This document shows positions 1-64,000 of a DNA stretch of 64,000 nucleotides, piece after piece. How positions within the stretch are numbered: the stretch's first letter is position 1; each line of letters begins with the position of its first letter. Source of the stretch: an uncultured Planctomycetia bacterium (GTDB lineage: Bacteria; Omnitrophota; Gorgyraeia; Gorgyraeales; Gorgyraeaceae). The translations under genes and the position numbers were made by a program. The DNA is taken from NCBI GenBank assembly GCA_964566255.1, contig CAZMID010000003.1:5145-69144 (forward strand), in the 5' to 3' direction. The notes under the pieces were generated by a model. It was not told the DNA's origin, did not search any database, and worked only from the letters and a program-made list of their open reading frames with translations.

Positions 1-28
1 TGCTTGTTCTTAGACATAGACTAAATCC

Positions 29-57
29 TTGACATAATTAAGCTAATATGTTATTCT
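29..57 (+). promoter_or_regulatory. Candidate sigma-70 promoter for rpsT. The -35 is TTGACA at 29-34, followed by a 17-nt spacer. An extended -10 TGtTATTCT lies at 49-57. A GAGG ribosome-binding site sits at 77-80, 11 nt before the ATG at 92.
   Basis: Read directly in the sequence upstream of the only plus-strand gene. The genome is AT-rich, so chance matches are possible. Confidence 0.4.
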
Positions 58-91
58 TAGGCCTACAATAAAAAGCGAGGAAACAACAATA

Positions 92-364
92 ATGCCAATA
101 TTACATGCAGCTTACAAAAGCATAAAGGTAACCAAAAGAAGAACTGCTAGAAATCTGTCTATAAAATCCCTTCTTAAGACAGAAACAAAAAAATTCCTTG
201 ATCTAATAGCAGAAAAAAAGCTCAATGAAGCCAAAAAACAGCTTGTAAGGCTTACTTCAGAGCTTGATAAGGCGACTTCCAAAGGCATAATCCATAGAAA
301 CACTGCCTCTCGTAAAAAATCTCGCCTTATGAAAAAACTGCATTCTTCATCAAGTAAATCCTAA
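92..364 (+). CDS. rpsT: 30S ribosomal protein S20
   Basis: The 90-aa basic protein has the typical S20 N-terminus (…AAYKSIKVTKRRTARNLSIKS…); the size matches. Confidence 0.85.
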   Translation: MPILHAAYKSIKVTKRRTARNLSIKSLLKTETKKFLDLIAEKKLNEAKKQLVRLTSELDKATSKGIIHRNTASRKKSRLMKKLHSSSSKS

Positions 365-367
365 TCC

Positions 368-1324
368 CTACGAACACATCTTTACTATCAATCTCTCTAT
401 TACAGGTGCAGGGGAACTTCTTTTTATATCAAGATCTGATTTTAAGATCTCATTTAATAAAGTAAGTAGTTGTCTTTTTTCAAATCTAGATGAATATCTT
501 ACAATCTGATCAAACTTCCTAGGACTTAAAGCAAGATCCCTACGTATATCCATCTTATTTTTAACCCTTAAAAGCTCTTTTACCCTTAAAAACATCCTGG
601 CATTCCAGGATAAAAGCCCTAAGAGTTCGATTTCCTTACGTTTATCTTTTTTTAGAGTTGAAAAAACCTTTAAGGCCTTTTTAACATCTTTCCTTTCTAT
701 GCTGTCTATTAAGTCAAATGCAGTATGTGAAGGGCTTTTGCCTATTGCATCTTCAATATCTTGTTTTGCAACAAAAGTCTTCTTACCTATATATAAAATT
801 ATATTCTCTATATTGCTTGATAAGACTCTTAAATCATTAGGAAGGCTTTCCTTTATTGCGTTAACTGCATCAGAGGATATCTTTTTGCCTGATAAAGATA
901 CTCTTCTACTAATCCACGTTGTAAGACCTGAATCTGTAAGAGGTCTATAATAAACTAACTCAGTATATTTTGAGGCCTCCAATAAAAACTTACCCTTTAT
1001 AGCTGGCGTTGGACTTTCAATAATAAATAAAGAAGTCTTTTTTTGATTATGTAAATAAGAAATAACTGATTCTTTTTCAGCTAGAGGCAAATTATCAGCG
1101 TCTTTTAATACAATAAGACGCCTTTCTGATAAGATAGGTGCAGTATTTAAGGCATCTAGCATTTCCTTAATGGTATTCTTTTTATCTTTTGCATAAAATA
1201 CACTGTAATTAAGGTCTTTTGCTCCTTTTCCTAAAAATCTAGACCTTAATTTTTCAATGGCTTCTTCTTTTAAGAAACCTTCTTCTCCAAGAAAAAGATA
1301 AGTAGATAATTCTTTGGTGGGCAT
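368..1324 (-). CDS. holA: DNA polymerase III delta subunit
   Basis: 318 aa. The N-terminus shows the delta pattern (…YLFLGEEGFLKEEAIEKLR…, …RLIVLKDADNL…). It is followed by a C-terminal helical domain. The neighbouring LptE-like gene matches the classic lptE-holA linkage. Confidence 0.7.
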   Translation of the reverse strand: MPTKELSTYLFLGEEGFLKEEAIEKLRSRFLGKGAKDLNYSVFYAKDKKNTIKEMLDALNTAPILSERRLIVLKDADNLPLAEKESVISYLHNQKKTSLFIIESPTPAIKGKFLLEASKYTELVYYRPLTDSGLTTWISRRVSLSGKKISSDAVNAIKESLPNDLRVLSSNIENIILYIGKKTFVAKQDIEDAIGKSPSHTAFDLIDSIERKDVKKALKVFSTLKKDKRKEIELLGLLSWNARMFLRVKELLRVKNKMDIRRDLALSPRKFDQIVRYSSRFEKRQLLTLLNEILKSDLDIKRSSPAPVIERLIVKMCS

Positions 1325-1335
1325 AATGAAGGATT

Positions 1336-1881
1336 TTACCAGTTTTCAATAATCTTATTTACTATTTCTCTGGCCAGGTCTGAGGCAGCAGAATCTATGG
1401 CTGCAGTCTCTGACTCTTGCAATGAACCTGTAGTAAAATAGGTCGTATCCCCTATGATATTCTCTTCTTTTAATAAATATTCTGAATTTTTAGAATCTTT
1501 TAAACTAACATTACAAACTAAACTAATTTCATATTCAGTAACGTCTTCATCCTGATATCTCAATGGATCTTTCCTGTATTCTATGATTTCTCCTTCGAGT
1601 ATACTATCGGCCCTATTACGAGATTTGAGTTTTAAATGACCATCTAAAAAAATTCTTTCAACAATGGCATCTCTGATATCTACTTCAAGACCAGGCCTAT
1701 ATACCCTATATTTATCTTTAGCACTTACTTCTTTTGCTATATCAATATTATTCTTAAATATATCTATATGAATGCTCTTTATATCGGAAGGAAGCATAGC
1801 CTTAGTTGTATAGCCACAACCAGCTAAAAATAAAAGCACATATACGCACAATAATAGCTGACTATTCTTTCTCAATCTCAC
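1336..1881 (-). CDS. lptE: LptE-like LPS-assembly lipoprotein
   Basis: 181 aa. It has a signal peptide and an LAGC lipobox followed by GY (compare E. coli LptE, TAGCGWH). It sits immediately upstream of holA, as in the conserved leuS-lptE-holA arrangement. Confidence 0.45.
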   Translation of the reverse strand: MRLRKNSQLLLCVYVLLFLAGCGYTTKAMLPSDIKSIHIDIFKNNIDIAKEVSAKDKYRVYRPGLEVDIRDAIVERIFLDGHLKLKSRNRADSILEGEIIEYRKDPLRYQDEDVTEYEISLVCNVSLKDSKNSEYLLKEENIIGDTTYFTTGSLQESETAAIDSAASDLAREIVNKIIENW

Positions 1882-2809
1882 TGAGTTTCTCCTTAGCCTT
1901 TTGAGCCCATTCTGTATCAGGATAATTTTGGATTATATCTTCGTAATATATGACTGCACTTTCAAGTACACGTCGTTTCTCATAAAATTCTGCTGTATTA
2001 TACGCGTTCTGAGCCTCTTTATGTTTGAGCTTATCGATAATCTCTTTGGCCTCACCTGAGAGATCACTTTCAGGATGCTTCTTAACAAAATCCTCAAATT
2101 CCTCCCGGGCAACTATAGTAGGAGTCTGGTCATAATCAGCCTTTAAAGAGACCTCCTTTGAGCATCTTGCCAACTGATATCTCGCTTTATCAATAAGTTT
2201 GGAATTCGGATATTTATCTATAAGGTCTTTAAACATCATTATGGCATTATCATAATCGGATATATCTTTATAAGCAAGACCTGCATTAAAAATAGACGTC
2301 TCAGCATATTTTCCATAAGGGGCATTATCAGCAACTGTCTTAAATATCTCTATTGCCTTATCTTTGGCAGAAACTTTCAAAGGACCTAAGACATTGATCT
2401 TTTTTCCTAAGAAAAAGAGCTCTCCTATCTTAAATTCCCTTTCTATTACCTCATCCACAAGTTCTGTGTAAGGGTATAGATCTATTACCTTCTGATAGGT
2501 CTTAAATGCTTCATAATGCCTATCTAGGCTTTCCATTATACGACCTATATAATATTGAGCAGTTGGGGCCTCTTTAGAAAGTGGGTAGTATTTTATTAAC
2601 TTCTTGAACTCCCTGAGAGATGCCTTAAAATTAGATTTCTCATAAAAACCTTTGGCATACAAAAGCTGATCCTCAGGCGTATCCTTAGCAGCATATTTAG
2701 GATTTTCCCACTTGCCGCTTTCGGGAGTCCATACCCAATAGGAAAAAAGAGGCTTTCCTATTAAGCATATACTAGCTATCATTAAGATTATGAGTATGTT
2801 ACGCATCAT
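1862..2809 (-). CDS. TPR-repeat protein, possibly a BamD/YfiO-like outer-membrane assembly factor
   Basis: 315 aa. An N-terminal hydrophobic segment is followed by several TPR-like helical repeats (…LYAKGFYEKSNFKASLREFKKLIKYYP…). The context includes LptE. There is no canonical lipobox. Confidence 0.4.
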   Translation of the reverse strand: MMRNILIILMIASICLIGKPLFSYWVWTPESGKWENPKYAAKDTPEDQLLYAKGFYEKSNFKASLREFKKLIKYYPLSKEAPTAQYYIGRIMESLDRHYEAFKTYQKVIDLYPYTELVDEVIEREFKIGELFFLGKKINVLGPLKVSAKDKAIEIFKTVADNAPYGKYAETSIFNAGLAYKDISDYDNAIMMFKDLIDKYPNSKLIDKARYQLARCSKEVSLKADYDQTPTIVAREEFEDFVKKHPESDLSGEAKEIIDKLKHKEAQNAYNTAEFYEKRRVLESAVIYYEDIIQNYPDTEWAQKAKEKLSEIEKE

Positions 2810-2841
2810 GAGTTAAATCTTATCATACCTGTTTAAACCTG

Positions 2842-4245
2842 TCAACCAAGATAGAAGTGACCAAATTTTAAAGAGGAAAAGAAATCCGTAAGGTAAAATA
2901 TCGCCTGGATCAAAAGATTGTTAAATAAGACTATCATCCCTCCTAGAAAAGGCACCCATCCTAGCATAAGGAAGCTCAAACCCCCTATCAATAATATAAA
3001 CAACGTAGGTATAATTAAAAGATTGGCAACAATGGCAATAGGGGTAATTATCTTAAAATAGTATAATATTAAAGGGGCTGTTCCTGTAAAAGCTGATATT
3101 GAAACTGCTAAAGGCATATAAAACCATCTTCTGGCATAGAAATTCACATCCTCTCTTATAAGACGCATAAGCCTAGGTGCTATATATATAATAGAAAGTA
3201 CTGCTAAAAAAGAAAGCTGAAATCCTATATTAAAGAGGTCTTTTGGGTTTTTGATTAATATAAAAAGCGCTGCAACCCCTAAAGAGTTATACACATCTAC
3301 CCTCCTTCCTAATAGCATACCAATAAGAAAGATAGAGGCCATAACAACTGCCCTTACAACCGAAGGCCTTGAAAGAGTCAGAAGAGCAAAACCTATCAAA
3401 AATAACATAGTAAATATATAACAAGGAATTCTTGGTATTCTTAAAAATCTTAATAAATAAAGAATAATAAGCGTTATAAAAGCAACATGGAGACCACTTA
3501 TTGCTAAGATATGTATAGTGCCTGAATGCTTAAAAGAAGTCTGGATATCCTTCGAAAGCTCTGAGCGATCACCTAATAAAATAGCTCTTAAAAAGGCACC
3601 ACTAGCAAGTGGCATATTTTCAATGATTTGGTTTTTTAATTTTTCACGTATAAGGTAAATATGCCTTAAGATAGGATTCGATTTATAATCGTTAGATAAA
3701 AGAGTAATATTATCTTCTTTTGTATATATAAGGGCATATATATTTTGCTGCCTTAGATATTCTCTGGATTTTCTTATGGTGCCTTTTACTAATAATTTAT
3801 CTGAATACTTGAAAGGTTTTTCTGTTTGTATGCTGATATTAGCCAATCCTTTAATATTTAACCATTTATTATCAATTTTTATCCCTTCTATCTCAAATAA
3901 ATAACTGGAGGATATCTTTCCAAAATAAGGCCTTCTAGTTAACTCAGGCCCTTTTACAACGCCTACTATTTCTATTTTTAAAGAATCTTCTTTTAAAAAA
4001 TGACTGATATGATTATTAGAATGGATATTACTATTAAGATATAGGAGGCTAGCAAAAAAAGTTACAGATAAAAATAAAAAGATATTCGAACTCCTCTCGT
4101 ATCTAAAAAATACGAAAGAAGCTAAAATAAAAATTGAGGTGGTTATAAAAATATGATGAAATCTAACTATATCTGGAAAGAATTTACCTAAAATTATTCC
4201 TATTATAAAAAATATACTAATTACTGCAAAAGGTCTTTTATCCAC
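2842..4245 (-). CDS. comEC: ComEC/Rec2-family competence membrane protein (no metallo-beta-lactamase domain)
   Basis: 467 aa and polytopic. It has the characteristic …HILAISGLHVAFI… competence-domain motif. The start is a GTG at 4243-4245. Confidence 0.65.
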   Translation of the reverse strand: MDKRPFAVISIFFIIGIILGKFFPDIVRFHHIFITTSIFILASFVFFRYERSSNIFLFLSVTFFASLLYLNSNIHSNNHISHFLKEDSLKIEIVGVVKGPELTRRPYFGKISSSYLFEIEGIKIDNKWLNIKGLANISIQTEKPFKYSDKLLVKGTIRKSREYLRQQNIYALIYTKEDNITLLSNDYKSNPILRHIYLIREKLKNQIIENMPLASGAFLRAILLGDRSELSKDIQTSFKHSGTIHILAISGLHVAFITLIILYLLRFLRIPRIPCYIFTMLFLIGFALLTLSRPSVVRAVVMASIFLIGMLLGRRVDVYNSLGVAALFILIKNPKDLFNIGFQLSFLAVLSIIYIAPRLMRLIREDVNFYARRWFYMPLAVSISAFTGTAPLILYYFKIITPIAIVANLLIIPTLFILLIGGLSFLMLGWVPFLGGMIVLFNNLLIQAIFYLTDFFSSLKFGHFYLG

Positions 4246-4389
4246 TGATACTTATTAAATCCTTCGCCTTTCTAGAATCAGATATATTATTAGAATAAAC
4301 TAGAAGTATAAAGACCAATCCTATAATAAGAAAGGTAAGAATTGCATACCTTTCAGATTTTGAAAAATATAACATAGAATATGCCTAGA

Positions 4390-5031
4390 TTATTCTTTAG
4401 GAGAGGGGTTGGTTTCTTTTAATGCCTTCAGATCTTCTTCAGTTAAAATACTTACAAAATGAGCGGACATCTCTTGTCCCTGCTGATCAAAGACAACACT
4501 GACTGTATCGCCTATTTTTATATCTTTAAAAGCCATTGCAGTAGCTTTTTTTATTATAGGGGTATTTTTAAGATTGATTTTTATCTTTAATATCTCACTA
4601 AAAATTTCGTCCTTTACCTCTATCCACGCTGTCAGATCTTTTCCTGAGTATTTGTTTACTACCTTTCCCATTGAATTGCCTATTATAGGGGTTTGTGGAA
4701 GTACGTTAGAAATAGGCATGGGTACATTAATCGGAAAACTCTGCACATTATGAATAGAAGTTTGAGAACCTGTACTAGTCGACGGTATATTTATAGTACT
4801 GTGCGTAATGGAAGGACTTGCAATATGTGGTGATACAGTCGGAGAAATACCTGACGAGCCAGAAGGTACAACCGGAGGAAGTATGGGCCGGGGTGACTGT
4901 TGCTGAGAAGGGGCCTGATGTTGACTCGGCAGCGTCTGTTGCAACCTTCTATCCTCTGCAGAATAAACTAGAGTAGAATAAAAATAAATAAAACTAAATG
5001 CCAATATTGAATATATCAAATACCTTCTCAT
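4390..5031 (-). CDS. hypothetical secreted protein with a Pro/Ser/Gln-rich low-complexity N-terminal half
   Basis: 213 aa. A signal peptide is followed by a low-complexity stretch (QQSPRPILPPVVPSGSSGISPTVSP…) and a structured C-terminus. Confidence 0.4.
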   Translation of the reverse strand: MRRYLIYSILAFSFIYFYSTLVYSAEDRRLQQTLPSQHQAPSQQQSPRPILPPVVPSGSSGISPTVSPHIASPSITHSTINIPSTSTGSQTSIHNVQSFPINVPMPISNVLPQTPIIGNSMGKVVNKYSGKDLTAWIEVKDEIFSEILKIKINLKNTPIIKKATAMAFKDIKIGDTVSVVFDQQGQEMSAHFVSILTEEDLKALKETNPSPKE

Positions 5032-5492
5032 TTAGATTCCCCCTTTTCTACATCTTGCTCCTTCTCTTTTTTAACAAGAAGACCTTTTTCATCTGCAATC
5101 TTTACTATCTCTTTAGCAACATATTTTAATATATTCGTGCCGCTTTTTATCACTTTAATAGAAAGCTCTTTATTTTCAGGCGAAAACAATAAAAGTCCCA
5201 TCCTTATCTTTTTAAACGAGAGAACTATCATCTTATGCTTTATTGCCAAGACTTCTGGATATTTCGTGGATTCAAGCTGTGCCACATAAGTATCCATGCG
5301 CTTTACAGCTTCCTGCATAGGCAAATAATTCATCCCTACATTTCTTACTGTGATATCGACGTTTGTAATTATAGAAGAAATTTCTTTAAGATACACTACT
5401 ACTTCATCTTCATTTTTATTTTCCTCTGCCCTTACAAAAACACTAAATATAAGAATTACTGCTGCGATAAAACCAATATTAATTTTCTTCAT
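5028..5492 (-). CDS. hypothetical secreted protein
   Basis: 154 aa with a signal peptide. There is a 4-bp overlap with the upstream gene. Confidence 0.4.
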   Translation of the reverse strand: MKKINIGFIAAVILIFSVFVRAEENKNEDEVVVYLKEISSIITNVDITVRNVGMNYLPMQEAVKRMDTYVAQLESTKYPEVLAIKHKMIVLSFKKIRMGLLLFSPENKELSIKVIKSGTNILKYVAKEIVKIADEKGLLVKKEKEQDVEKGESK

Positions 5493-5835
5493 CTTCTATA
5501 TCCTCAAATCCGGTTACATGATCCCCTGTAAAATAAATCTTCTTCTTCCTTGAAAAATGCCTGAAGTCAAGTGGTGCCCCAGGAAACCATGGTTCATATA
5601 TCCATGCCTCTTTTTTAATATCCATATCGTCGTAACCCATATCTATTACTCTGTCAGGCTCTCCCCATTTTTCAATGACTTCAGCCTTATTCGTACCACG
5701 GACTACCATGGTCTTTGTACTTAAAGGATGAGTTAAGGCATATTTTGCAGAAGGAGTTTTTATATCTGCACAACTTGATAGAGAAGAAACTATTAAAAAA
5801 ACTGCTATAGAAGCTACTAATATTTGTCTAAACAT
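5479..5835 (-). CDS. hypothetical lipoprotein
   Basis: 118 aa with a signal peptide and an LSSC lipobox. Confidence 0.4.
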   Translation of the reverse strand: MFRQILVASIAVFLIVSSLSSCADIKTPSAKYALTHPLSTKTMVVRGTNKAEVIEKWGEPDRVIDMGYDDMDIKKEAWIYEPWFPGAPLDFRHFSRKKKIYFTGDHVTGFEDIEDEEN

Positions 5836-5848
5836 CGTACCACCCCCT

Positions 5849-8296
5849 TTATACTACGAGATTTACGATCTTCCCTTTGACGATGATAAATTTTTTAGGA
5901 CTAACTCCTTTTGTCCAATTATTGATATTAGAATCCTTGAGTACAATTTTCTTGATGGTATCTTCATCCGCAGTTGAAGGAACTTCTATTCGCGCTCTAA
6001 CCTTACCATTTATCTGGATAGGCAGTGTTATCTTATCTTGAGCCAATGCACTCTTATCATATAAAGGCCAGTTTGATTCAAAAACACTTTTTTTGTTTCC
6101 CAATCTCTCCCACATCTCCTCAGCTATATGTGGAACAAATGGAACTAATAATATTATAACTGTCTTTATTGCTTCTTCTAAATCTTTATTTTTTACATCT
6201 TTATTTTCATTCATAAAGGTGTAGATTTCGTTGGTAAGTTCCATTATTGCACTAAGTGCAGTATTAAAATGAAATTCTCCTTCCATATCTTCTGTTACTT
6301 TTTTAATCGTAAGGTGTGTTTTTCGTCTAAGAGAACTATCTTTAGAATCTTTTGATCTAACCAGTCTTAAATAACTATCTAAAAGCCTCCAAACTCTATT
6401 CAAAAATCTCCAAGAACCCTCTACCCCTCTATCATTCCATTCAGCGTCTTTTTCAGGTGGCCCTATAAACAATGTATAAAACCTAACTGTATCTGCTCCA
6501 TATTTATCAATAAGTTTATCAGGACTTACAACATTTCCTTTTGACTTTGACATCTTTTTACCGTCTTTTATAATCATGCCCTGAGTAAAAAGCCTTGCGA
6601 ATGGCTCTTTAAAATTCACATGCCCCATATCATAAAGAACCTTTACAATAAAACGAGAGTACATCAAGTGAAGTATAGCATGCTCTACGCCTCCTATATA
6701 CTGATCCACAGGAAGCCATTTATTAACCACTTCTTTATCAAAGGCTCTTTTTTTATCCCTTGGAGAAAGATACCGTAAAAAATACCAGCTGGAATCCACA
6801 AAGGTATCCATGGTATCTATTTCTCGAGTTGCCTTAGAATTACATTTAGGGCATTTGGCCTCGATAAACTTCTTAACATCTTTTAAGGGAGATTCTCCAT
6901 GAGGTTTGAATTTAACTTTTTCTGGTAAAACTACCGGAAGGTCTTTTTCTTTAACTGGCTGAATACCGCATTTATCGCAATAAATAATAGGTATAGGAGC
7001 GCCCCAATATCTCTGACGAGAAATAAGCCAATCCCTGAGTTTATAATGGACTTTGCGCCTGCCTATATTTTCATGCTCCATGTAACTAGATATCTTTTCT
7101 ATTGCCTCAACACTTGAAATCCCGTTGAACTTTCCGGAATTTACCATGATGCCTTCTTCGATATAGGCCTCTTTCATGGACTTTGCATTAAGAGATGCCT
7201 TAGGATTATCTATTACGACTTCTATAGGTAACTTATATTTCTTTGCAAATTCAAAATCCCTTTCATCATGTGCAGGTACTGCCATAACTGCACCAGTTCC
7301 ATATTCCATCAATACATAATTTGCAATCCAAAGCGGTATCTTTTTATTATTAACGGGATTTATTACATATCTACCGGTAAATATTCCTTCTTTATCGATA
7401 TCTGCTGAAACCCTTTCCAATAAACTTTCTTTTTTGACCTTGGCAATAAATCTTTTTACATCGCTTTCATTCTTGGACCCTTTTATTATCTCCTCTATCA
7501 ATGGGTGCTCTGCTGCCAATACCATATAAGTAGCTCCATAAATAGTATCAACCCTCGTCGTAAAACACTTAAGCACATCACTAGAATCATGCAGTTTAAA
7601 ATCTATTTCAACGCCGTGGCTTTTACCAATCCAATTCTTCTGCATTGTTTTTACACGTTCTGGCCAATCTTTTAAAATATCTAAATCCTTTAAGAGTTTT
7701 TCAGAATAATCAGTAATTTTAAAGAACCACTGTTCTAAATTACGTAGCTCTATCTCAGAAGAACACCTTTCACAACTACCATCTATAACTTGTTCGTTTG
7801 CAAGAACTGTTTGACATGAAGGACACCAATTTACAGACGCCTTCTTTTTATAGGCAAGTCCAGATTTATAAAGCTGTAAGAATATCCACTGCGTCCATTT
7901 GTAATAACTTGTCTCACAAGAAGCGATTTCTCTAGACCAATCATATCCAACACCCCAGGAATCAAGTTGGGCCTTCATTGTCTTAATATTATTCAATGTA
8001 GAAACCTTAGGATGAATATTATCTTTTATTGCTGCGTTTTCAGCTGGAAGGCCAAATGCATCCCATCCCATAGGCGTCAGGAGATTAAATTTCCTCATGA
8101 TTTTATAGCGCGCTACAACATCTCCTATAATATAATTCCTACCATGACCAACATGGAGACTCGAGGATGGATATGGAAACATCATAAGGCAGTAATACTT
8201 TGGCTTTTTAGAATTAAGATCTACTTTAAATAGGCCTTGTCTTTGCCATTTTTTCTGCCATTTTTTTTCAATCTTTTTGAATGGATAATTTTCCAT
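5849..8296 (-). CDS. leuS: leucyl-tRNA synthetase
   Basis: 815 aa. Both class-I signature motifs are present: HVGHGRNY (HIGH) and KMSKSKGN (KMSKS). The N-terminus is the characteristic M.NYPF..IEKKWQKKW. Confidence 0.95.
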   Translation of the reverse strand: MENYPFKKIEKKWQKKWQRQGLFKVDLNSKKPKYYCLMMFPYPSSSLHVGHGRNYIIGDVVARYKIMRKFNLLTPMGWDAFGLPAENAAIKDNIHPKVSTLNNIKTMKAQLDSWGVGYDWSREIASCETSYYKWTQWIFLQLYKSGLAYKKKASVNWCPSCQTVLANEQVIDGSCERCSSEIELRNLEQWFFKITDYSEKLLKDLDILKDWPERVKTMQKNWIGKSHGVEIDFKLHDSSDVLKCFTTRVDTIYGATYMVLAAEHPLIEEIIKGSKNESDVKRFIAKVKKESLLERVSADIDKEGIFTGRYVINPVNNKKIPLWIANYVLMEYGTGAVMAVPAHDERDFEFAKKYKLPIEVVIDNPKASLNAKSMKEAYIEEGIMVNSGKFNGISSVEAIEKISSYMEHENIGRRKVHYKLRDWLISRQRYWGAPIPIIYCDKCGIQPVKEKDLPVVLPEKVKFKPHGESPLKDVKKFIEAKCPKCNSKATREIDTMDTFVDSSWYFLRYLSPRDKKRAFDKEVVNKWLPVDQYIGGVEHAILHLMYSRFIVKVLYDMGHVNFKEPFARLFTQGMIIKDGKKMSKSKGNVVSPDKLIDKYGADTVRFYTLFIGPPEKDAEWNDRGVEGSWRFLNRVWRLLDSYLRLVRSKDSKDSSLRRKTHLTIKKVTEDMEGEFHFNTALSAIMELTNEIYTFMNENKDVKNKDLEEAIKTVIILLVPFVPHIAEEMWERLGNKKSVFESNWPLYDKSALAQDKITLPIQINGKVRARIEVPSTADEDTIKKIVLKDSNINNWTKGVSPKKFIIVKGKIVNLVV

Positions 8297-8304
8297 AAGA
8301 TAAT

Positions 8305-8378
8305 TGGTGGAGCTGACGGGAATCGAACCCGTGATCCGACAATGCCATTGTCGTGTGATCCCGCTTCACTACAGCCCC
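8305..8378 (-). tRNA. tRNA-Ala (anticodon GGC)
   Basis: Reverse complement: GGGGCTGTAGTGAAGCGGGATCACACGACAATGGCATTGTCGGATCACGGGTTCGATTCCCGTCAGCTCCACCA. It folds as a cloverleaf. It has the G3:U70 alanine identity pair, a TTCGATT T-loop and an encoded CCA. Confidence 0.85.
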
Positions 8379-8385
8379 TATCGTC

Positions 8386-8473
8386 TGGTGCCGAAGGTGG
8401 GAGTCGAACCCACACGAGGGGTTACCTCACACGATTTTGAATCGTGCGCGTCAGCCAATTCCGCCACTTCGGC
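8386..8473 (-). tRNA. tRNA-Leu (anticodon CAA), type II with a long variable arm
   Basis: Reverse complement: GCCGAAGTGGCGGAATTGGCTGACGCGCACGATTCAAAATCGTGTGAGGTAACCCCTCGTGTGGGTTCGACTCCCACCTTCGGCACCA. The anticodon loop is TTCAAAA. It has a long extra arm, a TTCGACT T-loop and an encoded CCA. Confidence 0.85.
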
Positions 8474-8485
8474 AATAGAGTCTAC

Positions 8486-9433
8486 TTATATATCTCCCAT
8501 GGATCTAAATTTCTTGTAACGTTCATCCAATAACTTCTCTATAGGAATTCCTTTAAGATCTTTTAGTGCCTTTTTTATGCATTTTTTTAATGACTGAGCA
8601 GTCTTCTCAGGATCTCTATGTGCCCCACCCAATGGCTCTGGGATTTCACCATCAATAATTTCTAAACTAATCAAATCTTTTGCAGTAAGTTTTAAGACCT
8701 CTGCCGCTAAAGGTGCCTTTAATCTATCCTTCCATAAAATCGCAGCACACCCTTCTGGAGATATTACTGAATAATAGGCATTCTCCATAACATAGACCCT
8801 GTCTCCTATTCCTATTCCAAGCGCTCCACCACTGCCACCTTCTCCTATAACTACTACGACTATTGGAACCTTAAGAGTAACCATCTCCATTAAATTATGG
8901 GCTATGGAATTGGCCTGACCTCTTTCTTCTGCTCCTATTCCAGGATATGCACCAGGTGTATCAATAAAAGCAATAATAGGTACGTTAAATTTTTCTGCGA
9001 GCTTCATGAGTCTCATTGCCTTACGATATCCTTCTGGATGAGCACTTCCAAAATTCCTCATGAGATTTTCTTTGGTGTCTCTTCCTTTTTGATGACCAAT
9101 AACAAGAACCTTCTCGCCGTCTATTTTAGCAAAACCTCCTACAATGGCCTTATCGTCCTGAAACATTCTATCTCCATGAAGATCAATAAAATCCACCATT
9201 ATCATATGTATATAATCTATAGTATAAGGGCGTTTTGGATGCCTTGCGATCTGGACCTTCTGCCATGGCGTAAGAGATTCAAAGATTTCCTTTCTTACCT
9301 TCTCAAGCCTTGCCTCTAAGGTCTTTATCTCTTCTGACAGATCAATACTGCCATCAGATGCAAGAGATTTCAATTCAGCAATCTTGAATTCTAATTCCAA
9401 TATAGGTTTTTCAAAATCTAATCCACTTGCCAT
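8486..9433 (-). CDS. accA: acetyl-CoA carboxylase carboxyltransferase alpha subunit
   Basis: 315 aa. It is near-collinear with E. coli AccA (…ARHPKRPYT…, …[18 protein letters not shown]…, …[11 protein letters not shown]…). Confidence 0.9.
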
Positions 9434-9437
9434 AAAA

Positions 9438-10364
9438 TTAATCCACTATTGTAACCCTGGTACCGATAGGAATTATTGTGTAGAGTTCTTCTACGTCTTC
9501 ATTAAGCATCCTTATGCATCCTTGAGTACTCTGTTGCCCTAAGCTCTCTGGCTCTGTAGTCCCATGAATGCCATATCCTCTTTCAGATAATCCTAGCCAT
9601 CGTGAACCTAGAATATTTTTGGGGCTTTCTGCTGGTACTATTGCACCTTGAGCGTACCAAACAGGATCTTTAATCCTATTTACTATGTCAAAAGTACCTA
9701 CAGGTGTAGAATTATTTTTGCCTGTTGAGACTTTATATGCCTTTGTAATTGTATCTCCCCCTGAAAGTAGTGTTAAAATATTCTGAGATTTATCTATCAG
9801 TATGTTGTATTTAGCTGTTGAGACCTTGAGTTTTGAATGAGCACGTATTGTATCATCCTTGAGTAAATTGGAACGCTTTATAAGATCAACTGTGGTTCTG
9901 TATTTCTTAGCAATCTTTGAAAGGGTATCTCCTGGCTCAACCTTATAACGAACATCTTTGTCTGTAATAATAGGAGAAAAAAGTATGTCCATGTTGAGTC
10001 TTCCTAATCTTTGTTGTATATCACCTATATTATCCACATTCTGATATTTGGCGAGGATTACTTCGTATGTATCTCTTGCGTTAACAATATTATCCTTTTT
10101 CTCATAAGCCTCTGCCAAACCAAAATAGATCCTCCCTAATATGCTCAGATCAGGATTTATATTTGCAATATCATCTAACGAAGCCCTTGCTTCATCCAAC
10201 TTATCTTTTGAAATCAATTCCCTTACGGATTTCAATTCTGAAAGAGCACTATTATTGTCTCCTTTTTTTGTTCCAAGGGCCATAAAGACTAAAAGTATTA
10301 TCAAGGCTGCAGTAATTCCTACCCCTAATAATTTACTATTCACTGTTACCCCCTTTTTAACCAT
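9438..10364 (-). CDS. L,D-transpeptidase (YkuD domain) with a LysM domain
   Basis: 308 aa. It has an N-terminal membrane anchor. The LysM motif is [14 protein letters not shown]…DLIKRSN. The YkuD catalytic motif is …GIHGT…STQGCIRM. Confidence 0.75.
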
Positions 10365-10803
10365 TGATAAAAAGCGCTACCAAAATACCTATGGCTGCGC
10401 CTATAAATACCTGTATAGGCGTATGTCCTAATAACTCCATAAGTCTTTCTTGTTTAACGCCTCTTTGCAGATAAATATCCTCTATTATTTTATTCAGCAC
10501 TCCTGCCTGTCTTCCACTTTGCCTTCTTACTCCCTGCGCATCAAACATTATAATAAAAGCAAAGAAAAAAGTAACTGCGAAAAAAGCTGATGAAAAACCG
10601 AAAATAAGACCGATAGATGTAGCTAAACTAGAGACAGTCGCAGCATGAGAACTAGGCATACCACCTGCCCCTACAAACCATTTAAAGTTAAATCGCCTCT
10701 TACGTATTACGCCGATTACTACTTTTATTGTCTGCGCCAATAACCATGAAAAAAGTGCAGCCAAAAATACATCATTTTTCCCAAGGGTTACAAAAAAATT
10801 CAT
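10357..10803 (-). CDS. divergent PAP2 / DUF212 acid-phosphatase-related membrane protein
   Basis: 148 aa. The GGMPSSHAAT signature is typical of the DUF212 (divergent PAP2) family. It has hydrophobic helices and an AGGAGG ribosome-binding site. Confidence 0.65.
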   Translation of the reverse strand: MNFFVTLGKNDVFLAALFSWLLAQTIKVVIGVIRKRRFNFKWFVGAGGMPSSHAATVSSLATSIGLIFGFSSAFFAVTFFFAFIIMFDAQGVRRQSGRQAGVLNKIIEDIYLQRGVKQERLMELLGHTPIQVFIGAAIGILVALFING

Positions 10804-10847
10804 AGTTCCTCCTAATGTCTTACTTATAGATGATAGTATTATATATA

Positions 10848-10877
10848 ATAGATAGGTCCTATGGCAAGTAAAAAGGA
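10848..10877 (-). promoter_or_regulatory. Candidate promoter for the DUF212 gene, read on the minus strand. The -35 is TTGCCA, then an 18-nt spacer, then the -10 TATAAT.
   Basis: Read directly. It sits 45 nt upstream of the AGGAGG-ATG at 10803. Confidence 0.35.
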
Positions 10878-10901
10878 AATCTCACTAGGTAGATTATTAT
10901 A

Positions 10902-11747
10902 TTAGAATTTCAGGGTACCGCCAATACTAAAGGCAGTTTCGTTGATAAGTCGTGCTTCAAAATTAAATAAATACCAACTCCAAAGATTTGGCATTATATC
11001 ACAGCCCAATACAGCACCAAAAATACTATCATCACTTGCATCAAATGTAGAGTAAAGTATACCATTTGTACTTTTTGTAAAATGGACATCGACATCTATA
11101 TCTGAAAATGTTACGCCACTATATGGAACTATATAAAAATCCTTCATTCCTATAGGAAGTATAAATTTTTTGCTGACCAATAAACTTACTTGCCAGTCTT
11201 TTATTCCAAAATCCTCATTCGTTGCATCTACAGTCTCTGCGGTATCTCCACCTATCAACATCTTTTCAATATCTAAATCAATGCTTCTATATTGTGCATC
11301 TAATGTAAACTTAACACCATGATCTATAAACTCCCATAATTTTGCCTTTATTCCTGCTGCATATATAAAACCAGGGTCTGCTTCTACAGTAACACAGTCA
11401 TCGTGCTGATCCCATTGTACGTTAAATTCAGACGAACCAACCTTTATGTAAGGTTCCAATACATTATAAAAATTATTTGATATTTTAAACATATAACTAG
11501 TTCCGTCCAATACAGCACCGTTAACATCAGCAGGGGATGAAGTAAGGTCTCTACTGAACATATACTCTGCATCTACACTAGCTTTTATACTCACACCGGA
11601 CTCATAGCAGTCAAGGGTCTGACTTATAGCTAAATCTCTAAAACACAATGATTCTTCTGGTATGCTAATTTCAGGACCTCCTACCGTTGCTGCCAGGGAA
11701 GGTACAGTAAAACTCAAGAAAAATAAAACTATTAGTATTTTTTTCAT
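10902..11747 (-). CDS. secreted outer-membrane beta-barrel-like protein (paralog A)
   Basis: 281 aa. It has a signal peptide ending …AATVGG. The C-terminus …FSIGGTLKF ends in Phe, the outer-membrane-protein sorting signature. The sequence alternates hydrophobic and aromatic residues. Confidence 0.55.
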   Translation of the reverse strand: MKKILIVLFFLSFTVPSLAATVGGPEISIPEESLCFRDLAISQTLDCYESGVSIKASVDAEYMFSRDLTSSPADVNGAVLDGTSYMFKISNNFYNVLEPYIKVGSSEFNVQWDQHDDCVTVEADPGFIYAAGIKAKLWEFIDHGVKFTLDAQYRSIDLDIEKMLIGGDTAETVDATNEDFGIKDWQVSLLVSKKFILPIGMKDFYIVPYSGVTFSDIDVDVHFTKSTNGILYSTFDASDDSIFGAVLGCDIMPNLWSWYLFNFEARLINETAFSIGGTLKF

Positions 11748-11768
11748 ATTTTCACCTAATTATATTTT

Positions 11769-12632
11769 TTAAAATTTCAATGTACCGCCAAACGTCAACG
11801 CAATTTCATTTAAAAATCTAGCTTCTATGCTATAAATAAAAGAGCTTCTTAAACTCGACATGATGTCGAATCCCATGAAAAAACCACCTACATCGTCGTT
11901 ACTTGCATCAAAAAGTGAAAACTCAGAGACAGCAAAACCAGACTCTTTAAAAGACACATCCACAGTAGAATCAGACATACTCACACCAGTATAAGGTACT
12001 ACATAAATACTTTGCCATCTTAATGGGACCTCAAATTTTTTACTTAATGCAAGTGAGGCCTGCCATTCCTCTATCTTAAAAATAGCTCCAGAATCACTTA
12101 CAGTCGCACCTTCTCGTGTCATCTCTTCCACATCAAGATCTGCAATCCTGTACTGACTATCTGCAGTTAAGCGAATACCCCAAGCATCAAAATCCCACAA
12201 AACTAACTTTGCACCACCGCCCCATGTAAAACCAGAATCACTCTCAACTTCTAGATTATGCGCATCATTTTGTTTCCATTTCACTTCTAAATTAGAAGTG
12301 CCAAGTTTAATATATGGTTCAATTTTGTTAAAAATAGTAGCCCCTATCTTTGCCATGTACCACTGACCTTCTAACTCAGCACCTTCTATCTCAACAGGAG
12401 CTTTTAGGTCTTTTTCAAGTACAAATTCTGCATCAAAGGATACCTTCAGCTTAAAGGCCTCTTCATATTCATCTAGGGTATCGTCTATAACCTGTTGACG
12501 TAATATACTAGACATAGTAGGTACATCTAGATCAAGTGGATTACCTACAGTAGCGGCATGGGATGTTGTACTAATCATAAATATAGCCACCAATAATAAA
12601 AAAGATATAATATAGATACTTCTTGTATTCAT
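11769..12632 (-). CDS. secreted outer-membrane beta-barrel-like protein (paralog B)
   Basis: 287 aa. The layout matches paralog A: signal peptide …HAATVGNP and C-terminus …LTFGGTLKF. Blocks are clearly alignable with paralog A. Confidence 0.55.
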   Translation of the reverse strand: MNTRSIYIISFLLLVAIFMISTTSHAATVGNPLDLDVPTMSSILRQQVIDDTLDEYEEAFKLKVSFDAEFVLEKDLKAPVEIEGAELEGQWYMAKIGATIFNKIEPYIKLGTSNLEVKWKQNDAHNLEVESDSGFTWGGGAKLVLWDFDAWGIRLTADSQYRIADLDVEEMTREGATVSDSGAIFKIEEWQASLALSKKFEVPLRWQSIYVVPYTGVSMSDSTVDVSFKESGFAVSEFSLFDASNDDVGGFFMGFDIMSSLRSSFIYSIEARFLNEIALTFGGTLKF

Positions 12633-12717
12633 TACGAATACCCTTTCTATGAACTATAATAAAATATAGTATTTTATCTTAATTTATAATGAAGTATACA
12701 TTATGATATCTAAGTTG

Positions 12718-13866
12718 TCAAGTTTTGGGGAGGTTAAATATGAAACTGGAGCCTTTACCAGGAAAGCTTTCTACTCGTATACGACCTTTATGAAGAGTTA
12801 TAATGTCTTTTACTATTGGAAGGCCTAAGCCTGTTCCTTCTTTTTTCTCACGCATCAAACTTACAAACTTATCAAAAATCTTATCCACTTCTTCCTTATC
12901 CATCCCTAAGCCAGTATCCTTCACTTCTGCCTGAATCTCATCCTGAAGCTCAGTTATCCTTATGGTAATAGAACCTTCATCAGTAAACTTTAAGGCATTT
13001 CCTATCAAATTCACAAACACCTGGGTTAATTTATCTTTATCAGCATTAATAACAATAGAATCTGTAGAAATCTCTTTTTTTATGTCTATTTTTTTGTTTT
13101 TGGCTAATTTCTCAAAACCTTTTACAGCCTCTTTAGCAAGTTTTACTATATCCAGTTTTTCTTTACTGAGTTGTATTTTACCTGATTCTATCTTTGAAAG
13201 ATCTAATAAATCATTCACGAGTCTTGTAAGTCTATTTAACACCCTAAAAACATCGTCTAATATCTCTTTCTGCTTTGGTTGAATAGTACCTGCAAAACCT
13301 TTTTCAATATTATCTAGATTACCTTTTACTATACTTAAGGGGGTTCTTAATTCATGAACTACATTTATTACAAAGTCTGATTTCATTCTATCCAATTCCA
13401 TTAGTTTTGAATTTGTCTTTTCCAATTCATCTTTTTTTAAGGCTATCTCTTTTTGAAGTCGGTCTCTTTCAAGTCTGGCCCTAAATTCTGCTATTGTCTT
13501 TTTAATCATTAAAGGCACTGAATCTTCGTAATTTTCCCTCTTTGGTAAATAATCAAAAGCCCCTTCCTTTATAAGCCTTACTGCAACTGCCTCATCTCCC
13601 TGGCCTGTCATTATAACTACTGGTATTTCTATTTTTTCTGCCTTGATTTCTTCTAACGTCTGAAGTCCACTTTTTTTAGGAAGATTGTAATCTAAAAGAA
13701 CTATATGATATAAGTCCTTTTTTAAATGAGAGACTGCTTCTTCGCCTGAAGCGACATGGGTAATTTTGTATTCAAAGGAAGCTTCCCTCTGAAGTTTTTT
13801 CTGGACTATGAGGGCGTCTGTAGGATTATCTTCTACTAATAAAACATTTAATTTTTCTTTGGCCAT
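12718..13866 (-). CDS. cytoplasmic hybrid sensor kinase, ordered REC-HisKA-HATPase
   Basis: 382 aa. The N-terminal receiver domain is …VLLVEDNPTD…LLDYNLPKKSG…. A coiled coil follows. The H-box is HELRTPL. The G-boxes are DTGLGM and GTGLGL. There is no transmembrane segment. Confidence 0.8.
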   Translation of the reverse strand: MAKEKLNVLLVEDNPTDALIVQKKLQREASFEYKITHVASGEEAVSHLKKDLYHIVLLDYNLPKKSGLQTLEEIKAEKIEIPVVIMTGQGDEAVAVRLIKEGAFDYLPKRENYEDSVPLMIKKTIAEFRARLERDRLQKEIALKKDELEKTNSKLMELDRMKSDFVINVVHELRTPLSIVKGNLDNIEKGFAGTIQPKQKEILDDVFRVLNRLTRLVNDLLDLSKIESGKIQLSKEKLDIVKLAKEAVKGFEKLAKNKKIDIKKEISTDSIVINADKDKLTQVFVNLIGNALKFTDEGSITIRITELQDEIQAEVKDTGLGMDKEEVDKIFDKFVSLMREKKEGTGLGLPIVKDIITLHKGRIRVESFPGKGSSFIFNLPKT

Positions 13867-13921
13867 TTTAATCTACCCCTTGGAAGATTGTATCACACAG
13901 ATACAATTACTTCAAGGTGCT

Positions 13922-14491
13922 TCAATCTTTTAAATGCACATCTGCATATACTGCCAGCATCTCCTGGATTTTTTTAGAAGGTAAAATAACAAAATAATGA
14001 TCTATTATGCAATGTGCCATTTCATGTGCAAGTATTTTTTCGTTTATAACATCTTCTAATGTATATATAGTATTTGTAGTATAGACATAAAAAGACGAGA
14101 CGTTATTGGGTTCACTGAAAATCTCTTCGTATGCTTTATCTAATGCATCTTTAGTCTTATATATATTGATACTTACTTGGATATCTGACGGATACATATC
14201 TAGTATATCTTCAACTCTATTAAAAATCGCATCAAACTTATCTGTTAATATTTCTTTTACTGAAAGTTCCATAGATGATCTATATCTCCTAGGACTATAA
14301 AAATCAGAAAATCCAAGATTTATGGATCTGTCAACTTTTTCTAAATTAACTTCATTTTCATAAAAAATAGTACAAAATCTAGTTGAAAATGTATTGCCTT
14401 TTTCTTCTTCTAGATACCCTTGAGAATATACAGGATTCACAAAGATAAAAAAACAATATACAGTTACTAGAATAATATTAATTAATCTCAT
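13922..14491 (-). CDS. hypothetical secreted protein with an HExxH zinc-metallopeptidase-like motif
   Basis: 189 aa with a signal peptide. The motif …ILAHEMAHCIIDHYF… lies near the C-terminus. Confidence 0.4.
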   Translation of the reverse strand: MRLINIILVTVYCFFIFVNPVYSQGYLEEEKGNTFSTRFCTIFYENEVNLEKVDRSINLGFSDFYSPRRYRSSMELSVKEILTDKFDAIFNRVEDILDMYPSDIQVSINIYKTKDALDKAYEEIFSEPNNVSSFYVYTTNTIYTLEDVINEKILAHEMAHCIIDHYFVILPSKKIQEMLAVYADVHLKD

Positions 14492-15087
14492 CAGCGTCTT
14501 ATTTTAAAATATCCCAAAGCTTTTTTAAGACCTTGCTTATCTTTCTTAAGTTCTGAGACTACACCCTTTATATCTTCTTTTAAGAGCATCTCATTGTTTG
14601 TATTATCCGACAGTTTTTCTATCAAATTATCAATTTTTTCTGATACCTTGATTACATTTAAAAGCCCCATGCTAAGATCATCTGTCATATTATTGAAAGA
14701 AGTAACCAAATTTTGAAACTGATCCTTCTTCCTTATGTTTAGATTTGAATAAAGCTCTCCTGAACCAATTTTCTGGGCATGTTTCTCAAATCTATATACA
14801 GGTCCAACTAACCTATGTGTCATAAGAAGCACTATTATATAGGCTATTACAACAGAAACCAGCCCCACTATGATACCGCCAAATAATAAACCAGGAAGTA
14901 GATAGCTAGTAGTACTTTTCACAACCAATCTAGAGTTTTCAAAAGATGTCGTAAGCGTACGATTTGAAAAGATATAGACTATTATCCCAAAAATCACACA
15001 TCCTAAAGCAACCAATCCGCAAAACTTTAGTATGAACTCTGCCTGAAAAGACTTATTTATAAAATAATTCTTGCGTTTCATATTCAT
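14491..15087 (-). CDS. membrane protein with two transmembrane segments and a HAMP-like linker
   Basis: 198 aa. Two hydrophobic helices bracket a periplasmic loop. An amphipathic HAMP-like segment follows (…HRLVGPVYRFEKHAQKIGSGELY…). There is no output domain. Confidence 0.4.
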   Translation of the reverse strand: MNMKRKNYFINKSFQAEFILKFCGLVALGCVIFGIIVYIFSNRTLTTSFENSRLVVKSTTSYLLPGLLFGGIIVGLVSVVIAYIIVLLMTHRLVGPVYRFEKHAQKIGSGELYSNLNIRKKDQFQNLVTSFNNMTDDLSMGLLNVIKVSEKIDNLIEKLSDNTNNEMLLKEDIKGVVSELKKDKQGLKKALGYFKIRR

Positions 15088-15098
15088 ATCACTCCTCC

Positions 15099-15671
15099 TT
15101 AGTTATTTGATATTATTTCTTCCAATAATGACTTATTTACCTTTATATCTGATTTTTTCTTGAGTTCTTGTATCCATTTATCCATTGCTGCTGTTTCTTT
15201 TCTTTGTCTTATAAGTGTTGCTATATCCTTTTCTACGTCTGAAAGGGACTTTTTTTCTCCGGAAGCTATATAATATTCTTCTATCTCATTGTCATATACA
15301 CGAATTGAACCCGATACCCTTCTGGCCTCTCTTTCAAGTAAAAGCCTTAAAAGTGCCTGCTCCCAGTAATTTTCAATGGTCTTCATAAAATTCTTCTCTT
15401 TATCGATATTTTGCTTTTGGGCCTCTTGGAGTAATATCTCTTTTTCCAATAAACCATCTATATATCTTTTTCTGCCGCCTTCGGTCTCTAAAAAATATAA
15501 CTTATCATGAGGTGTATGCCTTAATTCATACTTTAGATCTTCTACAGTCATCTTATAGTTATTCACATGGGCAACTACACGATTATCTCCTTCAGTTTTA
15601 TTCCCAGAACACCCAACAACAAAAGAAAACACAAAAGAAATAACCAAAATATCATAAAATACTTTTTTCAT
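15099..15671 (-). CDS. lipoprotein resembling a SurA N-terminal chaperone domain
   Basis: 190 aa. It has a VVGC lipobox. The helical N-domain pattern resembles the SurA/PpiD N-terminal domain. Confidence 0.3.
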   Translation of the reverse strand: MKKVFYDILVISFVFSFVVGCSGNKTEGDNRVVAHVNNYKMTVEDLKYELRHTPHDKLYFLETEGGRKRYIDGLLEKEILLQEAQKQNIDKEKNFMKTIENYWEQALLRLLLEREARRVSGSIRVYDNEIEEYYIASGEKKSLSDVEKDIATLIRQRKETAAMDKWIQELKKKSDIKVNKSLLEEIISNN

Positions 15672-15684
15672 AGACTACCTCCTT

Positions 15685-16254
15685 CTAACTTTTTATTAAA
15701 GACATTGCTTCTGCCCTTGTTTTTGGATTTTCTTTAAAGATGCCCCTTATGGCACTTGTAACTGTTGAAACCCCTGCTTTTTTAACTCCCCTCATACTCA
15801 TACACAAATGCTCTGCCTCAATAATAACCATAACGCCCATTGGCCTGAGCTTTTTCATTACTGTATCAGCTATTTCAGTAGTAAGTCTTTCCTGAACCTG
15901 TAATCTCTTGGAAAAAATCTCTACGACCCTAGCAAGCTTACTCAATCCTGTAACCCTATTGTTTTTAGGGATATAAGCTATGTGGACCACGCCTATAAAA
16001 GGCAAAAGATGATGTTCACACATAGAATATAACGGGATACCTTTTAAAAGTACAATCTCATCGTGCTTTTCAGATAAAAGTACTTCTAGTTCTTTTGAAG
16101 GATCTTTTGAAATACCACCAAATATCTCTTCGTACATAAGAGCAACTCTTTCGGGTGTCTTTTTGAGATCTGACCTATCAGGGTTTTCTCCAATTGCTTC
16201 AAATATCATCCTTACAGCTTTTTCGATTTTGGTCTTATTCATACATCTCCTCAC
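15685..16254 (-). CDS. folE: GTP cyclohydrolase I
   Basis: 189 aa. Conserved motifs: …[21 protein letters not shown]… and …ERLTTEIAD…. Confidence 0.9.
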
Positions 16255-17645
16255 TTTCCTATGCAGAATTCTGAAAATATTCTATCAAGCGCTTCTTCTG
16301 TTATGGTATGACCTGTTACTTCTCCTAAAGTCTCAATAGATGAACGCACGTAAATACTCGCACAATCCATTGGAAGCTTTCTTTTTAAAATCTCTAAGAC
16401 TTCTTCTATATCTTTAATAGAACGTCGTAATAAATTCAGCTGCCTATCATTAGAAATGCTTGCAAAATCTGCTGCTTTAGCTTTACCTTCAAATATAACA
16501 TCTTTTATCGTATTTTCCAATTTATCAATGCCTGATGAATCTAAAACTGAAGTATATACTATTGGTTTCTTAGGAAAAGATTTTCTAACCCTTTTAACAT
16601 CTATAGCTTTTTTCAAATCTACTTTATTTATAGCTATTATCACTTCTTTGTGTTTATCCTTAATATTATTCATCAGGTTTAAATCATCTTTATTTAATTT
16701 TTTTGAATAATCTAATACAAAAAGAATCAGGTCTGATGATTCTATAGAAAAATGACTCCTCTTTACACCCTCTTTTTCTATTGCACAATCTGTGGTTGTT
16801 ATCCCTGCTGTATCTGTAAGGACTAGTGGTATTCCTTTAATATTTACAATCTCTTCTATGGTATCCCTTGTAGTACCCGGTAAATGTGTAACAATAGCCC
16901 TTGATTCTTTGAGTAAGGCATTCATTAAACTTGATTTACCTACATTGGCCCTTCCACATATAACCAGTTTTATGCCTTGTCGTAAAATCTTTCCTTCGCG
17001 AGCAGAAGAGATTAATTTTTCTACAGTCTTCTTGATCTCTTTAAGCCTATTAAATATATCTTTTTTCTTTAAATTATCTATATCTTCTTCTGAAAAATCT
17101 ATGGCTAACTCAATGTGAGCCAACACATTTACTAACTTATCCCTTATATCATTAATCTTTTTTGAAAATAGTCCTCCTAGATTATCTGCTGCAACCTTTA
17201 GGCTTAAATCAGTCTTTGATCTTATTATATCTAAGACTGACTCTGCCTGAAGTATATCTATCCTTCCATTCAAAAACGCCCTCTTAGTAAATTCCCCTGG
17301 CTCTGCAAGACGAACATCATTTACTAAAACCAGATCTAAAATCTTTCTAAGGGGTACTATACCGCTATGACAATTAATTTCAACTACATCTTCTTTTGTA
17401 TAGCTCTTTGGAGCGCGCATTATTGTTAAAATTACCTCATCTATAATATCTTTTTTGTCAACAATGTGGCCATAATGGACTGTGTAGGTCTTAAAACCAG
17501 ATGGTTTTTTACCATTCCTTGGTAAAAATATCTTATCCATAATCTTAAGCGAATCTTTACCGCTAAGACGCACTATACCTATACCGCCTTCACCTATAGG
17601 AGTTGATATTGCTACAATTGTATCGTCTAATTTTATGCTGGCCAT
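16251..17645 (-). CDS. mnmE: tRNA modification GTPase MnmE/TrmE
   Basis: 464 aa. Features include the N-terminal [22 protein letters not shown], the G-domain [10 protein letters not shown], and the C-terminal …CIGK. Confidence 0.9.
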
Positions 17646-19000
17646 AGTATTTCTTGTTTTTTAAAAAATCTTATTGCTTCACTTACGACATAAAAAGAAC
17701 CGGTAACTAATATTAGATCTTCACTACTAGCTATATCAAGGGCTATATTTAAAGCCGTATCTACATTATCAGTTATTTTTACCTCTTTTTCAGAAAAATT
17801 CTCTTTTAAACTAATCGGATTTTTTGCGCGTTCATTACAAGATTTTGTTAAAATTACTAAATCACTAAATTTATCCAACTTGCTACTTACACCTTTTATA
17901 TCTTTATCACTTGATATACCAAATATACATATAAATCTTTTGTAAGAAAAAATATTTTTTATCGACGATAAAACTGCTGCCATACTAGCTACATTTTGTG
18001 CTCCATCTAAAACTACATAAGGCTCTTTTTGAATAATCTGTAATCTCCCAGGCCATGAAATATTTTTCAGTCCTCTTTGTATAGTATCCTCTATTATTCT
18101 TAATTCAGATTTATCCATAAATTTTGTTATAGCTATACCTAAAGCTGCATTCTCAACCTGATGAGAACCTAATAAATTTAATTCTAGATTTTTATATGAA
18201 TAACTAGAGCTATCCAGATTAAAAACTTGATGAGTATCATTTGAATCGATAATATTATAATTTATATCTTTGGTTACCTCATATAAGGGGAGATTTTTTT
18301 CCTTACAAACTCTTCTTATAACTGATATTACTTCTTTTTTCTGATGAGACGTAAATATAGCTTCAGGATTTTTTATAATACCAGCTTTTTCCTTTGTAAT
18401 CTCTTCTAAGGAATTACCTAATTTATCAGTATGCTCTAAACTGATGCTTGTTATGCCACAAATAATAGATTCTGTAACATTTGTTGCATCTAACCTACCA
18501 CCAAGTCCTGTTTCTAAGATAGCTATATCTATATTTTCCTCTTTAAAATATAAAAAACTACACGCTGTGAGAATCTCAAAGAAAGATAACTTACCTAAGG
18601 TTTCATGATCTCTAAATTCTTCGGCAACTAACTTTATTCTTTCAATGAGTTCTATAAATCTATCTTTGGGTATAACACATTCACCGAAAATCCTAATCCT
18701 TTCTCTTATATCCAAAAGATGAGGAGAGGTATATAATCCTACACGATATCCAGCTTCTTTTAAAATAGAACTTATGATAACGCACGTTGAGCCCTTGCCT
18801 TTAGAGCCGGCTATATGTACTATCTTAATGCCTTGATGAGGGTTTCCTAAACGCTCCAGGAAAGCATACATCCTCTCTAATCTAAAACTTGAGGCATAAC
18901 TATATTTTGGGATTTTTTCAAAATTTATGAAGGAATCGATATAGTCAATGGTTCTTATGTAATCCATTAAACATCGCTCAATGTTTAAAGTGCCTGGCAC
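17633..19000 (-). CDS. folC: folylpolyglutamate synthase / dihydrofolate synthase
   Basis: 455 aa. It has the Mur-ligase P-loop IHIAGSKGKGST and …YTSPHLLDIRERI…. Confidence 0.85.
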   Translation of the reverse strand: MPGTLNIERCLMDYIRTIDYIDSFINFEKIPKYSYASSFRLERMYAFLERLGNPHQGIKIVHIAGSKGKGSTCVIISSILKEAGYRVGLYTSPHLLDIRERIRIFGECVIPKDRFIELIERIKLVAEEFRDHETLGKLSFFEILTACSFLYFKEENIDIAILETGLGGRLDATNVTESIICGITSISLEHTDKLGNSLEEITKEKAGIIKNPEAIFTSHQKKEVISVIRRVCKEKNLPLYEVTKDINYNIIDSNDTHQVFNLDSSSYSYKNLELNLLGSHQVENAALGIAITKFMDKSELRIIEDTIQRGLKNISWPGRLQIIQKEPYVVLDGAQNVASMAAVLSSIKNIFSYKRFICIFGISSDKDIKGVSSKLDKFSDLVILTKSCNERAKNPISLKENFSEKEVKITDNVDTALNIALDIASSEDLILVTGSFYVVSEAIRFFKKQEILWPA

Positions 19001-20546
19001 CAGTAAAAACCATACTTATGCCAGCTTCATCACATGATTTTATAACAGATTCATCGCGTATGGATCCGCCTGGTTGGATAATGCTGGTTATACCTGCTTT
19101 TTTAGCCTCTTGGATAGCATCTTCTTTTGGGAAGAACGCATCACTTGCACAAATAGATCCCTTACATCGGCCATTTGATTTTCTGATGGCAATTATCATT
19201 GAATCTACCCTGGACATCTGTCCTGCACCAATACCAATGGTCTTTGTATCACTACACAAGACTATTGCATTGGAACGAACGTGTTTTACTATCTTCCATC
19301 CAAAAAGAAGAGATTTTATTTCTTGAGGAGTTGGTTTTTTCTTAGTAGCTATTTTTAAATCTTTTTCTTCTATATTTAAAATATCTCTATCTTGAATGAG
19401 TAGGCCACCTACTACCTTTTTTAAATCATAATCCTTCTCTATACCCTTAAGAGGTCCTACCTCTATTAATCTCAAATTCTTCTTGGTCTTAAAAACCTCT
19501 ATTGCCTCAGGTTCATAGTTAGGTGCAATAACGCATTCGGTAAAACCTGCTGAAGTTATTGCCTCAGCCGTAGCTTTATCGCATTTTCTATTTAAGCCAA
19601 CAATACTTCCAAAGGCAGATACCCTATCACAATCCAATGCATCAATATAGGCCTTTTTTAAACTATCTCCCTGTGCTGCACCGCAAGGATTTGTATGTTT
19701 AATCACGCTCGCTGCTGGTTCCTTAAATGATTTTACTATCTCAAGGGCCGCATCGAGGTCTATTATATTATTAAAGGAAAGCTCTTTTCCTTGAAGCTGT
19801 TTAGCATTACTTATGCCAACTATATTTATATTTTTATCTCTATAAAAACCTGCCTTCTGGTGGGGGTTTTCTCCATATCTTAAAGACTGTACTTTTTCAA
19901 AAGAAAGCCCTAATGTATCAGGAAAAGACTCATCTTTAGATTCAGATTTACCATTTACTTTTTCTTTTAAATAGTTATAAATAGCTGTATCGTATTTAGA
20001 AGTTTTCTCAAATACCTCAACCCCTAATTTAAAATGCAGTTCATCTGAGATAGATCCGTTATTCTTCTTTAAATCTTGTAAAACATCCTTATACCTATCA
20101 GGATTACATAAAACTACTACGTCTTTAAAATTTTTAGCAGCCGACCTGAGCATGCTGGGACCGCCTATATCTATTTTTTCAATGGCCTCTTCAAGTTTAA
20201 CACCTTTCTTTGCAACAGTATTTTCAAATGGATATAAATTTACGACAACCATATCGATTAATTCTATTCCATGCTTTCCAACCTGCCCCATATGGCTTTC
20301 ATCTTCACGAAGCGCTAAAAGTCCTCCATGGATCTTAGGGTGAAGGGTCTTTACTCTGCCACTTAACATCTCTGGAAAACCAGTATAATCTGAAACAGAC
20401 CTTACTTTTATTCCTAAACTGGCTATAAGTTTTGCGGTGCCTCCTGTAGATAATATCTCTACACCTAGTTCATTAAGACCTTTTACGAATTCATCAAGAC
20501 CTGTCTTGTCTGATACGCTAATAAGTGCCCTTTTTACTTTACGCAT
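18978..20546 (-). CDS. purH: bifunctional AICAR transformylase / IMP cyclohydrolase
   Basis: 522 aa. The N-terminal MGS-like domain is ALISVSDKTGL…LSTGGTAK. The C-terminal AICARFT domain ends …ARHFKH. Confidence 0.95.
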   Translation of the reverse strand: MRKVKRALISVSDKTGLDEFVKGLNELGVEILSTGGTAKLIASLGIKVRSVSDYTGFPEMLSGRVKTLHPKIHGGLLALREDESHMGQVGKHGIELIDMVVVNLYPFENTVAKKGVKLEEAIEKIDIGGPSMLRSAAKNFKDVVVLCNPDRYKDVLQDLKKNNGSISDELHFKLGVEVFEKTSKYDTAIYNYLKEKVNGKSESKDESFPDTLGLSFEKVQSLRYGENPHQKAGFYRDKNINIVGISNAKQLQGKELSFNNIIDLDAALEIVKSFKEPAASVIKHTNPCGAAQGDSLKKAYIDALDCDRVSAFGSIVGLNRKCDKATAEAITSAGFTECVIAPNYEPEAIEVFKTKKNLRLIEVGPLKGIEKDYDLKKVVGGLLIQDRDILNIEEKDLKIATKKKPTPQEIKSLLFGWKIVKHVRSNAIVLCSDTKTIGIGAGQMSRVDSMIIAIRKSNGRCKGSICASDAFFPKEDAIQEAKKAGITSIIQPGGSIRDESVIKSCDEAGISMVFTGARHFKH

Positions 20547-20561
20547 AAATTACCCCTTTCC

Positions 20562-21563
20562 TTAAACATTAAATCTTATATTTATCATGTCTCCATCTTT
20601 AACTATGTACTCTTTTCCTTCTACTTTCAATAAACCTTCCTCGCGTGCCTTATGCATAGAACCACATTTAATAAAATCTTCAACATTTACAACCTCTGCC
20701 CTTATAAAACCTCTTTTCATATCGGAATGCACTTTACCAGCTGCTTCTACTACAGGTAACCCCTTCCTTAAATACCAACCACGCGATTCCTTTTCACCTG
20801 TTGTAAAAAATGTAATAAGATCTAGTTCTTTAGAAATCAATTTTGAAATATCTTCTCTAAAATTATAACCAGGGCCCATTTCTTTTAAGAACTTTTCTTT
20901 CTCAGATGGCTCTAGCTCTAAAAGCTCCAATTCTGTCTTTCCAAAAAACTTAATACATCGTAAATTGTTTGATTTGCAATATTCCTCAAGGGGCTTTATC
21001 TTATCGCTTAACGCACTTGGATCTTGATCCTGAATATTAATTGCTAGAATTAATGGTTTTAAGCTTAAAAGTACTAAACCAGAGATCAATTTTAATTCAT
21101 CTTTATTCAATATTGCCTTGGATAAAAATTTACCTTCCGAAAGAGCACTTTGACATTTTTCTAACGCCTTTGATTCCTGGTCAGAGTCAGATTTTTTCTC
21201 CTTTTCTATTCTGGAGAGTCTAGTCTGTACAACTTCTAAATCTGATATGATAATATCTGTAAGGCATTTTTCAAAATCCTTCTTGGGATCATCGCTAAAA
21301 AACGCCCCTACCACGCATATAAATAGATCTATATCCTGCAATTTAGAAAGATCTTTTTTATTGAAAGATGCGATAGAGCCAATATCTATAAATGTAAACT
21401 CGGGAAACGTTTGTTTCTTAGAAGAAAATATTTTAGAGATCTTTTCTACGCGATAATCTATTGTCTTAAATACACCAATATTGCCTGATGCATTAGTCTG
21501 CAATAATATTTTAAATATAGTGGTCTTTCCACTTTGAGGAGGGCCAATTATACCTATTTTCAT
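20562..21563 (-). CDS. YchF/Ola1-like P-loop NTPase with a C-terminal TGS-like domain (divergent)
   Basis: 333 aa. The N-terminal P-loop is GIIGPPQSGKTT. The C-terminus (…GFIRAEVVNVEDFI…EGKEYIVKDGDMINIRFNV) aligns with the YchF TGS domain. Confidence 0.55.
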   Translation of the reverse strand: MKIGIIGPPQSGKTTIFKILLQTNASGNIGVFKTIDYRVEKISKIFSSKKQTFPEFTFIDIGSIASFNKKDLSKLQDIDLFICVVGAFFSDDPKKDFEKCLTDIIISDLEVVQTRLSRIEKEKKSDSDQESKALEKCQSALSEGKFLSKAILNKDELKLISGLVLLSLKPLILAINIQDQDPSALSDKIKPLEEYCKSNNLRCIKFFGKTELELLELEPSEKEKFLKEMGPGYNFREDISKLISKELDLITFFTTGEKESRGWYLRKGLPVVEAAGKVHSDMKRGFIRAEVVNVEDFIKCGSMHKAREEGLLKVEGKEYIVKDGDMINIRFNV

Positions 21564-21584
21564 TGATGAGGGTCTAAAATGCAG

Positions 21585-22448
21585 TTACTGCCTTACAACT
21601 ATGTCGTCTATCTCTATATGAAATCCTCTTTTAGTATCCTTTATATCTGCAGCAGCGATCTTATTTCGTATTTGTATTACTTCTACATAACCAACGATAT
21701 TATTTCTCTTGTGAACACTAAAGCTATTCCCTACTTCAATACCGTCTTTTCTTCCTAAGTTTATAACTACAAAATTATGTTTTCTATTTACAGTAACAAC
21801 CTTGCCCCTCAAACCTGAAGACTTATTTATGTATTCAAATGGAGAGGTTGGTGTAAGCTTTGCTAGTCTGCGAGGCCCACTCTCTAAAACAATAGGTGGA
21901 AGTTCTACTTCATCTGGTGCATGATAAGCCTCGGCCCTAACTTCTTTCTGCTTTGTCTCTTTCGTGAAAGCAGCCTTTAATTTATCAAAACTATCCTCAA
22001 GTCCAGATAACTTAGTTTTTAAAAGGCGATTTTCCTTTTTAATATTTTTATATTTTGCTATAAAACCTTTTGAGGTAAGGTGCTTTAATTTATTTTCAAA
22101 AAAGATTTTACCTTTTCTTATCTTGACAAGTTCTCTATTTAGGCCATCCATCTCTCCTAAGACTGTTTCATATTGAAATTTTAGGTCTTTATTCCTTGCC
22201 TCTAAGATAGTCAGCTCTTCTTCAACTGTTTGTACCTTTGTCTTCAAACTTTGATTCTCTCTGACTAAAGCCGTGGCCTTTTTATCAAGTCTATTCATAT
22301 TGGCTACATTTACCTTAAACATAGTATCTAATGTAGTGTAATCAATATAAAGCCTCTCTTTCTCCATAAAAAACCAGAGAGTACTAAAACTACTTAATAA
22401 TACTAATATTACTAATATCAACAATATAAGACGTATGGTCTTATCCAT
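21585..22448 (-). CDS. hypothetical membrane-anchored coiled-coil protein
   Basis: 287 aa. An N-terminal transmembrane helix is followed by a long coiled coil and a C-terminal beta-rich domain. There is an 8-bp overlap with the upstream RND gene. Confidence 0.4.
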   Translation of the reverse strand: MDKTIRLILLILVILVLLSSFSTLWFFMEKERLYIDYTTLDTMFKVNVANMNRLDKKATALVRENQSLKTKVQTVEEELTILEARNKDLKFQYETVLGEMDGLNRELVKIRKGKIFFENKLKHLTSKGFIAKYKNIKKENRLLKTKLSGLEDSFDKLKAAFTKETKQKEVRAEAYHAPDEVELPPIVLESGPRRLAKLTPTSPFEYINKSSGLRGKVVTVNRKHNFVVINLGRKDGIEVGNSFSVHKRNNIVGYVEVIQIRNKIAAADIKDTKRGFHIEIDDIVVRQ

Positions 22449-25400
22449 AATTTTTCCTTGTTAATTTTATTATACCATAGATTTTATTTTTAACAACAAC
22501 TAATAACTGTTTTTGTTTTAAAATTATATTTTTTACATCTTTTAAATCTTCAAATATCAAATAAATACTGGGCACAAGAAAAAGAGTAAATATAGTTGAA
22601 GAGGCCATCCCTCCTATCACAGTAATCGCCAAAGGAGACCATAAATTTGCTGATTCACTTCTATCAAATGCCATTGGCATAAGACCAAGTATCGTCGTAG
22701 AAGTCGTCATAACTATAGGCCTCAAGCGGTCTTGACTAGAGGTTATTATTGATTTTATCATATTGCTGGGACTTTGTTCTCCCACCTTTGTCTTTCTTCG
22801 TAAAAAATTTATCCTATCCACTAAAACGATTGCATTATTAACAACAATACCTGCAAGCATAATAGCACCTATTATTACTCCTCGACTTATTGGCTTACCG
22901 GTAATCTTCAGTGCAAAAATTACTCCTATAACTGCTAGGGGAACTGATATCATTATAATAAATGGTTGTGTATAGGATTCAAAGAGGGAAGCCAATACCA
23001 GATATACTAAAAATATTGTTATCCATAGTACCCCTGTAGGAAATGCCCATAATTCCTTCTCATTCTCAAGATTCCTTTCATAATTCCCTCCTATCCTATA
23101 ATAATAATCCCTTGGAAACTCCATATCTGACAGACTCATCCTAATCTTTTTAACAGCCTTTACAAGAGAATCTTGTGTAACAAGGCTAGATATATGCACA
23201 ACCCTCATCTTGTTCTTGCGGACTATCTCACTGGAGCCTATCTGAGGTGTAAAATTAGCAACTTGTTCTAATAATATTGGATTTCCATCTTTTGAAAAAA
23301 GCGTCAATTTCCTAAGGTCATCCAAACGATCTCTATCTTCTTTCCTCAGGCGCGACACCGTCTCTATCTCCCTGGACTCTGTATGATATAATGTAGCCCT
23401 CAATCCCCTTATTTCAGAATGAAGCGTCTCTGCTATATCTTTTGCTGTCAGACCAAACATAGCTGCTCTTTCTTTATCAACGGTTATGCCCCATTCAGGC
23501 CTTCCGCTGATCCTCGACATCCTTATATCTTCAAAACCTTCCATGATCCCGAGTCTTGTAGCGATTGATACAGCTAATTCCTTTAATATCTCATAATCAT
23601 AACCATAAAGATCTAATACGATTTCCTTTAAACCTTTTTCTTCTATCTCTGAAAAATAAATAAAACCTCCCTTATACTTCTGTTCCACTACCTGAGCCCT
23701 AGCCCGTATATCATCTATAACAGATTTGGTCGTACGCCTTCTATGGGAAAGCGGCATAAGTTTTACATATAGCTTACTGGACCATGGCTCCACACGAGAA
23801 GTAAATGTCTTTATCTCTGAAATATCAGAAAGGAGTATTTCTATTTCTTTTACCATATCATCAGTTACATCAAGTTTTGCACCAGGTTCCAACTCTATAA
23901 ATATGGTAAATCTTCCTTCTTCTGTCCCTGCCATAAATTCACTATCTATCTTGGATCCTAAAAATAACATAAATACCAAAATCACAATTGCTACACCTAA
24001 AAATACATACCTCCACTTCAATGCCATGTTTAAAAAGTATCTATAATACTTCTTTATATTTAAAAAGAGATCTTTCTTAAACATAGACTTTTTGGGTTTT
24101 ATCCTGCTGGTCGGGCTTTTTATGCGATCTGAAATCATAGGCACCAGCATCAAGGCAACAAATAATGAACTGACTAAAGCATATGTTACCGTCAGCCCCA
24201 ATCCGCTCCATAGCATGCGCGTAGCCTTATTCACAAATACAAATGGCAAAAATACTATTATTGTAGTTATGGTAGAAGCAAATATCGCAAGTCCCACTTC
24301 ACTGGAACCACTTACGACCGCCTGCGTAAATTTTGGCCTCCAGCTCGACTCAGAAAAATCGATGCCTTTTTTCTTCTTATCAATATTATCAAGGACTACT
24401 ATAGAATTATCCACTAACATACCTATACCAAGTGCTAATCCACTGAGCGTCATAACATTTATGGATATCTTATAAAAATACATCAGTATAAATGTGGCCA
24501 TGACTGATATGGGAATCGTAACAGCTATTATAGAAGTCACCCTCGGATCCCTTAAAAATAATAAAAGCACCATCACTGCTAAAATGGCCCCATAAAAAAG
24601 TGATTTCTTTACAGCATTTATGGCATCTTTTATTGCATTTGCCTGATTCAATGTAGCCTTTATAAATATATTCTTATCCAATGTCTTCTTTAGGCGAGCA
24701 ATCTCTTCTTCTATGTTAGAGACAACCTGGATAGTATTTGCAGTTGATTCTTTTTGTATGTAAATAGATACTACTGGCTCTATATCCGTCCTTGCATAAT
24801 TAGTAGGCTCTAAAAAAGAATCCCTGACTTTCGCAATCTCTTTAAGTTTAATGATAGAACCATGAGGCGTAGTAGTAACGCCAATATTTTTTATGTCATC
24901 AAGAGATTTAAACTCCCCCATTATCCTTATAAGAAACTTATTTTTTCTGCGTTCAATATCGCCTGCCAATAGATTTAGATTATTCGCGCCAAGTGAATTG
25001 ACCACATGTTCCATGGGGATATGATATTGATATAATTTATTTTTATCTATTTCGACTAAAATCTTACGTTCTCTACCACCATATACATCTACATTAGCCA
25101 CGCCTTCCACTCGTAATATGCTCTCTTTTATCCCCTCATCCACGACCTTCCTTAGTTGTTCAGGTGTGTAGCCCTTGCCTGTAATCGCCAATAAAAGTAT
25201 TGGCAGATCTGTTTCTTTATATTGTGCTATTATTGGTTTTTGGATTTCCTTGGGAAGCTTGTCTCTTATCTTTGAAAATTTCTCTCTTACTTCTAATGCA
25301 GCAAATTCCATGTTAGTGCCTGGTTCAAACTCAAGCCATATCCTGGATTCCCCGGCCTTTGAAGTAGAATATATATTTTCTAAATAACTTACGGTAGAAA

Positions 25401-25614
25401 CTGCCTCCTCTATAGGCCTTGTGACAAGGGTCTCTACTTCCTGTGGTGGCATACCACCTCTTACGGCTACGATTATACTTATATCTCCATACGCTACGTT
25501 AGGTTTTAATTCAACAGGTAATCTCGTTAAAGACACGCTTCCCACAAGCAATATCCCAAGAAACAACATAAATATCGTAACAGGCCTTTTAACTGAAAAT
25601 TCAGATAGGTTCAT
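22441..25614 (-). CDS. RND efflux transporter permease (AcrB/Mdt family)
   Basis: 1057 aa. It has a 12-transmembrane RND architecture with two large periplasmic loops. The N-terminus …RPVTIFMLFLGILLVG… is typical. Confidence 0.9.
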   Translation of the reverse strand: MNLSEFSVKRPVTIFMLFLGILLVGSVSLTRLPVELKPNVAYGDISIIVAVRGGMPPQEVETLVTRPIEEAVSTVSYLENIYSTSKAGESRIWLEFEPGTNMEFAALEVREKFSKIRDKLPKEIQKPIIAQYKETDLPILLLAITGKGYTPEQLRKVVDEGIKESILRVEGVANVDVYGGRERKILVEIDKNKLYQYHIPMEHVVNSLGANNLNLLAGDIERRKNKFLIRIMGEFKSLDDIKNIGVTTTPHGSIIKLKEIAKVRDSFLEPTNYARTDIEPVVSIYIQKESTANTIQVVSNIEEEIARLKKTLDKNIFIKATLNQANAIKDAINAVKKSLFYGAILAVMVLLLFLRDPRVTSIIAVTIPISVMATFILMYFYKISINVMTLSGLALGIGMLVDNSIVVLDNIDKKKKGIDFSESSWRPKFTQAVVSGSSEVGLAIFASTITTIIVFLPFVFVNKATRMLWSGLGLTVTYALVSSLFVALMLVPMISDRIKSPTSRIKPKKSMFKKDLFLNIKKYYRYFLNMALKWRYVFLGVAIVILVFMLFLGSKIDSEFMAGTEEGRFTIFIELEPGAKLDVTDDMVKEIEILLSDISEIKTFTSRVEPWSSKLYVKLMPLSHRRRTTKSVIDDIRARAQVVEQKYKGGFIYFSEIEEKGLKEIVLDLYGYDYEILKELAVSIATRLGIMEGFEDIRMSRISGRPEWGITVDKERAAMFGLTAKDIAETLHSEIRGLRATLYHTESREIETVSRLRKEDRDRLDDLRKLTLFSKDGNPILLEQVANFTPQIGSSEIVRKNKMRVVHISSLVTQDSLVKAVKKIRMSLSDMEFPRDYYYRIGGNYERNLENEKELWAFPTGVLWITIFLVYLVLASLFESYTQPFIIMISVPLAVIGVIFALKITGKPISRGVIIGAIMLAGIVVNNAIVLVDRINFLRRKTKVGEQSPSNMIKSIITSSQDRLRPIVMTTSTTILGLMPMAFDRSESANLWSPLAITVIGGMASSTIFTLFLVPSIYLIFEDLKDVKNIILKQKQLLVVVKNKIYGIIKLTRKNYG

Positions 25615-28600
25615 GTGCTAGAGCCTTCTTTTAATTCATACCACCTGCCAGGACCAAGTGGACCCTTGGCTACAACTAGTCCTCTATCTAATAATTCCTT
25701 TAAGTCCCTTGCTGCCGTTGGAACAGATATATTAAATTTATCCGCATATTCTTTGCGTGTAATCTTTTCTACTTCTTTTAAATACTGCAGGAGTTCTTCA
25801 TGGCGCCTGTTAAATTTTTGTGGTGGTTTTTCTTCTGGTTCAGGCGCAGGTTTTTCTTCTTTTTTAACAGACTCATCAGGAAGCTCTATTTTAGGAGGCG
25901 GAGTTGGTTTTTCTTCTTTTGGTAAAGGAGGTGCTACCTTAGGAGGTGGTAATTTTACTTCGGGCGGAGGCAGTGTAATAATTTTTGGTTTTTCTATAGG
26001 AGCTACTCTAACAGGCTTTTCTTCTTGTATAGGGACCGTTTTCAAAACTGGTTTTACCTTAATAAATCCAGCAACAATAGTATAAATACATGGTATTACA
26101 AAAAGTGTCAATATCGTAGAAACCAACAATCCGCCCATTACTGTTATTGCCATTGGACTTTGAAGCTCTGAACCTTCAGCTATACCTAATGATAAAGGTA
26201 ACAGCCCTAAAACCGTGGTCATGGTAGTCATAAATATAGGCCTAAGCCTGGTCTTACCAGACTCGATAACCGCCTCTATTAATTCAGTCCCCTTCGCCCT
26301 TAATCTGTTTATAGAATCAATAAGAATAATACCATTATTGACAACAATACCTCCTAATATTATAAGTCCGAGCATAACGACTACGCTGATAGGCGTATGA
26401 GTTAAAAATAATGCAAAAAATACCCCTATAAGGGATAGCGGTACTGTAAACATAATAATAAAAGGCTGCCATAAAGATTCGAATTGCGCAGCCATTATCA
26501 TATACACTAGAAGTATTGAAAGTATTAATGCAAACCTTAAAGACTTAAAAGATTCTTGCATCTCTTGACTTTCGCCTGATAAAGATACAGAAAGATCTTT
26601 TTCTATATCTTTAGAGTTGGTAAATTCTCTAATCTTTTCATTTTCTACCCTATCTATAAGCCTATTAATATCTATTATTACCTTATCTAATGCCCTGTCG
26701 GCTATATTTGCTGTTACGAGAACGACCCTCTGCTGATCAAGTCTTTTTATCTCAGTCGGACCAAGGCCTTGCGTTATATAAGCTACTTCTGAAAGTGGTA
26801 CCTCTATATCAAGCGGTGAATGAATTAGTATATTTCTGATCTGGGAAAGTTTTTTTCTGCCCTCTTTTCTTAATCTAACTCTTACATCTATCTCTCTACC
26901 TTCCTCTTTAAATTTAGTAGCCACTACACCTTTTATAGCAGTATGAGCAGCCTGAGCAATTACAGCTGTTGAAAGGTTATAAAGTGCTGATTTATCTTTT
27001 AAGACGTTAACCTTTGTCTCAGGCGAAGGCCTCGCAAGACTTGTACGTACGCCATAGATACCTTTTATATCTGAAAGGTCTTCTTTAATATATTCTGAGA
27101 CCTCCTCAATCTTTTTAAGGTCTTTTCCTTTAATCTCAATAACAATAGGGGCTGAACCTTGAAGTGCGGTTTTAAAAACACTCTCCTGTAAAATATATTC
27201 TATCTCTGCGCCTTCTAAATTCAATCTATCTAACTTAGTCTTTAAGGTCTCTATTACTTTAGAGGTAGCGCCATATCCTCTTCCCTTTTTAAGGCTTACT
27301 ATTATCTGAGACTGATGTGAACCCATTGTCTCAAGCCCTTGCGCATAATCCTTCTTTTTGCTCGAACCTATATTCAGCGCTACGCCCTCAACGTCTTTTG
27401 CATCAAAAAGTATTTTTTCTATTCTTTTTACAATGCCATCTGTTATATCCAATTTTGTACCACTGGGCATATTTACTTTCATAATAAATTCGCGCTGGTC
27501 TACCTTTGGCATAAATTCTCTGTCTATAAACATAAAAAGGCTCATAATTAAAATAAATACTGCGACTACGCCTAATAAAAATATCCATCTATACTTCAAT
27601 ACTTTTTTTATCATCGCTGAATAAATAATTCCTATGCCAGATGTAAAATCCTGCCTATTATTAGAAATAGCATTTATTCCCTTGAGCTTTTTTGATATAC
27701 GAGTAAAAAATTTCTCAGAGATCTTTTGTATACCCTTATGGGAGTGTGTATCTACTGCCGTTAAACGCGGGATTAAGGAAAGGGCTACTATCAGAGAAGC
27801 CATAAGAGAAAATGTCACAGTAAAAGCAAGCTCTCTAAAAAGCTGGCCTGCCACACCTACGACAAATACCATGGGTAAAAATACTGCCACCGTAGTAAGC
27901 GTTGAAGAAAATATAGCGCCTGACATCTCGCTCGCCCCAACCTTTGAAGCCTCTTTAATGTCTTTTTGTTTCTGAAAAAGGCTGTATATATTCTCAATGA
28001 CAACTATTGCGCTATCCACCAGCATACCTATGCCTAAAGCAAGTCCTCCCAAAGAAAGCATATTTAATGTAATACCATTAAAGTACATAAGGCTGAATGC
28101 AACCATTATAGATATAGGCATAGAAAACGCTACGATCAATGAGGCCTTTATGTTCCTTAAAAATAAGAAAAGTACTAAAAATGCAAGTATCCCTCCCTGG
28201 ATAGCTGCCTGCATAACCCCGCGTATTGATTTTTTAATAAAAATAGACTGGTCATATACTATCTTAATATCAATACCTTCAAGCAGATCCTTTTCTATAA
28301 TATCAAGTCTTGAACGCACCTTTTGTGAAACCAGTATAGTATTGACTCCGGCTTGCTTTTGGACTGATATTGAGATATTTTCTTCTCCGTTATATCGGGA
28401 TATACTACTACGCTCTTGAAAGGTATCTTTTATCTCTGCCATATCCTTTAGATATATAAGCCGGTGTGCCTTCTCTGGCCGACTAAATTCCCTTTTGTCT
28501 GGATCAAGTTTTTCTTCAGGTTCGTCTTTGGCCACAACTGTAACACCTATCTCCGAAACTATTTCAAATTCTCCCATGGTCCTAATCAGATATTCATAGA

Positions 28601-29264
28601 AATGCTCTTCTATTGTGCCGGCTGGATAATTTAGATTTGATGACTTTAATGCATCTACTACCTTTGTTATAGAGACATTGGATGCCCGCAGTCTTCCTTC
28701 GTCTACTGCAACAAGAATCTCTCTTTCAAGTCCGCCGCTTATATTACACGATGCAACGCCTTCCACCTTCTCAAGTTCATCCTTTATGAATTTTCTGGAA
28801 AGCCTCAAAAGTTCTGATGGGGATTTATTACCTGTAATACTCAGTGTAATGACAGGTAATTCAAACGGATTGAATTTCATAACTATCGGATCAGCAGAAC
28901 CAAGGGGGAGTCTTTCTTTTATGAGATCTATTTTTTCACGCACCCCGAGTGAGGCAAAATCCATATCAGTACCCCAATTAAATTCAGCAGTAACAATAGA
29001 AACCCCCTCTTTCGAAATAGAGCTTATACGCTTTAATCTACTTACAGTGCCAACTGCTTCTTCTATTATCTTTGTAATGAGGGTCTCTACTTCTTCAGGG
29101 GCAGCATTTTCATATGTAGTAACTATTGTAAGTTGCGGGTATGTAATAGACGGGAAGAGTTCTCTAGGCAAGCGGCTCAGGGATATAAGCCCGAGCATCA
29201 ATACGCCCAGAAAAAACATAGAAGTTGTAACAGGCCGATTTACTGAAAACTCTGGAAGTCTCAT
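25611..29264 (-). CDS. RND efflux transporter permease with a C-terminal Pro-rich linker and winged-HTH extension
   Basis: 1217 aa. The RND core spans about aa 1-1065. An ~85-aa proline/lysine-rich linker follows (…LPPPEVKLPPPKVAPPLPKEEKPTPPPK…). The last ~66 aa form an HTH (…ITRKEYADKFNISVPTAARDLKELLDRGLVVAKGPLGPGRWYELK). Confidence 0.85.
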   Translation of the reverse strand: MRLPEFSVNRPVTTSMFFLGVLMLGLISLSRLPRELFPSITYPQLTIVTTYENAAPEEVETLITKIIEEAVGTVSRLKRISSISKEGVSIVTAEFNWGTDMDFASLGVREKIDLIKERLPLGSADPIVMKFNPFELPVITLSITGNKSPSELLRLSRKFIKDELEKVEGVASCNISGGLEREILVAVDEGRLRASNVSITKVVDALKSSNLNYPAGTIEEHFYEYLIRTMGEFEIVSEIGVTVVAKDEPEEKLDPDKREFSRPEKAHRLIYLKDMAEIKDTFQERSSISRYNGEENISISVQKQAGVNTILVSQKVRSRLDIIEKDLLEGIDIKIVYDQSIFIKKSIRGVMQAAIQGGILAFLVLFLFLRNIKASLIVAFSMPISIMVAFSLMYFNGITLNMLSLGGLALGIGMLVDSAIVVIENIYSLFQKQKDIKEASKVGASEMSGAIFSSTLTTVAVFLPMVFVVGVAGQLFRELAFTVTFSLMASLIVALSLIPRLTAVDTHSHKGIQKISEKFFTRISKKLKGINAISNNRQDFTSGIGIIYSAMIKKVLKYRWIFLLGVVAVFILIMSLFMFIDREFMPKVDQREFIMKVNMPSGTKLDITDGIVKRIEKILFDAKDVEGVALNIGSSKKKDYAQGLETMGSHQSQIIVSLKKGRGYGATSKVIETLKTKLDRLNLEGAEIEYILQESVFKTALQGSAPIVIEIKGKDLKKIEEVSEYIKEDLSDIKGIYGVRTSLARPSPETKVNVLKDKSALYNLSTAVIAQAAHTAIKGVVATKFKEEGREIDVRVRLRKEGRKKLSQIRNILIHSPLDIEVPLSEVAYITQGLGPTEIKRLDQQRVVLVTANIADRALDKVIIDINRLIDRVENEKIREFTNSKDIEKDLSVSLSGESQEMQESFKSLRFALILSILLVYMIMAAQFESLWQPFIIMFTVPLSLIGVFFALFLTHTPISVVVMLGLIILGGIVVNNGIILIDSINRLRAKGTELIEAVIESGKTRLRPIFMTTMTTVLGLLPLSLGIAEGSELQSPMAITVMGGLLVSTILTLFVIPCIYTIVAGFIKVKPVLKTVPIQEEKPVRVAPIEKPKIITLPPPEVKLPPPKVAPPLPKEEKPTPPPKIELPDESVKKEEKPAPEPEEKPPQKFNRRHEELLQYLKEVEKITRKEYADKFNISVPTAARDLKELLDRGLVVAKGPLGPGRWYELKEGSST

Positions 29265-30481
29265 TCTTCAAATACACTCTCCTGTACCTCTATAACCTCC
29301 ACAGGCATTCCGTCTCTGAGTTCCTGTGGAGTATCTGTCACTACCAATTCTCCTTCATAAAGGCCAGATTCTATGACAGTGTAATCAGTTGTCACATAGG
29401 CTACCTCGACAGGCTTGGCATGGATGGTGTTATTATTATCAACAGTAAAAATTTTATATCCGTCATCATCTTTATCTAAACTTAAGCTCGGTACAACCAC
29501 TGCATTCTCAAATTCAGCAACGGTTATCATGGCCCTTGCAAACATGCCTGGCAAAAGTAATGCATCTGGATTTTCTATGCCAACTCTAACAGTAAGAGTT
29601 CTGGATTTTCCTTCAATAACAGGAAAGACATTGTCTACAACTCCTTCAAAATCAAGATCTGAATAAGCATCTACAGTAACCTTTGTATCTTGTCCAAGCG
29701 CAATCTTATCTATATCCTTTTCAACTATACCGAGCTCTACAAAAACCTTCATGGTATCGTATAATGTCGCAATCTTATCGTGTGGAGTAACAAATTCTCC
29801 CTCTTCTACGTCTCTAGAACCTAAAACTCCGTCTCGTGGGGCATAAAGATCTGTCTTCTCAAGCTCTGATTCTGCTGACTTAAGCTCTACTTCAGCTGAG
29901 ACAACCTGGAGCTCAGCTGACTTAGCCTCTAATTCTACCTCCTCCAGCTTCGTCTTTATAATGCCGCCTATCTTATAAAGATTTTGATGGATTTCTAATT
30001 TCTTTTTTGTTGCAAGGGCCTGCATTTTAGTAGATTCTAATTTACTCTTAGAATACTCCACCTTTAATTCAGCATCCTTTCTGTTTAAAACAGCTATTAA
30101 ATCTCTTTTATAAATAACATCCCCTTCTCTATAATTAATAGTCTCTACCACGCCATTCACTTCAAATTTAAGCTCTATTTCCAAGGCACCTTTGACTGTA
30201 CCCATTACAGGTAGATCATCCTTAAAATCTGTCAATGTTATTCTATAGCACCTGACCGGTATAGCGCTTGAAGCTTGTGATTGAGGCATAGCCTCCATAC
30301 CTTTAGCGGTATCTTTTTCTTTAATTTGTTTTTGGGCTTTTTTAGATTTGGTAAATATATTCGGTATGGATATTTTTTTTAAAGGGGTTTTATTTAATAA
30401 TGTCATACCCCAGAGAACTGCAAATCCTACCACCCATAAAGCTATAAACGCTATTAATATTATCTTTGTCTTTTTTATCAT
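29261..30481 (-). CDS. RND efflux periplasmic adaptor (membrane fusion protein, HlyD family)
   Basis: 406 aa. It has an N-terminal transmembrane anchor, a coiled-coil hairpin, and lipoyl and beta-barrel domains. It overlaps the RND gene by 4 bp. Confidence 0.85.
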   Translation of the reverse strand: MIKKTKIILIAFIALWVVGFAVLWGMTLLNKTPLKKISIPNIFTKSKKAQKQIKEKDTAKGMEAMPQSQASSAIPVRCYRITLTDFKDDLPVMGTVKGALEIELKFEVNGVVETINYREGDVIYKRDLIAVLNRKDAELKVEYSKSKLESTKMQALATKKKLEIHQNLYKIGGIIKTKLEEVELEAKSAELQVVSAEVELKSAESELEKTDLYAPRDGVLGSRDVEEGEFVTPHDKIATLYDTMKVFVELGIVEKDIDKIALGQDTKVTVDAYSDLDFEGVVDNVFPVIEGKSRTLTVRVGIENPDALLLPGMFARAMITVAEFENAVVVPSLSLDKDDDGYKIFTVDNNNTIHAKPVEVAYVTTDYTVIESGLYEGELVVTDTPQELRDGMPVEVIEVQESVFEE

Positions 30482-32307
30482 TTTATTTTGCCTACATTAG
30501 CCAGCATAAAATTTTCACTATCCAAAAACAGTGCATATCCTGTTGCCTTGTTTAATTTTGCCATGGACTGGTAGAGGCTACCCATTAATTCAATATAGTA
30601 TGATTTTTCATCTGTCAAATTCATGTGCGCCTGCATAAGCTCTGAAAATGGAATCTCATTCAATTCTGAACGGGCCTTTGCAATCTTAAGCTCTTCTTCC
30701 CTGTATTTAATCTTATTCAAATTAGCATTTGCCTGAATAAATCCTTTCCTGTAATCCAGGTGGGCCTCTTTCACCTCTCTTAAAACATTATCTTCTGCCT
30801 CGCGTAATTCCTCCCTGGCCTTATCCAATGCTATCTGGCTGGATTTCTTCTCGGAAAAACTCTGCAGATTATCAAGAAAGTTAAATTCCACTGACTGGCT
30901 AGTAGATTCTGTCCTGGACGTTTGACCATGTTTTTCACTTGTCTCATCTTCTGTATAAACAGTAGAAAGTGTATTACCGCCTAAAGGCTTTGAAAACTTA
31001 ATTCCAAAATACCAGTCATTTTCCATAGTCAAATCTTCAGATTCATACGCCCCACCGGATTTGCCATAATTTCCTGTAAGATCCACCTTTAGCTGATCTT
31101 TAGAAAGTGCTATCTTACGGTTATACTCATTAAATTCCACCATATGTTTTTTTGCCTTAAGATCTGGTCTGTATCTAGAAGCTAAATCCATGCATTCTTC
31201 TAGTCCCACATCTATATATACCGGCTTTAAATCCGTCATATCTACATCTACTAAAGTATCTATTTCTTTTGAGTCTTCTACACCCATTGCCTGCTGTAAA
31301 ACCAACCTTGCCAAAGATAGATCATTTTCACTTGAGGCAACCTGATAATTAATCTGTTTCATCTGGGACTTTACCTGCAAAAATTCAGCCTTTGTACTTA
31401 ATTCAAGTTCAAACCTCTTCTTTGCAGTATCAAAAACAGTTCCTGTCTCTTTTAAAAGAGACCTTTGCAGCCCCACATTAATTGAACTGGCCATATATGA
31501 ATAAAAAGACATCTCCACCTCGAGCCTCAAATCCTGCAAAACCTTATCATAGTTCTCTGTCGAGGCCTTCATGTTGCTAACTGCCTGTTCAACCGCATAT
31601 TTAAGTCGCCATCCATAATAGAGCGGATATTCAAATTTGAGTTTATATTCCTTGTCTGTAAAATCCTGTATATTCGCAGTAGTTTTTCCTGTTGTCTCCA
31701 GATAACTAAAACTTGCTGCTGGGAAAAGGGCCCTCCTTGCCTCTCTTATTTTAAGCCTTGAGAGCGCTATCTCTTCCTTGGCTATCCTTGTAACTGTGCT
31801 ATTTTCCAATGCAAGGTCTACTGCATCGTTCAAACCTAGATCTCTAACATCCAGACTTTTCGGACTGGGTAACTTTGCGTGAAAAGTATCTTTAGTATCA
31901 AATATTATCGGGATATCTATCCAACGATCCTTTTCTCCAAGTGCTTCTGGAAAAGGTTGATACCTTTGATACATCCAGACTGCCTTTAAAGAGGCCTCGT
32001 CCAGTTCTGTAGAGTCCGAAGACTCAGAAACATAGGCATCCTTCAGCTCTCCCCAAGGAGAAAGTAAAATCTTTAACCTTAACTTCCCCTTTGAGTCATA
32101 TACTACAGACCTATCAGGCATAGGAGAAATAGAATCATATATCTCATTTGATAAATCTACGATATATTGTATTAGAGATTCGTTTTGGATGGCTGGTTGA
32201 TAAGAAAATACTTCTGTGGGCGATATAAATACAATTATTACAGCAAAAGATAATAATATAGCGCTTTTAATGTGCATAACCTCTCCTGTGAAGGAGAAGT
32301 ATATCAC
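30478..32307 (-). CDS. outer-membrane efflux protein (TolC family) with an N-terminal TonB-C-like extension
   Basis: 609 aa. The TolC-like repeats cover about aa 170-609. The first ~150 aa after the signal resemble a TonB C-terminal fold (…GKLRLKILLSPWGELKDAYVSESSDSTELDEASLKAVWMYQRYQPFP). Confidence 0.75.
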   Translation of the reverse strand: MIYFSFTGEVMHIKSAILLSFAVIIVFISPTEVFSYQPAIQNESLIQYIVDLSNEIYDSISPMPDRSVVYDSKGKLRLKILLSPWGELKDAYVSESSDSTELDEASLKAVWMYQRYQPFPEALGEKDRWIDIPIIFDTKDTFHAKLPSPKSLDVRDLGLNDAVDLALENSTVTRIAKEEIALSRLKIREARRALFPAASFSYLETTGKTTANIQDFTDKEYKLKFEYPLYYGWRLKYAVEQAVSNMKASTENYDKVLQDLRLEVEMSFYSYMASSINVGLQRSLLKETGTVFDTAKKRFELELSTKAEFLQVKSQMKQINYQVASSENDLSLARLVLQQAMGVEDSKEIDTLVDVDMTDLKPVYIDVGLEECMDLASRYRPDLKAKKHMVEFNEYNRKIALSKDQLKVDLTGNYGKSGGAYESEDLTMENDWYFGIKFSKPLGGNTLSTVYTEDETSEKHGQTSRTESTSQSVEFNFLDNLQSFSEKKSSQIALDKAREELREAEDNVLREVKEAHLDYRKGFIQANANLNKIKYREEELKIAKARSELNEIPFSELMQAHMNLTDEKSYYIELMGSLYQSMAKLNKATGYALFLDSENFMLANVGKIK

Positions 32308-32365
32308 ACGATTACCCTTTTGTCAATATAGGGTTATAAAAATACTGATACAGTTTTGATACGGT

Positions 32366-33604
32366 TTAAAGATTTATAAAAATATCCCTTATAACAACAC
32401 TAGCTGCGCCTAATGCAACAGCATCACGGCCAAGATGTGCAGGTATTATCTTTACAACATTAGCAGGCTCCTCAAAGGCCCACTTTCTTACTGTCCTTCT
32501 TAATGGCTCTAAGAATAAACTGCCGGATTTTTCAATGCCGCCACCTATTATAACTATCTCAGGGTTAAATAAATTAACCAGATAAGCAACCCTTACACCT
32601 AAGTTGACAGCTGCATCTTCCAAAAGCTCTATTGAAAGGGTATCGCCTGATTTTGCCGCATCTATTATACTCTCTACTGTAAGGTCGTCTAATTTCTTTC
32701 CTGCAATATCTGATATACTGGACTTTATACCTTCTTCTTTTATTAGTTTCCTTGCCTGGGCTAACAATCCTAAGTCCAAACCTAAAGGCAGTAAAAACGA
32801 AAGGTTCTTTGAAAGCTTCAGATACTCTCCGTTCCTGGGATAGTTTATACGAATCTCTCCTGCTGAACCACTGGTGCCGCAATACATCCCGCCTTTTATA
32901 ATAATCCCGCTTCCTACATCAGAATACATATAAATAACATCCTGCGAATCCATAGGAAGTGCATGCATCTTCTCGCCAAAGGCCGCAAATGTAGCGTCAT
33001 TTCCAAGAAAAGAATGTATCCCAAATCTTTCTTCAATAAGTCCCTTCAAGGAAACATAGCTTGTACGCATACCAGTTCTTGTAGAATCCCTTACCGTACC
33101 AAGGTTTTCATCTATAACCCCGCCAAGGCCTATACCAACACCTTTAAGTTTATCCTTACTAACACCTTTTTTCTTTATCAATTCATCTATCAATTCAAGC
33201 GATTTATCTATAATCTTATCCATGCTTCCTTTTTCTCTTTTCTTTTCAATCCTTGCTATTGTCTTACCTGAAAGATCTGTAACCAATCCTATCATAGTAG
33301 CGCCTTCTGCGCCCATATGGCCAAGGTCAAGTCCTATAGCATAACCATTCTGCTCGTTGAGCTTAATAAGGGTTGGCTTCCTTCCGCCAGAGGAGGATTC
33401 CATTCCACCTTCAATAATAAGTCCTGCATCAATATAGGTATTTATATAATTTGACACTGTTACTATATTAAGGTCTGTTATCTTTGAAATATCTGCCCTT
33501 GTAATAGGGCCATTTCTGCGGATGAGCTCTAATATGGAAAAATTTTTCTTCTCATGATCTGAAAGTAAATGCCCCTGAAAAACCTGGTTTCTCCTGATAG
33601 GCAT
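32366..33604 (-). CDS. ROK-family transcriptional regulator (N-terminal HTH plus sugar-kinase-like domain)
   Basis: 412 aa. The HTH is …ILELIRRNGPITRADISKITDLNIVTVSNYI…. The ROK glycine-rich motifs include …GLGGVIDENLG…. Confidence 0.8.
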   Translation of the reverse strand: MPIRRNQVFQGHLLSDHEKKNFSILELIRRNGPITRADISKITDLNIVTVSNYINTYIDAGLIIEGGMESSSGGRKPTLIKLNEQNGYAIGLDLGHMGAEGATMIGLVTDLSGKTIARIEKKREKGSMDKIIDKSLELIDELIKKKGVSKDKLKGVGIGLGGVIDENLGTVRDSTRTGMRTSYVSLKGLIEERFGIHSFLGNDATFAAFGEKMHALPMDSQDVIYMYSDVGSGIIIKGGMYCGTSGSAGEIRINYPRNGEYLKLSKNLSFLLPLGLDLGLLAQARKLIKEEGIKSSISDIAGKKLDDLTVESIIDAAKSGDTLSIELLEDAAVNLGVRVAYLVNLFNPEIVIIGGGIEKSGSLFLEPLRRTVRKWAFEEPANVVKIIPAHLGRDAVALGAASVVIRDIFINL

Positions 33605-33621
33605 AACCTACCTCCTTTGGG

Positions 33622-36324
33622 TTAAAACACCCCTTTATAATAAATACGTAATATATGTTGGGTGTCAAGCGTTGGGTAAAAATCTCCATAAGGGCTGGCA
33701 GCGGCACCCCACACTGGGGAGACAACACTACCCTCACCAAACTGTATTGTTAAGAGCCCATGTTCAGTAACACTATAATTAAGCTCTAAAAATATATTAT
33801 GATGATTCTGATATTTTAAATCGCCGCTTGTATTCAGACGATATAGATTGTATGCCTTTGAGAATGTATATTTCAAGAATCCTGTAAGTTTGGGAGTAAA
33901 GCCATATCTAAAGGTCGTGCTAAAATGATTTATATTATCATCTATACCTGATGCAAACTTAAAGTCATTCTTTGTATAGTCTAAATCTATTCCTAATTTT
34001 TTAGATGGCTTTAAAGAAATACCCATTCTATATATATTAAAACGATCGTATGGCGGTAAATCAAAAAAGTCCTGATCGTATAAATATCTATCCTTCTTTG
34101 TATAGGTATCCCCTTCTATTGTCTCAGTAGTAAAACCATAATCATTCAAAAGAGATCTAGGATTGTCTCCTGTAGCAAAAGTAGAATCATTTGTATTTTC
34201 ATATATACCAAAAACACTTATCCAGTCATCTGGTGTATATTCAAGACCAACTGAATATGTAGATAAGGATGGATCCTTTCCTTCTTCAATCTTAGAATTT
34301 CTGAGATATTCTCCTGTATCAGGATCATAGTAGATAGGATCTACACCTCCTTTTGTTTCAGGAAGGCCATGGTATATAAATAAAAGTTTAGATGTCCAGT
34401 CAGGATTTATCCTAAAGGTATTTTCTTCTCTAAAGACTCCTTCTACATACTTATGATCTGAATCCCTTACAAGCCTATAATCTATTAAATTATCCATCTT
34501 GTTATTAACAGCATCTTTTGTATCAAATCTAAAGTTAATTACCTTTCTTCCTGTATCTATACCATCACCTATCCTGAAAGGCTCAACATCTTCATATTGA
34601 AGATCAGTTGAACCTTCAAGTGCTTTTCTAAAATGTATGTGCCTGCCCCAAAACTGATCTTTTCTTGTCTCTCTATAATTTGAAAGCCCTGGGTCAAATG
34701 ATTCATCCATATGCGTAAGCGCAACTTTTAGATTATTTACACCCATCTGCTTCTTAAAAACAAGATGGGCAGCTGAACCATTCTTTTCTGTTTTATAAGA
34801 ACTGGACCTATCATCTTCACTTTTACTAATAGCTACTTCAGCAGCTACATTAGTCATAGGACCTAAATCAAGGCTGGCATCAACACCAAATACATTATTA
34901 TACGAATCGACTTTATCATTATCTCGACCTACTCTAAATGTATCTACTAAACCTACTGTCAATCCATCATTTATTTCTGTCTTTGCCCTTATTGCACCAG
35001 GGATAACATTGATATCTTCATAGTCTTGCCATAATCCTTTAGGGCTAGCTACAGTCATAGAAAGATCAGTACTGCCAAATTTCCCTTGAAAAGAAGCGCC
35101 TCTTAATGCAGTAAGCCTTTTTAAGTCACTATCTCTTGTAAAAAAAGACAATGTATCTGACCACTCGCCTCTCCAAAAACCAGCATTGCTCCCTTCTGTA
35201 TTTAAGTGTCCTGGCACCCAATCATCAAGCCAAGGACTAGGTTCCCAGTAAATATGATGATTTGAAAGCCCTAATGGATCATCTGAAGAAAGGGCTTGAT
35301 CTTCTAAGGCAAATGGAAATACTTTTAATTTATAATCCTCTTTGTTTAAATCAAACCATAACTCCCTTATTGGCTGGAATGCAAAATCTATGTCTTTTTC
35401 AGGCATTGAAAAAGTATCTGGTCTCCATTCGTATGTCCTACTATCAAATGCAAATGGTGCTATCTTACCATCAGTAACCTTATATTCCAGGGCATTAACA
35501 CCATTACCCTTATCCATGGTATAAAAGGTTTCATTAATGGTCCCTCTTGTCCCTGACCAATATTTTAGCTCCAACTCAACTCTGTCTCCGTCATCACCAT
35601 CAACTGTAAACTTATCAGTCTTTCCGACAAAGCTCCATGGGTCCACAGTAATATCTGAATGAAAGTTCAAACCATCTGCATCTTTATTTGTATCAAAAGC
35701 TAGTCTAAGCCTATCATATACCCTTGTATCAAACGTATTTGTCTTGGGAAAATTATGATCTACCATCCTGAAATTACGCTCATTATAATCTCCATGGGCC
35801 TTTTTCCAGATAAGATCTTCACTCGTTACACCAAGGGCCACTTTATATTCTCCGTGTATCTGGGAAGGGGATATTCTGTGGTTAAGCCTATCGCTTGCAG
35901 ATTTTATTTTATCTTCAGGATAATCTAATGATTCTGGATCTACTTCAGACTCAAAGGGTTGGTATTCACTATAGGTTATTTTTTCCGGTTCTATCTCAGG
36001 TGTATAAACTACCTCTTCTTGATAAATACTAGCCCTATCTTCTTCACGCATCTTAAATTCTGCTCTAATCAAATCCAGATAACCCTGAGCCTCTCTATTA
36101 TCAGGATCAAGTTCAATCGCCTTTTCTAAAACCTCGATTGCATCTTCTAATCTTCCAACATGGTAATACTTTATAGCCTTACTGCAGAGTCCAAAACTCT
36201 CAGCAATATCCTCATTAATCTTCTCTTCTTCAGCATGACAAGTAAAGACACCATAACTACACGAAAGTACTAGACTAGCTATTGCGATTATCTTCGTTAG
36301 ATAAAATCTTGGTGTTTTACTCAC
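33622..36324 (-). CDS. large secreted outer-membrane beta-barrel-like protein with an N-terminal TPR
   Basis: 900 aa. A signal peptide and a TPR-like helix pair come first. A ~750-aa Asp/Gly/Tyr/Trp-rich region follows. The C-terminus …ILRIYYKGVF ends in Phe. Confidence 0.5.
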   Translation of the reverse strand: MSKTPRFYLTKIIAIASLVLSCSYGVFTCHAEEEKINEDIAESFGLCSKAIKYYHVGRLEDAIEVLEKAIELDPDNREAQGYLDLIRAEFKMREEDRASIYQEEVVYTPEIEPEKITYSEYQPFESEVDPESLDYPEDKIKSASDRLNHRISPSQIHGEYKVALGVTSEDLIWKKAHGDYNERNFRMVDHNFPKTNTFDTRVYDRLRLAFDTNKDADGLNFHSDITVDPWSFVGKTDKFTVDGDDGDRVELELKYWSGTRGTINETFYTMDKGNGVNALEYKVTDGKIAPFAFDSRTYEWRPDTFSMPEKDIDFAFQPIRELWFDLNKEDYKLKVFPFALEDQALSSDDPLGLSNHHIYWEPSPWLDDWVPGHLNTEGSNAGFWRGEWSDTLSFFTRDSDLKRLTALRGASFQGKFGSTDLSMTVASPKGLWQDYEDINVIPGAIRAKTEINDGLTVGLVDTFRVGRDNDKVDSYNNVFGVDASLDLGPMTNVAAEVAISKSEDDRSSSYKTEKNGSAAHLVFKKQMGVNNLKVALTHMDESFDPGLSNYRETRKDQFWGRHIHFRKALEGSTDLQYEDVEPFRIGDGIDTGRKVINFRFDTKDAVNNKMDNLIDYRLVRDSDHKYVEGVFREENTFRINPDWTSKLLFIYHGLPETKGGVDPIYYDPDTGEYLRNSKIEEGKDPSLSTYSVGLEYTPDDWISVFGIYENTNDSTFATGDNPRSLLNDYGFTTETIEGDTYTKKDRYLYDQDFFDLPPYDRFNIYRMGISLKPSKKLGIDLDYTKNDFKFASGIDDNINHFSTTFRYGFTPKLTGFLKYTFSKAYNLYRLNTSGDLKYQNHHNIFLELNYSVTEHGLLTIQFGEGSVVSPVWGAAASPYGDFYPTLDTQHILRIYYKGVF

Positions 36325-36325
36325 T

Positions 36326-37543
36326 CTATTTCCTCCAGAGCTTTTTTAATATAAAATATGCCTTTTTAGGCTTACGCTCATCAAGTCCGGTTTCCTGCTT
36401 ATTCAATGAACATACTCCCCACCATTCTTCATTTATATTAAGATTCTGAGGTGCCTTTATATCAAAATAATATGCCCCATTAGACCAGCTTGCAAGCGTA
36501 TCATGGATATACCATCCAGATTTACTATCTTCATTAAACTTCCACCATTCGTCTGTCCACTCAAATACAAAACCGCCTAAAGAGTTTCCAACGCCAGAAC
36601 CCATAAAAGTATTCTTATTTATTTCCTTCCATTCAGCCTCAATAAATTCTGCCTGCATAGCTTCATCTTCCTCATTCAGAAAGGCATTATACCTATCGCA
36701 TCCGAATTCAGTTATAACTACAGGTCTTCTGAATTTTCTTGATATCTCGCGAAAAAAGCTTCCAAAGGCCTTACCTCTATATATAGAACATCCAAGAACA
36801 TCAATATCTGGTGTAACAGGACCTGCTATATCTATATCAGTAACCTCTGCATTCGCCAATACAACAGGATGATTTGGGTCTATTTTATGGATCTCTTTTG
36901 CAACTTCATTTACAAAAGAATAATAGATCTTTGCCCTGGCCTGTCTTTTTGAATAAGGGTCTCCAAGGGCTTCTATCTCAGGAGTTGTCCATAGATTCAA
37001 TGTCTGAGGACCATAAGAAAAAGAAACATTATTTTCATTTCCAAGTATCCAGAATAAAATCCCTTTTTCATCTTTATAGGTCCGGACCATCTCCAGGACA
37101 TCTTCTTTTACATTTTCACAAAAATATGGATCTGCGTAATTTGGATTATCCCAAAAACCAAGCCAGTGACCCATGGCAGTCCGAATTTTAAACTTATTAT
37201 AAAGATATTTTATCGCCTCTTTGGTCTTTAAAGTGCTTTCTCCAGGCTGATAGACCCTTATCGTGTTTACACCTATAGCCTTCATTAGGCGACCGTCATA
37301 AATATAGGGCTTAAGAGGATCACCCCAAAAATCGTATGTATGATTCTTGCCTACAGGTACAGGGTTATAAACCATACCCTTTACTATATAGGGCCTATTA
37401 TTAACTATCAGCTGAAAACGCTTACCTTTTAATGTTTTTATATAAGAACGTTTCATTCCGACATTGTTCAGAATGAAAAATCCAACTAACAGTATTAAGA
37501 TAGTACAGGACACTCCTATAAGTATCTTTTTTGACACCTTCAT
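36326..37543 (-). CDS. clan GH-A (TIM-barrel) retaining glycoside hydrolase, family unassigned
   Basis: 405 aa with an N-terminal anchor. The acid/base motif is …FWILGNENN…. The nucleophile motif is …VVITEFGCD…. Both are shared with the 767-aa paralog. Confidence 0.55.
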   Translation of the reverse strand: MKVSKKILIGVSCTILILLVGFFILNNVGMKRSYIKTLKGKRFQLIVNNRPYIVKGMVYNPVPVGKNHTYDFWGDPLKPYIYDGRLMKAIGVNTIRVYQPGESTLKTKEAIKYLYNKFKIRTAMGHWLGFWDNPNYADPYFCENVKEDVLEMVRTYKDEKGILFWILGNENNVSFSYGPQTLNLWTTPEIEALGDPYSKRQARAKIYYSFVNEVAKEIHKIDPNHPVVLANAEVTDIDIAGPVTPDIDVLGCSIYRGKAFGSFFREISRKFRRPVVITEFGCDRYNAFLNEEDEAMQAEFIEAEWKEINKNTFMGSGVGNSLGGFVFEWTDEWWKFNEDSKSGWYIHDTLASWSNGAYYFDIKAPQNLNINEEWWGVCSLNKQETGLDERKPKKAYFILKKLWRK

Positions 37544-37560
37544 ATTTTTCCTTTTCTAAG

Positions 37561-38268
37561 TTATTCGTATCTTATATCGTCAAGATAAAAAGTAACGCCT
37601 TCTGGATTTACATCCAGATTAGTACCCCAGCAAAATCCCCCGCTTATATAAGTAAGGTCTTTGCCTCTTAAATCTATTTCGTATTTCTGCCATTCATTAG
37701 TTAACTCCACAGGTCCTATTCCTGCTATATCTGAATCAGAATATATCCCAGTGACGCCTCCGATCTTAAATTCCTCGATCCTTTCACTGCCTTTTTCTCC
37801 TTTTGCCCAAAATGTAACTTTTGTGGCCCCTGTAAGATCATAGCCACCCTGCCTATCACCCCAATTATTAGCTGGGTTCTGCCAGTATACTCCGCCCCAC
37901 CTTGCACCCTGACTAGCAACATTAGAATAAACTACCTTTATACAGGTAGTGCCAGAATAAGGATTCTCAAAAGAAGATGCATTCAAACTTATGTCAGAAT
38001 GATCTCCCATATATCCTGATGGAGTATAATGATTATCAGGAGATCTGCCATCAGTATAAACAGGAAACGGTTTAAATCCGCCAGTAATAACATCTCCTTC
38101 TTTCTCTGTATCTTCCTCTTCAAAGATATCATATACGCTTTCGTCATACTCGTAGGTATAATCATTCTGCGCATATTGTTGCCTATCGTTAGAACCTCCG
38201 CAGCTTGCTATGCTGAAAAGCAACAGCCCTACTATCACAAGCAATGTCAAACTTAGACTTTTCTTCAT
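37561..38268 (-). CDS. lipoprotein with a carbohydrate-binding-module-like C-terminal domain
   Basis: 235 aa. It has an ASC lipobox. The C-terminal beta-sandwich-like pattern is …VTFWAKGEKG…EIDLRGKDLTYISGGFCWGTNL…VTFYLDDIRYE. Confidence 0.45.
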   Translation of the reverse strand: MKKSLSLTLLVIVGLLLFSIASCGGSNDRQQYAQNDYTYEYDESVYDIFEEEDTEKEGDVITGGFKPFPVYTDGRSPDNHYTPSGYMGDHSDISLNASSFENPYSGTTCIKVVYSNVASQGARWGGVYWQNPANNWGDRQGGYDLTGATKVTFWAKGEKGSERIEEFKIGGVTGIYSDSDIAGIGPVELTNEWQKYEIDLRGKDLTYISGGFCWGTNLDVNPEGVTFYLDDIRYE

Positions 38269-38372
38269 CCTTCTACCTCCTTTTTATTGTTCGAGTAAAC
38301 ATCTTATCTGCACATTTTGTGAATCAAAATCTAGTGTTTTAGGATTCTTGTCCTATGTGTTACACCTCCTTT

Positions 38373-40676
38373 CTATTCTTCCCACATCTCTCGATAAATA
38401 AAATATGCCTTTTTAAGCTGTCTCAAAAAAGGACTATTCTCTCCATTCCCCTGACCGACTATTCCAAGCCACTCCTCATAATTCCATCCATCTGGAAACG
38501 GACCTGACCAGTTCTTTGTTGCATCATGCACGAATGGCTCATACGCCTTCCACCACTCATCTATCCATTCAAATAAGACTGAGCCTATTGAATTCCCTAT
38601 TCCACCATGGCGCGCTGAATTATACACAACGTCTTCCCAGTTTCCTTTTAGATATTCAGCCTGTTTATCTTCTGCAAATTTTCTTGATCTACCATCCATA
38701 TAGTTAGGACATCCGTACTCTGTAATGATAACAGGCTTATCGCAGATCTTTTTCACGTTGTCCCAGAAGGACCTACCAAAACCATATTTCCCTCTATATG
38801 CATTTGCACCGTATATATCTACATCCTTACAATATTCACCGAATGTATCTAAATAAAATAAATCGCCGTTACATAAAGACACTGGATGGTCTCTATCTAT
38901 GGACTTTACCATCTTTGCGACCTCATTTACGAACTTATAATACGAACTAGGATTCTTCTTTGCATTATTCGCAACACCATAGTTATTTTCATTTCCGAGC
39001 ATCCAGAATAATATATATGGTTCATCTTTAAATTCCTCGACCATCTTTTTTACGCTATCCATCATGTTTTTTCTATGTATAGGATTCTCATAGTCTGTAC
39101 CTTCGTACCAGCTTGCCCCAGACCCTACAGTATAGGCACCCAATAAATCTCCCATAATCACCATAATCCCATACCTATTATATAGGTCTCTGAGGAGTTC
39201 TTTATTTGATGCGTGATGATAGATTCTGATAGTATTACAATGCATCTGTTTTAACAATTCAAAATCGCCTATAGCAATCTCGTCTGGATCTTGTAGATTA
39301 TTAAAATTTTTATCAACCCAGCTGTCATAAGGGGCATCTATCTTTCCATTATTATTATAATCTGCCTGCATCCAATCATCTAAGGTGCCCTCATCAGGGC
39401 TCTGGCCAACTCTATTTGGTGCATAGGCAACGCCTTTTATCATATAAGGTCTACCTTCTACTCTTAACTGCCAATGGCCGTTTTTGTATTTTACAAGATC
39501 TACTTTTCCATCTCCTATTTGCTCTACTACTCTACCTGTCTTTATAACTCCCTTTTTAAATAAAGTCCTTTTTATGTTATCAAAAAAAACCACATTTATT
39601 AATTTTCCTGGATTTATAAAAAATTTATCATTTCTGATATCATTATCAAAACCGTTTTCAACAAATATATTGGCCCCGCGTAACTCCATTTCCAGATCAG
39701 GATTTTTCCTCAACAAATACTCTATTCTATCAATAGAAACTTGTGCAATATACCATGGCGTATGAAAATAAGTCCAGCCAACTGTCTTAGGAAAGTGCAC
39801 CACTATAGCATAATATGCCTTTATTGCATGCTTTAATAGGCCTGATCTCTCAAGGGCCAAGGCAGTGTAAAATAATCTTACTCCCATTGGTTCTGGCGCC
39901 TGTGTCCACTTATAAAAATTTGCCTCCAGGTCATCTGTATTTACAAAATCCCAGTGATTTCCTATTAGCCTTCCTTCTTTTTTAACTATCTGATAACGTG
40001 GATCCCATCTGGCCCCGGTCGTATTTGGATAAATACCCTCTCCAATTGCCTCAGCCAGACCTTCCGGATCCTCTACTACGTATTTATAATCATTAGTGTC
40101 AACATCTTTAAAATATCCATATTTTTTATAATCTACGATATCTTCTTTACCTGGATTATAAAGTGTAATTTTTGTCTTTAATCTTTTCATCTTTGGACCA
40201 TTTTTTCTTAAGTCTCTTTTCTCTTCTTCGAGTTTTTTAAGTGTTGCATGGCTCTTTTCTTTTACGCTCCAGAACCATCCACGTGGATCCCAATTTTGAG
40301 AATAGCTATAATCTTTTATAACCTTAAGAAAGCTCTCTTTTGCTTCTTTTATTCTCCCCTGAGAAAGATATGCCTCCCCTTGTATAAAAAAGCTTGTTCC
40401 AACAGCATTGAGTGCCTCATACTGATCCATTACCTCTGTAGAAGGCAAGGCACGTAAAAAAGATTGTTCTTTCTTTGCCTTTTCAGAATATAACTCTATA
40501 CACTTACCTGTATAATAAAAAGTCTTTTCATAATCTTTCGCACTCCATGATTCCCATGCCCGCACTATAAATTCCTTAGGAGAAAGTATCTCCTCTGAAG
40601 ATGCTGTAGTATCCAACACCCAAAGACCCAACAATAAAAGACAAATAATTGTAAAAGTAATTTTCTTATTTTTCAT
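38373..40676 (-). CDS. clan GH-A (TIM-barrel) retaining glycoside hydrolase, long paralog
   Basis: 767 aa with a signal peptide and an N-terminal TPR-like region. The catalytic core has …FWMLGNENNYG… and …VIITEYGCPNY…. It can be aligned with the 405-aa protein. Confidence 0.55.
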   Translation of the reverse strand: MKNKKITFTIICLLLLGLWVLDTTASSEEILSPKEFIVRAWESWSAKDYEKTFYYTGKCIELYSEKAKKEQSFLRALPSTEVMDQYEALNAVGTSFFIQGEAYLSQGRIKEAKESFLKVIKDYSYSQNWDPRGWFWSVKEKSHATLKKLEEEKRDLRKNGPKMKRLKTKITLYNPGKEDIVDYKKYGYFKDVDTNDYKYVVEDPEGLAEAIGEGIYPNTTGARWDPRYQIVKKEGRLIGNHWDFVNTDDLEANFYKWTQAPEPMGVRLFYTALALERSGLLKHAIKAYYAIVVHFPKTVGWTYFHTPWYIAQVSIDRIEYLLRKNPDLEMELRGANIFVENGFDNDIRNDKFFINPGKLINVVFFDNIKRTLFKKGVIKTGRVVEQIGDGKVDLVKYKNGHWQLRVEGRPYMIKGVAYAPNRVGQSPDEGTLDDWMQADYNNNGKIDAPYDSWVDKNFNNLQDPDEIAIGDFELLKQMHCNTIRIYHHASNKELLRDLYNRYGIMVIMGDLLGAYTVGSGASWYEGTDYENPIHRKNMMDSVKKMVEEFKDEPYILFWMLGNENNYGVANNAKKNPSSYYKFVNEVAKMVKSIDRDHPVSLCNGDLFYLDTFGEYCKDVDIYGANAYRGKYGFGRSFWDNVKKICDKPVIITEYGCPNYMDGRSRKFAEDKQAEYLKGNWEDVVYNSARHGGIGNSIGSVLFEWIDEWWKAYEPFVHDATKNWSGPFPDGWNYEEWLGIVGQGNGENSPFLRQLKKAYFIYREMWEE

Positions 40677-41521
40677 CCGACAAGTGCTCCCGCTGTTATA
40701 CCCTTAATGATATGTTTCTGCATCAATAGGTAGATTAAAATTATAGGTAGTACTGTTATGGTAATCCCTGCCATAAGAAGTGGGTATTCTGTAATATGCG
40801 TACCTTGGAATATCATAAGACCTCTTTGAAGAGGCATCAAAGACTTACTGGAAAATATAAGTGTTGCCAATATATATTCATTCCATACATTCAAGGTATT
40901 AAATATTACTATTACTGCTATTGCAGGTTTGGCTAAAGGTAAAGCTACGTTCCTCCAGATACCGAGTTTTGAACAGCCATCTATTCTAGCAGCATCTTCT
41001 AAGACAGGTGGCATTCTGTCAAAAAATGTCTTAAGTAAATAAATACTGAAAGAAAGCCCTACATTTATCATGCACAATATATAACCTATCCTAGTATTTA
41101 CTAGATGAAGTCTTGTCATTAATACATATAAAGGAACAAAGCTTCCTGGAAGAGGTATCATCATAGCTGCAAGGAACATATAAAAAAGAATATTCTTCCC
41201 TGGAAACTTCAGCCTTGAAAATGCAAATGCAGCTAAAGAAGATACGATTACTATTCCAAATACAACTGTTACAGTGTAAATAACGCTATTAAAAAAATAC
41301 ATCCCAAATCCGCCCTTTGTCCATGCATGGTAAAAATTGATCCACATAGGATTTTTAGGGATTATGCTCATATCTGAAAATACAGTCTCTTGTGTTTTAA
41401 GCGCAGAACCAACCATCCATAATAAAGGAAAAAGGCAACTCGCAGCCACTGTCATAAGAAATATATGTATCAGCGAACTCTTAAAAAACTTTTCTATTTT
41501 ATACCTTGAAACATTTATCAT
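40673..41521 (-). CDS. carbohydrate ABC transporter permease (MalG-like)
   Basis: 282 aa with 6 transmembrane segments. The EAA loop is …EDAARIDGCSKLGIWRNVALPL…. Confidence 0.85.
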   Translation of the reverse strand: MINVSRYKIEKFFKSSLIHIFLMTVAASCLFPLLWMVGSALKTQETVFSDMSIIPKNPMWINFYHAWTKGGFGMYFFNSVIYTVTVVFGIVIVSSLAAFAFSRLKFPGKNILFYMFLAAMMIPLPGSFVPLYVLMTRLHLVNTRIGYILCMINVGLSFSIYLLKTFFDRMPPVLEDAARIDGCSKLGIWRNVALPLAKPAIAVIVIFNTLNVWNEYILATLIFSSKSLMPLQRGLMIFQGTHITEYPLLMAGITITVLPIILIYLLMQKHIIKGITAGALVG

Positions 41522-41525
41522 AGAA

Positions 41526-42404
41526 TTATCCTTTATGCATATGTTTTGATATTCTAATCTGGATAAATGATACAGCTAAAAGTATTGCACCGAATATAAT
41601 ACCCTGACTACATGCGTATCCAAACCTAGACGAACCTACCATAGAAGCTAAAATCCTTGTTACAGGGACCTCTGTATGATATCCAGGCCCTCCTCCTGTC
41701 ATAGAAAGTATTAATACAAATACCTGCATTGTTCCTAGTATCGTTAATATTGATACCAAGATAAATACTGGTATCATTAAAGGAACAGTAACTTTTTTAA
41801 AAGTCTGCCATGAATTTGCCCCGTCCACTCTGGCAGCTTCATAAAGCTGTCTCGGTATCATCTGAAGTCCTGCCAGGAATATAATAAACCCCCATCCAAA
41901 ACCCTTCCAGCTATGAATAATAGCCACGCACGTAAGGGCAGTATTAGGATCTGAAAGCCAATCCCTTACTAAACGGCCCAATCCTATATTCTGAAGCCAG
42001 TAATTTAAAAGACCATAATTTCCATCATATATCCATCTCCACACAAGCCCGACTACTATTTCAGAAAGGACAGGCGGCAGATAAAATATCACTCTATAGA
42101 TATTTCCGCCTTTTATATCCCGGTCGCACGCCCAGGCAAGTGCAAGTGCTAAGGCATTCTGAAACGTAAGCGCTATAAGGGTGATGTATCCTGCATTGCC
42201 CATTGCCTGCCACCAGACCCTATCTTGGAACAATAGTTCCTTGAAGTTCCTTAAGCCCACAAAGATCTTGGTCGGCAGTATCCCATCCCAGTGATACATG
42301 GAAAGTTTCAGCACCCAGAACAAAGGAACAGTATAAAATATACTAAAGATCAATACCGCTGGCAGAACAAAACTATAATTTTCGAGCGTATCTTTTAACT
42401 TCAT
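41526..42404 (-). CDS. carbohydrate ABC transporter permease (MalF-like)
   Basis: 292 aa with 6 transmembrane segments. The EAA loop is …YEAARVDGANSWQTFKKVTVPL…. Confidence 0.85.
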   Translation of the reverse strand: MKLKDTLENYSFVLPAVLIFSIFYTVPLFWVLKLSMYHWDGILPTKIFVGLRNFKELLFQDRVWWQAMGNAGYITLIALTFQNALALALAWACDRDIKGGNIYRVIFYLPPVLSEIVVGLVWRWIYDGNYGLLNYWLQNIGLGRLVRDWLSDPNTALTCVAIIHSWKGFGWGFIIFLAGLQMIPRQLYEAARVDGANSWQTFKKVTVPLMIPVFILVSILTILGTMQVFVLILSMTGGGPGYHTEVPVTRILASMVGSSRFGYACSQGIIFGAILLAVSFIQIRISKHMHKG

Positions 42405-42408
42405 TTAA

Positions 42409-43878
42409 TTAAGCTTTTCGTCTTTGGTCTCTGCGTCTTTCTTCTCTTCGTTTTTCAACCTGCACACGAATATCACAGGCTTTAGCTTCGGTGATCGAGA
42501 AGGTCATAATAATAAAGATTGCCGCAAGAGAAGTTACAATCGGGATGCCAATATCAAAGAGCCGCATCTTCAATAAAGTACTAGCTGATTGATTAAGGCC
42601 CAACTCAACTTTGAAACCGCTGGCATTAAGTAGAAATCCAGATATCAAGGATGTAGCTGCAAGACCAAGTTTCACCATCCACCAGTAAATCGCCCCATAC
42701 ATCCCTTCCCTGCGTGTACCAGTATGTAGTTCATCCAAATCGCAAACATCGGCCACCATTGAATTAATCAGTGTAAAAAGCGACCCCAAACCGAATGCAA
42801 TAAAGGGAGCAGCTATCAGCAGCGAATATGGCTGATCAGGATTATAGCCGATCCATTTCAAGGCATAACCAATAATGGAAAGCGATATAGCAATTAAAAA
42901 AGTCTTACGTTTACCGATCTTGGTCGAGATCCATGTAATCAAAAAGATTACGCAAAAAGTACAAACTGAACTGATTGATCCAAACCAACCAAGCAATGTC
43001 CCGCCGTTTGAATAGGCAGCGTCAAGTGTCTCGGAGCCGCCAAAAACATAGAAGAAGATAACATAGGCAGAGAATGCCGAAGCCAACATAAACCCATTAA
43101 AGATCAGAAATGTCGCAGCACACAGTTTGACAAACGGTTTACATTTAAAGGTAATACTTACCCCCTTAAGAAAGTCCTTTAGGGTATTTAGGCGCCCCTT
43201 TTCTCTCTTAGGCTTGGGTAGGTCAGCAAAATGCTCCTTATTGAATATCGCCGGCAAAATACCGCCGATGATGATAAAGCCTCCTATAAATATTGCAAGG
43301 ACTCTTGCTCCAGAAACAAGATCAGGAAAGAGGCTCTTATTGTTCATGATCTTGAAGAACCAAGGAGCGATTACCCAGGCAATCTGGGCGACAAAGTTAC
43401 TCACTCCTTGCAGACGTGTACGTTCGTGATAATCAGGTGTCATTTCATAACCGAGTGCAATCCAAGGAATAGAGTAACAGGTAAACCCAACGAAAAAGAG
43501 GATCTGGATCCCTAAGAAATAAAGCACATAGAATATTTCTGGATGACCAGTATATAATTGGAAAAGTAGGGCATATAAGACTCCTGCCAAAATTGCTCCA
43601 AAGAATATAAAAGGCCTGCGGCGCCCCCATCGGGTGCGGATATTATCTGAACTGTAGCCGACGATCGGATCTAGTATCGCATCAACAATACGGGGAATAA
43701 ATCCGACAAGGCCAACTAATGCAGGATTCACACCTAATCCGAGGTTTAAAACAATGACCATCGCTCCAATGGCTGCAGCCTGAAGGCTATTGACTAAAGC
43801 TCCAATACTGTATATTGCTTTTTGAAAAATAGGAATGCGATCTTTAGAGGCTGTCACGTGGTGTTTTGATTGGTCCAT
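42409..43878 (-). CDS. MFS transporter, glycoside-pentoside-hexuronide:cation symporter (GPH) type
   Basis: 489 aa with about 12 transmembrane segments. The GPH signature is …DAILDPIVGYSSDNIRTRWGRRRPF…. The C-terminal tail is Arg-rich. Confidence 0.7.
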   Translation of the reverse strand: MDQSKHHVTASKDRIPIFQKAIYSIGALVNSLQAAAIGAMVIVLNLGLGVNPALVGLVGFIPRIVDAILDPIVGYSSDNIRTRWGRRRPFIFFGAILAGVLYALLFQLYTGHPEIFYVLYFLGIQILFFVGFTCYSIPWIALGYEMTPDYHERTRLQGVSNFVAQIAWVIAPWFFKIMNNKSLFPDLVSGARVLAIFIGGFIIIGGILPAIFNKEHFADLPKPKREKGRLNTLKDFLKGVSITFKCKPFVKLCAATFLIFNGFMLASAFSAYVIFFYVFGGSETLDAAYSNGGTLLGWFGSISSVCTFCVIFLITWISTKIGKRKTFLIAISLSIIGYALKWIGYNPDQPYSLLIAAPFIAFGLGSLFTLINSMVADVCDLDELHTGTRREGMYGAIYWWMVKLGLAATSLISGFLLNASGFKVELGLNQSASTLLKMRLFDIGIPIVTSLAAIFIIMTFSITEAKACDIRVQVEKRREERRRDQRRKA

Positions 43879-45227
43879 TAATTGCTCCTTTCGGATTTAT
43901 ATATTTTTTGTTGGCGCGACAATTCTCTTTCTTTAACCGCTTGGGTTTCGGCCGCTACTTGCTCTGGGGTCTTCTCACCCAGTATGATCGACTGGATCCC
44001 CCTGGTGTAAGTCTCAATTACCATTAAAAACTCTGATACATCCCAGGCATTAGGATGAGTGGCGTAATCCATACCCGAGATAAACTCCTGATTGATCTTA
44101 GACATATTTATGGCAGACTCTCTGTTTGCCGGCAGGTTCTTTGTTTCTCTTAATAGAAATGTCTGCTGCACGTCATCTGTAAGCCACTTTAGAAATTCAA
44201 CTGTCTCTTGAATTTTTTTAGAATTATTATTCACTATAAAACTAGATCCCGCACCTCCCCAGATCATCATTGAAAACTTATTTGAAGCCCTTGGAGGAAG
44301 CATTGTACCATAATTTAGTCCTGGGTTCATGCTTTTATATACATTAACACACCATGAACCATTAAATGCAAAGGCTGCTCTATTATTTGCAAAAAGCTGC
44401 TCTGCAGTCTTATTCACCATGGTTACAACACCAGTTGCAAGGACTTTTTCATCTCGCATCTGGCGGAATAGATCAAAGACCTTTATCCAATCAGGATCTG
44501 TATAAGGCACCTTTCCACGTATAGTATTTAATACCTTCTTTTCACCCATTATATTAAACGCATAGTTAGAGACCATGCAATCTATCATCCATATTTCTCC
44601 CCATCCACTTACTAGGCCTTGAATACCTTTTGCTTGAAGAAGTCTATTTAATTCTAAGAATTCATCCCATGTAACAGGAACCTCAGAAGAATCCCAGCCT
44701 ACTTTTTCCAATAAATCTTTATTGTACAACATCTGGATATTCGTAACATCTATAGGAACTCCATATATACCCGGTTCTACTTCAAAGGAATTCTTTCTTT
44801 TAAACACATTTACAGCCAAGGCCTTTTCAAATATCTTTTTCTTCCAGCTGGAATTATTTTCTTTCATGCTAGATGTAAGATTATAGATATGCCCTGCTTT
44901 TATAAAACTTGCAAAGTCTTTTTTTTCTCCGAGGATTCCAAATACATCAGGTAGGGTGTTTGTTTGTGCAGCTGCGCGTATCTTCTGGGTATATGCATTA
45001 GAAGGTGCATAAAGTTCAAAATTTATTTTTATTCCTGATTCAATTTCATATCTTTTGGCGAGTTCTAATAAAGCGTCTTCTCTATCACTCATCCAGTGCC
45101 AAATAGTTACAACGTCATCTTGAGAAGTTTTCTGAGAGGAACAGCTTACTAAAAAAACACTTAAAAAAACGGTAAACGAACAAATGATAAAAAAAAGATG
45201 AAATTTCCTATAACGATCATTCATCAC
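43878..45227 (-). CDS. extracellular solute-binding protein (family 1, sugar ABC)
   Basis: 449 aa. It has a signal peptide with a VSC lipobox and a bilobal sugar-binding-protein pattern. The AAGGAG ribosome-binding site is upstream. The start is GTG or the ATG 3 nt downstream. Confidence 0.8.
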   Translation of the reverse strand: MMNDRYRKFHLFFIICSFTVFLSVFLVSCSSQKTSQDDVVTIWHWMSDREDALLELAKRYEIESGIKINFELYAPSNAYTQKIRAAAQTNTLPDVFGILGEKKDFASFIKAGHIYNLTSSMKENNSSWKKKIFEKALAVNVFKRKNSFEVEPGIYGVPIDVTNIQMLYNKDLLEKVGWDSSEVPVTWDEFLELNRLLQAKGIQGLVSGWGEIWMIDCMVSNYAFNIMGEKKVLNTIRGKVPYTDPDWIKVFDLFRQMRDEKVLATGVVTMVNKTAEQLFANNRAAFAFNGSWCVNVYKSMNPGLNYGTMLPPRASNKFSMMIWGGAGSSFIVNNNSKKIQETVEFLKWLTDDVQQTFLLRETKNLPANRESAINMSKINQEFISGMDYATHPNAWDVSEFLMVIETYTRGIQSIILGEKTPEQVAAETQAVKERELSRQQKIYKSERSN

Positions 45228-45263
45228 TTTACTACTCCTTATTCTGAAAACTTTGTATTTTTA

Positions 45264-45620
45264 TCAATTGGCCACAAAAAGTCTATTTACGTCCTTACTA
45301 AACTCTACTGCAATGCCATCTTCTTCTACCCTTATTACAGTAGCATCACCTATAAGCCGAGAAAAAGGAAAGTCTCTTGCATCTTCTCTTGGTACTGATA
45401 GAGATATATGAATGGTATCTTCTGGCTTAATACTTTTTATCTTTATATCTACTATATATGCCCCATTATAACTCACATCACCTGTAGCACCAGAAAACAC
45501 CTCTTCCTTCCCGCTTGAGGAAGTACGCTTGAGTTTCGCAGGAATAGACAGGTCTAATCGTTTGAATTTCCTCTTTTCTGTAAAATCGCCTGTCTTCATT
45601 TTCACCTCCTTTTGTGGCAT
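45264..45620 (-). CDS. PilZ-domain (c-di-GMP-binding) protein; the true start is probably the second Met at 45599
   Basis: The RxxxR motif is EKRKFKRLDLS. The D/NxSxxG motif is GDVSYNGAYI. A perfect AAGGAGGTG ribosome-binding site lies 4 nt before the second ATG (MKTGDF…), so the probable product is 111 aa. Confidence 0.6.
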   Translation of the reverse strand: MPQKEVKMKTGDFTEKRKFKRLDLSIPAKLKRTSSSGKEEVFSGATGDVSYNGAYIVDIKIKSIKPEDTIHISLSVPREDARDFPFSRLIGDATVIRVEEDGIAVEFSKDVNRLFVAN

Positions 45621-45631
45621 TGTCCTTTTTG

Positions 45632-45660
45632 ATTATACCACAACATCTTAGATAATTAAA
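45632..45660 (-). promoter_or_regulatory. Candidate promoter for the PilZ gene, read on the minus strand. An extended -10 TGGTATAAT sits 17 nt downstream of a TTTAAT -35.
   Basis: Read directly in the 57-bp gap between the giant-gene stop and the PilZ start. Confidence 0.4.
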
Positions 45661-45677
45661 GGTTTTTTTTAAGTTTT

Positions 45678-48600
45678 TTATAAACTAGCTCCTATTGTCC
45701 TAGGTTGTCTCTTAAATGTCATATTACCTGTGTCACTATAAATAGGCACATTCATCCTTTCTTCATGCAAGTCTTCAGCATCATATTCAGTTTCTGTCAA
45801 AAGATCTATTGGCAATTTAATTGTAATCTTTACATCACTATCACTACTATTAAAATTTGGCTTTCCAATGAAATCTTTCTTAAGTGCTGTAGCTCTTGAA
45901 GATAGTATTGATATAAAAGAAGATATTGCATTATTGGGTCTATTTAATCCTATTATAGAAGTAGTGATTGTAATAATGTCTTCCTTGCGTTCCGTACTTA
46001 TAGATAAAATTCCTTTTTCATTGACAATATTAGCAATGCCTTTTAAAAACATACAAATATCTTCAGATATATCAATATTATCTACATCTATTAAACCCAC
46101 TTTTTCATCTAGTGTTGTTTTTACTGTAAGCTGCGGATATAAGCTTTTTAAACCCTGCAATTCCAGTAGAAGGTCTCGATTTATACCGCTTTCTTTTTTC
46201 ATGAGTTCTCCTATATCTAGACCTTTCGCCATAGGTCTAATAGTCTTAGAAGGACCATATAATCTCTCTAAAACACCCTGAATATGTGCGGCAAAACTAT
46301 TTCCATTATTAAAGCTAGGATCTGTGTCATCTAAAACTTCTGAGAACGCTTCTGCCAACATCTGATCACGTAAATCATCTTCAAATCCATCATTATCTAC
46401 ATAGTCATCTTGACCATTATTTGAATCTTCAATCTTATACAGACTATCATCTACCATTCTATCAAAAAGAAAACTATCATTCCCATACTCAATATCTTTA
46501 AGTCCTATTGTCAGCAACAAATCTAGCTTAAATCCTCCTGCATTAATTATGGATGTTACGACTAAACGTTCTGCCTCAAAAAGAATCTGTGCTGGCGTAC
46601 CTTGGATATGGCTTTCGGTATATTTTGATAGTCTTAATCCAAGACTGTTAGATAGACGCTTTCTTTTGTTAGATGGTATATGATATTTGTACTTTTCTAT
46701 TAACTTTTCTATGACTGTCTTGTAATCCCTTGAGACGGCCAAGAATGTAAGAGATACATTGCCTGATTCAAGACATCTCTCTTGTATTAAACGAGCTATC
46801 TTTTTATGTAATTCATCATTACTGTTTAGCAATTTTCTTAAACCGACTATTTTATGTGGTCTGAATTTCGAATTATCCTCGGTCAAAAGTACTATCTTGG
46901 CATTGGGATTTCCATCTTGCCAATCTTTAAGACGCATTACAACCCAGGGAATGCCATTTTTTGTCCACAATACAACTCTTTCCCTTTTGAATATTTTGAC
47001 ATAATAGTGCTTTTTCTTAAAAGACTTGACATAACGTATGTAACCACTCTTTTTTAGAGGTTCACTGTATTCTATACGTATATTTCCTTTCGTAATCTTC
47101 TTGATTTCAGAAAATTCCGGCATAACCTCATTATAGGTAAACACTATTTTGCCTTCATCGTTGTAAATCCGATTGTATTCATACATCTTACAATAGCCTC
47201 TTCTTTTAATATAATCATCAAGCTTGGCGTATTTAAGAAGATAAAATTTTTCTTCAATATTTCCATCTTTTTCTTCGTTTACCTTTACAAACCATGCCAC
47301 TGTCTCTGTTCCTGGTGAAAAATCCTCATCTACTATATAATCGTCGTTAAAAAAGAATATCGCTCTCCTGTTATCTCCAACTTTCAACCCTCTAACTCTG
47401 ATTATACTCCTATTAGTAAGCTTTTTAAATTTTGAACTAATTTTTCCGCGAGCCTGGGTAGAAAAACTACCTATAAATTCATCTTTATCCTCAAGTTCTA
47501 CATCTACAGTTACAAACTCATCCTTTTTGGCTTCTGGATTTAATATTGAAGAAATACCAAAGGCCCCTGTCACATAGTTATCTTTGCCCTTGCGCCACAA
47601 TATTAAATTATCCTTTTTAAAGGAAGACACATATGCTTTTATATAGAAAAAATTGCCACCTTCATCTGTGGTGCCTCCTATTACTATATAAGTATCAGTT
47701 AATTCTATTTTTCTGTTCTTATGTGGAAATGTCTCATGTAGATCTCCTGCTTCATTAAAAATTTCTTCATATACTTTCTTTCCTCTTCCATCTATATCTG
47801 AAACAAATCTTATTACATCTCGCACATTCTTAGTCTTTCCTTCTCCAATTTTAATCCTTTGTATTAAAATACGCGTTTTTTCGCCAGGAGTACGAACTAT
47901 CCAACTAGTATCTCCATTTAACGAAAATTTCATCTTACGGCCTCCTGGTATTTTTCGACCCTCAACAAGTACCAAACCATGCTCCTCTAATAAGCTATCT
48001 AAAAATTCGTAAAAATCATTATTATTTATAGAACCTTCCCATTTATCCAAAAACTTCCCTGTCCTATAATCTACAAAGGCAATATTGTCTTCCTCAACGA
48101 TCTTTTTTCTTTTCTCGATATCTTTTTGGTCGGGTTCATCTAAAAAGCTTCCTTGTGGAATATCTGAAATCTCTATATCTAGTTCTGAAGATAACGTTAA
48201 AAGCGCTTGTCTTGCCTCTTCTGCTACCTCCAAGTTAACTCCTTCCATAAGCTTCTTTAAATGAGGAATAAATCTTCTGTCTTTTAGCTCAGTTACTTTT
48301 TGAATCAATTTTTCCATGGCTTTAGTAATTAGCGGATTTAAGCTGTTTATTAGGAACTTAAATTCATTGATTCTAGCTATGTACTTCTCTATTTCATCAG
48401 TTCCAGAAACATCTGGTTTTCTAATTACTGTTTTGCCTACAAATGCTGTCTGCGGTAATGCTGAACTATTAAACTCTTCTGAAATATTACTAGCTCCAAA
48501 TATAAAATAGCTTCTACTTTCTACCTCATTACGGATGTGTTTTGGTATTGAGTCCAATATTTCTTTTTCTCTTTTTTCCTTCCTTGCCTTATTTAGTGCT

Positions 48601-51600
48601 ATAGCCCAATGTACAATTGCCTTATTAAGATTTTTTTCATCAATACCGCTTTTCGTATAATAAATACTACCAAGTTTATAATATGCATCTACAGCATTAG
48701 ATTTTGATTTTATAGCCTCTTCTAGTGCTCCAATTGCCTTAGAGAAACTCTTTAACTCTTTGCAATCTATTGCATAATATGCACAGCCAAGATTATACCA
48801 AGCTTCTCCATATTTTTTATTGAGATTGGTTACTCGTTCAAGAATCCTAGCTGCCTCTTCAAATCTACATTTCTCTAAATAGACTCTTCCTATATTATTA
48901 AGTAACATCGGCATATACCCGTTCTTACTAGATTCATAATAATATCCTGCAACTCTTTCCTGCGTAATCTCAAAAACTTTCTCTTTATCTATTCCAGCTA
49001 GGTTCAAAAGCATATAAAATAGCTGAGCATTGGCAGCTAATAAAAGGTCTTTTTCTACTTTTTGCTTTTTAGTTTCATCGGATAGGCCCACACTTTGTAA
49101 TAACTCAAATATATCTTCATCCTTATCTATCAATGCATTTACCAAATGCCTTATAACAGGTTTTGGCTGGCCATTAGATAAATAATCATTTTCTTGTATT
49201 GATAACCAAAGATCATTAGGAAACTTTCTTAATAGATCATAATCACTTGCTCCTGAACTTTTTACTAAACTATAAAAATCTATATCTTTATCTTTGAATA
49301 ACTCTTCTACAATTAGCTCTGCCTTACCCTCAGAACAACCTAGATATTTTCTGAAAAAATCTTTCATGTATTCCTTCTGTTGATCTTCAGATTTATAAAC
49401 TACAGATTGATGGCTGAATGGATTTATTTTATATATTATTGAACTACAAGAAATAGATAGTAACAATAGAAAACTAATCATCATAGAAAAGATAGGATTT
49501 AAACCACCAATCCCTGCATATATAACATCAGGGAGATTATTTATAGGACTGGCTGCCTGAAACCACTGAAGGATAAATTGTATAGCTTCAGGAGATTTAA
49601 AACCTATAATTAAACCTACTATTATTAGTGGAATAATGGAACTTCTTAGTATCACTGAATTAGAAATAGTGGATTGCTTGAGAGATTTAGACCTTGATGT
49701 ATCAGCTTTATACGGCCTCTCAGGCGCTCCCATTAATTTTCTTAATTTCAAAAGTGCTTTTTCTTTAATTTGTCCTATCTTGTCTACTTCAAGCTCAAGG
49801 TCTAAGGCAATATCCTCCAAAGGCCTCTCTTGGATAATCGAATAGATAAGAATCTCCCTTTCTAATGGTGATAACTGCAATAACGCTGACTCTAATTTTT
49901 CCTCTCTATCTATCTTATCCAATAACTGGTCTTCCAGTTCTAATGAATCTGGATCAGTAATAAAGTTTTCAAGGCTCTCTGAATCTGAGTCAGATTCACG
50001 ATATTTAAAATTGCTTAAATAGACTGGATGTTCCTGACTCAATAATCCTATTACATATTCTCTAACTGTCTGAGGCCTAACTCCCATATATTCAGCTAAT
50101 CTTTCGATGTCTTTTTCAAATATTTCTGCCACACTATATATTTTTAAACTATTCATAGCCCTCTTTAGCTTCTTTATCTTACCCTGCATATGCGGTGGGA
50201 GCGGCATTGGTTTTTTAAGGCGGATATACTCTAAACATGCTGTTCTAATAAAATGTGGGGTATATGAGCTAAACCTCCCATATTGACTATAACGCAATCT
50301 GGTCTTTTGGGCTGCATCATATAAGGCAACTACCCCTGCATTTACCATATCTTTGAAGTCATGTTTATAATTTAAATAGGGACTACCATACCATTTTATA
50401 TATTGCTTAGCTATAATATTCGCTATATATAAATGACTTTCTATAAGTATGCGATTTGCTTCTTTTCCTAAATTCTCTGCCCTTTCATCATCTGACTTGA
50501 GATTGGCGTTTAATATCAAAATAATAAGCGCTTCCTCTTCCTCGATGCTTAATTTATGGTTATCTTCGTAATGCCAAATCTCTCCTATACCTTTTTTCTT
50601 ATAATCCTCAAATATAACCTCTGCCTTATCTACCTGCTGTCTTGTCGGGCCATAATGAACCAATATATACCTTTCTGGATCTCTTGCCTCAAAAATTCCC
50701 TTAAAACCCCTCCTATTAACATCAGGGTATTCTTTTAATAAAGCCTGTATTGCTTCATACGAAAATCCGCGCAATAGGCCTTTCCTCACTAACTGTGATC
50801 TAAATCCCAATAAATTATAAAGCTTGTTAATCTCTTCTTCTAAGGATGTAGCTAAACTATCAAAATCAAAACTGTCTTCAAAATCTTCATAGTCATCATC
50901 TAGAAGCAGCCTAGATTGGGTCTCAGTCAAGATATTATTTCTTGCCATCCTTTTAATTTTAGGATTACGTTCCTTTTCTTTCCAGGTAAATAAAAGATTA
51001 ACAAAATCATCAATAAAGCGTTCTGACGTAAAACCATCTAGGTTATATAATGTCTTTTTCAGCCGTTCATTTAAACATGCCTTAAGGGACTGCTTAATCC
51101 CTTTTGTTAAGACCTTTTTCCTCTTGGCCAATTTTGCCAATAACATAGTTTCGTACCTATAAGTAACATTTTTATTCCAAATGTTCGTAAAATCATCCTT
51201 CAGTGCCTGTAGGCTTTTTCTAGAATCTAGTATTATCCCTGAGGCCTCTTGCACTTTTAGATCATGATATATCGGCCTATACCCAAATTGACTTTCTGAA
51301 TCAAGAGTGCAAAGGACTGCTTTCTGGATCCAGTATTTTGTGTTTTTAGCAAATTGATCTAACTTCATTGAAAATCTAAAGCTTTTCAATTCTTCCAACT
51401 CTTCCAATAAAGCCTTTATTTCTTCTAATGTCATTGCGCTATCAATAGAATCCCTAAAAGAATCTATCTGTTCTCTAAACTCACTAACTTCTATCTCTTT
51501 TCTCATAAGTAAACCCTGATACGCTTCTGCTATTTCTTTTATTTTTTTATTTATTTCTACCTCATCCAGATTAGATTCAATAAATAAATGGAAGGTAATT

Positions 51601-54600
51601 ACTGGTGGCAATCCTTTTATTCTAGCTAATTTTAATAAGTCTTGTATCTTTTTCTCTATGCTATTCCCATTATATCTGATTAAATCACAGATTATATACT
51701 TTGGAAGGTTGTACTTAGTAGCTAAATCACTAATATTGTCGCTTAATGCTTCAAAATCTCCTATTTCAAAACCATCTTTTATAAGAACAGTGATCAGTGA
51801 AATAGGTAATTTATATGTAGCGCTAATCCTCTTTGAATTATATGAAATCTTTTTAAGGACTCTCTCAAAATCTGCATATTTCTTAATTACATGAATCAAA
51901 GTAGATCTTGAAACTCCGTATTTCTCCATAAGCTCCTTAAATGCAGTAAATGTGAATCCTTTGAGAAGAAGCATGTGTACATGATTTTCTATAAATGGTT
52001 TAACAGTCTCATCACCTTGTTTAAACTCCTCGATTGCCTTTTTAACCCCTGCACCAAACCCTTCTATATCAAAAAACTTCTCTACCTTATAAAGCGTGTA
52101 GTTCCCAGGATTCCTTAGAATCTTCCAGCTATTGGCACTTAACAGATAATTTTCCATGAAGTTCTTCTTTAAAAACTCTTCTCTTTCTCTTGTAATCTTC
52201 TTATTTGTCAATTTTCCAATTAAGTCTTTAGCTACTTTCTTCTCAATCCCAATATTAATTAAAGAATCTACTAAAAACTGTGAGTTTTCTAATCTCCTCT
52301 TTTTAGATAACGCATGCTTAGCCAGATACCTCTCCATATGATCGGTTTTACATGCCTTAAATATCAATGATTTTGTAGCGTTGTATTTCTCCTTCAAACC
52401 TAAATAAGACTCATAAGTTAAGCCTCTATAAAGCATCCAGCTATAGTACAACTCTGTAAATGCATTATCCTTAAATATCTTTCTTTCCTCTTTTAATCTA
52501 GATACGAATCTTGTCATGCCTTCCTCTCTCCAATGGCCAGAAACTATTTTCTTTACATCTGATCTAGTCAGAAATCTGTTTCTAGTAAAATTCTTTAGTG
52601 ACTCGAGGTGTAATTCTGAACTCTGGTAAAAATTAAATATACTATTAGTGATTTTCTTGGAGAAATCCATACTAAAACTATTTTCTAATAAAAGCTCTCT
52701 GAGTTCTTCCTTTAAAACGGCATTTGGTATAGGAGGCATTTCTATTAATGGTTTTATCAGTTGTTTCTTTTTTTCTTTTATTAATCGTGGTTTACTAATT
52801 CTACTATCTTCAGCTTCTATCTGGCGCTTGACTTTAATCTTCCCAGTATCTTTTGTAGAAACCTCTAAGCTAATAATCTTAGCATCTTTTAAGAATTTAA
52901 TAGTTTTAGGCAAGCCATTTTTAAATTCAACTTCCACCCACTCATTTGCATAGTTTGAAAATTTCGTCCAATAGATACCTATTTCTAGTTCACCTGCACC
53001 TCCCAACTGATGTAAAATAATATTATCCTTTAATTCTAAAAGTCTCTTTTGAGGGAATTTCTCAAATGAATCTATGATATTTCTTTTAGTATCCAGGATT
53101 AAACTTAAGTCTTTAGCTAGAAATATCTTTCCTTCCTTAATAAGTCTAGCCTTTACCACGATTCCATTAATGACATAAGCCTTTACGTCATCATGCTTCG
53201 GAAATTTACTAAAGTTAGCCCAATTCCTTCCTCCAAGATGTAGGTTCCCGTCTCCATCAAGGTGATGATGTTTTATTACTGCTTTCCTCAGGCCAGCCAA
53301 TCTTTCTTTTTTCATCCCTATAAAAGAATCTACTTCTTTCCTCTTATTTAAATCTACTAAGATAGAAAACTTTCTAATAATACCATCCTTTATAAACTTC
53401 ACTTCTCTTGGTAATCCTTTTCTAACTATAAATTCTACTTCTTCATTTTGATAGAGAGAAAATCTTGCCCAACGCTTGCCGCCAATATGTAATTCACCAC
53501 CATCACGCAGATAAAATCTTTTAATCGTTACATCCTCTAATTTGCTAAACTTAGACCTTCCGTAGCTATCGTAGAATGTTTCAATTAACTGACCGGTCTT
53601 ATTATTCCAAATTTGAGAAAATTCAACCACTAAGTCATCCTCTAAGAATTTAACCTTATCAACAAAGTCTCCCATCATAGTAACTTCAACTAAGGCATTT
53701 GCTCTTTTGCTAAATCTAGCCCGTTTCGTACCATCTATCCACAACCCCCCAGTTTTACCAAGTTGCATTCTTATAACTCTCTCTTTCTTAATCTTTATTA
53801 TTGGTCGCTGAAACAATGGAAGAACTGTTGCACTGTTATATATAGGTTCTATAACTTTTGAAAACATTTCACCTTTTTGTGAAAGAAAATCCCTAGCAGG
53901 GACATTTGAAAGATGTCTCCTCTTTTTTAACTTCACTGATTGGAATGTTTGTTTATTTGGTAGAATAAGTGGGACGGCCCCTCCGACAGGTTCAGATGAA
54001 GACAAGGTTTCATCTCTCTCGCGTCCCACCCACTTGACAATAAGTAAAGTAGTCAAAATTAAAGCAATAGTTATTCCCAATGGCCCCAAGAGAGGAGATG
54101 CAATAAGTACACCGGCCTTTCCAACAGCTGCAAATAAAGTACCTGGCAAAAAGATAGCAGCTAATATACTCGCAGCAATACTAAGCTTTCTGAAACTCCC
54201 TGTAGTTACTAAACTAAGCTTTTCTTTTTGCTGCTGGTTAGGCCTATCCTGGTCTTTATCTATTCTCTGGCCATGAAACTCTGAATCTCTCTTTATATCC
54301 TGGCTACCCTTAACATTCTCAGTTCCACTCCTGACAGCTTCAAGTTTTTCTTTGGCTTTTCCAAGGCGCACCGTGTAATAAAACCTCTTTCCCTCTTCAA
54401 AGACAATATTATCTACAGCCTTTTCTGCTCTCTTAAGAGCCTCCTCGGCTTTATTTAAATCAAGGTCTTCTGTTTTCTCAATATATTGAAGGGCCTTTTC
54501 TAAAATGCCAATCTGTCCATTAGTATATCCATTAGCAGCTGCGCGTAAAGATTCATAAGATTTCCTAAATCCTACGACCCTATCGTCATATTCCAAAAGG

Positions 54601-57600
54601 CCTCCTATAACATTTTCTTCAACAGCCATAGCTAATCTATGTGCCTCTCGCAGGATTTTCACATCTAAATTCTTGATATCTTTCAAAGCGATACTTGCTT
54701 TTTCAATGGCCTTCTTGGCCTTATTGATATACGTAGCCCTAAAAACAATCTGGTCTAATTCAGCAATCCTATCATGAACATATATTGAATCCTGTTCTGA
54801 GCGAGCACGAGCTATGTACCAAGATAGATCAAGTCCTCTCCTGACAGCATCCAACTGGCCATCATTAATATTGTCAAATTTGCAAAGCTTGTAGGTCTCT
54901 TTAACAATCTCTTCAAAGTATTTCCTTAGAGGTACTTTTTCTAGAAAAGATGCCTTGTCCAACTCTGTAGAATGTTTGACCACCACCCTATCTATGTAGT
55001 CCTCATAGTTAGACATTATTATCTTTACATATCTCTGAGTCTCTCGGAACGGAGGAATATTATTGCCATACTCTTCAATTCTATGAGGACCTGCATTATA
55101 TCCTCCTACTGCCAATCTAATGCTTTCGAATCTTTCTAACAACATTGCAAAGTAATGAGTCCCTCCTCTCGTATTCTTATATGGGACATAAACATCCCCA
55201 TCTGTCCAATTCACTCCTAAATCTTCTCTTATATCTTTCCATGTATCTGTAGAAGGATTATCCGGCGTTGACCTGATCTGCATAGCTCCTTTTGCATCTT
55301 TATGGCTAGTGGCCATAACCCTAACACTACCCTTAATATAACTTTCTTGAAGAATCATAAACCATGTAAATGCTGTAAATTTTTCAAGGCTGCCAAAATG
55401 TCTCTTCAATGTAGAATAAGTCCTCTCATCATCCCATGTATCCTCTACTCCTCTTCTTATTTCATTCTCAAAACTATAATCCTCTAGCCTTGTCCCTGAA
55501 TTAGCGCCATAAGCAACATTGCTAGCCACAAAACCTTCATTTGTAAAATGAGGTGATAGAGGTACAAATACCAAGAAGCCTACGAATAATACACTCATTA
55601 ACTTCTTCAGAGAAATCCTACTACCAATCCTTCTCCTATTCTCAGGCCTTATAGAAATAGAAAATAGAGAGCTATTCCCTTGCTTGAAGCTATTCCTTAT
55701 AAATATACTGCCTATTGCAAGTAAACCTAAAGCAATTAGTCCAGGTAGCCCAAAGTGTGTAAATATGATTGTAAGAATACCTATTGACAGAATTCCAGAA
55801 ACAGCAACCTTTTCAGTCTTCTCAGATTTTATAGCACTAGATATCTTATCTACTAAAGGAACATGATATCTTGCCATTATTTCTTCTATAGGGGTGTTTC
55901 TAGAAAGTGTTTTTTCTTCAAGTTCCTGCGGTGTTAAAGAGCCATGAAGCTCTACTTCTTTAACCTTTTCTATTTTGTTAAATTGAGCACGTTTATTTTC
56001 GCCTTGATCTAATGGGCTATACCAGGCCTTTGAACCTGAATGGACTGAGATTTGCTCTATATTCTTTAATGTAGCCTTGGACACTGGAAAATCAGATATA
56101 GGTATTTCAACCATACCATTTTCAGGTATAGTATATTTTTTAGGACTCCGACCAATATCAGCTGCACCCATTGCCTTATCTTTTAATAGCCTTACAAATA
56201 TATTTGTTCCAGATTGATTTCTTGGGAAGGTTATGCGTAAAGACTTTGCATCTGACAAATCAAATAGACCATCTACCCAGCAGGAATAAGCATCTCCACC
56301 AGGCCAACTTCCACTTATTCCCCAGGCAATCGCTTCTACATCTATCTTTAACTTAATTTCTTTTTTGGGTTTTGGTGCAGTCTTCTCTTCCTGAATCGGA
56401 AATTTAATTACCTTTCTGGTTTTTGGCTTTACAATATTTTCTGCTGCTTTTTCTGTAACTCTAATAAGTCCTGGGATTTCTCTGGCGCCTAATGAAAATG
56501 GATTAAATCCTAATTCTACTAATCCCATCCATGCTGTAGACGCAGTACTTAATACGCCTCCTGCAGCAAACCAGCCATGTCCAGTAGGAGCCCTTCTATT
56601 AGCATAAGGGTAAGCTATTTCTTCTCCGATCTGAACAGCCATTGTCTTCATATGGGCATACATTGTAACAGCGTCTTTTTCACATTCTTCCGCCCAATCT
56701 GGATGAGATTTTGAATAATAATCAGCTAAAATAGCACATGCCTCTATAGCACCTGCTGTCCACTCAACACTCTTTATACCATTATCTCCTCTATCAGTAA
56801 AATCAACTGCTATAATATTACCATTATCATCAAATATTCCAGCAAGCTCTTTTGATTCTTTCCATAATCTGTATGAGGTACCATCACCAAACCATTTATC
56901 TATTATATCTGCACCTAATACATCTATTGCCCAGGTCTGACAGTCTGTTGCAAAAATAGGATTAACTATCCATTCCCCCTTATCTTCATCATAGTGCATA
57001 CCTTGATTAAATACGCCTCTTTCAGAATCAAAACTTAGTTTAAGATATCCTGCTACATTATCCATTGCTTTCTTATAAGTAGTCTTTCCTGTAATTTCAT
57101 AAAGCATCCTGAATGCGGCATACCATGATAGATTATTCTCTGTTGAAATCTCATCATACATCCATTTATATCTAAATGGATTTTTACCAGGTTCTTGTGG
57201 AGACCATGTACCTTTAGGAGCCATACGTATACCACCATTTTCAGCTTGCAGGAAAATAGCTGCCCTTGCAGTCTCTTCTGCAAGTTGCATCTCTATAGCA
57301 TCTGGTAAATATTCTTTTCCATTCTCCTTAAAATAAATCTGTAATGGCCCTAAGACTCCTGCCCATGCATTCTCACCTGCTACTGGCTGCCACTGGCTCC
57401 ATTCAACTGTATTTCCTGCAAGAGGGTCTTTTAACTTCCAATGACCAAAGGCATTGATAATCTTAAACCTAAAACCCCTCTCGCCCTTCCAATAAGAAAT
57501 CTTACTTCTACCTTTATCACTATAAACAAATGGTGATTTTGATGCATGTAATTCACGAAGGTCTCCCAATGTGCCCCTCCACATAACATCAACCAATAAT

Positions 57601-60600
57601 TTTGCTGGTCTTAAGTCCCCTGTAAGGGCCTGGAATATTTGCGCAACACCTCCGTCATATATTACAAGTCCTTCTTTTAGAACCGTTCTTTCGTGTACAT
57701 TCTCAGATTCTTCCCAAATCGATTCCAGCCTATCTCCTGGTACCTGAAAGCTTAAGATAACCTTTGTATTATCTGCAACATTATTTTCAAGCCAGTTACC
57801 AATGCCTTTAATGGTTTTTTCTGATGCGATTGAAGTAGAAACTCCCATTAAAAACACTATAACTACAGAAGCAGTAAGCGAGGCGACCTCTCCGAAGGTA
57901 GGACTTGACAAGGTCAGACCATTTTTGCGCCCCGCCTGCTCGTTTCCTGAAAACGTTTTCTTTTTTGGTGAAACAAAAAGCACTTCAGTTGAATTTAAAT
58001 CTTCCCTCTCTAATTTTACAGAGTTAAATGTTGATCTATTTCTAATTACACGATTTAATATTGATTTTATTGGGGATATATATGCCTTTATTTCGCTTGG
58101 TTTCTTGTCATGTGCTATATCTTCAAGGTGAGCTTGTTCATGGGTTAGAAGTTTTTTCTGGAACCACTTAGGTATTAACTTCATTAAATCTTTATTTACA
58201 TAAAGTGTTCCATCTGGGGAAACATAGGATGGGTCTTTTGATGTAGAATCATCTTTACTAGATGCAAATTCTTCTATAAGACCAAAGTCTGGGCCTCGTA
58301 TTACACCTCTCTTAACAAAATAATGAATTATATTTACAAAAGCTATAAGACTGGTCTGTAATAAGTAGAATGTAACAGCGATAAGGCCTGGCAAAGATAA
58401 TAGTGCTATACCAATTGTAGCTACTATCGGTATATCTGAAGATGCACCATAGGCAATAAATGAAGGAGCAAAAAATGTTATTAAGCCTGCAAAAAATGAT
58501 GTTAAAGAACCTATTAAAGAAACAGAGGATTTTTCTTTACCTAACTTACCGACAACATTTTGATTTATTGTTTCTTTAATCTCTCCAGTATTCAAATCTT
58601 TTATTAAAAGAGGGCTGTAATCATCTGCATTAGAAAAATATACAAAATTAAGCTCATCAAGTTCAAACTCTCCTTTTGCTATATCTTGACATTCTTCCAA
58701 TATTTCAAGAAATCTTTCATAGTCTTCTGGTTCTTTATGTATATATCCTATAGAAATATGTCCTAGAAAGTTTCTTCTTGATGTGCTAGTATGCTTATTT
58801 ATAGCTTGATTTAAATCTAAAACTCTATTTAATTCTTCGGGCTCTGAAAATCTTACAAGTACGGAAATAGTCCTCTTTAACCCAATCTCACCTATTAAAA
58901 CTTTTATCTTCCCTGGGGTACCTATATCTTCAAAAGAATTTCTTAATTGTTCTAACCTTTCCTCATATTGTTCCCTGGTAACACCAGTTTTTGCACAATC
59001 ATATTTCTCACTTGGGTCTACATCGCATATTGTCATATGAAAAGTCTCGGGCCTAAGAAACTTAACACTATCCCCTAATCCTTTTCTCTTTAATTCATCT
59101 TGTAAATCAATTAATAGCCTAGACAACTTATTTTCTTGCCCTACAGGAGCAACACATGTAAAACCAGAGAAGGCCAGTAAATTTCCATGCTTATCAATTT
59201 TCTCTCCTCTACCGAAATGTGCTACACTATCAAAAGGTTTGCCCTTATATTTAGTAATAGTTCTGCCTTTCAATCTACTGTTATAAGTCTCGAATTTATT
59301 AATACCTCTTTCAACCCTGCCAAGTTCAAGTGCAACTTCCTTCACACTACGATCTTTTACCTTTAGGGTCTTAAATAAATTGCGCAGCATCTCTTTATTC
59401 TTCTCATCGATTTTTACTTTCAACATTACTCTGAATTCAATATCGCTCATTGCCTTATTTAGTGAATCACCGATATAATGTCCAAACCCCTTAGATAAAT
59501 CAATAGCTATAGTTAAATAACCGCTCTTTTTAAAATCCTCTACTATAGCCTTCAATCCTATTAACATAGACCTTAAAAACTCACTCTTCTCTTTTCCAAT
59601 CAAATTATCAATAGCATCTATATCGATTCCATTGGATATTAAATATTCATAGAATAACTTATATTTATCACCTTCATAATAAAGCTGCATGGCTGCTAAT
59701 CGTTTTGCGGCTTCCATGTCATCCGGATTGGCCATATATTCATCTTTTAAATATGCCAATTGTAATAGGTCTTCATACTCTCTCTCTGTAAAGTGGCCAT
59801 ATTCCTTAAGAAGCAATGCCTTTAATATAGTTATATAACTTTCATTATCCTGGTTATTAAACACTCCTCTTAAGAATACAGGGTGTATTTGCAATATCCT
59901 CCTTTTAATCTTTCCATTCTTTCTGTTTAAAATGAACCTTATAGCCATTATAGGATCGCCAGGCTCATCTGAAAAAACCACATCTTCCAGCATATCCTCA
60001 ACACCTATCTCTTTTGCCTTGCTATGCAAAAATTCTATCTCACTAGCAGTAGGTCTAATCTGGGTCTCAGCTATTCCAGCTATACAGTGAGAAACCTTAC
60101 TAAGGTAATTCTCTATCCTTCTATTTAACTCATTTGGATTATTTATGACTGGGATTAACTGTCCTTCTATGAAATCTCTGAAATAATAACCTGATTTAAA
60201 AGCAGGGTTTACTTCTTTTAAATATCCTGCTACTTGTCGTTGTTTATTGAGATTTATTAATAATTGATGGAGCTTGAGGTCCTGTAGGATAAGGTCATGC
60301 TCTTCTTGTCTTTCTTCTTGTTCTGTGCCAACTGTATTATTATGGCCTAATTCATGGAAAAGCCTTTCAGCAAGGATTATTCTTGTAGCTTCAGGATAAA
60401 TATTATTAGAAGCCAATAATGCTCTTATAAATTCCTCTCCTAAGATTATTTCAACCTGTTCTGTCTTAGAATTATAATATCTTACTGTATTTATTGGGAG
60501 CTTTGAATTTACTCTTATTACAATAGGAGGGGCTCTATTATCCTGACTGTTTAAAAGATCCTGTAAATATATGCTCAATTTAGTATCATTTTTTACTAGA

Positions 60601-63600
60601 TTTTCTATTAAATCAAGCGAATCATTTAAAAACGCTGCCAAATCTCCTGCCTCACTGCCTGTAGGAGTAAATCTCTGGCCTTTAGCCTGAGATAAATCAA
60701 GCCTTGCCTCTAATGAATCTACAAAATTACCTTCCAGATCAGAATACTTTACAGTATGGTCTGTGGGGGCAAAGGTTTTTACAGTGCTTTCTCTTAATAA
60801 TATAGTCTTAAGGTTATTCCATATAAACCCTTTTATGAGATTCTCCCAGAATAAATCTGCAATTATAAAGTAAGGTATTGCAACTAAGAAATGAATCAAT
60901 GCTTTTATAATTGAGATATTTAAGATAGGGAGACTGGTTACCAAGTCAACATAATCTACGAATGCCTTTTTCTTGCCTTCTAAGATCTTTAACCTTGCCT
61001 TAAAAGGCTTTAGGCCATATCTAAAGGAATCCTTCACAGAAAAACCATTATGCATGAATGGGCCTAGTATCAATGCAAATGGAAACACATAGAAGAAAAA
61101 CTGTGCTATTACACCCCAAGGATGCATAGGTGCAACTAAGAATATATTTAACAATAAAACTCCCCATTTAATAGATTCGCGGAATTTACCATATAGGGAG
61201 GCAAATGACTCAGTTGAATATTTAACATCCTTTGCACCTCCTATAAAAACTCCGCTATTACCGCCAAGAGCATCTATTGTCTTCTGAGCATCATTTGGAA
61301 CAAGCGACAAGAATGTTAATACCAGACTCCAAAACCTCATTAGGTATAGGCCATAACCCTTCAAAAATCCATATTCTTTTACAAGTTTTCTTACGCCTCC
61401 TGCTGCTATTGCCTGTGCAAATACATATTGCATAGATATAAATAATAAAGGAATAGACAGATATGCAAAAGGTGTAAAGGATACAAAGAATGCAAACGAG
61501 TAAATCATGAGGTTATAGCGTGGTATAATCACCTGATTTATATAATGGTCATCATTTGCAAGCAATGTGAATTTTTCTGCCCAGTGCATAATCTTACTTT
61601 TCAAAAGCTGCTGGAAGTGAATACTTATATTGTTATCAATTATTAATCCTCCGAACCTATTTACAAAAGATGGCATACCGCCTTGCGTCTTTTCCCTGCC
61701 TCTGCCCATTGTTATACCAGGCGCATAATCTGCCTTATAACCTGCCTTTAATATCTCTTGAGCAGTCATAGAGTCTTCTATCTTACTTGCAGGAACGCCA
61801 AAATCCCTCATTGCTGAGAGGCGCACAATGCCTGGACCATACATGGCTGGAGTGCCAGTCCTTGTCTCAGAAGGAATTAAGCGGGTATTGAATACATCTT
61901 CTGCTATCTCCTGGTCTTTCGCAGTAGGTGTCATACCTTGGTCAGCATCCCTGAGGTCAGTACCCACTATACCTAAATCAGGTCGTTGGGTGAAATCCCA
62001 TGCAACAAAAGGAAGCATGAATACATCAACTGGGAATATAGTATGTTCCCAGTCAGTATTGAATATGACTGCGTCTTTTTCGCCTGCTAAATGCCTCAAG
62101 GCATGTGTCCAGTTATCAACTTTATATCCCCAGCCAGAATGAAATTCAGAATCAGGAGGCACACCAAATCCAGCTATTGTTGCAAGGTGTCTTTCAGGGC
62201 AACCTTCTCCAGCTCCTTCCCCTTCTTTTACCCAGCTGCCTTCCTGCCACCCGAGTTCTTTTAAGTCTTCCATCATAACTGGGCCATTAACCTTACCAGC
62301 AAGCTCAACTTGATAACTAAACATACCCTGATAATATTCAAGTATCTCTTCATCTGTCGGATTACGGTCAAGTTCCATTACATGTTTTAAGAATATCCTG
62401 TATGCTACAAGGGATGATTCGTGAGCAGTCCTTACTGTCTTCTCCACGTTATCAACCCTAAACAATACCCACTGATGGATAATCTGGCGTGAAAGCATGA
62501 TTTCAATAAGGAGTTTTCTTAATACTTCGTCATCTTGTATGCTTGAGAAATCTCCTGCTCCAAAATCCGTATTGTATTTCTCTGACAACATTGCACGATC
62601 TGGATTTGTAATATGCTTAAGTTCTATCTCGAGGTTTTGCAAAATTGTATCTCTGGACATTGCATTAAAATCATATCGTGCAGACATAGGATTATCTCCA
62701 TCATGTCCCAAAGGTAAAATACCATATTCCAACATCCCTTCTAATGTATCTTCAAAACTCATGTAAGGGTCGCTAAACTTTTTAATAAAGGCCTTTTTAG
62801 CATCTCCAGTTAAATTACCTAATCCTGCAAGATAATCAAGGTATGATAACCAATCACCTCTATATGCCTCTTTAATTATCCTGAAAGGTGTTTTTATGTC
62901 TCCACCGCCTTTTCCTTCTGGATGAGGAGTATCATCATCCAAAGAGATCCTTGTAACCACAGCAAACTGCTTCCAGCTAGTCACCTTGGTTATTACCCTT
63001 AAAAGCTGACCTGGGTTTGTTCGTATAAATTCCTTTATATCTTGAAATTCTTCTTTGCTATAAAGATTGACCTTATTAAAGAATTCTACGATCTTCTTTT
63101 TTGCACGAGGGTTCTGGATATCTGCAGCATCAGATAATGCTTTCCCCTTACCTAATGCCTCCCTAAGTCCTTGTGCCTCCTCTTCAGTAATCATGCGGTA
63201 TTTTAACAGCGTTTCATTTATTAGGATCTCATGATATACGTCAGTCAAGTAAGGATCATTCTTTATCTTTTCAATATCACTCTGTTTTATCTGGTTATAT
63301 GAATTTATATCCTTCCAGTGACCTTGTTTTTCAAGCGCATGTATTACTGCTTCTGATAACAGATGCCACCAGCTGCGTAACGATACCATAGCATTTAAAA
63401 AGAGGATTATAGAACCAATACCAAGCCCTATTAAAGGCAAGACCCCCCATGAATATAATACACATAATACTGTCAATACCGCAAATGTCCCGACCCATAA
63501 TGTGGCAAGTATTTTAAAGAACCTTACCTTCTCGCTTATCCTTTCCTGTGCTTGCGGGTCAGTTCTACCAATATATTCCTTGCTTGCTTCATAGATATCT

Positions 63601-64000
63601 ATCAATCCTCCTATCCTATACTTTACAAAGAAAGCAACTATTGGAGCTGTCTGGACTAGTTGCCACCCGAATAACAACGCGAATGGTGCGCTCCATATTA
63701 AGCTTATTAGGCCTCCTGGAGTCATAGCAAGTAATACATTTAATGCAATAACAAAGGCTGCTGTGCCTATTTTCAGTAACTTGCGGCTTTGGGTGCCTTG
63801 TGCAAATACATGAGGAAATGTATATTGTCTATAACCATCAGCTTTGTATTTAGCTTTCAAATATTTACGTATAGGATCAAGAATGATGTTGTCTCTATTG
63901 TCTTCCTTTGTTTTCTTAATATCTTTGGAGTCCTCTTTCCTGTTTACTATATCTTTCCTTACATCAACAAGTAATCCTCTAAGATCTAATTCAGGTCTTT
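45678..64000 (-). CDS. Giant multidomain membrane protein, 5'-partial. The ORF tracker starts it at a TTG at 63860, but the frame stays open with no stop through to 64000, so the gene probably begins beyond the window. The C-terminus and stop are at 45678.
   Basis: It is 6,060 codons from the TTG, plus about 47 further open codons to the window edge. I counted and checked several embedded modules at the nucleotide level: transmembrane clusters, two HExxH motifs, a 2H phosphoesterase, an SLT domain, four ~80-aa repeats, sigma-70 regions 2-4 and TPRs. Confidence 0.8.
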   Translation of the reverse strand, partial: RPELDLRGLLVDVRKDIVNRKEDSKDIKKTKEDNRDNIILDPIRKYLKAKYKADGYRQYTFPHVFAQGTQSRKLLKIGTAAFVIALNVLLAMTPGGLISLIWSAPFALLFGWQLVQTAPIVAFFVKYRIGGLIDIYEASKEYIGRTDPQAQERISEKVRFFKILATLWVGTFAVLTVLCVLYSWGVLPLIGLGIGSIILFLNAMVSLRSWWHLLSEAVIHALEKQGHWKDINSYNQIKQSDIEKIKNDPYLTDVYHEILINETLLKYRMITEEEAQGLREALGKGKALSDAADIQNPRAKKKIVEFFNKVNLYSKEEFQDIKEFIRTNPGQLLRVITKVTSWKQFAVVTRISLDDDTPHPEGKGGGDIKTPFRIIKEAYRGDWLSYLDYLAGLGNLTGDAKKAFIKKFSDPYMSFEDTLEGMLEYGILPLGHDGDNPMSARYDFNAMSRDTILQNLEIELKHITNPDRAMLSEKYNTDFGAGDFSSIQDDEVLRKLLIEIMLSRQIIHQWVLFRVDNVEKTVRTAHESSLVAYRIFLKHVMELDRNPTDEEILEYYQGMFSYQVELAGKVNGPVMMEDLKELGWQEGSWVKEGEGAGEGCPERHLATIAGFGVPPDSEFHSGWGYKVDNWTHALRHLAGEKDAVIFNTDWEHTIFPVDVFMLPFVAWDFTQRPDLGIVGTDLRDADQGMTPTAKDQEIAEDVFNTRLIPSETRTGTPAMYGPGIVRLSAMRDFGVPASKIEDSMTAQEILKAGYKADYAPGITMGRGREKTQGGMPSFVNRFGGLIIDNNISIHFQQLLKSKIMHWAEKFTLLANDDHYINQVIIPRYNLMIYSFAFFVSFTPFAYLSIPLLFISMQYVFAQAIAAGGVRKLVKEYGFLKGYGLYLMRFWSLVLTFLSLVPNDAQKTIDALGGNSGVFIGGAKDVKYSTESFASLYGKFRESIKWGVLLLNIFLVAPMHPWGVIAQFFFYVFPFALILGPFMHNGFSVKDSFRYGLKPFKARLKILEGKKKAFVDYVDLVTSLPILNISIIKALIHFLVAIPYFIIADLFWENLIKGFIWNNLKTILLRESTVKTFAPTDHTVKYSDLEGNFVDSLEARLDLSQAKGQRFTPTGSEAGDLAAFLNDSLDLIENLVKNDTKLSIYLQDLLNSQDNRAPPIVIRVNSKLPINTVRYYNSKTEQVEIILGEEFIRALLASNNIYPEATRIILAERLFHELGHNNTVGTEQEERQEEHDLILQDLKLHQLLINLNKQRQVAGYLKEVNPAFKSGYYFRDFIEGQLIPVINNPNELNRRIENYLSKVSHCIAGIAETQIRPTASEIEFLHSKAKEIGVEDMLEDVVFSDEPGDPIMAIRFILNRKNGKIKRRILQIHPVFLRGVFNNQDNESYITILKALLLKEYGHFTEREYEDLLQLAYLKDEYMANPDDMEAAKRLAAMQLYYEGDKYKLFYEYLISNGIDIDAIDNLIGKEKSEFLRSMLIGLKAIVEDFKKSGYLTIAIDLSKGFGHYIGDSLNKAMSDIEFRVMLKVKIDEKNKEMLRNLFKTLKVKDRSVKEVALELGRVERGINKFETYNSRLKGRTITKYKGKPFDSVAHFGRGEKIDKHGNLLAFSGFTCVAPVGQENKLSRLLIDLQDELKRKGLGDSVKFLRPETFHMTICDVDPSEKYDCAKTGVTREQYEERLEQLRNSFEDIGTPGKIKVLIGEIGLKRTISVLVRFSEPEELNRVLDLNQAINKHTSTSRRNFLGHISIGYIHKEPEDYERFLEILEECQDIAKGEFELDELNFVYFSNADDYSPLLIKDLNTGEIKETINQNVVGKLGKEKSSVSLIGSLTSFFAGLITFFAPSFIAYGASSDIPIVATIGIALLSLPGLIAVTFYLLQTSLIAFVNIIHYFVKRGVIRGPDFGLIEEFASSKDDSTSKDPSYVSPDGTLYVNKDLMKLIPKWFQKKLLTHEQAHLEDIAHDKKPSEIKAYISPIKSILNRVIRNRSTFNSVKLEREDLNSTEVLFVSPKKKTFSGNEQAGRKNGLTLSSPTFGEVASLTASVVIVFLMGVSTSIASEKTIKGIGNWLENNVADNTKVILSFQVPGDRLESIWEESENVHERTVLKEGLVIYDGGVAQIFQALTGDLRPAKLLVDVMWRGTLGDLRELHASKSPFVYSDKGRSKISYWKGERGFRFKIINAFGHWKLKDPLAGNTVEWSQWQPVAGENAWAGVLGPLQIYFKENGKEYLPDAIEMQLAEETARAAIFLQAENGGIRMAPKGTWSPQEPGKNPFRYKWMYDEISTENNLSWYAAFRMLYEITGKTTYKKAMDNVAGYLKLSFDSERGVFNQGMHYDEDKGEWIVNPIFATDCQTWAIDVLGADIIDKWFGDGTSYRLWKESKELAGIFDDNGNIIAVDFTDRGDNGIKSVEWTAGAIEACAILADYYSKSHPDWAEECEKDAVTMYAHMKTMAVQIGEEIAYPYANRRAPTGHGWFAAGGVLSTASTAWMGLVELGFNPFSLGAREIPGLIRVTEKAAENIVKPKTRKVIKFPIQEEKTAPKPKKEIKLKIDVEAIAWGISGSWPGGDAYSCWVDGLFDLSDAKSLRITFPRNQSGTNIFVRLLKDKAMGAADIGRSPKKYTIPENGMVEIPISDFPVSKATLKNIEQISVHSGSKAWYSPLDQGENKRAQFNKIEKVKEVELHGSLTPQELEEKTLSRNTPIEEIMARYHVPLVDKISSAIKSEKTEKVAVSGILSIGILTIIFTHFGLPGLIALGLLAIGSIFIRNSFKQGNSSLFSISIRPENRRRIGSRISLKKLMSVLFVGFLVFVPLSPHFTNEGFVASNVAYGANSGTRLEDYSFENEIRRGVEDTWDDERTYSTLKRHFGSLEKFTAFTWFMILQESYIKGSVRVMATSHKDAKGAMQIRSTPDNPSTDTWKDIREDLGVNWTDGDVYVPYKNTRGGTHYFAMLLERFESIRLAVGGYNAGPHRIEEYGNNIPPFRETQRYVKIIMSNYEDYIDRVVVKHSTELDKASFLEKVPLRKYFEEIVKETYKLCKFDNINDGQLDAVRRGLDLSWYIARARSEQDSIYVHDRIAELDQIVFRATYINKAKKAIEKASIALKDIKNLDVKILREAHRLAMAVEENVIGGLLEYDDRVVGFRKSYESLRAAANGYTNGQIGILEKALQYIEKTEDLDLNKAEEALKRAEKAVDNIVFEEGKRFYYTVRLGKAKEKLEAVRSGTENVKGSQDIKRDSEFHGQRIDKDQDRPNQQQKEKLSLVTTGSFRKLSIAASILAAIFLPGTLFAAVGKAGVLIASPLLGPLGITIALILTTLLIVKWVGRERDETLSSSEPVGGAVPLILPNKQTFQSVKLKKRRHLSNVPARDFLSQKGEMFSKVIEPIYNSATVLPLFQRPIIKIKKERVIRMQLGKTGGLWIDGTKRARFSKRANALVEVTMMGDFVDKVKFLEDDLVVEFSQIWNNKTGQLIETFYDSYGRSKFSKLEDVTIKRFYLRDGGELHIGGKRWARFSLYQNEEVEFIVRKGLPREVKFIKDGIIRKFSILVDLNKRKEVDSFIGMKKERLAGLRKAVIKHHHLDGDGNLHLGGRNWANFSKFPKHDDVKAYVINGIVVKARLIKEGKIFLAKDLSLILDTKRNIIDSFEKFPQKRLLELKDNIILHQLGGAGELEIGIYWTKFSNYANEWVEVEFKNGLPKTIKFLKDAKIISLEVSTKDTGKIKVKRQIEAEDSRISKPRLIKEKKKQLIKPLIEMPPIPNAVLKEELRELLLENSFSMDFSKKITNSIFNFYQSSELHLESLKNFTRNRFLTRSDVKKIVSGHWREEGMTRFVSRLKEERKIFKDNAFTELYYSWMLYRGLTYESYLGLKEKYNATKSLIFKACKTDHMERYLAKHALSKKRRLENSQFLVDSLINIGIEKKVAKDLIGKLTNKKITREREEFLKKNFMENYLLSANSWKILRNPGNYTLYKVEKFFDIEGFGAGVKKAIEEFKQGDETVKPFIENHVHMLLLKGFTFTAFKELMEKYGVSRSTLIHVIKKYADFERVLKKISYNSKRISATYKLPISLITVLIKDGFEIGDFEALSDNISDLATKYNLPKYIICDLIRYNGNSIEKKIQDLLKLARIKGLPPVITFHLFIESNLDEVEINKKIKEIAEAYQGLLMRKEIEVSEFREQIDSFRDSIDSAMTLEEIKALLEELEELKSFRFSMKLDQFAKNTKYWIQKAVLCTLDSESQFGYRPIYHDLKVQEASGIILDSRKSLQALKDDFTNIWNKNVTYRYETMLLAKLAKRKKVLTKGIKQSLKACLNERLKKTLYNLDGFTSERFIDDFVNLLFTWKEKERNPKIKRMARNNILTETQSRLLLDDDYEDFEDSFDFDSLATSLEEEINKLYNLLGFRSQLVRKGLLRGFSYEAIQALLKEYPDVNRRGFKGIFEARDPERYILVHYGPTRQQVDKAEVIFEDYKKKGIGEIWHYEDNHKLSIEEEEALIILILNANLKSDDERAENLGKEANRILIESHLYIANIIAKQYIKWYGSPYLNYKHDFKDMVNAGVVALYDAAQKTRLRYSQYGRFSSYTPHFIRTACLEYIRLKKPMPLPPHMQGKIKKLKRAMNSLKIYSVAEIFEKDIERLAEYMGVRPQTVREYVIGLLSQEHPVYLSNFKYRESDSDSESLENFITDPDSLELEDQLLDKIDREEKLESALLQLSPLEREILIYSIIQERPLEDIALDLELEVDKIGQIKEKALLKLRKLMGAPERPYKADTSRSKSLKQSTISNSVILRSSIIPLIIVGLIIGFKSPEAIQFILQWFQAASPINNLPDVIYAGIGGLNPIFSMMISFLLLLSISCSSIIYKINPFSHQSVVYKSEDQQKEYMKDFFRKYLGCSEGKAELIVEELFKDKDIDFYSLVKSSGASDYDLLRKFPNDLWLSIQENDYLSNGQPKPVIRHLVNALIDKDEDIFELLQSVGLSDETKKQKVEKDLLLAANAQLFYMLLNLAGIDKEKVFEITQERVAGYYYESSKNGYMPMLLNNIGRVYLEKCRFEEAARILERVTNLNKKYGEAWYNLGCAYYAIDCKELKSFSKAIGALEEAIKSKSNAVDAYYKLGSIYYTKSGIDEKNLNKAIVHWAIALNKARKEKREKEILDSIPKHIRNEVESRSYFIFGASNISEEFNSSALPQTAFVGKTVIRKPDVSGTDEIEKYIARINEFKFLINSLNPLITKAMEKLIQKVTELKDRRFIPHLKKLMEGVNLEVAEEARQALLTLSSELDIEISDIPQGSFLDEPDQKDIEKRKKIVEEDNIAFVDYRTGKFLDKWEGSINNNDFYEFLDSLLEEHGLVLVEGRKIPGGRKMKFSLNGDTSWIVRTPGEKTRILIQRIKIGEGKTKNVRDVIRFVSDIDGRGKKVYEEIFNEAGDLHETFPHKNRKIELTDTYIVIGGTTDEGGNFFYIKAYVSSFKKDNLILWRKGKDNYVTGAFGISSILNPEAKKDEFVTVDVELEDKDEFIGSFSTQARGKISSKFKKLTNRSIIRVRGLKVGDNRRAIFFFNDDYIVDEDFSPGTETVAWFVKVNEEKDGNIEEKFYLLKYAKLDDYIKRRGYCKMYEYNRIYNDEGKIVFTYNEVMPEFSEIKKITKGNIRIEYSEPLKKSGYIRYVKSFKKKHYYVKIFKRERVVLWTKNGIPWVVMRLKDWQDGNPNAKIVLLTEDNSKFRPHKIVGLRKLLNSNDELHKKIARLIQERCLESGNVSLTFLAVSRDYKTVIEKLIEKYKYHIPSNKRKRLSNSLGLRLSKYTESHIQGTPAQILFEAERLVVTSIINAGGFKLDLLLTIGLKDIEYGNDSFLFDRMVDDSLYKIEDSNNGQDDYVDNDGFEDDLRDQMLAEAFSEVLDDTDPSFNNGNSFAAHIQGVLERLYGPSKTIRPMAKGLDIGELMKKESGINRDLLLELQGLKSLYPQLTVKTTLDEKVGLIDVDNIDISEDICMFLKGIANIVNEKGILSISTERKEDIITITTSIIGLNRPNNAISSFISILSSRATALKKDFIGKPNFNSSDSDVKITIKLPIDLLTETEYDAEDLHEERMNVPIYSDTGNMTFKRQPRTIGASL
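48576..48893 (-). other. TPR-like repeat block inside the giant protein at about aa 4990-5095
   Basis: …RFEEAARILERVTNLNKKYGEAWYNLGCAYYAIDCKELKSFSKAIGALEEAIKSKSNAVDAYYKLGSIYY…. Confidence 0.5.
49725..50468 (-). other. sigma-70-family module (regions 2.1-2.4, 3 and 4) embedded in the giant protein at about aa 4465-4712
   Basis: …ANRILIESHLYIANIIAKQY… matches region 2.1. …DMVNAGVVALYDAAQKTRLRYSQYGRFSSYTPHFIRTACLEYIRLKKPMPLPPHM… matches regions 2.2-2.4/3.0 (compare RpoD GYKFSTYATWWIRQAI…IRIPVHM). …LSPLEREILIYSIIQERPLEDIALDLELEVDKIGQIKEKALLKLRKL matches region 4.2. Confidence 0.75.
52791..53753 (-). repeat. four tandem ~80-aa protein repeats of unknown fold inside the giant protein at about aa 3370-3690
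   Basis: The recurrent pattern is G.LHIGG..WA.FS……V.V.F..G.P…KFIKDG…. The four copies start GGLWIDGTKRARFS, GELHIGGKRWARFS, GNLHLGGRNWANFS and GELEIGIYWTKFS. Confidence 0.6.
55011..55418 (-). other. SLT-family lytic transglycosylase domain inside the giant protein at about aa 2815-2950
   Basis: …FMILQESYIKGSVRVMATSHKDAKGAMQIRSTP… carries the catalytic ES and the GxMQI motif. …AVGGYNAGPHRI… carries the AYNAGP motif. E2839 is encoded at 55344-55346. Confidence 0.75.
58701..59228 (-). other. 2H phosphoesterase (LigT/CPDase-like) module inside the giant protein at about aa 1545-1720
   Basis: Two H-x-T/S-x motifs lie about 93 aa apart: …ETFHMTICDV… and …NFLGHISIGYI…. Confidence 0.5.

Follow-up and report, generated by a model that had tools for sequence, protein, structure and literature searches.

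To our knowledge, the regulation of RND efflux pumps lies with separate soluble repressors or with two-component systems. Some of these pumps, such as MdtBC and MuxBC, are heteromeric and are formed from tandem paralogues, and MdtBC has been reported as a B2C trimer. Membrane-integrated transcription factors with a winged helix-turn-helix (wHTH) domain are an established class, the ToxR/CadC family, whose members are bitopic and consist of an N-terminal cytoplasmic OmpR-type wHTH, one transmembrane (TM) helix and a periplasmic sensor; one of them, CadC, is coupled to the transporter LysP (PMC5936718). Here, we analyzed a 64-kb stretch of DNA (hereafter, the window) that encodes an RND permease, RND1, ending in a wHTH domain of its own. 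A preliminary description of the window knew of no earlier account of such a fusion, and we likewise found none in the literature searched. The phylum concerned, Omnitrophota, has hardly any cultured members that we know of.

An efflux operon and the extended permease RND1

The features of the locus are listed in Table 1. The operon comprises genes for an outer-membrane factor, an adaptor, RND1, a second permease (RND2) and a coiled-coil membrane protein, and its composition suggests an envelope-spanning efflux machine of Candidatus Omnitrophota. Two adjacent paralogous RND genes in one operon, the gene arrangement expected of a heteromeric pump, are present, and the TGA stop codon of RND1 overlaps the ATG of RND2 as ATGA. 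The outer-membrane factor probably starts at the ATG at 32277, which is preceded by GGAGAGG, rather than at the mechanically listed GTG at 32307; its combination of OEP and TonB_C domains was also found in loci L001, L005, L086, L087 and L209. For the coiled-coil protein, whose C-terminal domain is conserved, the Pfam matches (FlgT_C and MreC) were both below threshold.

Table 1. Features of the efflux locus, with nucleotide positions in the window
Feature	Position	Strand	Description
Single-pass coiled-coil membrane protein	21585..22448	–	directly after RND2; slot conserved
RND2, tail-less paralogue	22441..25614	–	1057 aa, 36% identical to RND1; start overlaps RND1 stop by 4 nt
RND1-wHTH gene	25611..29264	–	1217-aa permease with C-terminal linker and winged helix; ORF, ACR_tran, HTH_DeoR
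wHTH domain	25626..25817	–	aa 1150–1213; HTH_DeoR match aa 1154–1197, AF2, Foldseek
wHTH elements			H1 1153–1165; b1 1167–1169; H2 1170–1176; recognition helix H3 1181–1193; wing strands 1197–1200, 1208–1211
Pro/Glu/Lys-rich low-complexity spacer	25818..26072	–	aa 1065–1149, ~85 aa; flexible tether by prediction
RND transporter core	26073..29264	–	aa 1–1064, 12-TM AcrB-type fold; PF00873
Periplasmic adaptor (membrane-fusion protein)	29261..30481	–	HlyD_D23 and HlyD_3; conserved synteny; same operon
Outer-membrane factor with N-terminal TonB_C	30478..32277	–	OEP and TonB_C
Sigma-70-type promoter of the efflux operon	32298..32326	–	TTGACA, 17 nt, TG-TATACT; 11/12 consensus matches
Candidate operator	32346..32365	–	two direct repeats, ACCGTATCA / ACTGTATCA; 11-bp period, centred at ~–70 and –59
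ROK-family regulator	32366..33604	–	wHTH and ROK domain; HTH_24, ROK; directly upstream of operon

A Pfam search aligned residues 5–1064 of RND1 with positions 3–1020/1021 of ACR_tran (PF00873; E 2.6e-238). The profile, with its 12 TM helices and two periplasmic loops, was matched end to end, which places the protein among the RND (AcrB/AcrD/AcrF) permeases. However, RND1 scored below the whole-protein cut-offs of all curated NCBIfam RND subfamilies compared (RND_permease_1/2, MdtB, MdtC, AcrB and CusA), with 620.6 bits against a cut-off of 1250 for the best of them, RND_permease_2, 373 against 1584 for MdtB and 351 against 1774 for MdtC. Judged by these profiles, RND1 is a divergent RND lineage. 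In the databases, such proteins are labelled plainly as 'efflux RND transporter permease' or, wrongly, as 'DeoR family transcriptional regulator'.

The protein had been described as continuing for about 150 aa past TM helix 12; we obtained ~153 aa beyond the ACR_tran match, and the tail mapped to nt 25611..26072, essentially the region 25614–26063 originally assigned to it. The peptides quoted for the tail were recovered in the translated ORF, and the plus-strand ORF at 25615–26085, previously dismissed as spurious, proved to be the linker and wHTH region read on the opposite strand. In the canonical RND topology, 12 TM helices leave the C-terminal tail on the cytoplasmic side; the cytoplasmic location proposed for the tail follows from this topology and is backed by the end-to-end ACR_tran match. 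The ORF translation contained neither stop nor Met codons between the core and the HTH, the frame is continuous, and the identical 1217-aa protein was present under three source tags (NCBI, JGI and ENA), three contigs with this protein having been read.

Whether orthologues keep the fusion had been raised as a check. Among 120 homologous proteins (1140–1276 aa, 51–100% identity to RND1), ~115 carried the tail, down to 51% identity. Of the five without it, most were visibly cut short, and one (P0068) ended in unrelated sequence. Every named homologue that keeps the tail belongs to Candidatus Omnitrophota, and the wHTH was as conserved as the transporter core (~62% each in 30 scorable homologues). 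The fusion was present in 80 loci from a collection with one genome per species. The tail was invariably borne by the RND1-type permease (85 loci), and a tail-less RND2-type gene followed the tailed one in all 82 loci with enough sequence. This constant pairing of a tailed RND with a tail-less paralogue is a new observation.

The long Pro/Lys/Glu-rich spacer noted earlier ahead of the HTH is present in the sequence and varies freely among homologues in both length and sequence. In 106 homologues it measured 41–176 aa (median 72) and consisted of 20% P, 14% E and 13% K; the longest spacer, in P0135, reached ~390 aa. Some spacers are coiled-coil. Scarcely anything in them is conserved save one short motif, [IVL][IV]x[LMIV]P, which occurred in 42/106 spacers compared with a mean of 11 (maximum 20) over 200 shuffles and was restricted to the two closest clades.

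The winged-helix domain and its membrane carriers

The preliminary description had proposed that the tail ends in a DeoR/wHTH-like domain, to be checked by profile search. In such a search, the last 79 aa exceeded the cut-offs of HTH_DeoR (31.0 bits, cut-off 21), HTH_24 (26.2, cut-off 21.9) and HTH_11 (25.2, cut-off 25). An AF2 model of the tail had a mean pLDDT of 82.8, with block means of 92, 94, 94 and 91 over tail residues 21–60 and of 79 and 86 in the blocks on either side, where H1 and the wing are located. Its order of secondary-structure elements, H-S-H-H-S-W-S, is that of the canonical winged helix (H1-S1-H2-H3-S2-wing-S3). When this model was used as a Foldseek query, winged-helix proteins were returned with probability 1.0 and TM scores of 0.6–0.7. 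DNA-bound or DNA-binding proteins among them were AspA in complex with DNA (the top match), MarR, ArsR/CadC and the C-terminal wHTH of DIP2311 (31% identity, rmsd 1.0). The matches also included winged helices that serve as protein–protein modules, for example in ESCRT-II. By its modelled fold, then, the RND1 tail is a genuine winged-helix domain, as had been proposed.

The invariant residues of the domain (R1154, R1170, S1180, T1183, A1184, R1186, D1187, G1201, P1202, G1206, R1207 and Y1209) concentrate in two places, the beginning of the recognition helix and the tip of the wing, and its net charge by residue count is only ~+2. The signature 'TA.RDL' is common to the whole DeoR-like or 'LNERQ' wHTH class and may therefore be structural rather than DNA-specific. 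We infer that the tail binds DNA. An HMM search of the six-frame translation of the window yielded no further copy of the domain, the only other match being a weak one to the HTH of the ROK regulator, and a tblastn search of the tail against plasmids gave no match.

The same wHTH was also found on another membrane protein. In one lineage, both RNDs lack the tail and a single-pass coiled-coil membrane protein bears the wHTH. In L086, the sole locus of this lineage that shows both RND genes, the RND1-type and RND2-type permeases are tail-less, and the TM–coiled-coil–wHTH gene lies directly after RND2 and ahead of the outer-membrane-factor gene; in L087 and L209 it also directly precedes the latter. 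This alternative carrier beside the same pump is new here. The coiled-coil protein of the window fills the operon slot after RND2 that the wHTH-carrying protein fills in L086, and the two share architecture and operon position, although their sequence similarity was not significant. Among related domains, the tight sequence group to which the RND tails belong was carried only by RNDs or by coiled-coil proteins with an N-terminal TM helix. Since the same wHTH occurs on an alternative membrane anchor beside the pump, the property that is conserved is a winged helix held at the membrane next to this pump.

Promoter repeats and the possible roles of the tail

The sigma-70-type promoter of the operon, for which a transcription start near 32291 is predicted, recurs in most of the listed type-A loci, and a conserved direct-repeat motif, AACCGTATCA, with an 11-bp period was found at the operon promoter. 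The exact 9-mer ACCGTATCA occurs once in the window, at the candidate operator, which is likewise new here. Paired repeat sites were present in 29 of 41 type-A loci, nearly always just upstream of the outer-membrane-factor gene, and in most type-A loci the repeats lie at constant, activator-like distances from the –35 box. Deeper lineages showed sites in other orientations and spacings, and in some lineages 5–8 exact sites lie within ~130–250 bp that cover the promoter as well as the 5΄ end of the gene.

In type-B operons, in which the gene order is RND1-RND2-adaptor, paired sites were not found in 19 of 20 cases within the stretch examined, and several of these operons have a terminator-like leader upstream of RND1 instead. 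For this leader, RNAalifold gave only a terminator-like hairpin with little covariation. Rfam searches of the window and eight related loci matched only tRNAs and, in the related loci, c-di-GMP-I riboswitches, and no family covered the type-B leader.

The tandem motif was also observed in low-GC, Omnitrophota-like contigs, upstream of a gene for an unrelated 82-aa membrane protein and directly after RND2. Because the motif thus occurs away from the pump promoter, its binder would have a regulon that extends beyond the pump and may not be dedicated to it. A metagenome scan for ACCGTATCANNACCGTATCA was dropped as a definition of this regulon: 73 of 80 fetched contigs had a GC content of at least 0.42, none had the pump operon downstream of the motif, and the largest recurrent flanking families included tyrosine integrases and primase-like genes, together with tRNA-like stretches. 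Such flanks resemble unrelated integrative elements, and only a few of the contigs look Omnitrophota-like.

The AACCGTATCA repeats are thus a candidate operator, for which the RND tail is one putative binder. Among possible functions of the tail, that of a pump-tethered transcription factor appears most likely. Specifically, we hypothesize that RND1 is a membrane-tethered one-component transcription factor acting on its own operon through the AACCGTATCA repeats, a proposal that we favour tentatively and to which we give somewhat less than an even chance. In this proposal, a spacer of 40 to ~390 aa links the cytoplasmic winged helix to the C-terminal end of the first RND paralogue of the pair. 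Each pump trimer would have one to three tails, according to the stoichiometry of its subunits, and these would extend from the membrane as far as the chromosome and dock onto the helically phased direct repeats beside the operon's own promoter. Transcription of the pump genes could then be under feedback from the amount of pump in the membrane and possibly from its state. Monomeric wHTH proteins that oligomerise on DNA can bind direct repeats one helical turn apart (10.1101/784983; PMC11963761), and the variable orientation and spacing of the sites fit monomeric domains on separate tethers better than they fit a rigid dimer. Counting against the proposal are the occurrence of the motif elsewhere, the type-B operons in which paired sites were not found, a 'TA.RDL' signature that may be structural, and the ROK regulator encoded beside the operon.

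A more far-reaching version, which we regard as possible but rather unlikely, is that the double-RND pump itself is the transcription factor: its tethered winged helices would bind the phased repeats of its own promoter in dependence on pump assembly or the transport cycle. The pump would then be a single-polypeptide flux sensor without a separate TetR/MarR-type regulator and would also physically fix the operon to the part of the membrane into which its products insert. The two possibilities put forward at the outset, a one-component link between pump and transcription and a nucleoid tether, are the leading candidate explanations.

Alternatively, the repeats may belong to the adjacent ROK regulator or to another factor. 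The tail would then have a different DNA target or would be a protein- or ligand-binding winged helix, for example one that keeps a soluble regulator sequestered at the membrane; in E. coli, the ROK protein Mlc is sequestered in this way by the transporter PtsG. ROK could bind the repeats, since it has a near-invariant HTH and stays linked to the operon in 32 loci, even where rearrangements have taken place; a comparison of conservation did not favour either candidate, both HTHs and the motif being near-invariant. The repeats away from the pump operon would suit such a binder, and the ESCRT-II-like Foldseek matches offer a precedent for a protein module. However, the sites are direct repeats with variable orientation and spacing, whereas the characterised ROK repressors known to us are fixed dimers or tetramers that bind to palindromes. 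Moreover, where ROK lies ~12 kb downstream, no sites were found near it, and the motif arrays of L086 and L087 occur with no ROK among the called genes. We therefore consider this alternative unlikely.

A further explanation, also of low probability, is that the tail is a non-regulatory DNA tether. The wHTH would anchor its own locus or the nucleoid to the inner membrane without promoter control, which could favour co-transcriptional insertion of very large envelope proteins or nucleoid organisation in very small cells. The long, highly variable spacers (41 to ~390 aa, sometimes coiled-coil) and the exchange of the RND for a coiled-coil membrane anchor are consistent with this explanation. The dense site clusters would suit multivalent capture, and the top Foldseek match, AspA, is a centromere-binding, DNA-spreading wHTH protein. 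However, the fixed activator-like positions of the repeats in most type-A loci would be difficult to account for if the repeats had no part in transcription, and the small net charge of the wHTH also argues against it.

It is improbable that the tail is a releasable transcription factor, in which a protease would cut the spacer upon pump stress or misassembly and free a soluble winged helix. Regulated proteolysis has reportedly been seen in one study of the membrane-bound regulator CadC, the spacer is long and exposed, and its enriched motif could be a recognition or cleavage site. However, this motif is confined to two clades, synteny across related loci revealed no protease gene conserved in the operon, and the coiled-coil anchor of the alternative architecture points to permanent tethering. 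Finally, the possibility that the fusion is an artefact, in which an RND gene and a separate small HTH gene were merged by a frameshift from sequencing or assembly or by an overlooked stop codon, is negligible and was ruled out by the conservation of the fusion in ~115 homologous cluster representatives and 80 loci, by the identical protein from three sources and three contigs, and by the continuous frame without Met in the tail.

If RND1 does act as a tethered transcription factor, a wHTH inside a permease would be a new and minimal wiring from transporter to gene expression, conserved across many Candidatus Omnitrophota, and the small class of membrane-integrated one-component regulators would extend to a polytopic transporter. 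The occurrence of the wHTH either on an RND C-terminus or on a coiled-coil anchor offers a natural experiment on tethering, membrane distance or valency, and the 70-aa tail and the AACCGTATCA repeats form a concrete, testable candidate protein–DNA pair.

Comparison with known systems

With E. coli MdtBC and P. aeruginosa MuxBC, the locus shares tandem RND paralogues in one operon with one adaptor. However, neither MdtB nor MdtC is known to have a cytoplasmic domain, and the Omnitrophota proteins fall below the NCBIfam MdtB and MdtC cut-offs.

With regard to the domain itself, HTH_DeoR is the best Pfam model of the tail. In DeoR-family repressors, however, the HTH is N-terminal and precedes a DeoR C-terminal domain that senses sugar phosphates, whereas in RND1 the HTH lies at the extreme C-terminus and no match to a DeoR C-terminal domain was found. 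A further likeness is that to the promiscuous C-terminal winged helices of AlbA_2/HATPase_c_4 (DIP2311-like) and SoFic-like proteins, which share with the tail both the fold (PDB 3lmm, 31% identity, rmsd 1.0) and the signature 'LNERQ...TA.RDL...G.G..Y.L'. The group that ranked next to the RND tails in the profile search was made up largely of copies of this 'LNERQ' domain type that are short or C-terminal; one scanned example carries AlbA_2 and HATPase_c_4 domains, and P0189 is a weak SoFic-like_C match. These carriers are soluble, whereas the RND tails fall into a subgroup of their own (PTAARDLKEL ... GPxGPGRWYEL), which is tighter and was observed on membrane-anchored carriers only.

Like ToxR and CadC, RND1 would keep a cytoplasmic wHTH permanently at the inner membrane, where it is proposed to act on promoters. 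It differs from the bitopic proteins with an N-terminal OmpR-type wHTH that make up the ToxR-like group, in that a C-terminal DeoR-like wHTH extends on a Pro-rich spacer from a 12-TM transporter, which would itself be the 'sensor'. RND1 is accordingly no member of that group, but it may work like a ToxR-type factor.

RND1-wHTH is a conserved RND–winged-helix fusion

A near end-to-end match of aa 5-1064 to Pfam ACR_tran (profile positions 3-1020 of 1021, E 2.6e-238) indicated that the permease RND1-wHTH (RND1) contains a complete 12-TM RND core, after which the protein continues for ~153 residues comprising a low-complexity spacer and a winged-helix domain (wHTH). HTH_DeoR scored 25.8 bits on the last ~70 residues of the full protein and 31.0 bits on the isolated tail (cut-off 21), and the isolated tail also exceeded the HTH_24 and HTH_11 cut-offs in the profile search. 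Inspection of the reading frame between the RND core and the tail revealed neither a stop codon nor a Met codon, and the TGA stop of RND1 and the ATG start of the downstream gene share an ATGA overlap. Established RND topology places the tail in the cytoplasm.

We retrieved 120 cluster representatives (identity 51-100%) in a full-length search; apart from visibly truncated ones, they were ~1105-1276 aa long, most carried a precomputed HTH_DeoR match, and those with names were all Candidatus Omnitrophota. The signature TA[AS]RD was present in 115/120; most of the other five are clearly truncated, and the end of P0068 is unrelated sequence. The preliminary description, which had proposed an RND permease continued by a Pro/Lys/Glu-rich spacer and a DeoR/wHTH-like domain, was correct in all details, including the spurious nature of the plus-strand ORF at 25615..26085, which is the linker and wHTH region read antisense. 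A one-genome-per-species scan found 101 relatives, and the 80 loci kept were nearly all labelled Omnitrophota, with 18 labelled 'uncultured Planctomycetia' or 'Planctomycetales' and three with another or no phylum label. Divergent long-linker versions belonged to Omnitrophota in every named case.

Identity was ~62% for both the wHTH and the transporter core (30 scorable homologues). Spacer length ranged from 41 to 176 aa (median 72; P 20%, E 14%, K 13%; 106 homologues); one protein had a spacer of ~390 aa, and in some others it is a coiled coil. A conserved wHTH on a variable spacer is the pattern expected for a functional domain on a flexible tether. The spacers were also enriched for the short linear motif [IVL][IV]x[LMIV]P (e.g. 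KIITLPPP, IIVMPSKAL), found in 42/106 spacers (200 shuffles averaged 11, with a maximum of 20) and restricted to closer clades.

AlphaFold2, given an alignment of 51 tails (A1), returned a model with a mean pLDDT of 82.8 (block means 91-94 over the central 40 residues) and the element order H1-b1-H2-H3-b2-wing-b3. Only winged-helix proteins of the PDB matched it with probability 1.0 in Foldseek; matches included AspA-DNA complexes, ST1889, SrnR, ArsR/CadC and MarR proteins and an operator-bound ROK repressor, and the C-terminal wHTH of DIP2311 (3lmm) aligned at 31% identity with rmsd 1.0. Invariant positions in the alignment fell in H1 and the b1/H2 junction (R1154, R1170), at the start of the recognition helix (S1180, T1183, A1184, R1186, D1187) and in the wing (G1201, P1202, G1206, R1207, Y1209). 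This pattern would fit a DNA-contacting surface; we only infer such contact, because the 'TA.RDL' signature is common to the whole DeoR-like class.

The efflux operon and its promoter repeats

The efflux operon of the window, entirely on the minus strand, encodes, from first to last gene, a ROK-family regulator, a TonB_C-fused outer-membrane factor (OMF), an adaptor, RND1-wHTH, the tail-less paralogue RND2, a coiled-coil membrane protein and YchF. In all 85 related loci, which were annotated through BLAST comparison with the window proteins, the tail was carried by the RND1-type permease. An RND2-type gene directly followed the tailed RND1 in 82/82 loci with room for one, and this invariant pairing suggests, by analogy with the mixed RND trimer MdtBC, that RND1 and RND2 may form a mixed trimer; if so, each pump would bear a defined number of tails. 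Two layouts were observed: type A ([ROK]-OMF-adaptor-RND1wHTH-RND2-coiled-coil, 41 loci) and type B (RND1wHTH-RND2-adaptor, 20 loci).

Features of the efflux operon and of related type-B loci
Feature	Position	Strand	Evidence or description
RND1-wHTH	25611..29264	minus	ORF, 1217 aa
Spacer, low-complexity, Pro/Glu/Lys-rich	25818..26072 (aa 1065 to ~1149)	minus	sequence
RND2	22441..25614	minus	36% identical to RND1, without tail
Coiled-coil membrane protein	21585..22448	minus	single-pass, 287 aa
OMF, TolC-like (OEP)	30478..32307 as listed	minus	N-terminal TonB_C
ROK-family regulator	32366..33604	minus	profile matches, HTH_24 + ROK
Promoter upstream of OMF gene	TTGACA at 32326, 17 nt, TG-TATACT ending 32298	minus	near-consensus, 11/12 matches
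Direct repeat 1, ACCGTATCA	32365-32357	minus	candidate operator
Direct repeat 2, ACTGTATCA	32354-32346	minus	candidate operator
Type-B leader, L023	6550-6632
Type-B leader, L024	916-996
Type-B leader, L041	6392-6470
Type-B leader, L055	430-512
Type-B leader, L060	1602-1676
Type-B leader, L062	4836-4918
Type-B leader, L063	6020-6096
Type-B leader, L059	690-760

The two promoter repeats have a period of 11 bp, with centres near -70 and -59, and they include the only exact 9-mer in the 64-kb window. Most type-A loci listed share the arrangement, with the repeats at window-like spacing or abutting the -35 box; paired sites were found in 29/41 type-A loci, almost exclusively at this promoter. Deeper lineages place the same 10-12-mer between the -35 and -10 boxes, with an inverted copy downstream, or carry tandem copies on the opposite strand, up to 8 exact sites in ~250 bp. 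A spacing of one helical turn between direct repeats, together with variable orientation, is typical of wHTH proteins that bind as monomers and align along DNA (10.1101/784983; PMC11963761), and by this analogy the candidate operator would suit domains that are tethered independently.

Within the stretch examined, 19/20 type-B operons lacked paired sites. Several of these operons have a conserved terminator-like leader upstream of RND1, consisting of GGGACTGGCA, an A-rich stretch, AGGGGGTAAGCC-hairpin-CCCC and a U-run. It matched no Rfam family and showed little covariation among 8 sequences; it may be an attenuator or riboswitch. C-di-GMP-I riboswitches lie a few kb from RND-wHTH operons in L023 (2499-2616, 2690-2802) and L041 (455-569, 3478-3575), and a similar sequence was recognized by eye after a repeat array in L087 (~6300-6450).

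Straight after the -10 box, CTTCTCC-TTCACA-GGAGAGG (32280..32299, minus) could form a 7-bp hairpin in which the transcript 5' end pairs with the Shine-Dalgarno sequence. Most type-A loci share the pattern 'ACTTCTC...GGAGAA', and the element could affect translation or stability or be a palindromic operator. The mechanically listed GTG start of the OMF at 32307 falls within the -10 region, and the true start is likely ATG 32277, after GGAGAGG. The TonB_C-OMF fusion also occurs in L001, L005, L086, L087 and L209, with an AMIN domain in its place in L004. The 287-aa coiled-coil membrane protein starts with a TM helix and ends in a conserved beta-rich domain with sub-threshold FlgT_C and MreC matches only; before this domain lies a conserved 'EVxLPPI' that resembles 'IITLPPP' in the RND1 spacer. 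All 35 window ORFs of at least 150 aa are on the minus strand except two antisense shadows, and one giant ORF (45678..63860, minus) spans 6060 aa.

The domain and the tandem motif in other contexts

An exhaustive wHTH profile search of 1.84 billion representatives gave 3483 matches at E ≤ 1e-3. Down to ~E 1e-17 these formed a tight group with the signature 'PTAARDLKEL...GPxGPGRWYEL', composed of RND fusions or their C-terminal fragments, a handful of multi-domain proteins whose individual matches were weak, and one exception set; weaker matches were C-terminal wHTH domains of the generic 'LNERQ' type, and one that was scanned carried AlbA_2 and HATPase_c_4. The exception set (P0160, P0189, P0191; 313-329 aa) couples the same wHTH to a long coiled coil and a TM helix at the N-terminus; P0160 gains the helix only when its start is placed further upstream, as we read the L209 sequence. 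Genes in L086 run in the order tail-less RND1-type, tail-less RND2-type, TM-coiled-coil-wHTH, TonB-OMF and adaptor, and the TM-coiled-coil-wHTH gene directly precedes the OMF gene in L087 and L209. Thus, the domain has switched between the C-terminus of the RND protein and a distinct membrane anchor encoded next to these pump genes, a strong argument that selection maintains a winged helix at the membrane alongside this pump.

Downstream of these operons we also noted related repeat arrays: five ..TATCA units with a 10-12-bp period (L087, 6070-6120) and arrayed ACCGTCTCA variants (L086, 10085-10450). Inspection by eye showed two copies in L086 (~5440-5480 and ~10540-10580) of a ~70-90-bp stretch with the palindrome TTGCCCAATTTATTGGGCA at its end, which may be a small repeated element.

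In a metagenome scan, the exact tandem motif occurred mostly in contigs of higher GC, which we read as unrelated integrative elements; recurrent flanking families include tyrosine integrases and primase-like genes, and tRNA-like stretches were also present. The identical repeat in many of these contigs (L089-L167, e.g. L127 3302-3321, L095, L140) is often followed by a conserved '...GAGCGAAAGCAGAC.CCCCA..TTGTTGAAA' block, and forms iteron-like arrays in L111, L125 and L144; we regard them as probable recombination-directionality-factor or iteron sites belonging to unrelated elements. Low-GC, Omnitrophota-like contigs carry the motif before the gene for an 82-aa two-TM protein (MDKKYKLLEVSS...; L100 4911-5228, also L099, L114, L121, L134) or directly after RND2, and it thus marks a small regulon beyond the pump promoter. 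REP-like palindromes lie upstream of the repeat in L100-type contigs.

Proposed tethered regulation and its alternatives

The analysis demonstrates the fusion, its fold and its conservation, the pairing of the two RND paralogues, the second type of membrane anchor and the conservation of the repeats at the promoter. We tentatively favor the possibility that the tail is a one-component transcription factor, whose pump-tethered winged helix would act on the efflux operon's own promoter. Alternatively, the tail could serve another partner while ROK binds the repeats. In 32 loci a ROK gene is genetically linked to this operon, either immediately upstream of it or a few kb downstream; its near-invariant HTH is as invariant as that of the tail, so co-variation does not assign the repeat binder; we consider this division of labor unlikely. 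A non-regulatory role, in which the tail tethers the locus or nucleoid, appears rather improbable. Release of the factor by proteolysis of the spacer is very doubtful. An artefact is practically negligible, and the identical 1217-aa protein is listed under NCBI, JGI and ENA, with three contigs carrying a copy read.

Database entries call some of these proteins 'DeoR family transcriptional regulator' and the others 'efflux RND transporter permease subunit', and no description of an RND-HTH fusion was found in the literature searched. RND pumps, wHTH domains and membrane-tethered regulators are known building blocks; what is new is that RND and wHTH are combined and that so many Omnitrophota genomes conserve the fusion. 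The proposed tethered regulator would be similar in logic to ToxR/CadC (PMC5936718), although RND1-wHTH lies outside that family.

Follow-up and report, generated by a model that had tools for sequence, protein, structure and literature searches.

The minus strand of the window, a 64,000-nt stretch of DNA, carries the 3' portion, at most 60 %, of one gene that spans 30.8 kb or more and has a product of at least 10,277 aa. The gene heads a conserved operon of pilZ, sugar-uptake and GH2 genes and forms with it the giant-gene locus published for Omnitrophota. In our assessment it probably codes for a giant multi-pass membrane protein of the known Omnitrophota kind, whose modules are held at the cell envelope (Table 1). 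A known kind is preferred over a new system because the downstream gene order matches the locus of West-Roberts et al. 2023 (bioRxiv 10.1101/2023.11.21.568195). The initial annotation had regarded the frame as the prime candidate for a novel system in the window; the giant gene is real, but gene class and locus layout were already described in that study. Each well-resolved Omnitrophota giant gene adds constraints on function, and the present one is more tractable than giants of 40,000-147,000 aa, since it is comparatively short, non-repetitive and equipped with three testable modules (SLT, 2H, sigma). Two observations bear on the mechanism: the hairpin spacing between the SLT and sigma modules and the replacement of the gene body, bounded near the stop codon.

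Table 1 Features of the giant gene and its surroundings in the window (nt positions of the window; residue numbers of the giant product as encoded in the window)
Feature	Position	Residues (aa)	Strand	Basis and remarks
Giant gene, 3' part	45678..64000		-	18.3 kb, 6,106 codons and TAA stop; 5' end beyond window
Transmembrane cluster 1	63378..63779	74-207	-	~4 helices; Kyte-Doolittle peaks 1.7-2.4
Transmembrane cluster 2	60861..61493	836-1046	-	~4-5 helices; hydropathy
HELGH string	60342..60356	1215-1219	-	sequence only, no peptidase profile match
2H phosphoesterase module (putative)	58629..59198	~1601-1790	-	PF08975, 23.8-24.7 bits, cut-off 21
Transmembrane cluster 3	57840..58523	1826-2053	-	3-4 helices; hydropathy; encloses HEQAH
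HEQAH string	58128..58142	1953	-	inside transmembrane cluster 3
Transmembrane cluster 4	55545..55817	2728-2818	-	3 helices; hydropathy
SLT / GH23 lytic transglycosylase module (putative)	55029..55361	~2880-2990	-	PF01464, 31.7-33.4 bits, cut-off 21.3
Transmembrane hairpin 5	54036..54179	3274-3321	-	2 helices; hydropathy
Tandem ~84-aa repeat, 4 copies	52791..53798	3401-3736	-	self-BLASTP E 1.7e-19 and alignment; no known family
Sigma-70-family module (putative), regions 2, 3 and 4 complete	49728..50489	4504-4757	-	profiles and solved chains
Transmembrane hairpin 6	49437..49655	4782-4854	-	hydropathy; directly after sigma module
TPR repeats	48618..48911	5030-5127	-	TPR_11 E 5e-11; best E 5e-22 to consensus TPR structures
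Only block common to the closest relative found (P0001 on L084)	46776..48389	5204-5741	-	45 % aa identity; no known family
PilZ-domain protein, 118 aa	45264..45620		-	PF07238 E 5.5e-7; 57 nt past the stop codon of the giant gene
Downstream operon	33622..45227		-	conserved; solute-binding protein through 900-aa TPR protein

Open frame, assemblies and host

Six thousand one hundred six codons follow each other without a stop from position 63998 down to the stop codon at 45678-45680, while the two remaining minus-strand frames contain 599 and 711 stops over the same span. With about 0.1 stops expected per codon, chance cannot explain this run. The uninterrupted frame up to the window edge had been noticed in the initial annotation and was recovered as described, apart from the stop codon, which is TAA and not TAG. 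The ORF listing likewise reproduced the proposed TTG start at 63860 and the length of 6,060 aa (45678..63860). The 46 codons 5' of this TTG are also free of stops, thus the gene starts outside the window and the protein exceeds 6,060 aa, as had been suspected; on the near-identical JGI contig Ga0118720_1000612 the gene call gives 10,277 aa and begins 38 nt inside the contig, which places at least 4,171 N-terminal residues beyond the window. The log-likelihood of in-frame versus off-frame reading was 168-336 per 300 codons across twenty full tiles, at a mean of about 250 per 300 codons for the 37 neighbouring genes. Every 300-codon tile matched the codon statistics of these neighbours except the short last one, and the codon frequencies of the giant gene and the neighbours correlated with r = 0.975; degraded codon usage, which in combination with absent transcript or peptide support had been named as a sign against the gene, was not seen. 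The neighbours terminate with TAA (20), TGA (12) and TAG (5). As all three stop codons are in use, recoding does not explain the open frame, and stop-codon reassignment was rejected. Scans for promoters and terminators inside the giant gene yielded signals at chance level, and nucleotide tandem repeats were not found.

Wherever they cover the gene, four other assemblies agreed with it at 99.8-100 % identity. The JGI contig matched window positions 35264-55620 at 99.97 %, with seven mismatches, none of them inside the giant gene; two further short contigs were 100 % identical to the window, and an ENA contig, the fourth assembly, matched at 99.8 % over the last 1,333 aa of the giant. The independent assemblies hence agree over their overlap with the gene, which answers the question of continuity raised initially, and an assembly chimera was rejected on account of their identity. 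Genome and metagenome contig collections contained no match to the 400 aa at the start of the window ORF, a contig search did not find an exact 40-mer taken from the edge of the window, and neither aa 1-1200 nor aa 4301-4900 had a match at E<=1e-5 in a word-indexed protein search. For the last 976 aa, only two matches were obtained among 1.84 billion representatives.

That the frame is an artefact or dead sequence, i.e., a chimeric assembly, a product of missed stops or frameshifts, a reading of a reassigned stop or an untranslated remnant, is very improbable. The uncultivated source organism and the location of the 5' end outside the window speak for such an origin, but the absence of stops in one frame out of three, the neighbour-like codon statistics in all tiles but the short last one, the use of three stop codons and the agreement of the four assemblies all stand against it, as do the intact catalytic motifs of the SLT and 2H modules and a dN/dS of about 0.4 in the block common to a relative.

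Judged by sequence similarity, the host is an uncultivated Omnitrophota bacterium. The LeuRS encoded in the window was 72-80 % identical to those of Candidatus Omnitrophota MAGs and SAGs and at most 58 % identical to those of other phyla, and the homologues of the adjacent PilZ protein carry Omnitrophota source names. BamD/YfiO, TolC/OEP, TonB_C and AcrB were present in the window as diderm markers, so that the Omnitrophota-like diderm context assumed in the initial annotation held. Within the window there were no integrase, transposase or other mobile-element genes; for lack of the former two, the giant gene as passenger of a mobile element was rejected.

Domain modules and membrane topology

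Profile searches and hydropathy confirmed a giant mosaic of domains lying between transmembrane clusters, although about 83 % of the chain had no family match. Of five domains that had been read by eye, profiles recovered the 2H phosphoesterase, the SLT domain, sigma-70 regions 2-4 and the TPRs; the HExxH peptidase was not supported. The two HExxH strings, HELGH and HEQAH, exceed the approximately 0.14 expected by chance, but no peptidase fold was matched in Pfam, NCBIfam and PDB sequence searches. A single-sequence AlphaFold2 model of aa 1101-2060, which comprises both strings and the 2H module, had a mean pLDDT of 35 and was unusable.

The 2H module has a score above the cut-off and two H-x-T/S-x motifs, read from the sequence as H1654-M-T-I and H1747-I-S-I, and fits a 2H phosphoesterase; weak matches to LigT_PEase and TIGR02258 were also obtained. 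The SLT module fits the SLT / GH23 family by a score above the Pfam cut-off and by intact motifs (QES...GAMQ...YNAG), with a putative catalytic Glu in E-S. Weak matches linked it to NF008631 and PHROG 2013 (lytic tail protein). It resembles PF01464 members in the E-S, G-x-M-Q and Y-N-A-G motifs, and differs from them in its embedding between transmembrane clusters; the profile match covers positions 30-106, and the region of the catalytic Glu was assigned by eye.

The sigma module fits the sigma-70 family by curated cut-offs: TIGR02937 scored 54.1 bits (cut-off 42.9) and Sigma70_r4 26.2 bits (Pfam cut-off 24.1), while Sigma70_r2 alone stayed below its cut-off (13.5 versus 24). Nearly full-length matches were obtained to RpoD_Cterm (positions 5-226/238, E 2.4e-15) and FliA_WhiG (positions 23-223/224, E 3e-15); PHROG 351 was matched at E 5e-25, and solved SigA/RpoD chains aligned over regions 2-4 (E 1e-6). 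Several positions that, by the numbering assumed, touch the -35 element in E. coli sigma-70 carry other residues in this SigA/RpoD alignment. Some ECF sigma factors bear TPR or transmembrane extensions fused to their C-terminus, and release by proteolysis of the pro-sigma-K type is also known. The module resembles such membrane-tethered factors as it directly precedes transmembrane helices and TPRs. In contrast to ECF factors it has a region 3 and scores best with models of the RpoD, FliA and RpoH type, and is therefore no two-domain ECF factor; from free-standing sigma factors it differs by its position inside a protein of more than 10,000 aa. The PHROGs library found the sigma and SLT modules again and nothing else, and the PADLOC library gave only a 20-residue helix-turn-helix match. 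The four-copy ~84-aa repeat is the sole internal repeat of the chain.

The hydrophobic transmembrane clusters of the initial annotation were found again as approximately 20 helices in six clusters (Kyte-Doolittle, 19-residue window), one per about 300 aa in the window part, with soluble segments of 450-1,450 aa between the clusters. The loop before the last helix of cluster 4 has six K/R in 15 residues, thus the following segment with the SLT module is predicted to face outward. Between the SLT and sigma modules, hairpin 5 alone reaches membrane-grade hydrophobicity. With only two helices between them, both modules of an intact chain appear, by hydropathy, to share one side of the membrane, which contradicts a model with SLT outside and sigma inside. 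Either the chain is cleaved, or a simple topology model does not apply.

Cutting by own or host proteases would turn the frame into a polyprotein, an operon in one frame with separate working products: the sigma factor would be freed into the cytoplasm for transcription, the SLT domain into the periplasm or exported. We regard such processing as possible, though rather unlikely. It would remove the topology conflict and give a function to a sigma factor that cannot act as part of a 10,000-aa chain anchored in the membrane, and the modules are whole ordinary proteins which elsewhere occur free-standing (full sigma factor, 2H enzyme, SLT). West-Roberts et al. 2023 considered that C39 or S8 peptidase domains at the N-terminus might cut the giants. 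However, a protease domain is unconfirmed in the window, where the HExxH strings lack profile support; no recurring cleavage-site motif was noted, internal promoter and terminator signals did not exceed chance, and the published proteomics of the V. archaeovorus giant left its processing unsettled.

In the favoured model of an envelope-held membrane protein, the chain would be inserted co-translationally into the inner membrane, with successive segments held at the envelope. The outward-facing SLT segment may cut murein of the own cell or of a host or prey cell, and the binding-protein transporter and GH2 enzyme encoded downstream could import and process the freed sugars; through PilZ the locus would be coupled to c-di-GMP. 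The sigma module would most plausibly be a membrane-sequestered regulator, active only once released by proteolysis.

Downstream operon and comparison with known giant genes

The PilZ protein had 54 homologues, with synteny kept in the relatives. The operon behind it codes for a solute-binding protein, an MFS_2 sugar transporter, two ABC permeases, a GH2-like hydrolase, two proteins of 235 and 405 aa without known function and a 900-aa TPR protein. West-Roberts et al. [quoted passage not shown] The locus shares with theirs the Omnitrophota host, a very long single frame with numerous transmembrane helices, a chain of divergent domains mostly beyond annotation with SLT and TPR among them, and the order of the downstream genes named above, with pilZ directly behind the giant. 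The published locus further has type II / type IV secretion-like genes upstream and a C39 or S8 peptidase near the N-terminus, both in regions that here lie outside the window. The giant class of that study exceeds 90,000 bp (30,000 aa); with 10,277 aa or more and a start outside the window, the gene described here so far reaches one third of this length. The type protein of these giants is "Archaeovorin" of Velamenicoccus archaeovorus, whose class-defining domains were not found in the window part. Profile searches of these 6,106 aa detected no glycosyl transferase, methyltransferase, NUDIX, HEAT, SecA_DEAD, dockerin or TSP3 domain, and SecA_DEAD or a SecA preprotein-binding domain gave no match in the C-terminal 6,106 aa even at E<=2. 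A dockerin-type giant is likewise not indicated by Pfam matches in the window part, the only repeat being the four ~84-aa copies. A role of giants in predation or cell-wall degradation is itself no more than a published hypothesis.

A large-scale catalogue of such genes in complete Omnitrophota genomes is given by Nielsen & Lui 2026 (bioRxiv 10.64898/2026.06.07.730766), with GH2 as dominant catalytic flank, an average of 22 helices or about 2 % of residues in proteins >=10 kAA, and 80 % sequence singletons among long Omnitrophota proteins. The present giant resembles their class 1 ("many distinct domains, none dominant"): it reaches at least 10,000 aa on the JGI contig and is membrane-anchored, it is a non-repetitive mosaic of four distinct families, each single except TPR, and it has one helix per about 300-370 aa, a GH2-like flank and a near-unique sequence. 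It differs in its set of SLT, 2H, sigma-70 and TPR, which lies outside the two large domain modules of that paper, and in the absence of mobile-element genes near the giant within the window. The sigma-70 module and the 2H phosphoesterase are without mention in the main texts of both studies. Less familiar, as it seems, are the embedded whole sigma factor, the apparent placement of SLT and sigma on the same side and the presence of unrelated giants above a conserved operon.

Variation of the gene body among relatives

The same operon was present in every related locus fetched, with a giant gene upstream in all but two of them (L094, L095). The downstream proteins tested had 56-87 % amino acid identity across seven related loci. 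Nucleotide similarity to the relatives starts at about the stop codon of the giant gene, and the last ~3,000 aa of the giants had nothing in common at E<=1e-5 except one 555-aa block. Judged from the sequences of the loci compared, the contents of the giant are replaced in bulk from one close relative to the next, with the downstream operon retained. The block common to the giant of L084 had a dN of 0.41 and a dS of 0.97, compared to a dS of 0.32-0.46 in the flanks. L089 and L091 have flanks of 98.3 % identity; inside the giant, blocks of ~2-4 kb were swapped for unrelated sequence, with both frames open. Both are short-read metagenome assemblies in which co-occurring strains may be joined at common blocks. 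If long reads confirm the replacement of the gene body, the locus evolves via segment exchange and not by ordinary divergence.

A locus at a fixed site, in which multi-kb segments including captured genes are exchanged in frame under selection on diversity (arms race, host range), would produce this pattern, and we hold this explanation to be unlikely, slightly more so than the processed chain. The conserved operon below giants with near-zero sharing, the onset of similarity near the stop codon, the intact frames after the L089/L091 block swaps and the two loci that carry the operon without a giant are all in its favour. The raised dS of the common block looks as if it derives from a more distant source, and the high proportion of singletons among long Omnitrophota proteins points in the same direction. 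On the other hand, the junctions in the window showed no sign of a recombinase, an integrase or repeats, a fusion of co-occurring strains could cloud the L089/L091 mosaic, and fast ordinary divergence of loosely constrained linkers could add to the apparent dissimilarity. The giant of the window is moreover (near-)identical in all overlapping assemblies and thus stable within the population. For the envelope-held membrane protein that we favour, a rapid turnover of segments would fit a surface facing a changing outside partner.

In a more speculative version, to which we assign a still lower likelihood, the giant frame would be a fixed slot ahead of the pilZ and sugar-uptake operon, into which whole genes, such as those for the sigma factor, SLT and 2H enzyme here or for proline dehydrogenase, radical SAM, RelA/SpoT and Xre regulators in relatives, are captured and exchanged in frame between hairpins, with sharp boundaries. 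If true, a polyprotein tethered to the membrane would be built and diversified in a way not described before, and its parts would include a sigma factor kept in the membrane until cleavage frees it.

Modules identified in the giants of relatives were proline dehydrogenase (E 3e-63), radical SAM, RelA/SpoT, Xre and Fis HTH and nucleotide kinases. As with the modules of the window's giant, their resemblance to whole ordinary proteins counts for proteolytic processing of the chain. In L084 a single in-frame TAA splits an otherwise unbroken frame of 6,153 codons, leaving two parts which are apparently viable as separate genes; this too would suit a chain of separable proteins. Methyltransferase, GNAT and Peptidase_A8 domains were also encoded by relatives at the same site.

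Coding signal, continuity and modules of the giant gene

The giant gene is real and very long, and encodes a membrane protein with many passes. From the window edge to the stop at 45678-45680 the minus-strand frame runs over 6,106 stop-free codons, against 599 and 711 stops in the remaining two minus-strand frames of the same span, which makes a chance origin impossible. The open reading frame of the initial annotation was recovered (45678..63860, TTG start, 6,060 aa), and the 46 codons 5' of the TTG were open as claimed; the only error in that description was the stop codon, a TAA instead of the reported TAG. Codon usage was not degraded: the window's 37 other minus-strand genes served to train a codon model, by which the log-likelihood in frame exceeded that off frame by 168-336 per full 300-codon tile, every one like a normal gene (reference mean ~250), and codon frequencies correlated with those of the 37 genes at r = 0.975. 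Stop-codon reassignment was ruled out, since TAA (20), TGA (12) and TAG (5) all terminate neighbouring genes.

Other contigs with the locus were traced through the small PilZ gene downstream of the giant, and the continuity of the frame, which the initial annotation had wanted secured against chimeric assembly, was borne out by independent assemblies with 99.8-100% identity to the window over the parts covered. The JGI contig Ga0118720_1000612 (57,520 nt) matched window 35264-55620 with 99.97% identity and seven mismatches, none in the giant gene. Two short contigs from other samples were 100% identical, and an ENA contig was 99.8% identical to the giant's last 1,333 aa. On the JGI contig the product was called at 10,277 aa, a lower bound as no more than 38 nt of contig precede the called start, adding at least 4,171 N-terminal residues to the window portion. 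All seven mismatches cluster in the MFS transporter gene (see table), a pattern that suggests either a patch of strain variation or a short tract of recombination.

Whole ordinary modules are carried between the helix clusters of the giant. About 20 helices in six clusters were found in the 6,106 aa, in line with the transmembrane clusters read by eye, and profile searches on overlapping tiles recovered the 2H, SLT, sigma-70 regions 2-4 and TPR modules; for the peptidase-like HExxH domain, two candidate strings occur, at aa 1215 and aa 1953, and neither matched a peptidase profile. A single-sequence structure model of the HExxH region was unusable (pLDDT 35). Both H-x-T/S motifs of the 2H module were read from the sequence, and the SLT module retains its E-S, GAMQ and YNAG motifs. 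The sigma module covered positions 5-226 of 238 of RpoD_Cterm (E 2.4e-15) and 23-223 of 224 of FliA/WhiG, matched PHROG 351 (E 5e-25) and could be aligned to solved SigA and RpoD chains in regions 2, 3 and 4. Nucleotide tandem repeats were looked for in the gene and none were found. Recognised modules cover ~11% and helices ~6% of the chain; the remaining ~83% had no match to any family. A full HMMER search of the last 976 aa against 1.84 billion representative proteins yielded two matches, an 85-aa fragment and P0001, a 3,173-aa protein of the related locus L084 with 47% identity over ~550 aa. Word-indexed protein searches with two other giant segments gave no matches.

Features of the giant (aa numbered from the window edge), of the window and of related PilZ-operon loci in other assemblies (L084-L096)
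Feature	Position	Strand	Evidence or content
Helix clusters 1-6	aa 74-207, 836-1046, 1826-2053, 2728-2818, 3274-3321, 4782-4854	-	hydrophobicity
2H phosphoesterase	aa ~1601-1790		PF08975 above cut-off; weak LigT and TIGR02258 matches
SLT lytic transglycosylase	aa ~2880-2990		PF01464, 31.7-33.4 bits vs cut-off 21.3
Unit of ~84 aa, four copies	aa 3401-3736		no known family; sole internal repeat of chain
Helix-turn-helix-like stretch upstream of sigma module	window 51924-51995, aa 4018-4041	-	weak matches only: HTH_11 E 0.007, PADLOC mad1 1.3e-4, Mor 0.045
Complete sigma-70-family module	aa 4504-4757		TIGR02937, 54.1 bits vs cut-off 42.9
TPRs	aa 5030-5127		profile search
Differences to L001 (20-kb locus on JGI contig)	window 42999-43057		all 7 within 59 nt
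235- and 405-aa proteins	window 36326-38268	-	no secure family
Outer-membrane efflux protein	window 30478-32307	-	two OEP/TolC repeats; N-terminal TonB C-terminal domain, aa 72-137
AcrB-type RND pump, 1,217 aa	window 25611-29264	-	C-terminal DeoR-like / winged helix-turn-helix, aa 1152-1197
L084 giant			proline dehydrogenase, HD, FHA, Fis-type HTH, GFO/IDH oxidoreductase, radical SAM, Xre HTH
L084 in-frame TAA	8882-8884		divides 6,153-codon frame
L086 giant			HATPase_c, GNAT, metallo-beta-lactamase
L089 giant			signal peptidase II, methyltransferases, GNAT, transglutaminase
L089 GC-rich palindromes	~4140-4200 and ~9815-9875		...GCTTCGCTCACTGCGTTCGCTCGCAATGACAGG... type, at two block junctions
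L093 giant			HD_4 + RelA/SpoT ((p)ppGpp synthetase/hydrolase, ~6575-7606), methyltransferase
L096 giant			nucleotide kinases, fucose pyrophosphorylase
Operon without giant upstream	L094 1-3389; L095 1-1973		PilZ, binding protein, permeases, GH2

Downstream operon, host and published giant genes

The giant heads a conserved sugar-uptake operon with a putative link to c-di-GMP. It is followed, in this order, by genes for PilZ, a solute-binding protein, an MFS_2 transporter, two ABC permeases, a GH2-like hydrolase, two proteins of 235 and 405 aa, a TPR protein and a ROK regulator. The 235- and 405-aa genes probably belong to the operon, since both are present in most of the operons fetched; the larger protein, with a weak Glyco_hydro_72 match only, is 69-78% identical among the related loci compared.

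One or more small pilZ genes follow most Omnitrophota giant genes, and SLT and TPR are among the listed domains of their products (West-Roberts et al. 2023, bioRxiv 10.1101/2023.11.21.568195). A catalogue of 916 Omnitrophota proteins of at least 10,000 aa, 80% of them sequence singletons, reported a mean of ~22 helices, ~2% helical residues and GH2 as dominant catalytic flank (Nielsen & Lui 2026, bioRxiv 10.64898/2026.06.07.730766), a pattern that the window giant fits. The candidate novel system of the initial annotation is a real gene, correctly interpreted, but it belongs to a class already described in these two studies. On present evidence it is neither an 'Archaeovorin' nor a 'Dockerin-type' protein: profile searches of the 6,106 aa in the window found none of the domains that define these types and no SecA_DEAD domain, and its known length is smaller than that of the 30,000-aa class of West-Roberts et al. 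A sigma-factor module or 2H enzyme is not mentioned in the main text of either study, and a literature search for a sigma factor in Omnitrophota giants returned nothing relevant.

The Omnitrophota-compatible diderm lineage proposed earlier was correct. The window LeuRS shares 72-80% identity with MAGs and one SAG of Candidatus Omnitrophota, and at most about 58% with other phyla; the source names of the PilZ homologues are Omnitrophota, and BamD/YfiO, a TolC-type OEP, TonB_C and AcrB are encoded as diderm markers. Some matching Omnitrophota records, from third-party assemblies, carry the label 'Planctomycetia'. The G+C content is 35.7%. All credible genes of the 64 kb are minus-strand genes, and a negative GC skew extends across 1-64000. 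The RND pump ends in a DNA-binding domain, an unusual fusion for a transporter.

Proposed function and a topology conflict

The chain would be inserted into the inner membrane with the SLT segment facing outward, an orientation that fits the positive-inside rule because the loop before the helix preceding SLT has six K/R in its last 15 residues. SLT might then cut the cell's own murein or that of a partner cell, and the transporter together with the GH2 enzyme could handle the released sugars. This proposal carries the published hypothesis of cell-wall degradation over to the present locus. As a whole, gene identity plus function, this explanation is somewhat favoured; its identity part is near-certain, while the functional chain is possible and rather doubtful.

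An SLT domain requires the periplasm, a sigma factor the cytoplasm. The only membrane-grade stretch between the two modules is the two-helix hairpin of cluster 5, which would place both on the same side of the membrane in an intact chain. A polyprotein that is cut and whose parts are sorted separately would settle this conflict, and is considered unlikely. Possibly one of the modules is used non-canonically, or the simple topology model fails, as West-Roberts et al. (2023, bioRxiv 10.1101/2023.11.21.568195) also suspected for their giants.

Conserved flanks and variable giants in related loci

Related loci were gathered from PilZ homologues and the same operon was fetched from the relatives. 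The tested downstream proteins shared 56-87% identity with their window counterparts, with flank nucleotide identities of 72-89% and an alignment that sets in at about the giant's stop codon. The relatives' giants have at least 4,366, at least 5,665, 2,897, at least 17,444 (L093, on a 561-kb contig) and at least 5,751 aa, and in L084 2,960 + 3,173 aa; contig ends interrupt most of them. Their last ~3,000 residues had no similarity to the window giant at E<=1e-5, except for a 555-aa block of L084 with 45% identity. In L084, the closest relative (flanks 89% identical in nucleotides), this block had dN 0.41 and dS 0.97, PilZ and binding protein dN 0.07 and dS 0.32-0.46. The L084 frame, its first part truncated at the contig start, is split by a single TAA for which a nonsense mutation, a sequencing error and a true boundary between genes are all conceivable.

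The flanks of L089 and L091 agree at 98.3% identity, and inside the giant (L089 1-9873, L091 1-8827) blocks of ~2-4 kb are replaced with sharp junctions; both frames are open despite the replacement. The related loci come from short-read metagenomic assemblies, in which strain chimeras are possible. A second caution is that the window's own giant was stable across other overlapping assemblies. A more novel reading, that whole genes are captured and exchanged in frame at one fixed site, draws support from three features worth pursuing: the sigma factor inside the chain, the conflict over topology and the sharp boundary of the hypervariable part. It is at present improbable. The junction palindromes of L089, one of them inside the giant frame, may be a small repeated element. 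Upstream of the L094 and L095 operons lie only small ORFs and an opposite-strand FIST-domain gene.

Follow-up and report, generated by a model that had tools for sequence, protein, structure and literature searches.

The DNA that we analyzed, a stretch of 64,000 nt from an Omnitrophota bacterium that is hereafter termed the window, contained a giant open reading frame (ORF) on the reverse strand, the frame of which remained open up to the right window edge, with its N-terminus located beyond the window (Table 1). Because the ORF was still open at this edge, the giant protein must comprise at least 6,106 residues. Residue numbers herein begin at a TTG codon (position 63860), ahead of which 46 further codons were open before the edge was reached. 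The DNA of this ORF had 33-39% GC and was uninterrupted across at least 6,106 codons. Its product appeared to be a mosaic of Pfam domains, specifically 2H-phosphoesterase, SLT, sigma factor, and TPR domains, and had 13 clear hydrophobic stretches as well as a marginal one of 19 residues (aa 4939-4957). Elsewhere in the window, a gene for an RND pump had a DeoR-like helix-turn-helix (HTH) fused at its C-terminus, such that membrane-tethered DNA-binding modules are not unique to the giant gene.

Table 1. Features of the giant ORF and its product, ordered by window position; residue numbers (aa) are counted from the TTG at position 63860
Feature	Window position	Strand	Residues (aa)	Remarks
Giant ORF	45678..64000	-		at least 6,106 codons; stop codon 45678-45680
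TPR repeats	48654..48911	-	4984-5069	tail beyond the probable membrane hairpin
Two hydrophobic stretches	49425..49667	-	4732-4764, 4782-4812	
Basic linker from sigma4 to next membrane helix	49668..49724	-		~19 residues; 5 K+R in last 20
Sigma4 (regions 4.1-4.2, HTH)	49725..49895	-	4656-4712	
Sigma3 (regions 3.0-3.1) and region 3.2 finger/linker	49896..50192	-	4557-4655	from SigA/RpoD alignments
Region 1.2-like helix and sigma2 (regions 2.1-2.4)	50193..50552	-	4437-4556	
Pre-sigma helical domain	50592..50855	-	4336-4423	family-specific; directly upstream of sigma
Helical region with HTH-like units	50856..52448	-	3805-4335	
Four ~84-residue repeats	52857..53759	-	3368-3668	G.L.IGG..W..FS.Y...VEV
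Upstream hydrophobic stretch	54021..54188	-	3225-3280	56 residues
SLT lytic transglycosylase domain	55062..55355	-	2836-2933	Pfam SLT 30.8 bits, cutoff 21.3
HExxH motif	58128..58142	-	1907	without peptidase profile match
HExxH motif	60342..60356	-	1169	without peptidase profile match

An initial annotation of this DNA had proposed that a sigma-70 module is embedded in the giant protein, and positions 49725-50468 of the reverse strand indeed translated to aa 4465-4712 of the long ORF, with all of the strings quoted therein (PLPPHM, LSPLEREIL, and VDKIGQIKEKALLKLRKL) present in the translation. The sigma identity was retained in our analysis, while the start was moved approximately 28 residues earlier (aa 4437, nt ~50552), resulting in a module of aa ~4437-4712 that contained regions 1.2, 2, 3, the 3.2 finger, and 4. 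Regions 2.1 and 2.2 were separated by an insertion of eight residues, sigma2 ended at the PLPPHM motif, where region 3.0 begins, and the motif SLENFITDPD was located within the sigma3/3.2 part. Region 1.1 was absent, and the 1.2-2-3-4 layout was akin to that of group 3 sigma factors (FliA/WhiG, SigB). The module was internal and in frame, making it part of a polytopic protein of several thousand residues, as had originally been claimed. No second sigma gene was found in the window using an RpoD profile with filters off.

Sequence profiles and the predicted fold both bore out the assignment to the sigma-70 family. The module scored above the curated cutoff of the NCBIfam sigma-70 superfamily model TIGR02937 (57.6 bits; cutoff, 42.9), matched positions 65-298 of the 298 in TIGR02997 (E=5.6e-17), aligned over the whole length of full-length sigma models, and had its best single-profile match to PHROG 351, 'RNA polymerase sigma factor' (E=1.3e-25). 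The Pfam profiles for the individual regions, which the initial annotation had put forward for comparison, gave a divided outcome in that Sigma70_r4 (25.0; cutoff, 24.1) and Sigma70_r4_2 (27.3; cutoff, 25.7) were exceeded, Sigma70_r2 scored 14.4, below its cutoff of 24, and region 3 had no Pfam match. Scores were far from the equivalog level of primary sigma factors (RpoD/SigA, group 1), both for RpoD_Cterm (60.6; cutoff, 354) and for the cyanobacterial RpoD model (61.9; cutoff, 384.5). In phmmer searches of PDB sequences, regions 2-4 aligned with SigA chain 7l7b_F (E=1.3e-6), and many RpoD chains likewise aligned from region 2 through 4. Two AlphaFold2 (AF2) models had mean pLDDT values of 63.8 and 79.7, and for each of them the best 50 Foldseek matches listed against the PDB were all sigma factors. 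The sigma2 and sigma4 helical folds were predicted in their usual order, with sigma3 (helices at pLDDT 83-87) and a disordered 3.2 linker between them, and the predicted sigma2 and sigma4 superposed on solved sigma domains at 1-2 Å, in line with the structural expectation that accompanied the original assignment.

The residues that the module retained and those that it had replaced revealed extensive divergence. Of 48 positions that are strongly conserved among sigma factors, the module kept just 23, compared to a mean of 41.4 in free sigma factors and a 5th percentile of 29 (n=142). Features with a bearing on RNA polymerase binding that were retained comprised D403, G408, L412, and A415 in region 2.2; F427, Y430, and I435 in region 2.3; P453 together with the PVHM histidine in region 3.0; the L.(D/N)FI.D motif of the region 3.2 finger; the L..LSP.E..IL motif in region 4.1; and Q589, I590, A594, and L598 in region 4.2. 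The residues for core binding and promoter melting in regions 2.2 and 2.3 were partly kept (D403, G408, L412, F427, and Y430). Replacements in region 2 were Q406N, E407A, W433H, and W434F, together with one at Q437, while the helix that reads the -35 element carried R584V, E585D, R586K, and R588G, with Q589 kept. The helix in region 4.2 was not basic: the sigma4 recognition helix had a net charge of 0 (+1.67±0.91 in free sigma factors; n=141), and that of the whole sigma4 HTH was -2 (+2.44±1.78; n=141). In the relatives introduced below, a manual count on the family alignment gave recognition-helix charges of -2 to -6. These non-basic recognition helices argue against ordinary -35 binding. Taken with the profiles and the predicted fold, the segment is best explained as a genuine, though highly divergent, module of an alternative sigma from the sigma-70 family.

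We found that the module formed part of a conserved unit in which beta-repeats, helical HTH-like repeats, a pre-sigma domain, and sigma follow each other in this order. The ~84-residue repeats that open the unit had no Pfam match, and self-BLAST of the giant protein did not detect internal repeats at E<=1e-3, with these becoming visible only by pattern or profile. In the helical region, HTH-like units (for example YRGLTYESY... and KGFTFTAFKELMEKYGVSRSTL...) received weak Pfam HTH-family hints, all below cutoff. The pre-sigma domain carried the motif ..GFSY..YP....DPERYIL..GP, had AF2 pLDDT values that were mostly >90, and was conserved in eight further proteins (P0002-P0006, P0018, P0019, and P0027). 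It had no similarity to any part of RpoD in hhalign (probability, 0.5%), and we rejected the idea that it corresponds to region 1.1 or to the non-conserved region of RpoD.

Further large proteins of Omnitrophota contained the unit as well, with identities of 24-33%, including P0005 (5,430 aa; sigma at ~2140-2402), P0004 (3,365 aa), P0006/P0019, and others, from which it follows that the fusion is old and has been maintained, rather than being an artefact. All named homologues of the sigma unit came from Candidatus Omnitrophota. Among these, true homologues of pre-sigma-plus-sigma (24-32% identity) bore the NCBI names 'sigma factor, partial' (MDO8488725.1; 3,365 aa), 'sigma-70 family RNA polymerase sigma factor, partial' (MBU0548737.1; 1,407 aa), and 'HEAT repeat domain-containing protein' (MBN2831415.1; 5,430 aa). 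These names are automatic annotation only, the surrounding domains of the three proteins differed, and two of them were without region 3. The degree of sigma conservation was variable across the family. P0002, P0003, and P0005 retained the QEG core-binding motif, while P0005 kept only 15 of the 48 conserved sigma positions. P0004 and P0006 had lost region 3, scored below the Pfam cutoffs (r2, 21.1 bits; r4_2, 16.9 bits), and had E>0.2 against the RpoD profile built here. P0002 and L004 were apparently truncated or broken past sigma2. In the latter, frameshifts and stops occurred immediately after sigma2, although these may be sequencing errors since the contig name 'ctg88529l' suggests a long-read assembly.

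In broader searches, a word-indexed protein search with the sigma segment returned one match, an ordinary sigma, while a profile search with family alignment A1 recovered only P0027 plus RpoDs. In a genome-collection scan the only gene detected was RpoD-like (662 aa) and was located beside a 625-aa ORF, which we take to be the primase gene, and a metagenome scan gave one weak sigma match. A phage origin was rejected, with a tblastn search of 50,697 phage records producing just 12 ordinary sigmas at 25-31% identity.

The hydrophobic clusters reported to flank the module were real (aa 3225-3280, 4732-4764, and 4782-4812). On the C-terminal side, a hydrophobic stretch started 19 residues past the end of sigma4, placing a membrane helix near sigma4. 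Together with the following stretch it probably forms a transmembrane hairpin, and the loop between the two was devoid of K or R. On the N-terminal side, ~1,150 residues of soluble domains separated sigma from the preceding membrane segment, which is long enough for two membrane helices. Topology was assessed from hydropathy and flank-charge counts, with the number of helices being ambiguous in several long stretches, and the two approaches disagreed on the placement of sigma. The SLT domain, in which the motifs ES, GAMQI, and GYNAG were all intact, comes after a signal-anchor-like helix and hence should be periplasmic, and because aa 3225-3280, the only stretch that separates it from sigma, looks like two helices, SLT and sigma would be on the same side. 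Helix counting therefore conflicts with a cytoplasmic placement, whereas flank charge (positive-inside) agrees with it. In P0005, sigma lay within ~4,100 N-terminal residues that were free of any membrane-helix cluster, and visual inspection of the sequence of these residues also showed motifs of the cytoplasmic-enzyme type (HD-like, methyltransferase-like, and P-loop). In P0006, a hydrophobic hairpin came after sigma, with a strongly basic segment behind it, which likewise favors the cytoplasmic side. We infer that the sigma module faces the cytoplasm. P0004 had almost no hydrophobic stretches anywhere. Thus, proximity to a membrane helix was not conserved (P0004, P0005), and the tether may be incidental.

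The interpretation that we favor, although held tentatively and at somewhat less than an even chance, is that the module is an alternative sigma that is located in the cytoplasm, is tethered to the membrane, and can reach RNA polymerase only to a limited degree before being set free by proteolysis. The giant polytopic protein would reside in the inner membrane and carry sigma as an internal segment on the cytoplasmic side, where attachment to the membrane at both ends, via the ~20-residue basic linker and the ~1,150-residue soluble stretch, would block its action as a free sigma. Once a protease had cut the giant protein, a soluble sigma would become available and guide RNA polymerase to promoters of its own, and these probably would need little canonical -35 contact. 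Binding to RNA polymerase is suggested by the retained core-binding residues, and release is proposed by analogy to characterized systems. With respect to the latter, the initial annotation had connected release to HExxH motifs in the same protein. Two such motifs were present (aa 1169 and 1907), but a role in sigma release was unsupported, as they were >2,500 residues away and had no peptidase profile match. When their segments were searched in isolation (Pfam, E<=10), only a chance-level DUF4047 match appeared (E=0.2), and we rejected them as the releasing protease. A similar HExxH-type motif in P0006 had no Pfam match either. The HExxH segments may resemble minimal zinc peptidases of the DUF4157 type. 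Neither a cleavage site nor a protease domain next to sigma turned up, and an anti-sigma domain was likewise missing from the Pfam and NCBIfam matches.

As a rule, a sigma factor is a free subunit in the cytoplasm, and the known tethered ones are small, terminal ECF sigmas. The claim of novelty made for this locus has to be toned down: the literature searched did not describe any sigma module within a giant protein, and sigma factors were not mentioned in the main texts of the three papers on Omnitrophota giant genes or of a huge-protein survey, but membrane-tethered sigmas as such are already known among ECF sigmas, including IutY, ECF52/SCO4117, and ECF263 (PMC8999054, PMC5826349, PMC7826278). 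IutY of Pseudomonas putida (ECF243) is a sigma/anti-sigma hybrid that Prc and RseP have been demonstrated experimentally to release, and it resembles the module described here in that sigma and a membrane span occur in one polypeptide; the IutY sigma is membrane-held and active upon release (PMC8999054). It is, nonetheless, a small ECF sigma that consists of just sigma2 and sigma4 and sits at the N-terminus, ahead of an anti-sigma domain and one membrane helix, unlike the sigma of the giant protein, which has regions 1.2 and 3, lies >4,400 residues in, and is tethered on both sides. ECF52 (SCO4117), ECF48/53, ECF36, and ECF263 are predicted membrane-tethered sigmas in which sigma is fused to membrane helices and accompanied by sensor domains, carbohydrate-binding ones among them, and proteolytic release has been proposed for them (PMC5826349, PMC8999054, PMC7826278). 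They differ in being terminal ECF sigmas with zinc-finger anti-sigma domains and extensions of hundreds, not thousands, of residues. The window's module lacks this two-domain terminal ECF architecture, as regions 1.2 and 3 are present and it is internal (aa 4437-4712 of at least 6,106). Moreover, no Pfam or NCBIfam match to a zinc-finger anti-sigma domain was found between sigma and the membrane helix, where the linker is just ~19 residues. Pro-sigma-K and pro-sigma-E of Bacillus subtilis also differ, with a pro-sequence of ~20-30 residues and a precursor that is not an integral polytopic protein.

The published Omnitrophota giants come from the same phylum and, as the protein here seems to, combine numerous membrane helices with a patchwork of otherwise stand-alone domains, including SLT. 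It has been suggested that they are processed into smaller polypeptides (10.1101/2023.11.21.568195; 10.64898/2026.06.07.730766; PMC10066038). The published catalogues are of proteins >=10,000 aa or ORFs >20 kb, compared to the at least 6,106 aa here, a length that is cut by the window edge. A SecA-DEAD domain has been reported in most full-length Omnitrophota giant genes; none was detected in the 6,060 residues scanned, nor were dockerin or C39 domains, with the N-terminal part of the protein lying outside the window. Finally, MzaA of the MZA anti-phage system, a defence-system protein according to its model description, has a sigma-70 module located C-terminally in a larger protein (726 profile positions). 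The match was weak (26.8 bits; cutoff, 800), and the giant protein is therefore not an MzaA member.

A sigma with regions 1.2-4 deep within a polytopic giant, in a fused unit that is kept across the phylum, widens the range in which sigma factors are packaged. Because a sigma meets RNA polymerase only in the cytoplasm, the module also constrains the membrane side of ~1,450 residues. As such, it provides a practical handle on the topology, processing, and function of Omnitrophota giant proteins, and the cutting of these proteins into working pieces becomes testable via a free, sigma-sized fragment.

Release of the sigma may not occur at all. A rather less probable reading than the release mechanism is that the module serves as a fixed docking site, holding RNA polymerase or a holoenzyme-like complex at the membrane protein, either so that certain genes, perhaps including the giant gene, are transcribed at the membrane, or so that polymerase is sequestered there. 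What is conserved is the fused unit in large proteins and not the proximity to membrane helices, which fits a function exerted while fused. Also in favor of docking are the retained scaffold residues for core binding, the 3.2 finger motif, and the fact that our searches found neither a protease nor a cleavage feature. The fusion of an RND pump to a DeoR-like HTH in the same window points the same way, and the membrane-bound transcription factors ToxR and CadC work without being released. Against this, the -35-reading helix is not basic, so that promoter binding may be weak, and with both ends tied and ~20 residues to the membrane the arrangement would be sterically awkward in a holoenzyme. To our knowledge, no other sigma is active with both of its ends tethered. 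It is conceivable, though unlikely, that the uncut sigma is the working end of the conserved unit, with which the giant proteins bind and anchor RNA polymerase at the membrane. If so, anchoring would couple transcription to the synthesis and insertion of the giant protein or to sensing of the outside, or would reserve polymerase, and a sigma acting as an internal domain of a polytopic protein would represent an undescribed organization of bacterial transcription.

The alternative that had been raised from the outset, a degenerate and recruited module, gained some support from the 23/48 positions and the replacement of R584 and R588. Here, the sigma fold would have no role in transcription, and would persist within the giant protein as helical scaffolding or as a part that binds proteins. 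The still lower count in P0005, the acidic recognition helices of the relatives (that of the window copy being uncharged), the near-absence of sigma profile matches in P0004 and P0006 alongside their loss of region 3, and the interrupted L004 are all as would be expected under such decay. Yet the window copy exceeds the curated superfamily cutoff, its fold was predicted with good confidence, and it has four regions in order, including a 3.2 finger for which no role is known outside the polymerase channel; in addition, the L004 breaks are possibly sequencing errors. We consider degeneration unlikely to account for the module.

If sigma were extracytoplasmic, the segment could be delivered into a bacterial host or prey in order to redirect the RNA polymerase of the victim. 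By helix counting, sigma does share its side of the membrane with SLT, a cell-wall hydrolase domain, and Omnitrophota have been proposed to be predators or episymbionts, with giant proteins that act on target-cell surfaces (10.1101/2023.11.21.568195; PMC10066038). Delivery is nevertheless very improbable, given that the positive-inside pattern at the sigma4 end indicates the cytoplasm, the P0005 sigma sits among motifs of the cytoplasmic-enzyme type (by eye), no secretion or translocation domain was found beside sigma, and the authors of the giant-gene study call transmembrane predictions for such proteins unreliable.

With regard to the integrity of the locus, promoter-like sites inside the giant gene numbered 61, compared to 70.8±7.6 in shuffled sequence, and terminator-like sites 10, compared to 9.7±3.2, so that neither was in excess and an internal transcription unit of its own for sigma was rejected. 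That the fusion is an artefact, in which a separate sigma gene was joined to its neighbors by an assembly or frameshift error, is scarcely credible: the organism is uncultured, the contigs are metagenomic, and the window's giant protein was missing among the matches of both protein searches, but at least 6,106 codons are open in AT-rich DNA, nothing points to a transcription unit inside the gene, and the pre-sigma-plus-sigma arrangement occurs in independent Omnitrophota assemblies, in proteins from 1,407 to 5,430 aa. The LeuRS encoded in the window had its nearest named relatives, with one exception, in Candidatus Omnitrophota (66-80% identity).

The window contained a single long minus-strand ORF, and residues of the encoded giant protein are counted here, as in the initial annotation, from its TTG. 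The frame continued without a stop to the right window edge, such that the protein comprises at least 6,106 aa, with its N-terminus beyond the window. The window thus truncates the gene, whose full length may far exceed the 6,060 codons listed. Promoter-like and terminator-like sites within it were not more common than in shuffled sequence. Apart from the segment considered below, the domains recognised in Pfam were a 2H-phosphoesterase-like stretch with an HxT motif (HMTICD), an SLT lytic transglycosylase, and TPR repeats.

The initial annotation had placed a sigma-70 module inside this membrane protein, at a site that translation confirmed as aa 4465-4712. Three independent lines, namely profiles, comparison with sequences of solved structures, and predicted fold, bore this out and identify the module as a sigma factor. 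Using a 361-residue segment around it, the NCBIfam sigma-70 superfamily model TIGR02937 scored 57.6 bits (cutoff 42.9), and the RpoD/SigA, FliA/WhiG, RpoH, and RpoS models aligned from end to end (E ~5e-11 to 5.6e-17). Of the Pfam region profiles, Sigma70_r4 and r4_2 were just over their cutoffs, while Sigma70_r2 fell under its own and region 3 went undetected. PHROG 351 ('RNA polymerase sigma factor') also matched (E=1.3e-25). In a phmmer search of PDB sequences, regions 2.1-4.2 aligned to the SigA chain 7l7b_F (E=1.3e-6) and to dozens of RpoD chains. A first structural model, from a 14-sequence alignment, had a mean pLDDT of 63.8, and a second (aa 4280-4725, family alignment) reached 79.7 (mostly 82-93 in sigma2 and sigma4); for each model, the best 50 PDB matches listed by Foldseek were all sigma factors.

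The alignment began with a region-1.2-like helix (LSIEEEEAL...), followed by regions 2.1-2.4, where eight inserted residues came after 2.1, then sigma3, a 3.2 finger (SLENFITD versus HLGDFIED), and regions 4.1 and 4.2. The PLPPHM end, previously described as RpoD-like, fell at the position of IPVHM in RpoD. Region 1.1 was absent from the module, and the score was far under every equivalog cutoff. The module is no primary sigma, and in layout it matches the group 3 sigmas. The module is a member of the sigma-70 superfamily, but is neither RpoD nor an ECF sigma.

With aa 4200-4830 as query, HMMER was run exhaustively against 1.84 billion representative proteins and returned 671 matches at E<=1e-3, only nine of which were at E<=1e-10. 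The best matches were mostly other than free sigmas and shared the sequence preceding the sigma module, most of them also carrying at least part of the module itself. Sequences and alignments exposed a common order in which ~84-residue repeats, present in many copies in P0005, P0006/P0019, and P0004 and matching no Pfam family, were followed by helical units resembling helix-turn-helix (HTH) motifs, then by a family-specific pre-sigma domain, and finally by the sigma module. The pre-sigma domain, which is well conserved and helical, was always directly upstream of the module in this family; its profile scored 94-124 bits in every relative spanning it, its predicted fold was confident (pLDDT mostly >90), and no part of RpoD was detectably similar to it. 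Weaker, diverged copies were located further upstream in several relatives, and such units also occurred in the window. Region 3 was kept in P0005 and in the window's giant protein and was absent from P0004 and P0006. A homologous pre-sigma and sigma2 unit was also seen on another contig, with a frameshift and in-frame stops at about the point just after sigma2/region 2.2 and a neighbourhood divided into many same-strand ORFs. These breaks may represent long-read sequencing error, the contig name suggesting a long-read assembly, or real decay of a giant gene.

Features of the window and homologous sequences
Feature	Position (nt)	Strand	Residues	Remarks
Giant ORF	45678-63860	-	6,060 aa	from TTG
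Open frame upstream of TTG	63861-64000	-	46 codons	stop-free to window edge
2H-phosphoesterase-like stretch	59025-59198	-	aa 1555-1612	Pfam, 22.5 bits (cutoff 21)
SLT lytic transglycosylase	55062-55355	-	about aa 2849-2933	Pfam; ES, GAMQI, GYNAG motifs intact
Four ~84-residue repeats	52857-53759	-		pattern G.L.IGG..W..FS.Y...VEV
Weaker pre-sigma units	50856-52448	-		
Pre-sigma domain	50592-50855	-	aa 4336-4423	family pattern ..GYSY..YP.L....DPERYLL..GPL..
Sigma-70 site	49725-50468	-	aa 4465-4712	
TPR repeats		-	aa 4984-5069	Pfam
RND efflux pump, AcrB-type	25611-29264	-	1,217 aa	ACR_tran, aa 5-1064, E=2.6e-238
Candidate glycoside hydrolase	36326-37543	-		
Candidate glycoside hydrolase	38373-40676	-		
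Receiver-kinase hybrid	12718-13866	-		
Homologous unit, L004 (ENA contig ctg88529l)	9959-12400			pre-sigma and sigma2
P0005 (MBN2831415.1)			5,430 aa	HMMER, query 93-506, protein 1984-2402
P0004 (MDO8488725.1)			3,365 aa	HMMER
P0006 (MBU0548737.1), P0019				HMMER; overlapping fragments of one gene
P0002, P0003, P0018, P0027				HMMER; shorter proteins

We next consider the membrane context. Hydropathy of the giant protein revealed 13 clear hydrophobic stretches and a marginal one of 19 residues (aa 4939-4957), and the sigma module lay, as had been noted, between two hydrophobic clusters, at aa 3225-3280 (56 residues) and at aa 4732-4764 plus 4782-4812. Sigma4 ended at aa 4712, and its 19-residue downstream flank was basic (five K+R); no K or R occurred in the loop beyond the first downstream helix, a pattern that by the positive-inside rule would orient the sigma end toward the cytoplasm. 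The SLT domain was preceded by a signal-anchor-like helix whose N-terminal flank was strongly basic (RRRIGSRISLKK), which would make the domain periplasmic. Between it and the sigma segment, however, there was no more than the 56-residue stretch, and if this forms two helices then the two domains share one side of the membrane, a count that cannot hold for both if each acts in its usual compartment. In the Omnitrophota giant-gene study, a similarly implausible localisation was reported, and its authors deemed transmembrane predictions for such proteins unreliable. In P0005, the sigma was located within ~4,100 N-terminal residues lacking a membrane-helix cluster, found only at 4108-4522, and this part also showed, by eye, motifs of the kind usual in cytoplasmic enzymes (HD-like, methyltransferase-like, and P-loop). 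In P0006, the sigma was followed almost at once by a 50-residue hydrophobic stretch, beyond which a strongly basic segment and one HExxH motif were seen. P0004 was almost devoid of hydrophobic stretches. Hence, a cytoplasmic setting is the common theme, but proximity to the membrane is not a conserved feature.

Our favored reading, held tentatively, is that the module acts as a cytoplasmic, membrane-tethered alternative sigma, which would be restrained while still part of the giant protein and then freed from it by proteolysis. Sigma/anti-sigma hybrid IutY, freed by Prc and RseP, is a precedent for proteolytic release, and the ECF52, ECF48/53, ECF36, and ECF263 groups are predicted membrane-tethered sigmas (PMC8999054, PMC5826349, PMC7826278). 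Such tethered ECF sigmas are the nearest known mechanism. Pro-sigma-K is a further precedent for release. The giant-gene study suggested that Omnitrophota giant proteins may be processed by proteolysis. Against release, searches turned up neither a cleavage site nor a protease or anti-sigma domain, and the tether is not conserved among relatives. The HExxH motifs to which release had been linked did not sustain that role, being located at aa 1169 and 1907, far from the sigma, and matching no peptidase family.

The divergence of the module bears on two other readings. Of 48 columns with a consensus residue in >=75% of sequences, it retained 23, versus a mean of 41.4 (sd 6.2; 5th percentile 29) for 142 free sigmas from the same search. 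Retained residues were D403, G408, L412, A415, F427, Y430, I435, P453, L551, E555, L573, Q589, I590, A594, and L598, and the module keeps the scaffold and several polymerase-contact features; that it is active while fused, as a polymerase-docking site, is possible but rather unlikely. Conversely, N383, R385, Q406, E407, G411, W434, Q437, R451, R584, E585, R586, and R588 were lost, and W433 was replaced by H. Net charge was 0 in the -35-reading helix (free sigmas +1.67±0.91; relatives -2 to -6, counted on the family alignment) and -2 across the helix-turn-helix (free sigmas +2.44±1.78), and ordinary -35 recognition looks unlikely. A degenerate sigma fold with a new role is, by our estimate, an unlikely outcome. 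Delivery of the sigma into prey, given the cytoplasmic theme, is highly improbable. Finally, an assembly artefact is very unlikely to explain the fusion, since the unit recurs in named relatives that are all Candidatus Omnitrophota and is thus old, recurrent, and specific to the phylum.

The window itself is diderm bacterial chromosome (holA, lptE, bamD, comEC, leuS, accA, folE, mnmE, purH, RND pumps), and among the nearest relatives of its LeuRS, those carrying a name (66-80% identity) were Omnitrophota bar one. The giant protein belongs with the giant multi-domain membrane proteins of this phylum, and the sigma fusion is in line with the known tendency of the phylum to join ordinary domains within giant ORFs. 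NCBI's automatic annotation already flags two relatives, with the label 'sigma factor, partial' for P0004 and 'sigma-70 family RNA polymerase sigma factor, partial' for P0006. Sigma factors were unmentioned in the main text of three Omnitrophota giant-protein studies and of a huge-protein survey, and in one supplement, and our literature searches for a sigma factor within giant proteins or within proteins of Omnitrophota returned nothing relevant. A sigma inside a giant protein would surprise sigma-factor specialists, and it offers a concrete means of testing the topology of giant proteins and how they are processed.

The window held a second membrane protein with an attached DNA-binding module, an RND pump in which a Pro/Lys/Glu-rich linker led to a C-terminal DeoR-like winged HTH (aa 1154-1197; 25.8 bits versus a Pfam cutoff of 21, and 30.9 with the tail alone). 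Two neighbouring ORFs adjoining ABC sugar-transport genes had motifs in common by eye (NTIRVY/NTIRIY, GNENN, ITE[FY]GC, FEW.DEWWK), which suggests related TIM-barrel glycoside hydrolases. Additionally, a hybrid protein had a response-regulator receiver ahead of HisKA and HATPase_c, and was flanked by small ORFs, one with a HAMP domain.

Follow-up and report, generated by a model that had tools for sequence, protein, structure and literature searches.

A divergent family-1 lytic transglycosylase module in a giant membrane protein of an Omnitrophota bacterium

Lytic transglycosylases and giant Omnitrophota proteins

Family-1 lytic transglycosylases, among them Slt70 of E. coli, LtgA of Neisseria, Slt of P. 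aeruginosa and MltC, MltD and MltE, have in common with the domain described here a goose-lysozyme-like helical fold and the motifs ES (here a candidate Glu-Ser), GLMQ (here GAMQ), AYNAG (here GYNAGP) and ETxxYV, and they are its best PDB matches by both sequence and structure. Whereas the known enzymes are free periplasmic proteins or outer-membrane lipoproteins, this domain is built into a chain of no fewer than 6,060 amino acids, with membrane segments as tethers on both sides, and it differs from them further in a 4-residue insertion after the Glu-Ser dipeptide and in an N-terminal lobe too divergent for profile alignment. Flagella, type III and IV secretion systems and pili have dedicated transglycosylases that open the sacculus locally, and VirB1, EtgA, FlgJ/SltF and BB0259 of Borrelia likewise have an SLT-type domain physically attached to a large envelope structure and are believed to open a gap locally in the wall of their own cell. 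NF047373, the family of the Borrelia flagellar-assembly transglycosylase BB0259, gave a weak partial match (26.9 bits, far under the cut-off of 234), evidence that relatives of a membrane-bound, assembly-dedicated type exist. Unlike in the assembly-associated enzymes, domain and envelope structure are here covalently joined as parts of a single polypeptide, and the window (the whole stretch of 64,000 nucleotides analyzed) contains no secretion, pilus, flagellar or adhesion genes. SLT is also one module of a long chain in the phage tape-measure protein P0207 (PhageMin_Tail and SLT) and in P0127 (1,419 aa, N-terminal TM and SLT). Proteins of these types are 36–43% identical to the giant protein, the similarity being limited to the SLT domain, and a "P.TW..I" insertion after GLMQ is common to P0127, P0145 and our domain. 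The surroundings of the giant ORF are chromosomal housekeeping DNA with nothing phage-like.

The giant "Archaeovorin" proteins of Omnitrophota combine glycosyltransferases, methyltransferases, glycosyl hydrolases, peptidases and NUDIX domains, often with SecA-DEAD and HEAT, and count SLT among their less common domains (West-Roberts et al. 2023, bioRxiv 10.1101/2023.11.21.568195). SLT domains within giant Omnitrophota proteins had thus already been reported; the idea, raised here in an earlier note made from the sequence alone, is not new, and the module is a further example and not a new kind of thing. The proteins come from the same phylum, are giant and multi-TM in both cases and mix cytoplasm-type with envelope-type modules, and TM-based localization is equally hard in both. 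By Pfam, however, the in-window part of our protein is without SecA-DEAD, HEAT, glycosyltransferase and peptidase domains, and the ORF is far shorter than the >30,000 aa of the preprint set unless a large part of it falls beyond the window. To the still poorly characterized giant membrane proteins of this phylum it contributes a well-documented case, one that has coordinates down to single residues, a candidate for the catalytic residue and a topology that can be tested. As enzymology, the SLT module is ordinary, but aa 2775–2975 are small enough for expression and would allow a practical test of wall degradation by giant Omnitrophota proteins, so far proposed from domain lists alone.

The SLT domain and its candidate catalytic glutamate

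The frame of the giant ORF (Table 1) is unbroken over 18 kb at a G+C content of 32–40% and still open at the window end (64000); the true N terminus of the protein is probably outside the window. The opposite strand has only ORFs of 55–61 aa, and no Rfam family matched within positions 45000–64000. Across all 6,060 aa, Pfam found only SLT, 2H phosphoesterase, TPR and Sigma70_r4, and no peptidase domain; about eight hydrophobic clusters are spread along the ORF. NCBIfam gave no match within aa 1–2680, nor did a PDB sequence search or NCBIfam for the module preceding SLT (aa 2011–2680), and self-BLAST at E < 1e-4 detected no internal repeats. The G+C content is 36–39% across positions 54000–57999 and 32–35% in the flanks; as a sign of recent gain of the SLT segment this is not diagnostic, the shift being mild and the block far larger than the domain.

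Table 1. Positions of the giant ORF and of the features within it, in window coordinates
Feature	Position	Strand	Residues and remarks
Giant ORF	45678..63860	-	6,060 codons counted from the first TTG
TM cluster E	55692..55808	-	aa 2685-2723; two hydrophobic segments linked by THFGLPG
Segment F	55551..55610	-	aa 2751-2770; signal-peptide-like start-transfer anchor
SLT / family-1 lytic transglycosylase domain	55005..55388	-	aa 2825-2952
Candidate catalytic Glu-Ser	55341..55346	-	Glu2839-Ser2840; last turn of helix aa 2825-2842
Pfam-matched core of SLT domain	55062-55319	-	aa 2848-2933
Conserved Ser2852	55305-55307	-	just upstream of GAMQ
GAMQ (GLMQ motif)	55278..55289	-	aa 2858-2861, within GAMQIRSTP (aa 2858-2866)
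GYNAGP (AYNAG motif)	55086..55106	-	aa 2919-2925
PPFRETQRYV, C-terminal motif	55026..55055	-	aa 2936-2945; conserved Tyr2944
All-helical bundle C-terminal to SLT	54327..54929	-	aa 2978-3178; confident model
TM cluster G	54000..54194	-	aa 3223-3287; two predicted helices, 3223-3245 and 3260-3287
Sigma-70-family module, regions 2-4	49737..50459	-	aa 4468-4708
TM cluster H	49425..49655	-	aa 4736-4812; two helices immediately after the sigma module

The earlier note had placed a lytic transglycosylase domain with three hallmark motifs at positions 55011–55418. This span corresponds to aa 2815–2950 and is the SLT domain, and the peptide quoted there was found in the frame of the minus-strand ORF. 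The Pfam SLT profile search that the note had asked for bore it out: PF01464 scored 35.6 bits (E 7.4e-9) on a 180-aa fragment and 30.0 bits on a 3,200-aa piece, the gathering score being 21.3 bits. A custom profile of 119 homologues, with the query left out, scored the domain at 95 bits (E 3.5e-31), and 183 database proteins matched the domain at E ≤ 1e-3, PF01464 being present in all 120 of those listed. These matches far exceed chance. Together with the AlphaFold models they mark aa ~2825–2952 as a genuine but divergent lytic transglycosylase module of family 1 (GH23, SLT-type), in which the three motif sequences stand at the coordinates of the note.

The GAMQ motif has Ala in place of Leu, and its G, M and Q fall in invariant or near-invariant columns. 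The AYNAG motif lies within AVGGYNAGPHRI (aa 2917–2928), its YNAGP being invariant in both of our alignments, A1 and A2, and the C-terminal motif, preceded by Ile2935, departs very little from the consensus of the subfamily, with E2940, T2941 and Y2944 invariant. In A1, which comprises 24 sequences including the query, the family residue is kept at 19/19 invariant columns (S2852, A2856, G2858, Q2861, P2893, G2900, Y2903, Y2921–P2925, P2936, P2937, E2940–Q2942, Y2944 and V2945). The domain also carries four insertions relative to the family. Besides the 4 residues that follow Glu-Ser, extra residues are present behind GAMQ and ahead of the third helix.

Both AlphaFold models (model 1, pLDDT 71.8 and pTM 0.67; model 2, pLDDT 71.3) show a lysozyme-like, mainly helical fold with a small β-hairpin, the C-terminal lobe of the domain having a pLDDT of 90–97. 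With Foldseek, the best PDB matches of the models were all lytic transglycosylases, with E values down to 2e-4 and probability 1.00. The top 47 for model 1 were GH23 enzymes (Slt, LtgA, MltD, MltC, Slt70, Cj0843, MltE, MltF and a GH23 chitinase), and model 2 superposed on LtgA at 4.2 Å over 172 columns with 27% identity. No structural relatives specific to the helical bundle at aa 2978–3178 were found.

The placement of the catalytic residue is more delicate. The profile matches begin at aa 2847–2848, past Glu-Ser, so conservation is weak in just that part of the domain, the N-terminal lobe, which holds the catalytic residue. In the family, the Glu-Ser of motif I, at the C-terminal end of its helix, is found in every one of the 119 homologous SLT domains. 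The earlier note had named the Glu at 55344–55346 (codon GAA) as catalytic and made its case depend on conservation in homologues. This residue, Glu2839, lies in ILQESYIKG (aa 2836–2844), of which YIKG is the 4-residue insertion, and the alignments of it disagree. Phmmer aligned ILQES with IRQES of LtgA; BLASTP set QES on QES with a 4-residue gap in 3/5 pairs (P0127, P0183 and P0192); and in a PSSM register test Glu2839 scored −11.6, 15 bits above the ungapped register (−27.1) and the top register within ~15 residues, though the N-lobe score is still negative there. In both AlphaFold models, Glu2839 falls within the final turn of the helix preceding the β-hairpin. On the other side, Pfam, the custom HMM and hmmalign left the Glu-Ser helix unaligned, and it stayed unaligned when a glocal hmmalign alignment was forced on the N-terminal lobe with full and trimmed HMMs, while MAFFT set Lys2843-Gly2844 under the invariant Glu-Ser. 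The conservation of the Glu holds across the paralogous SLT domains, and Glu2839, as the best-scoring residue, is the best candidate for it here, provided that a 4-residue insertion follows Glu-Ser. An insertion right behind the catalytic dipeptide could impair activity.

Membrane segments, the sigma module and the host

The SLT domain lies between hydrophobic segments. Cluster E is probably a helical hairpin. Segment F has a positive n-region, RRRIGSRISLKK, and a 15-residue hydrophobic core, LMSVLFVGFLVFVPL, followed by SPHFTNEGFVASNVAYGA; there are 7 Lys/Arg in the ~20 residues ahead of the core and 0 in the 15 behind it, and AlphaFold predicts a helix at aa 2751–2765. Because this signal-peptide-like anchor precedes it, the SLT domain is likely to be periplasmic, or at any rate outside the cytoplasm, as far as the sequence can tell. 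An internal translation start ahead of segment F was considered and rejected, a convincing Shine-Dalgarno sequence being absent ahead of Met2755. No further hydrophobic segments occur within aa 2778–3222, and of the hydrophobic clusters only G lies between the SLT module and the sigma module. The Kyte-Doolittle scale, a Hessa-type scale and AlphaFold all give it two helices; three were rejected, as its 56 hydrophobic residues show two minima on both scales. The positive flank ahead of cluster G, QKEKLSLVTTGSFRK, suggests that this end of the loop is cytoplasmic, in conflict with segment F, and the flanks of cluster H are positive on both outer sides.

The sigma-like module, which the earlier note had placed in the chain of the SLT domain, is indeed in the same reading frame. 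It matched TIGR02937 at 56.9 bits (cut-off 42.9) and RpoD_Cterm at E 1.3e-16, and SigA in the PDB (7l7b) matched aa 4468–4708 with regions 2–4 in order (E 1.2e-6); Pfam Sigma70_r4 alone scored 22.8 bits, slightly under its cut-off of 24.1. The word "sigma" appears 0 times in the two Omnitrophota preprints (10.1101/2023.11.21.568195 and 10.64898/2026.06.07.730766). From the presence of the two modules, the note had argued that parts of the polypeptide work in periplasm and cytoplasm and that the cluster at aa ~3225–3285 must have an odd number of helices. The predicted number is even, which puts the sigma and SLT modules on the same side, so that at least one of the two localizations is wrong. 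Segment F argues for export of the SLT domain, the flanks of cluster G and the helix count against it, and the even-numbered cluster G does not bear out the proposed split.

The organism was also correctly recognized as Omnitrophota-like: the named matches of its LeuRS, at 72–77% identity, are from Omnitrophota with one exception. The neighboring genes encode a TolC-like OEP, HlyD, AcrB, a TonB C-terminal domain and a SurA-like protein, indicating an outer membrane, and a YkuD+LysM L,D-transpeptidase encoded in the window indicates that the cell has peptidoglycan of its own. Peptidoglycan synthesis is complete in Omnitrophota genomes (bioRxiv 10.64898/2026.06.07.730766), and the host looks like a diderm with its own peptidoglycan.

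In the collections searched, no orthologue of the giant protein carrying the SLT module was found. The GTDB genomes yielded only a Gastranaerophilales SLT at 43% identity and the JGI metagenome contigs no relative with the module, and among 5.8 billion proteins compared with aa 1–4727 only P0388 and P0389 matched, at aa 31–943 and aa 1095–1232. A search with aa 2600–3300 against 1.84 billion representatives likewise gave no orthologue with the module. P0139 matches aa 2156–2702 only. These three giant relatives share other modules only and are without the SLT domain. The absence of an orthologue that could show selection on the SLT module counts against the reading favored below.

Possible roles of the module

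We consider it moderately likely that the SLT module, held in a membrane-tethered periplasmic loop, cleaves the cell's own wall locally. It would sit in a ~450-aa loop of the giant multi-pass protein (6,060 aa or more), in which the segment F anchor is followed by the SLT domain and a ~200-aa helical bundle and the helix pair of cluster G closes the loop. The Sec machinery would move the loop to the periplasm with both ends staying tethered to the inner membrane, where the module, if catalytically competent, would cut the MurNAc-β-1,4-GlcNAc bond in peptidoglycan of the same cell. The mechanism would be the usual one with a single Glu, Glu2839 acting as the acid/base and 1,6-anhydroMurNAc being the product. 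The sacculus could in this way be opened or remodeled locally around a very large envelope protein. The window contains no secretion or pilus genes for which such an enzyme might clear space, which counts against this reading.

The earlier note had raised the possibility that the domain acts on the wall of another cell. As a predatory weapon, the module would attack a prey or host wall after proteolytic release or surface exposure; the giant protein comes from Omnitrophota, and degradation of prey walls has been proposed for SLT-bearing giant proteins of this phylum (bioRxiv 10.1101/2023.11.21.568195). VAS-N / AYG-A after segment F might even be a signal-peptidase site freeing the N terminus of the module. 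However, the domain is bracketed by membrane segments and adjoined by outer-membrane genes, so that in its encoded form another cell is beyond its reach, and neither a peptidase domain in the 6,060 aa nor adhesion or secretion genes in the window are there to assist. Moreover, the β-1,4 MurNAc-GlcNAc bonds that SLT enzymes cleave are, to our knowledge, absent from archaeal pseudomurein and proteinaceous sheaths. We therefore favor own-wall cutting and regard the attack on prey as unlikely.

Two other readings concern the module itself. It may have lost or altered its catalysis and, with fold and sugar groove kept, serve as a peptidoglycan-binding anchor to the sacculus. That the N-terminal lobe is least conserved, with all profile alignments starting past Glu-Ser, that the ungapped register sets Lys-Gly at the otherwise invariant dipeptide, that the domain has four insertions and that the Glu-Ser helix reaches a pLDDT of just 58–65 in model 1 would all fit such degeneration. 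Yet the helix has a pLDDT of 81–88 in model 2, the register with Glu-Ser was picked by phmmer, BLASTP and the PSSM test, and the dipeptide fits the hydrophobic pattern of the family (FMILQES vs. AVIxAES) exactly one helical turn upstream; the other catalytic-site residues, S2852, Q2861, Y2921, N2922, E2940 and Y2944, are retained. A degenerate anchor thus appears rather improbable. The topology might instead be reversed, the SLT domain being cytoplasmic, on the same side as the sigma module and with a role away from the sacculus, or the ORF might yield several proteins by translation or processing, which would render the same-chain argument moot. Reversal would agree with the two helices of cluster G and with the positive flanks ahead of the first helices of G and H, which suggest cytoplasmic ends, and implausible localizations and unreliable TM predictions have been noted for such proteins (West-Roberts et al. 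2023, bioRxiv 10.1101/2023.11.21.568195). Segment F is nevertheless a strong N-in/C-out signal, and separate proteins are at odds with the uninterrupted 18-kb frame at 32–40% G+C and with the poor start context of Met2755. We know of no peptidoglycan substrate in the cytoplasm, and we hold this pair of scenarios to be very unlikely.

With a periplasmic SLT domain and a membrane-tethered sigma-70 module, one chain could couple wall events to transcription, the event being, e.g., the cell's own remodeling or contact with another cell, and the route, e.g., regulated proteolysis freeing the sigma part. Such coupling needs an odd number of crossings in cluster G, contrary to the current predictions, and we give it only a slim chance; if true, it would be a signaling architecture without described precedent. 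The presence of SLT and sigma modules in one chain also makes the protein a sharp test of how far TM-based localization can be trusted.

Identity of the SLT domain and its probable catalytic Glu

The earlier note had recognized a lytic transglycosylase (SLT) domain from three peptides, and all are present in the giant ORF (ILQESYIKG, aa 2836-2844; GAMQIRSTP, aa 2858-2866; AVGGYNAGPHRI, aa 2917-2928), with the Glu codon GAA exactly where it had been placed, at 55344-55346. Profile search bore the identification out: Pfam PF01464, whose gathering score is 21.3, matched with 35.6 bits (E 7.4e-9). When 5.8 billion proteins were searched by word index, 183 matched at E<=1e-3, with PF01464 present in 120 of the 120 listed. 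A profile built from 119 of the database homologues, query excluded, scored 95 bits (E 3.5e-31) on aa 2847-2964, and an alignment of 24 sequences including the query has 19 invariant columns (S2852, A2856, G2858, Q2861, P2893, G2900, Y2903, Y2921-P2925, P2936, P2937, E2940-Q2942, Y2944, and V2945). The best 47 PDB matches of an AlphaFold model of aa 2775-2970 (model 1; pLDDT 71.8, pTM 0.67, C-lobe 86-95) were all GH23 (Slt of P. aeruginosa, LtgA, MltD, MltC, Slt70, Cj0843, MltE, MltF, and a GH23 chitinase), and a second model, of aa 2740-3300, could be superposed on LtgA (4.2 A, 172 columns, 27% identity). The domain is an SLT domain. It carries extra insertions before the third helix (NWTDG) and after GAMQ, the latter with a "P.TW..I" pattern also found in the database proteins P0127 (1419 aa, N-terminal TM segment and SLT) and P0145.

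The catalytic Glu is the weak point of this assignment. Profile alignments (Pfam, homologue HMM, and hmmalign) all begin at aa 2847-2848, past Glu-Ser, and ungapped MAFFT alignment puts Lys2843-Gly2844 under the family Glu-Ser, which is invariant in 119 of 119 homologous SLT domains. Against LtgA, phmmer paired ILQES with IRQES; BLASTP set QES on QES in P0127 and two further database proteins (P0183, P0192), opening a four-residue gap, and did not pair them in P0245 or in P0207, a phage tape-measure protein with PhageMin_Tail and SLT. When the 28 columns up to and including Glu-Ser were scored position by position, the register with Glu2839 gave -11.6 and the ungapped one -27.1, the latter near the mean for the whole protein (-29.5, sd 8.3); over the last 10 or 14 columns, Glu2839 was the top register in its neighbourhood. 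In both models Glu2839 sits in the final turn of helix 2825-2842 (pLDDT 58-65 in model 1, 81-88 in model 2), directly before a beta-hairpin. In family-1 enzymes the catalytic Glu occupies the last helix turn just before the beta-hairpin. Alignment and models thus make Glu2839 the probable candidate for the catalytic residue, followed by an insertion, YIKG. Conservation of the Glu in homologues, on which the earlier note had let its claim depend, holds in the paralogous SLT domains, to which the test is limited, no orthologue having been found.

A mosaic giant protein

The frame of the giant ORF has its first candidate start, a TTG, at 63860. As no stop lies between there and position 64000, where the window ends, 6060 aa is a minimum length and the gene probably continues beyond the window. 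On the strand opposite the SLT region there is nothing larger than ORFs of 55-61 aa, and Rfam gave zero family matches over 45000-64000. GTDB genomes, JGI metagenome contigs, and two protein collections yielded no orthologue with the SLT module; in the same searches, giant relatives (P0388, P0389, and P0139) had single modules, not SLT, in common with the giant ORF. P0139 gave no Pfam SLT match, and the YNAG motif is missing from all three. Because different giant proteins share single modules with it, the giant protein is a mosaic, in agreement with the finding that the overwhelming majority of long Omnitrophota proteins are sequence-unique (bioRxiv 10.64898/2026.06.07.730766).

G+C content is 36-40% in the blocks 54000-57999 and 61000-63999 versus 32-35% in the remainder of the gene, as would fit modules of mosaic origin. 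The HExxH motifs might mark metalloprotease-like modules. The C-terminal 1333 aa, together with the genes downstream, recur at 99.9% identity in two independent ENA metagenome assemblies (ERZ23499057 and ERZ23499079). Both contigs stop at exactly window 49680, immediately past the sigma module and ahead of TM cluster H; a boundary within the gene, either strain-variable or due to a repeat, may lie at this position.

Features of the giant ORF and its surroundings (residues of the giant ORF counted from its first TTG)
Feature	Window	Residues	Description
Giant ORF	45678..63860, minus		6060 codons from first possible start
Match to P0388		31-943	5423 aa, Endomicrobiaceae
Match to P0389		1095-1232	
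HELGH, HEQAH		1169, 1907	HExxH motifs
2H-phosphoesterase match	59025-59198	1555-1612	borderline, 21.9 bits vs cut-off 21
Match to P0139		2156-2702	3128 aa
Module preceding SLT loop	55821-57830	2011-2680	no Pfam, NCBIfam or PDB sequence match; common to P0139; partly duplicated (55% and 43% identity over aa 2468-2702)
Cluster E		2685-2723	two segments, just upstream of SLT domain
SLT domain	55005-55388, minus	2825-2952	
Repeats	52700-53840	~3340-3720	four of ~95 aa by eye, "G.L.IGG..WA.FS"; missed by self-BLAST at E<1e-4
Sigma-70-family module	49737-50459		complete (regions 2-4); two TM helices directly after
118-aa ORF	45264-45620		directly downstream of giant gene; 111-aa product in ENA contigs, weak PilZ match
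AcrB-family transporter	25611-29264		C-terminal DeoR-type HTH (its aa 1154-1197)
TolC-like OEP	30478-32307		N-terminal TonB C-terminal domain
LeuRS	5849-8296		

Predicted export, topology, and the sigma module

Hydropathy reveals about eight hydrophobic clusters along the giant ORF. Segment F, upstream of the SLT domain, reads RRRIGSRISLKK, then a 15-residue core LMSVLFVGFLVFVPL, then SPHFTNEGFVASNVAYGA, the n/h/c pattern of a signal peptide. Seven Lys/Arg lie in the ~20 residues that precede the core, and the 15 that follow it have none, so the SLT domain is predicted to be exported. After it come a helical bundle (aa 2978-3178), confidently modelled and without a specific structural relative, a disordered linker, and cluster G; in aa 2778-3222 and 3288-4735 no other segment reached even a relaxed TM-suggesting hydropathy threshold.

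The sigma-like module of the same chain proved genuine (TIGR02937, 56.9 bits vs a cut-off of 42.9; RpoD_Cterm, E 1.3e-16), and SigA (PDB 7l7b) matched aa 4468-4708 over regions 2-4 (E 1.2e-6). The earlier note had argued that an SLT domain outside and a sigma module inside require an odd number of crossings between them. The logic is correct, but cluster G is predicted as two helices: the Kyte-Doolittle scale and one of Hessa type each gave two minima, 3228-3246 and 3257-3275, and AlphaFold two helices, 3223-3245 and 3260-3287. Three helices were rejected, 56 residues being too few. Counted from segment F, the helices would place the sigma module outside too, whereas positive flanks, found before the first helices of clusters G and H and after the second of H, would put those ends inside; the predicted topology is therefore internally inconsistent. 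The same problem exists in giant Omnitrophota proteins described earlier (West-Roberts et al. 2023, bioRxiv 10.1101/2023.11.21.568195).

As that study lists SLT as a "less common domain" of giant multi-TM Omnitrophota proteins, the present domain is an already-known kind of occurrence. The unusual element is SLT and a sigma module in one chain, "sigma" having 0 occurrences in either Omnitrophota giant-protein preprint, and this co-occurrence underlies the low-probability reading built on both modules in one chain.

Host and possible role of the SLT module

A 92-kb contig carries a 100% match to LeuRS, whose named relatives (72-77% identity) are Candidatus Omnitrophota with one exception. Of the window's other ORFs that reach 150 aa, 36 in number, all are on the minus strand except two, which overlap a gene of that strand. 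These ORFs are chromosomal and include sugar ABC and MFS transport, a GH2-like protein, a ROK regulator, a TolC-like OEP with a TonB C-terminal domain, HlyD, two AcrB, YchF, PurH, a Mur-ligase-family protein, MnmE, GTP cyclohydrolase I, a SurA-like protein, a hybrid histidine kinase, a YkuD+LysM L,D-transpeptidase, AccA, LeuRS, and ComEC. This gene set points to the cell being diderm and having peptidoglycan of its own, in agreement with the 2026 preprint (bioRxiv 10.64898/2026.06.07.730766); type II secretion and pilus genes were absent from the window.

We lean slightly toward the SLT module being a membrane-tethered periplasmic lytic transglycosylase, which would cut the cell's own sacculus locally, around the very large envelope protein, by analogy with transglycosylases that are dedicated to flagella and to secretion systems. 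Degradation of prey walls by SLT in giant Omnitrophota proteins has been speculated upon before (West-Roberts et al. 2023). Attack on prey seems unlikely, as the module would be held by a double membrane tether and face an outer membrane, and pseudomurein and protein sheaths are not cut by SLT enzymes. The insertion adjoining Glu-Ser would suit a degenerate module that only binds, which we consider rather improbable; a cytoplasmic or separately translated module, to be set beside the export predicted from segment F, is the least likely of the readings and very doubtful.

Among the neighbouring genes, the fusions of AcrB with an HTH and of an OEP with a TonB domain are unusual.
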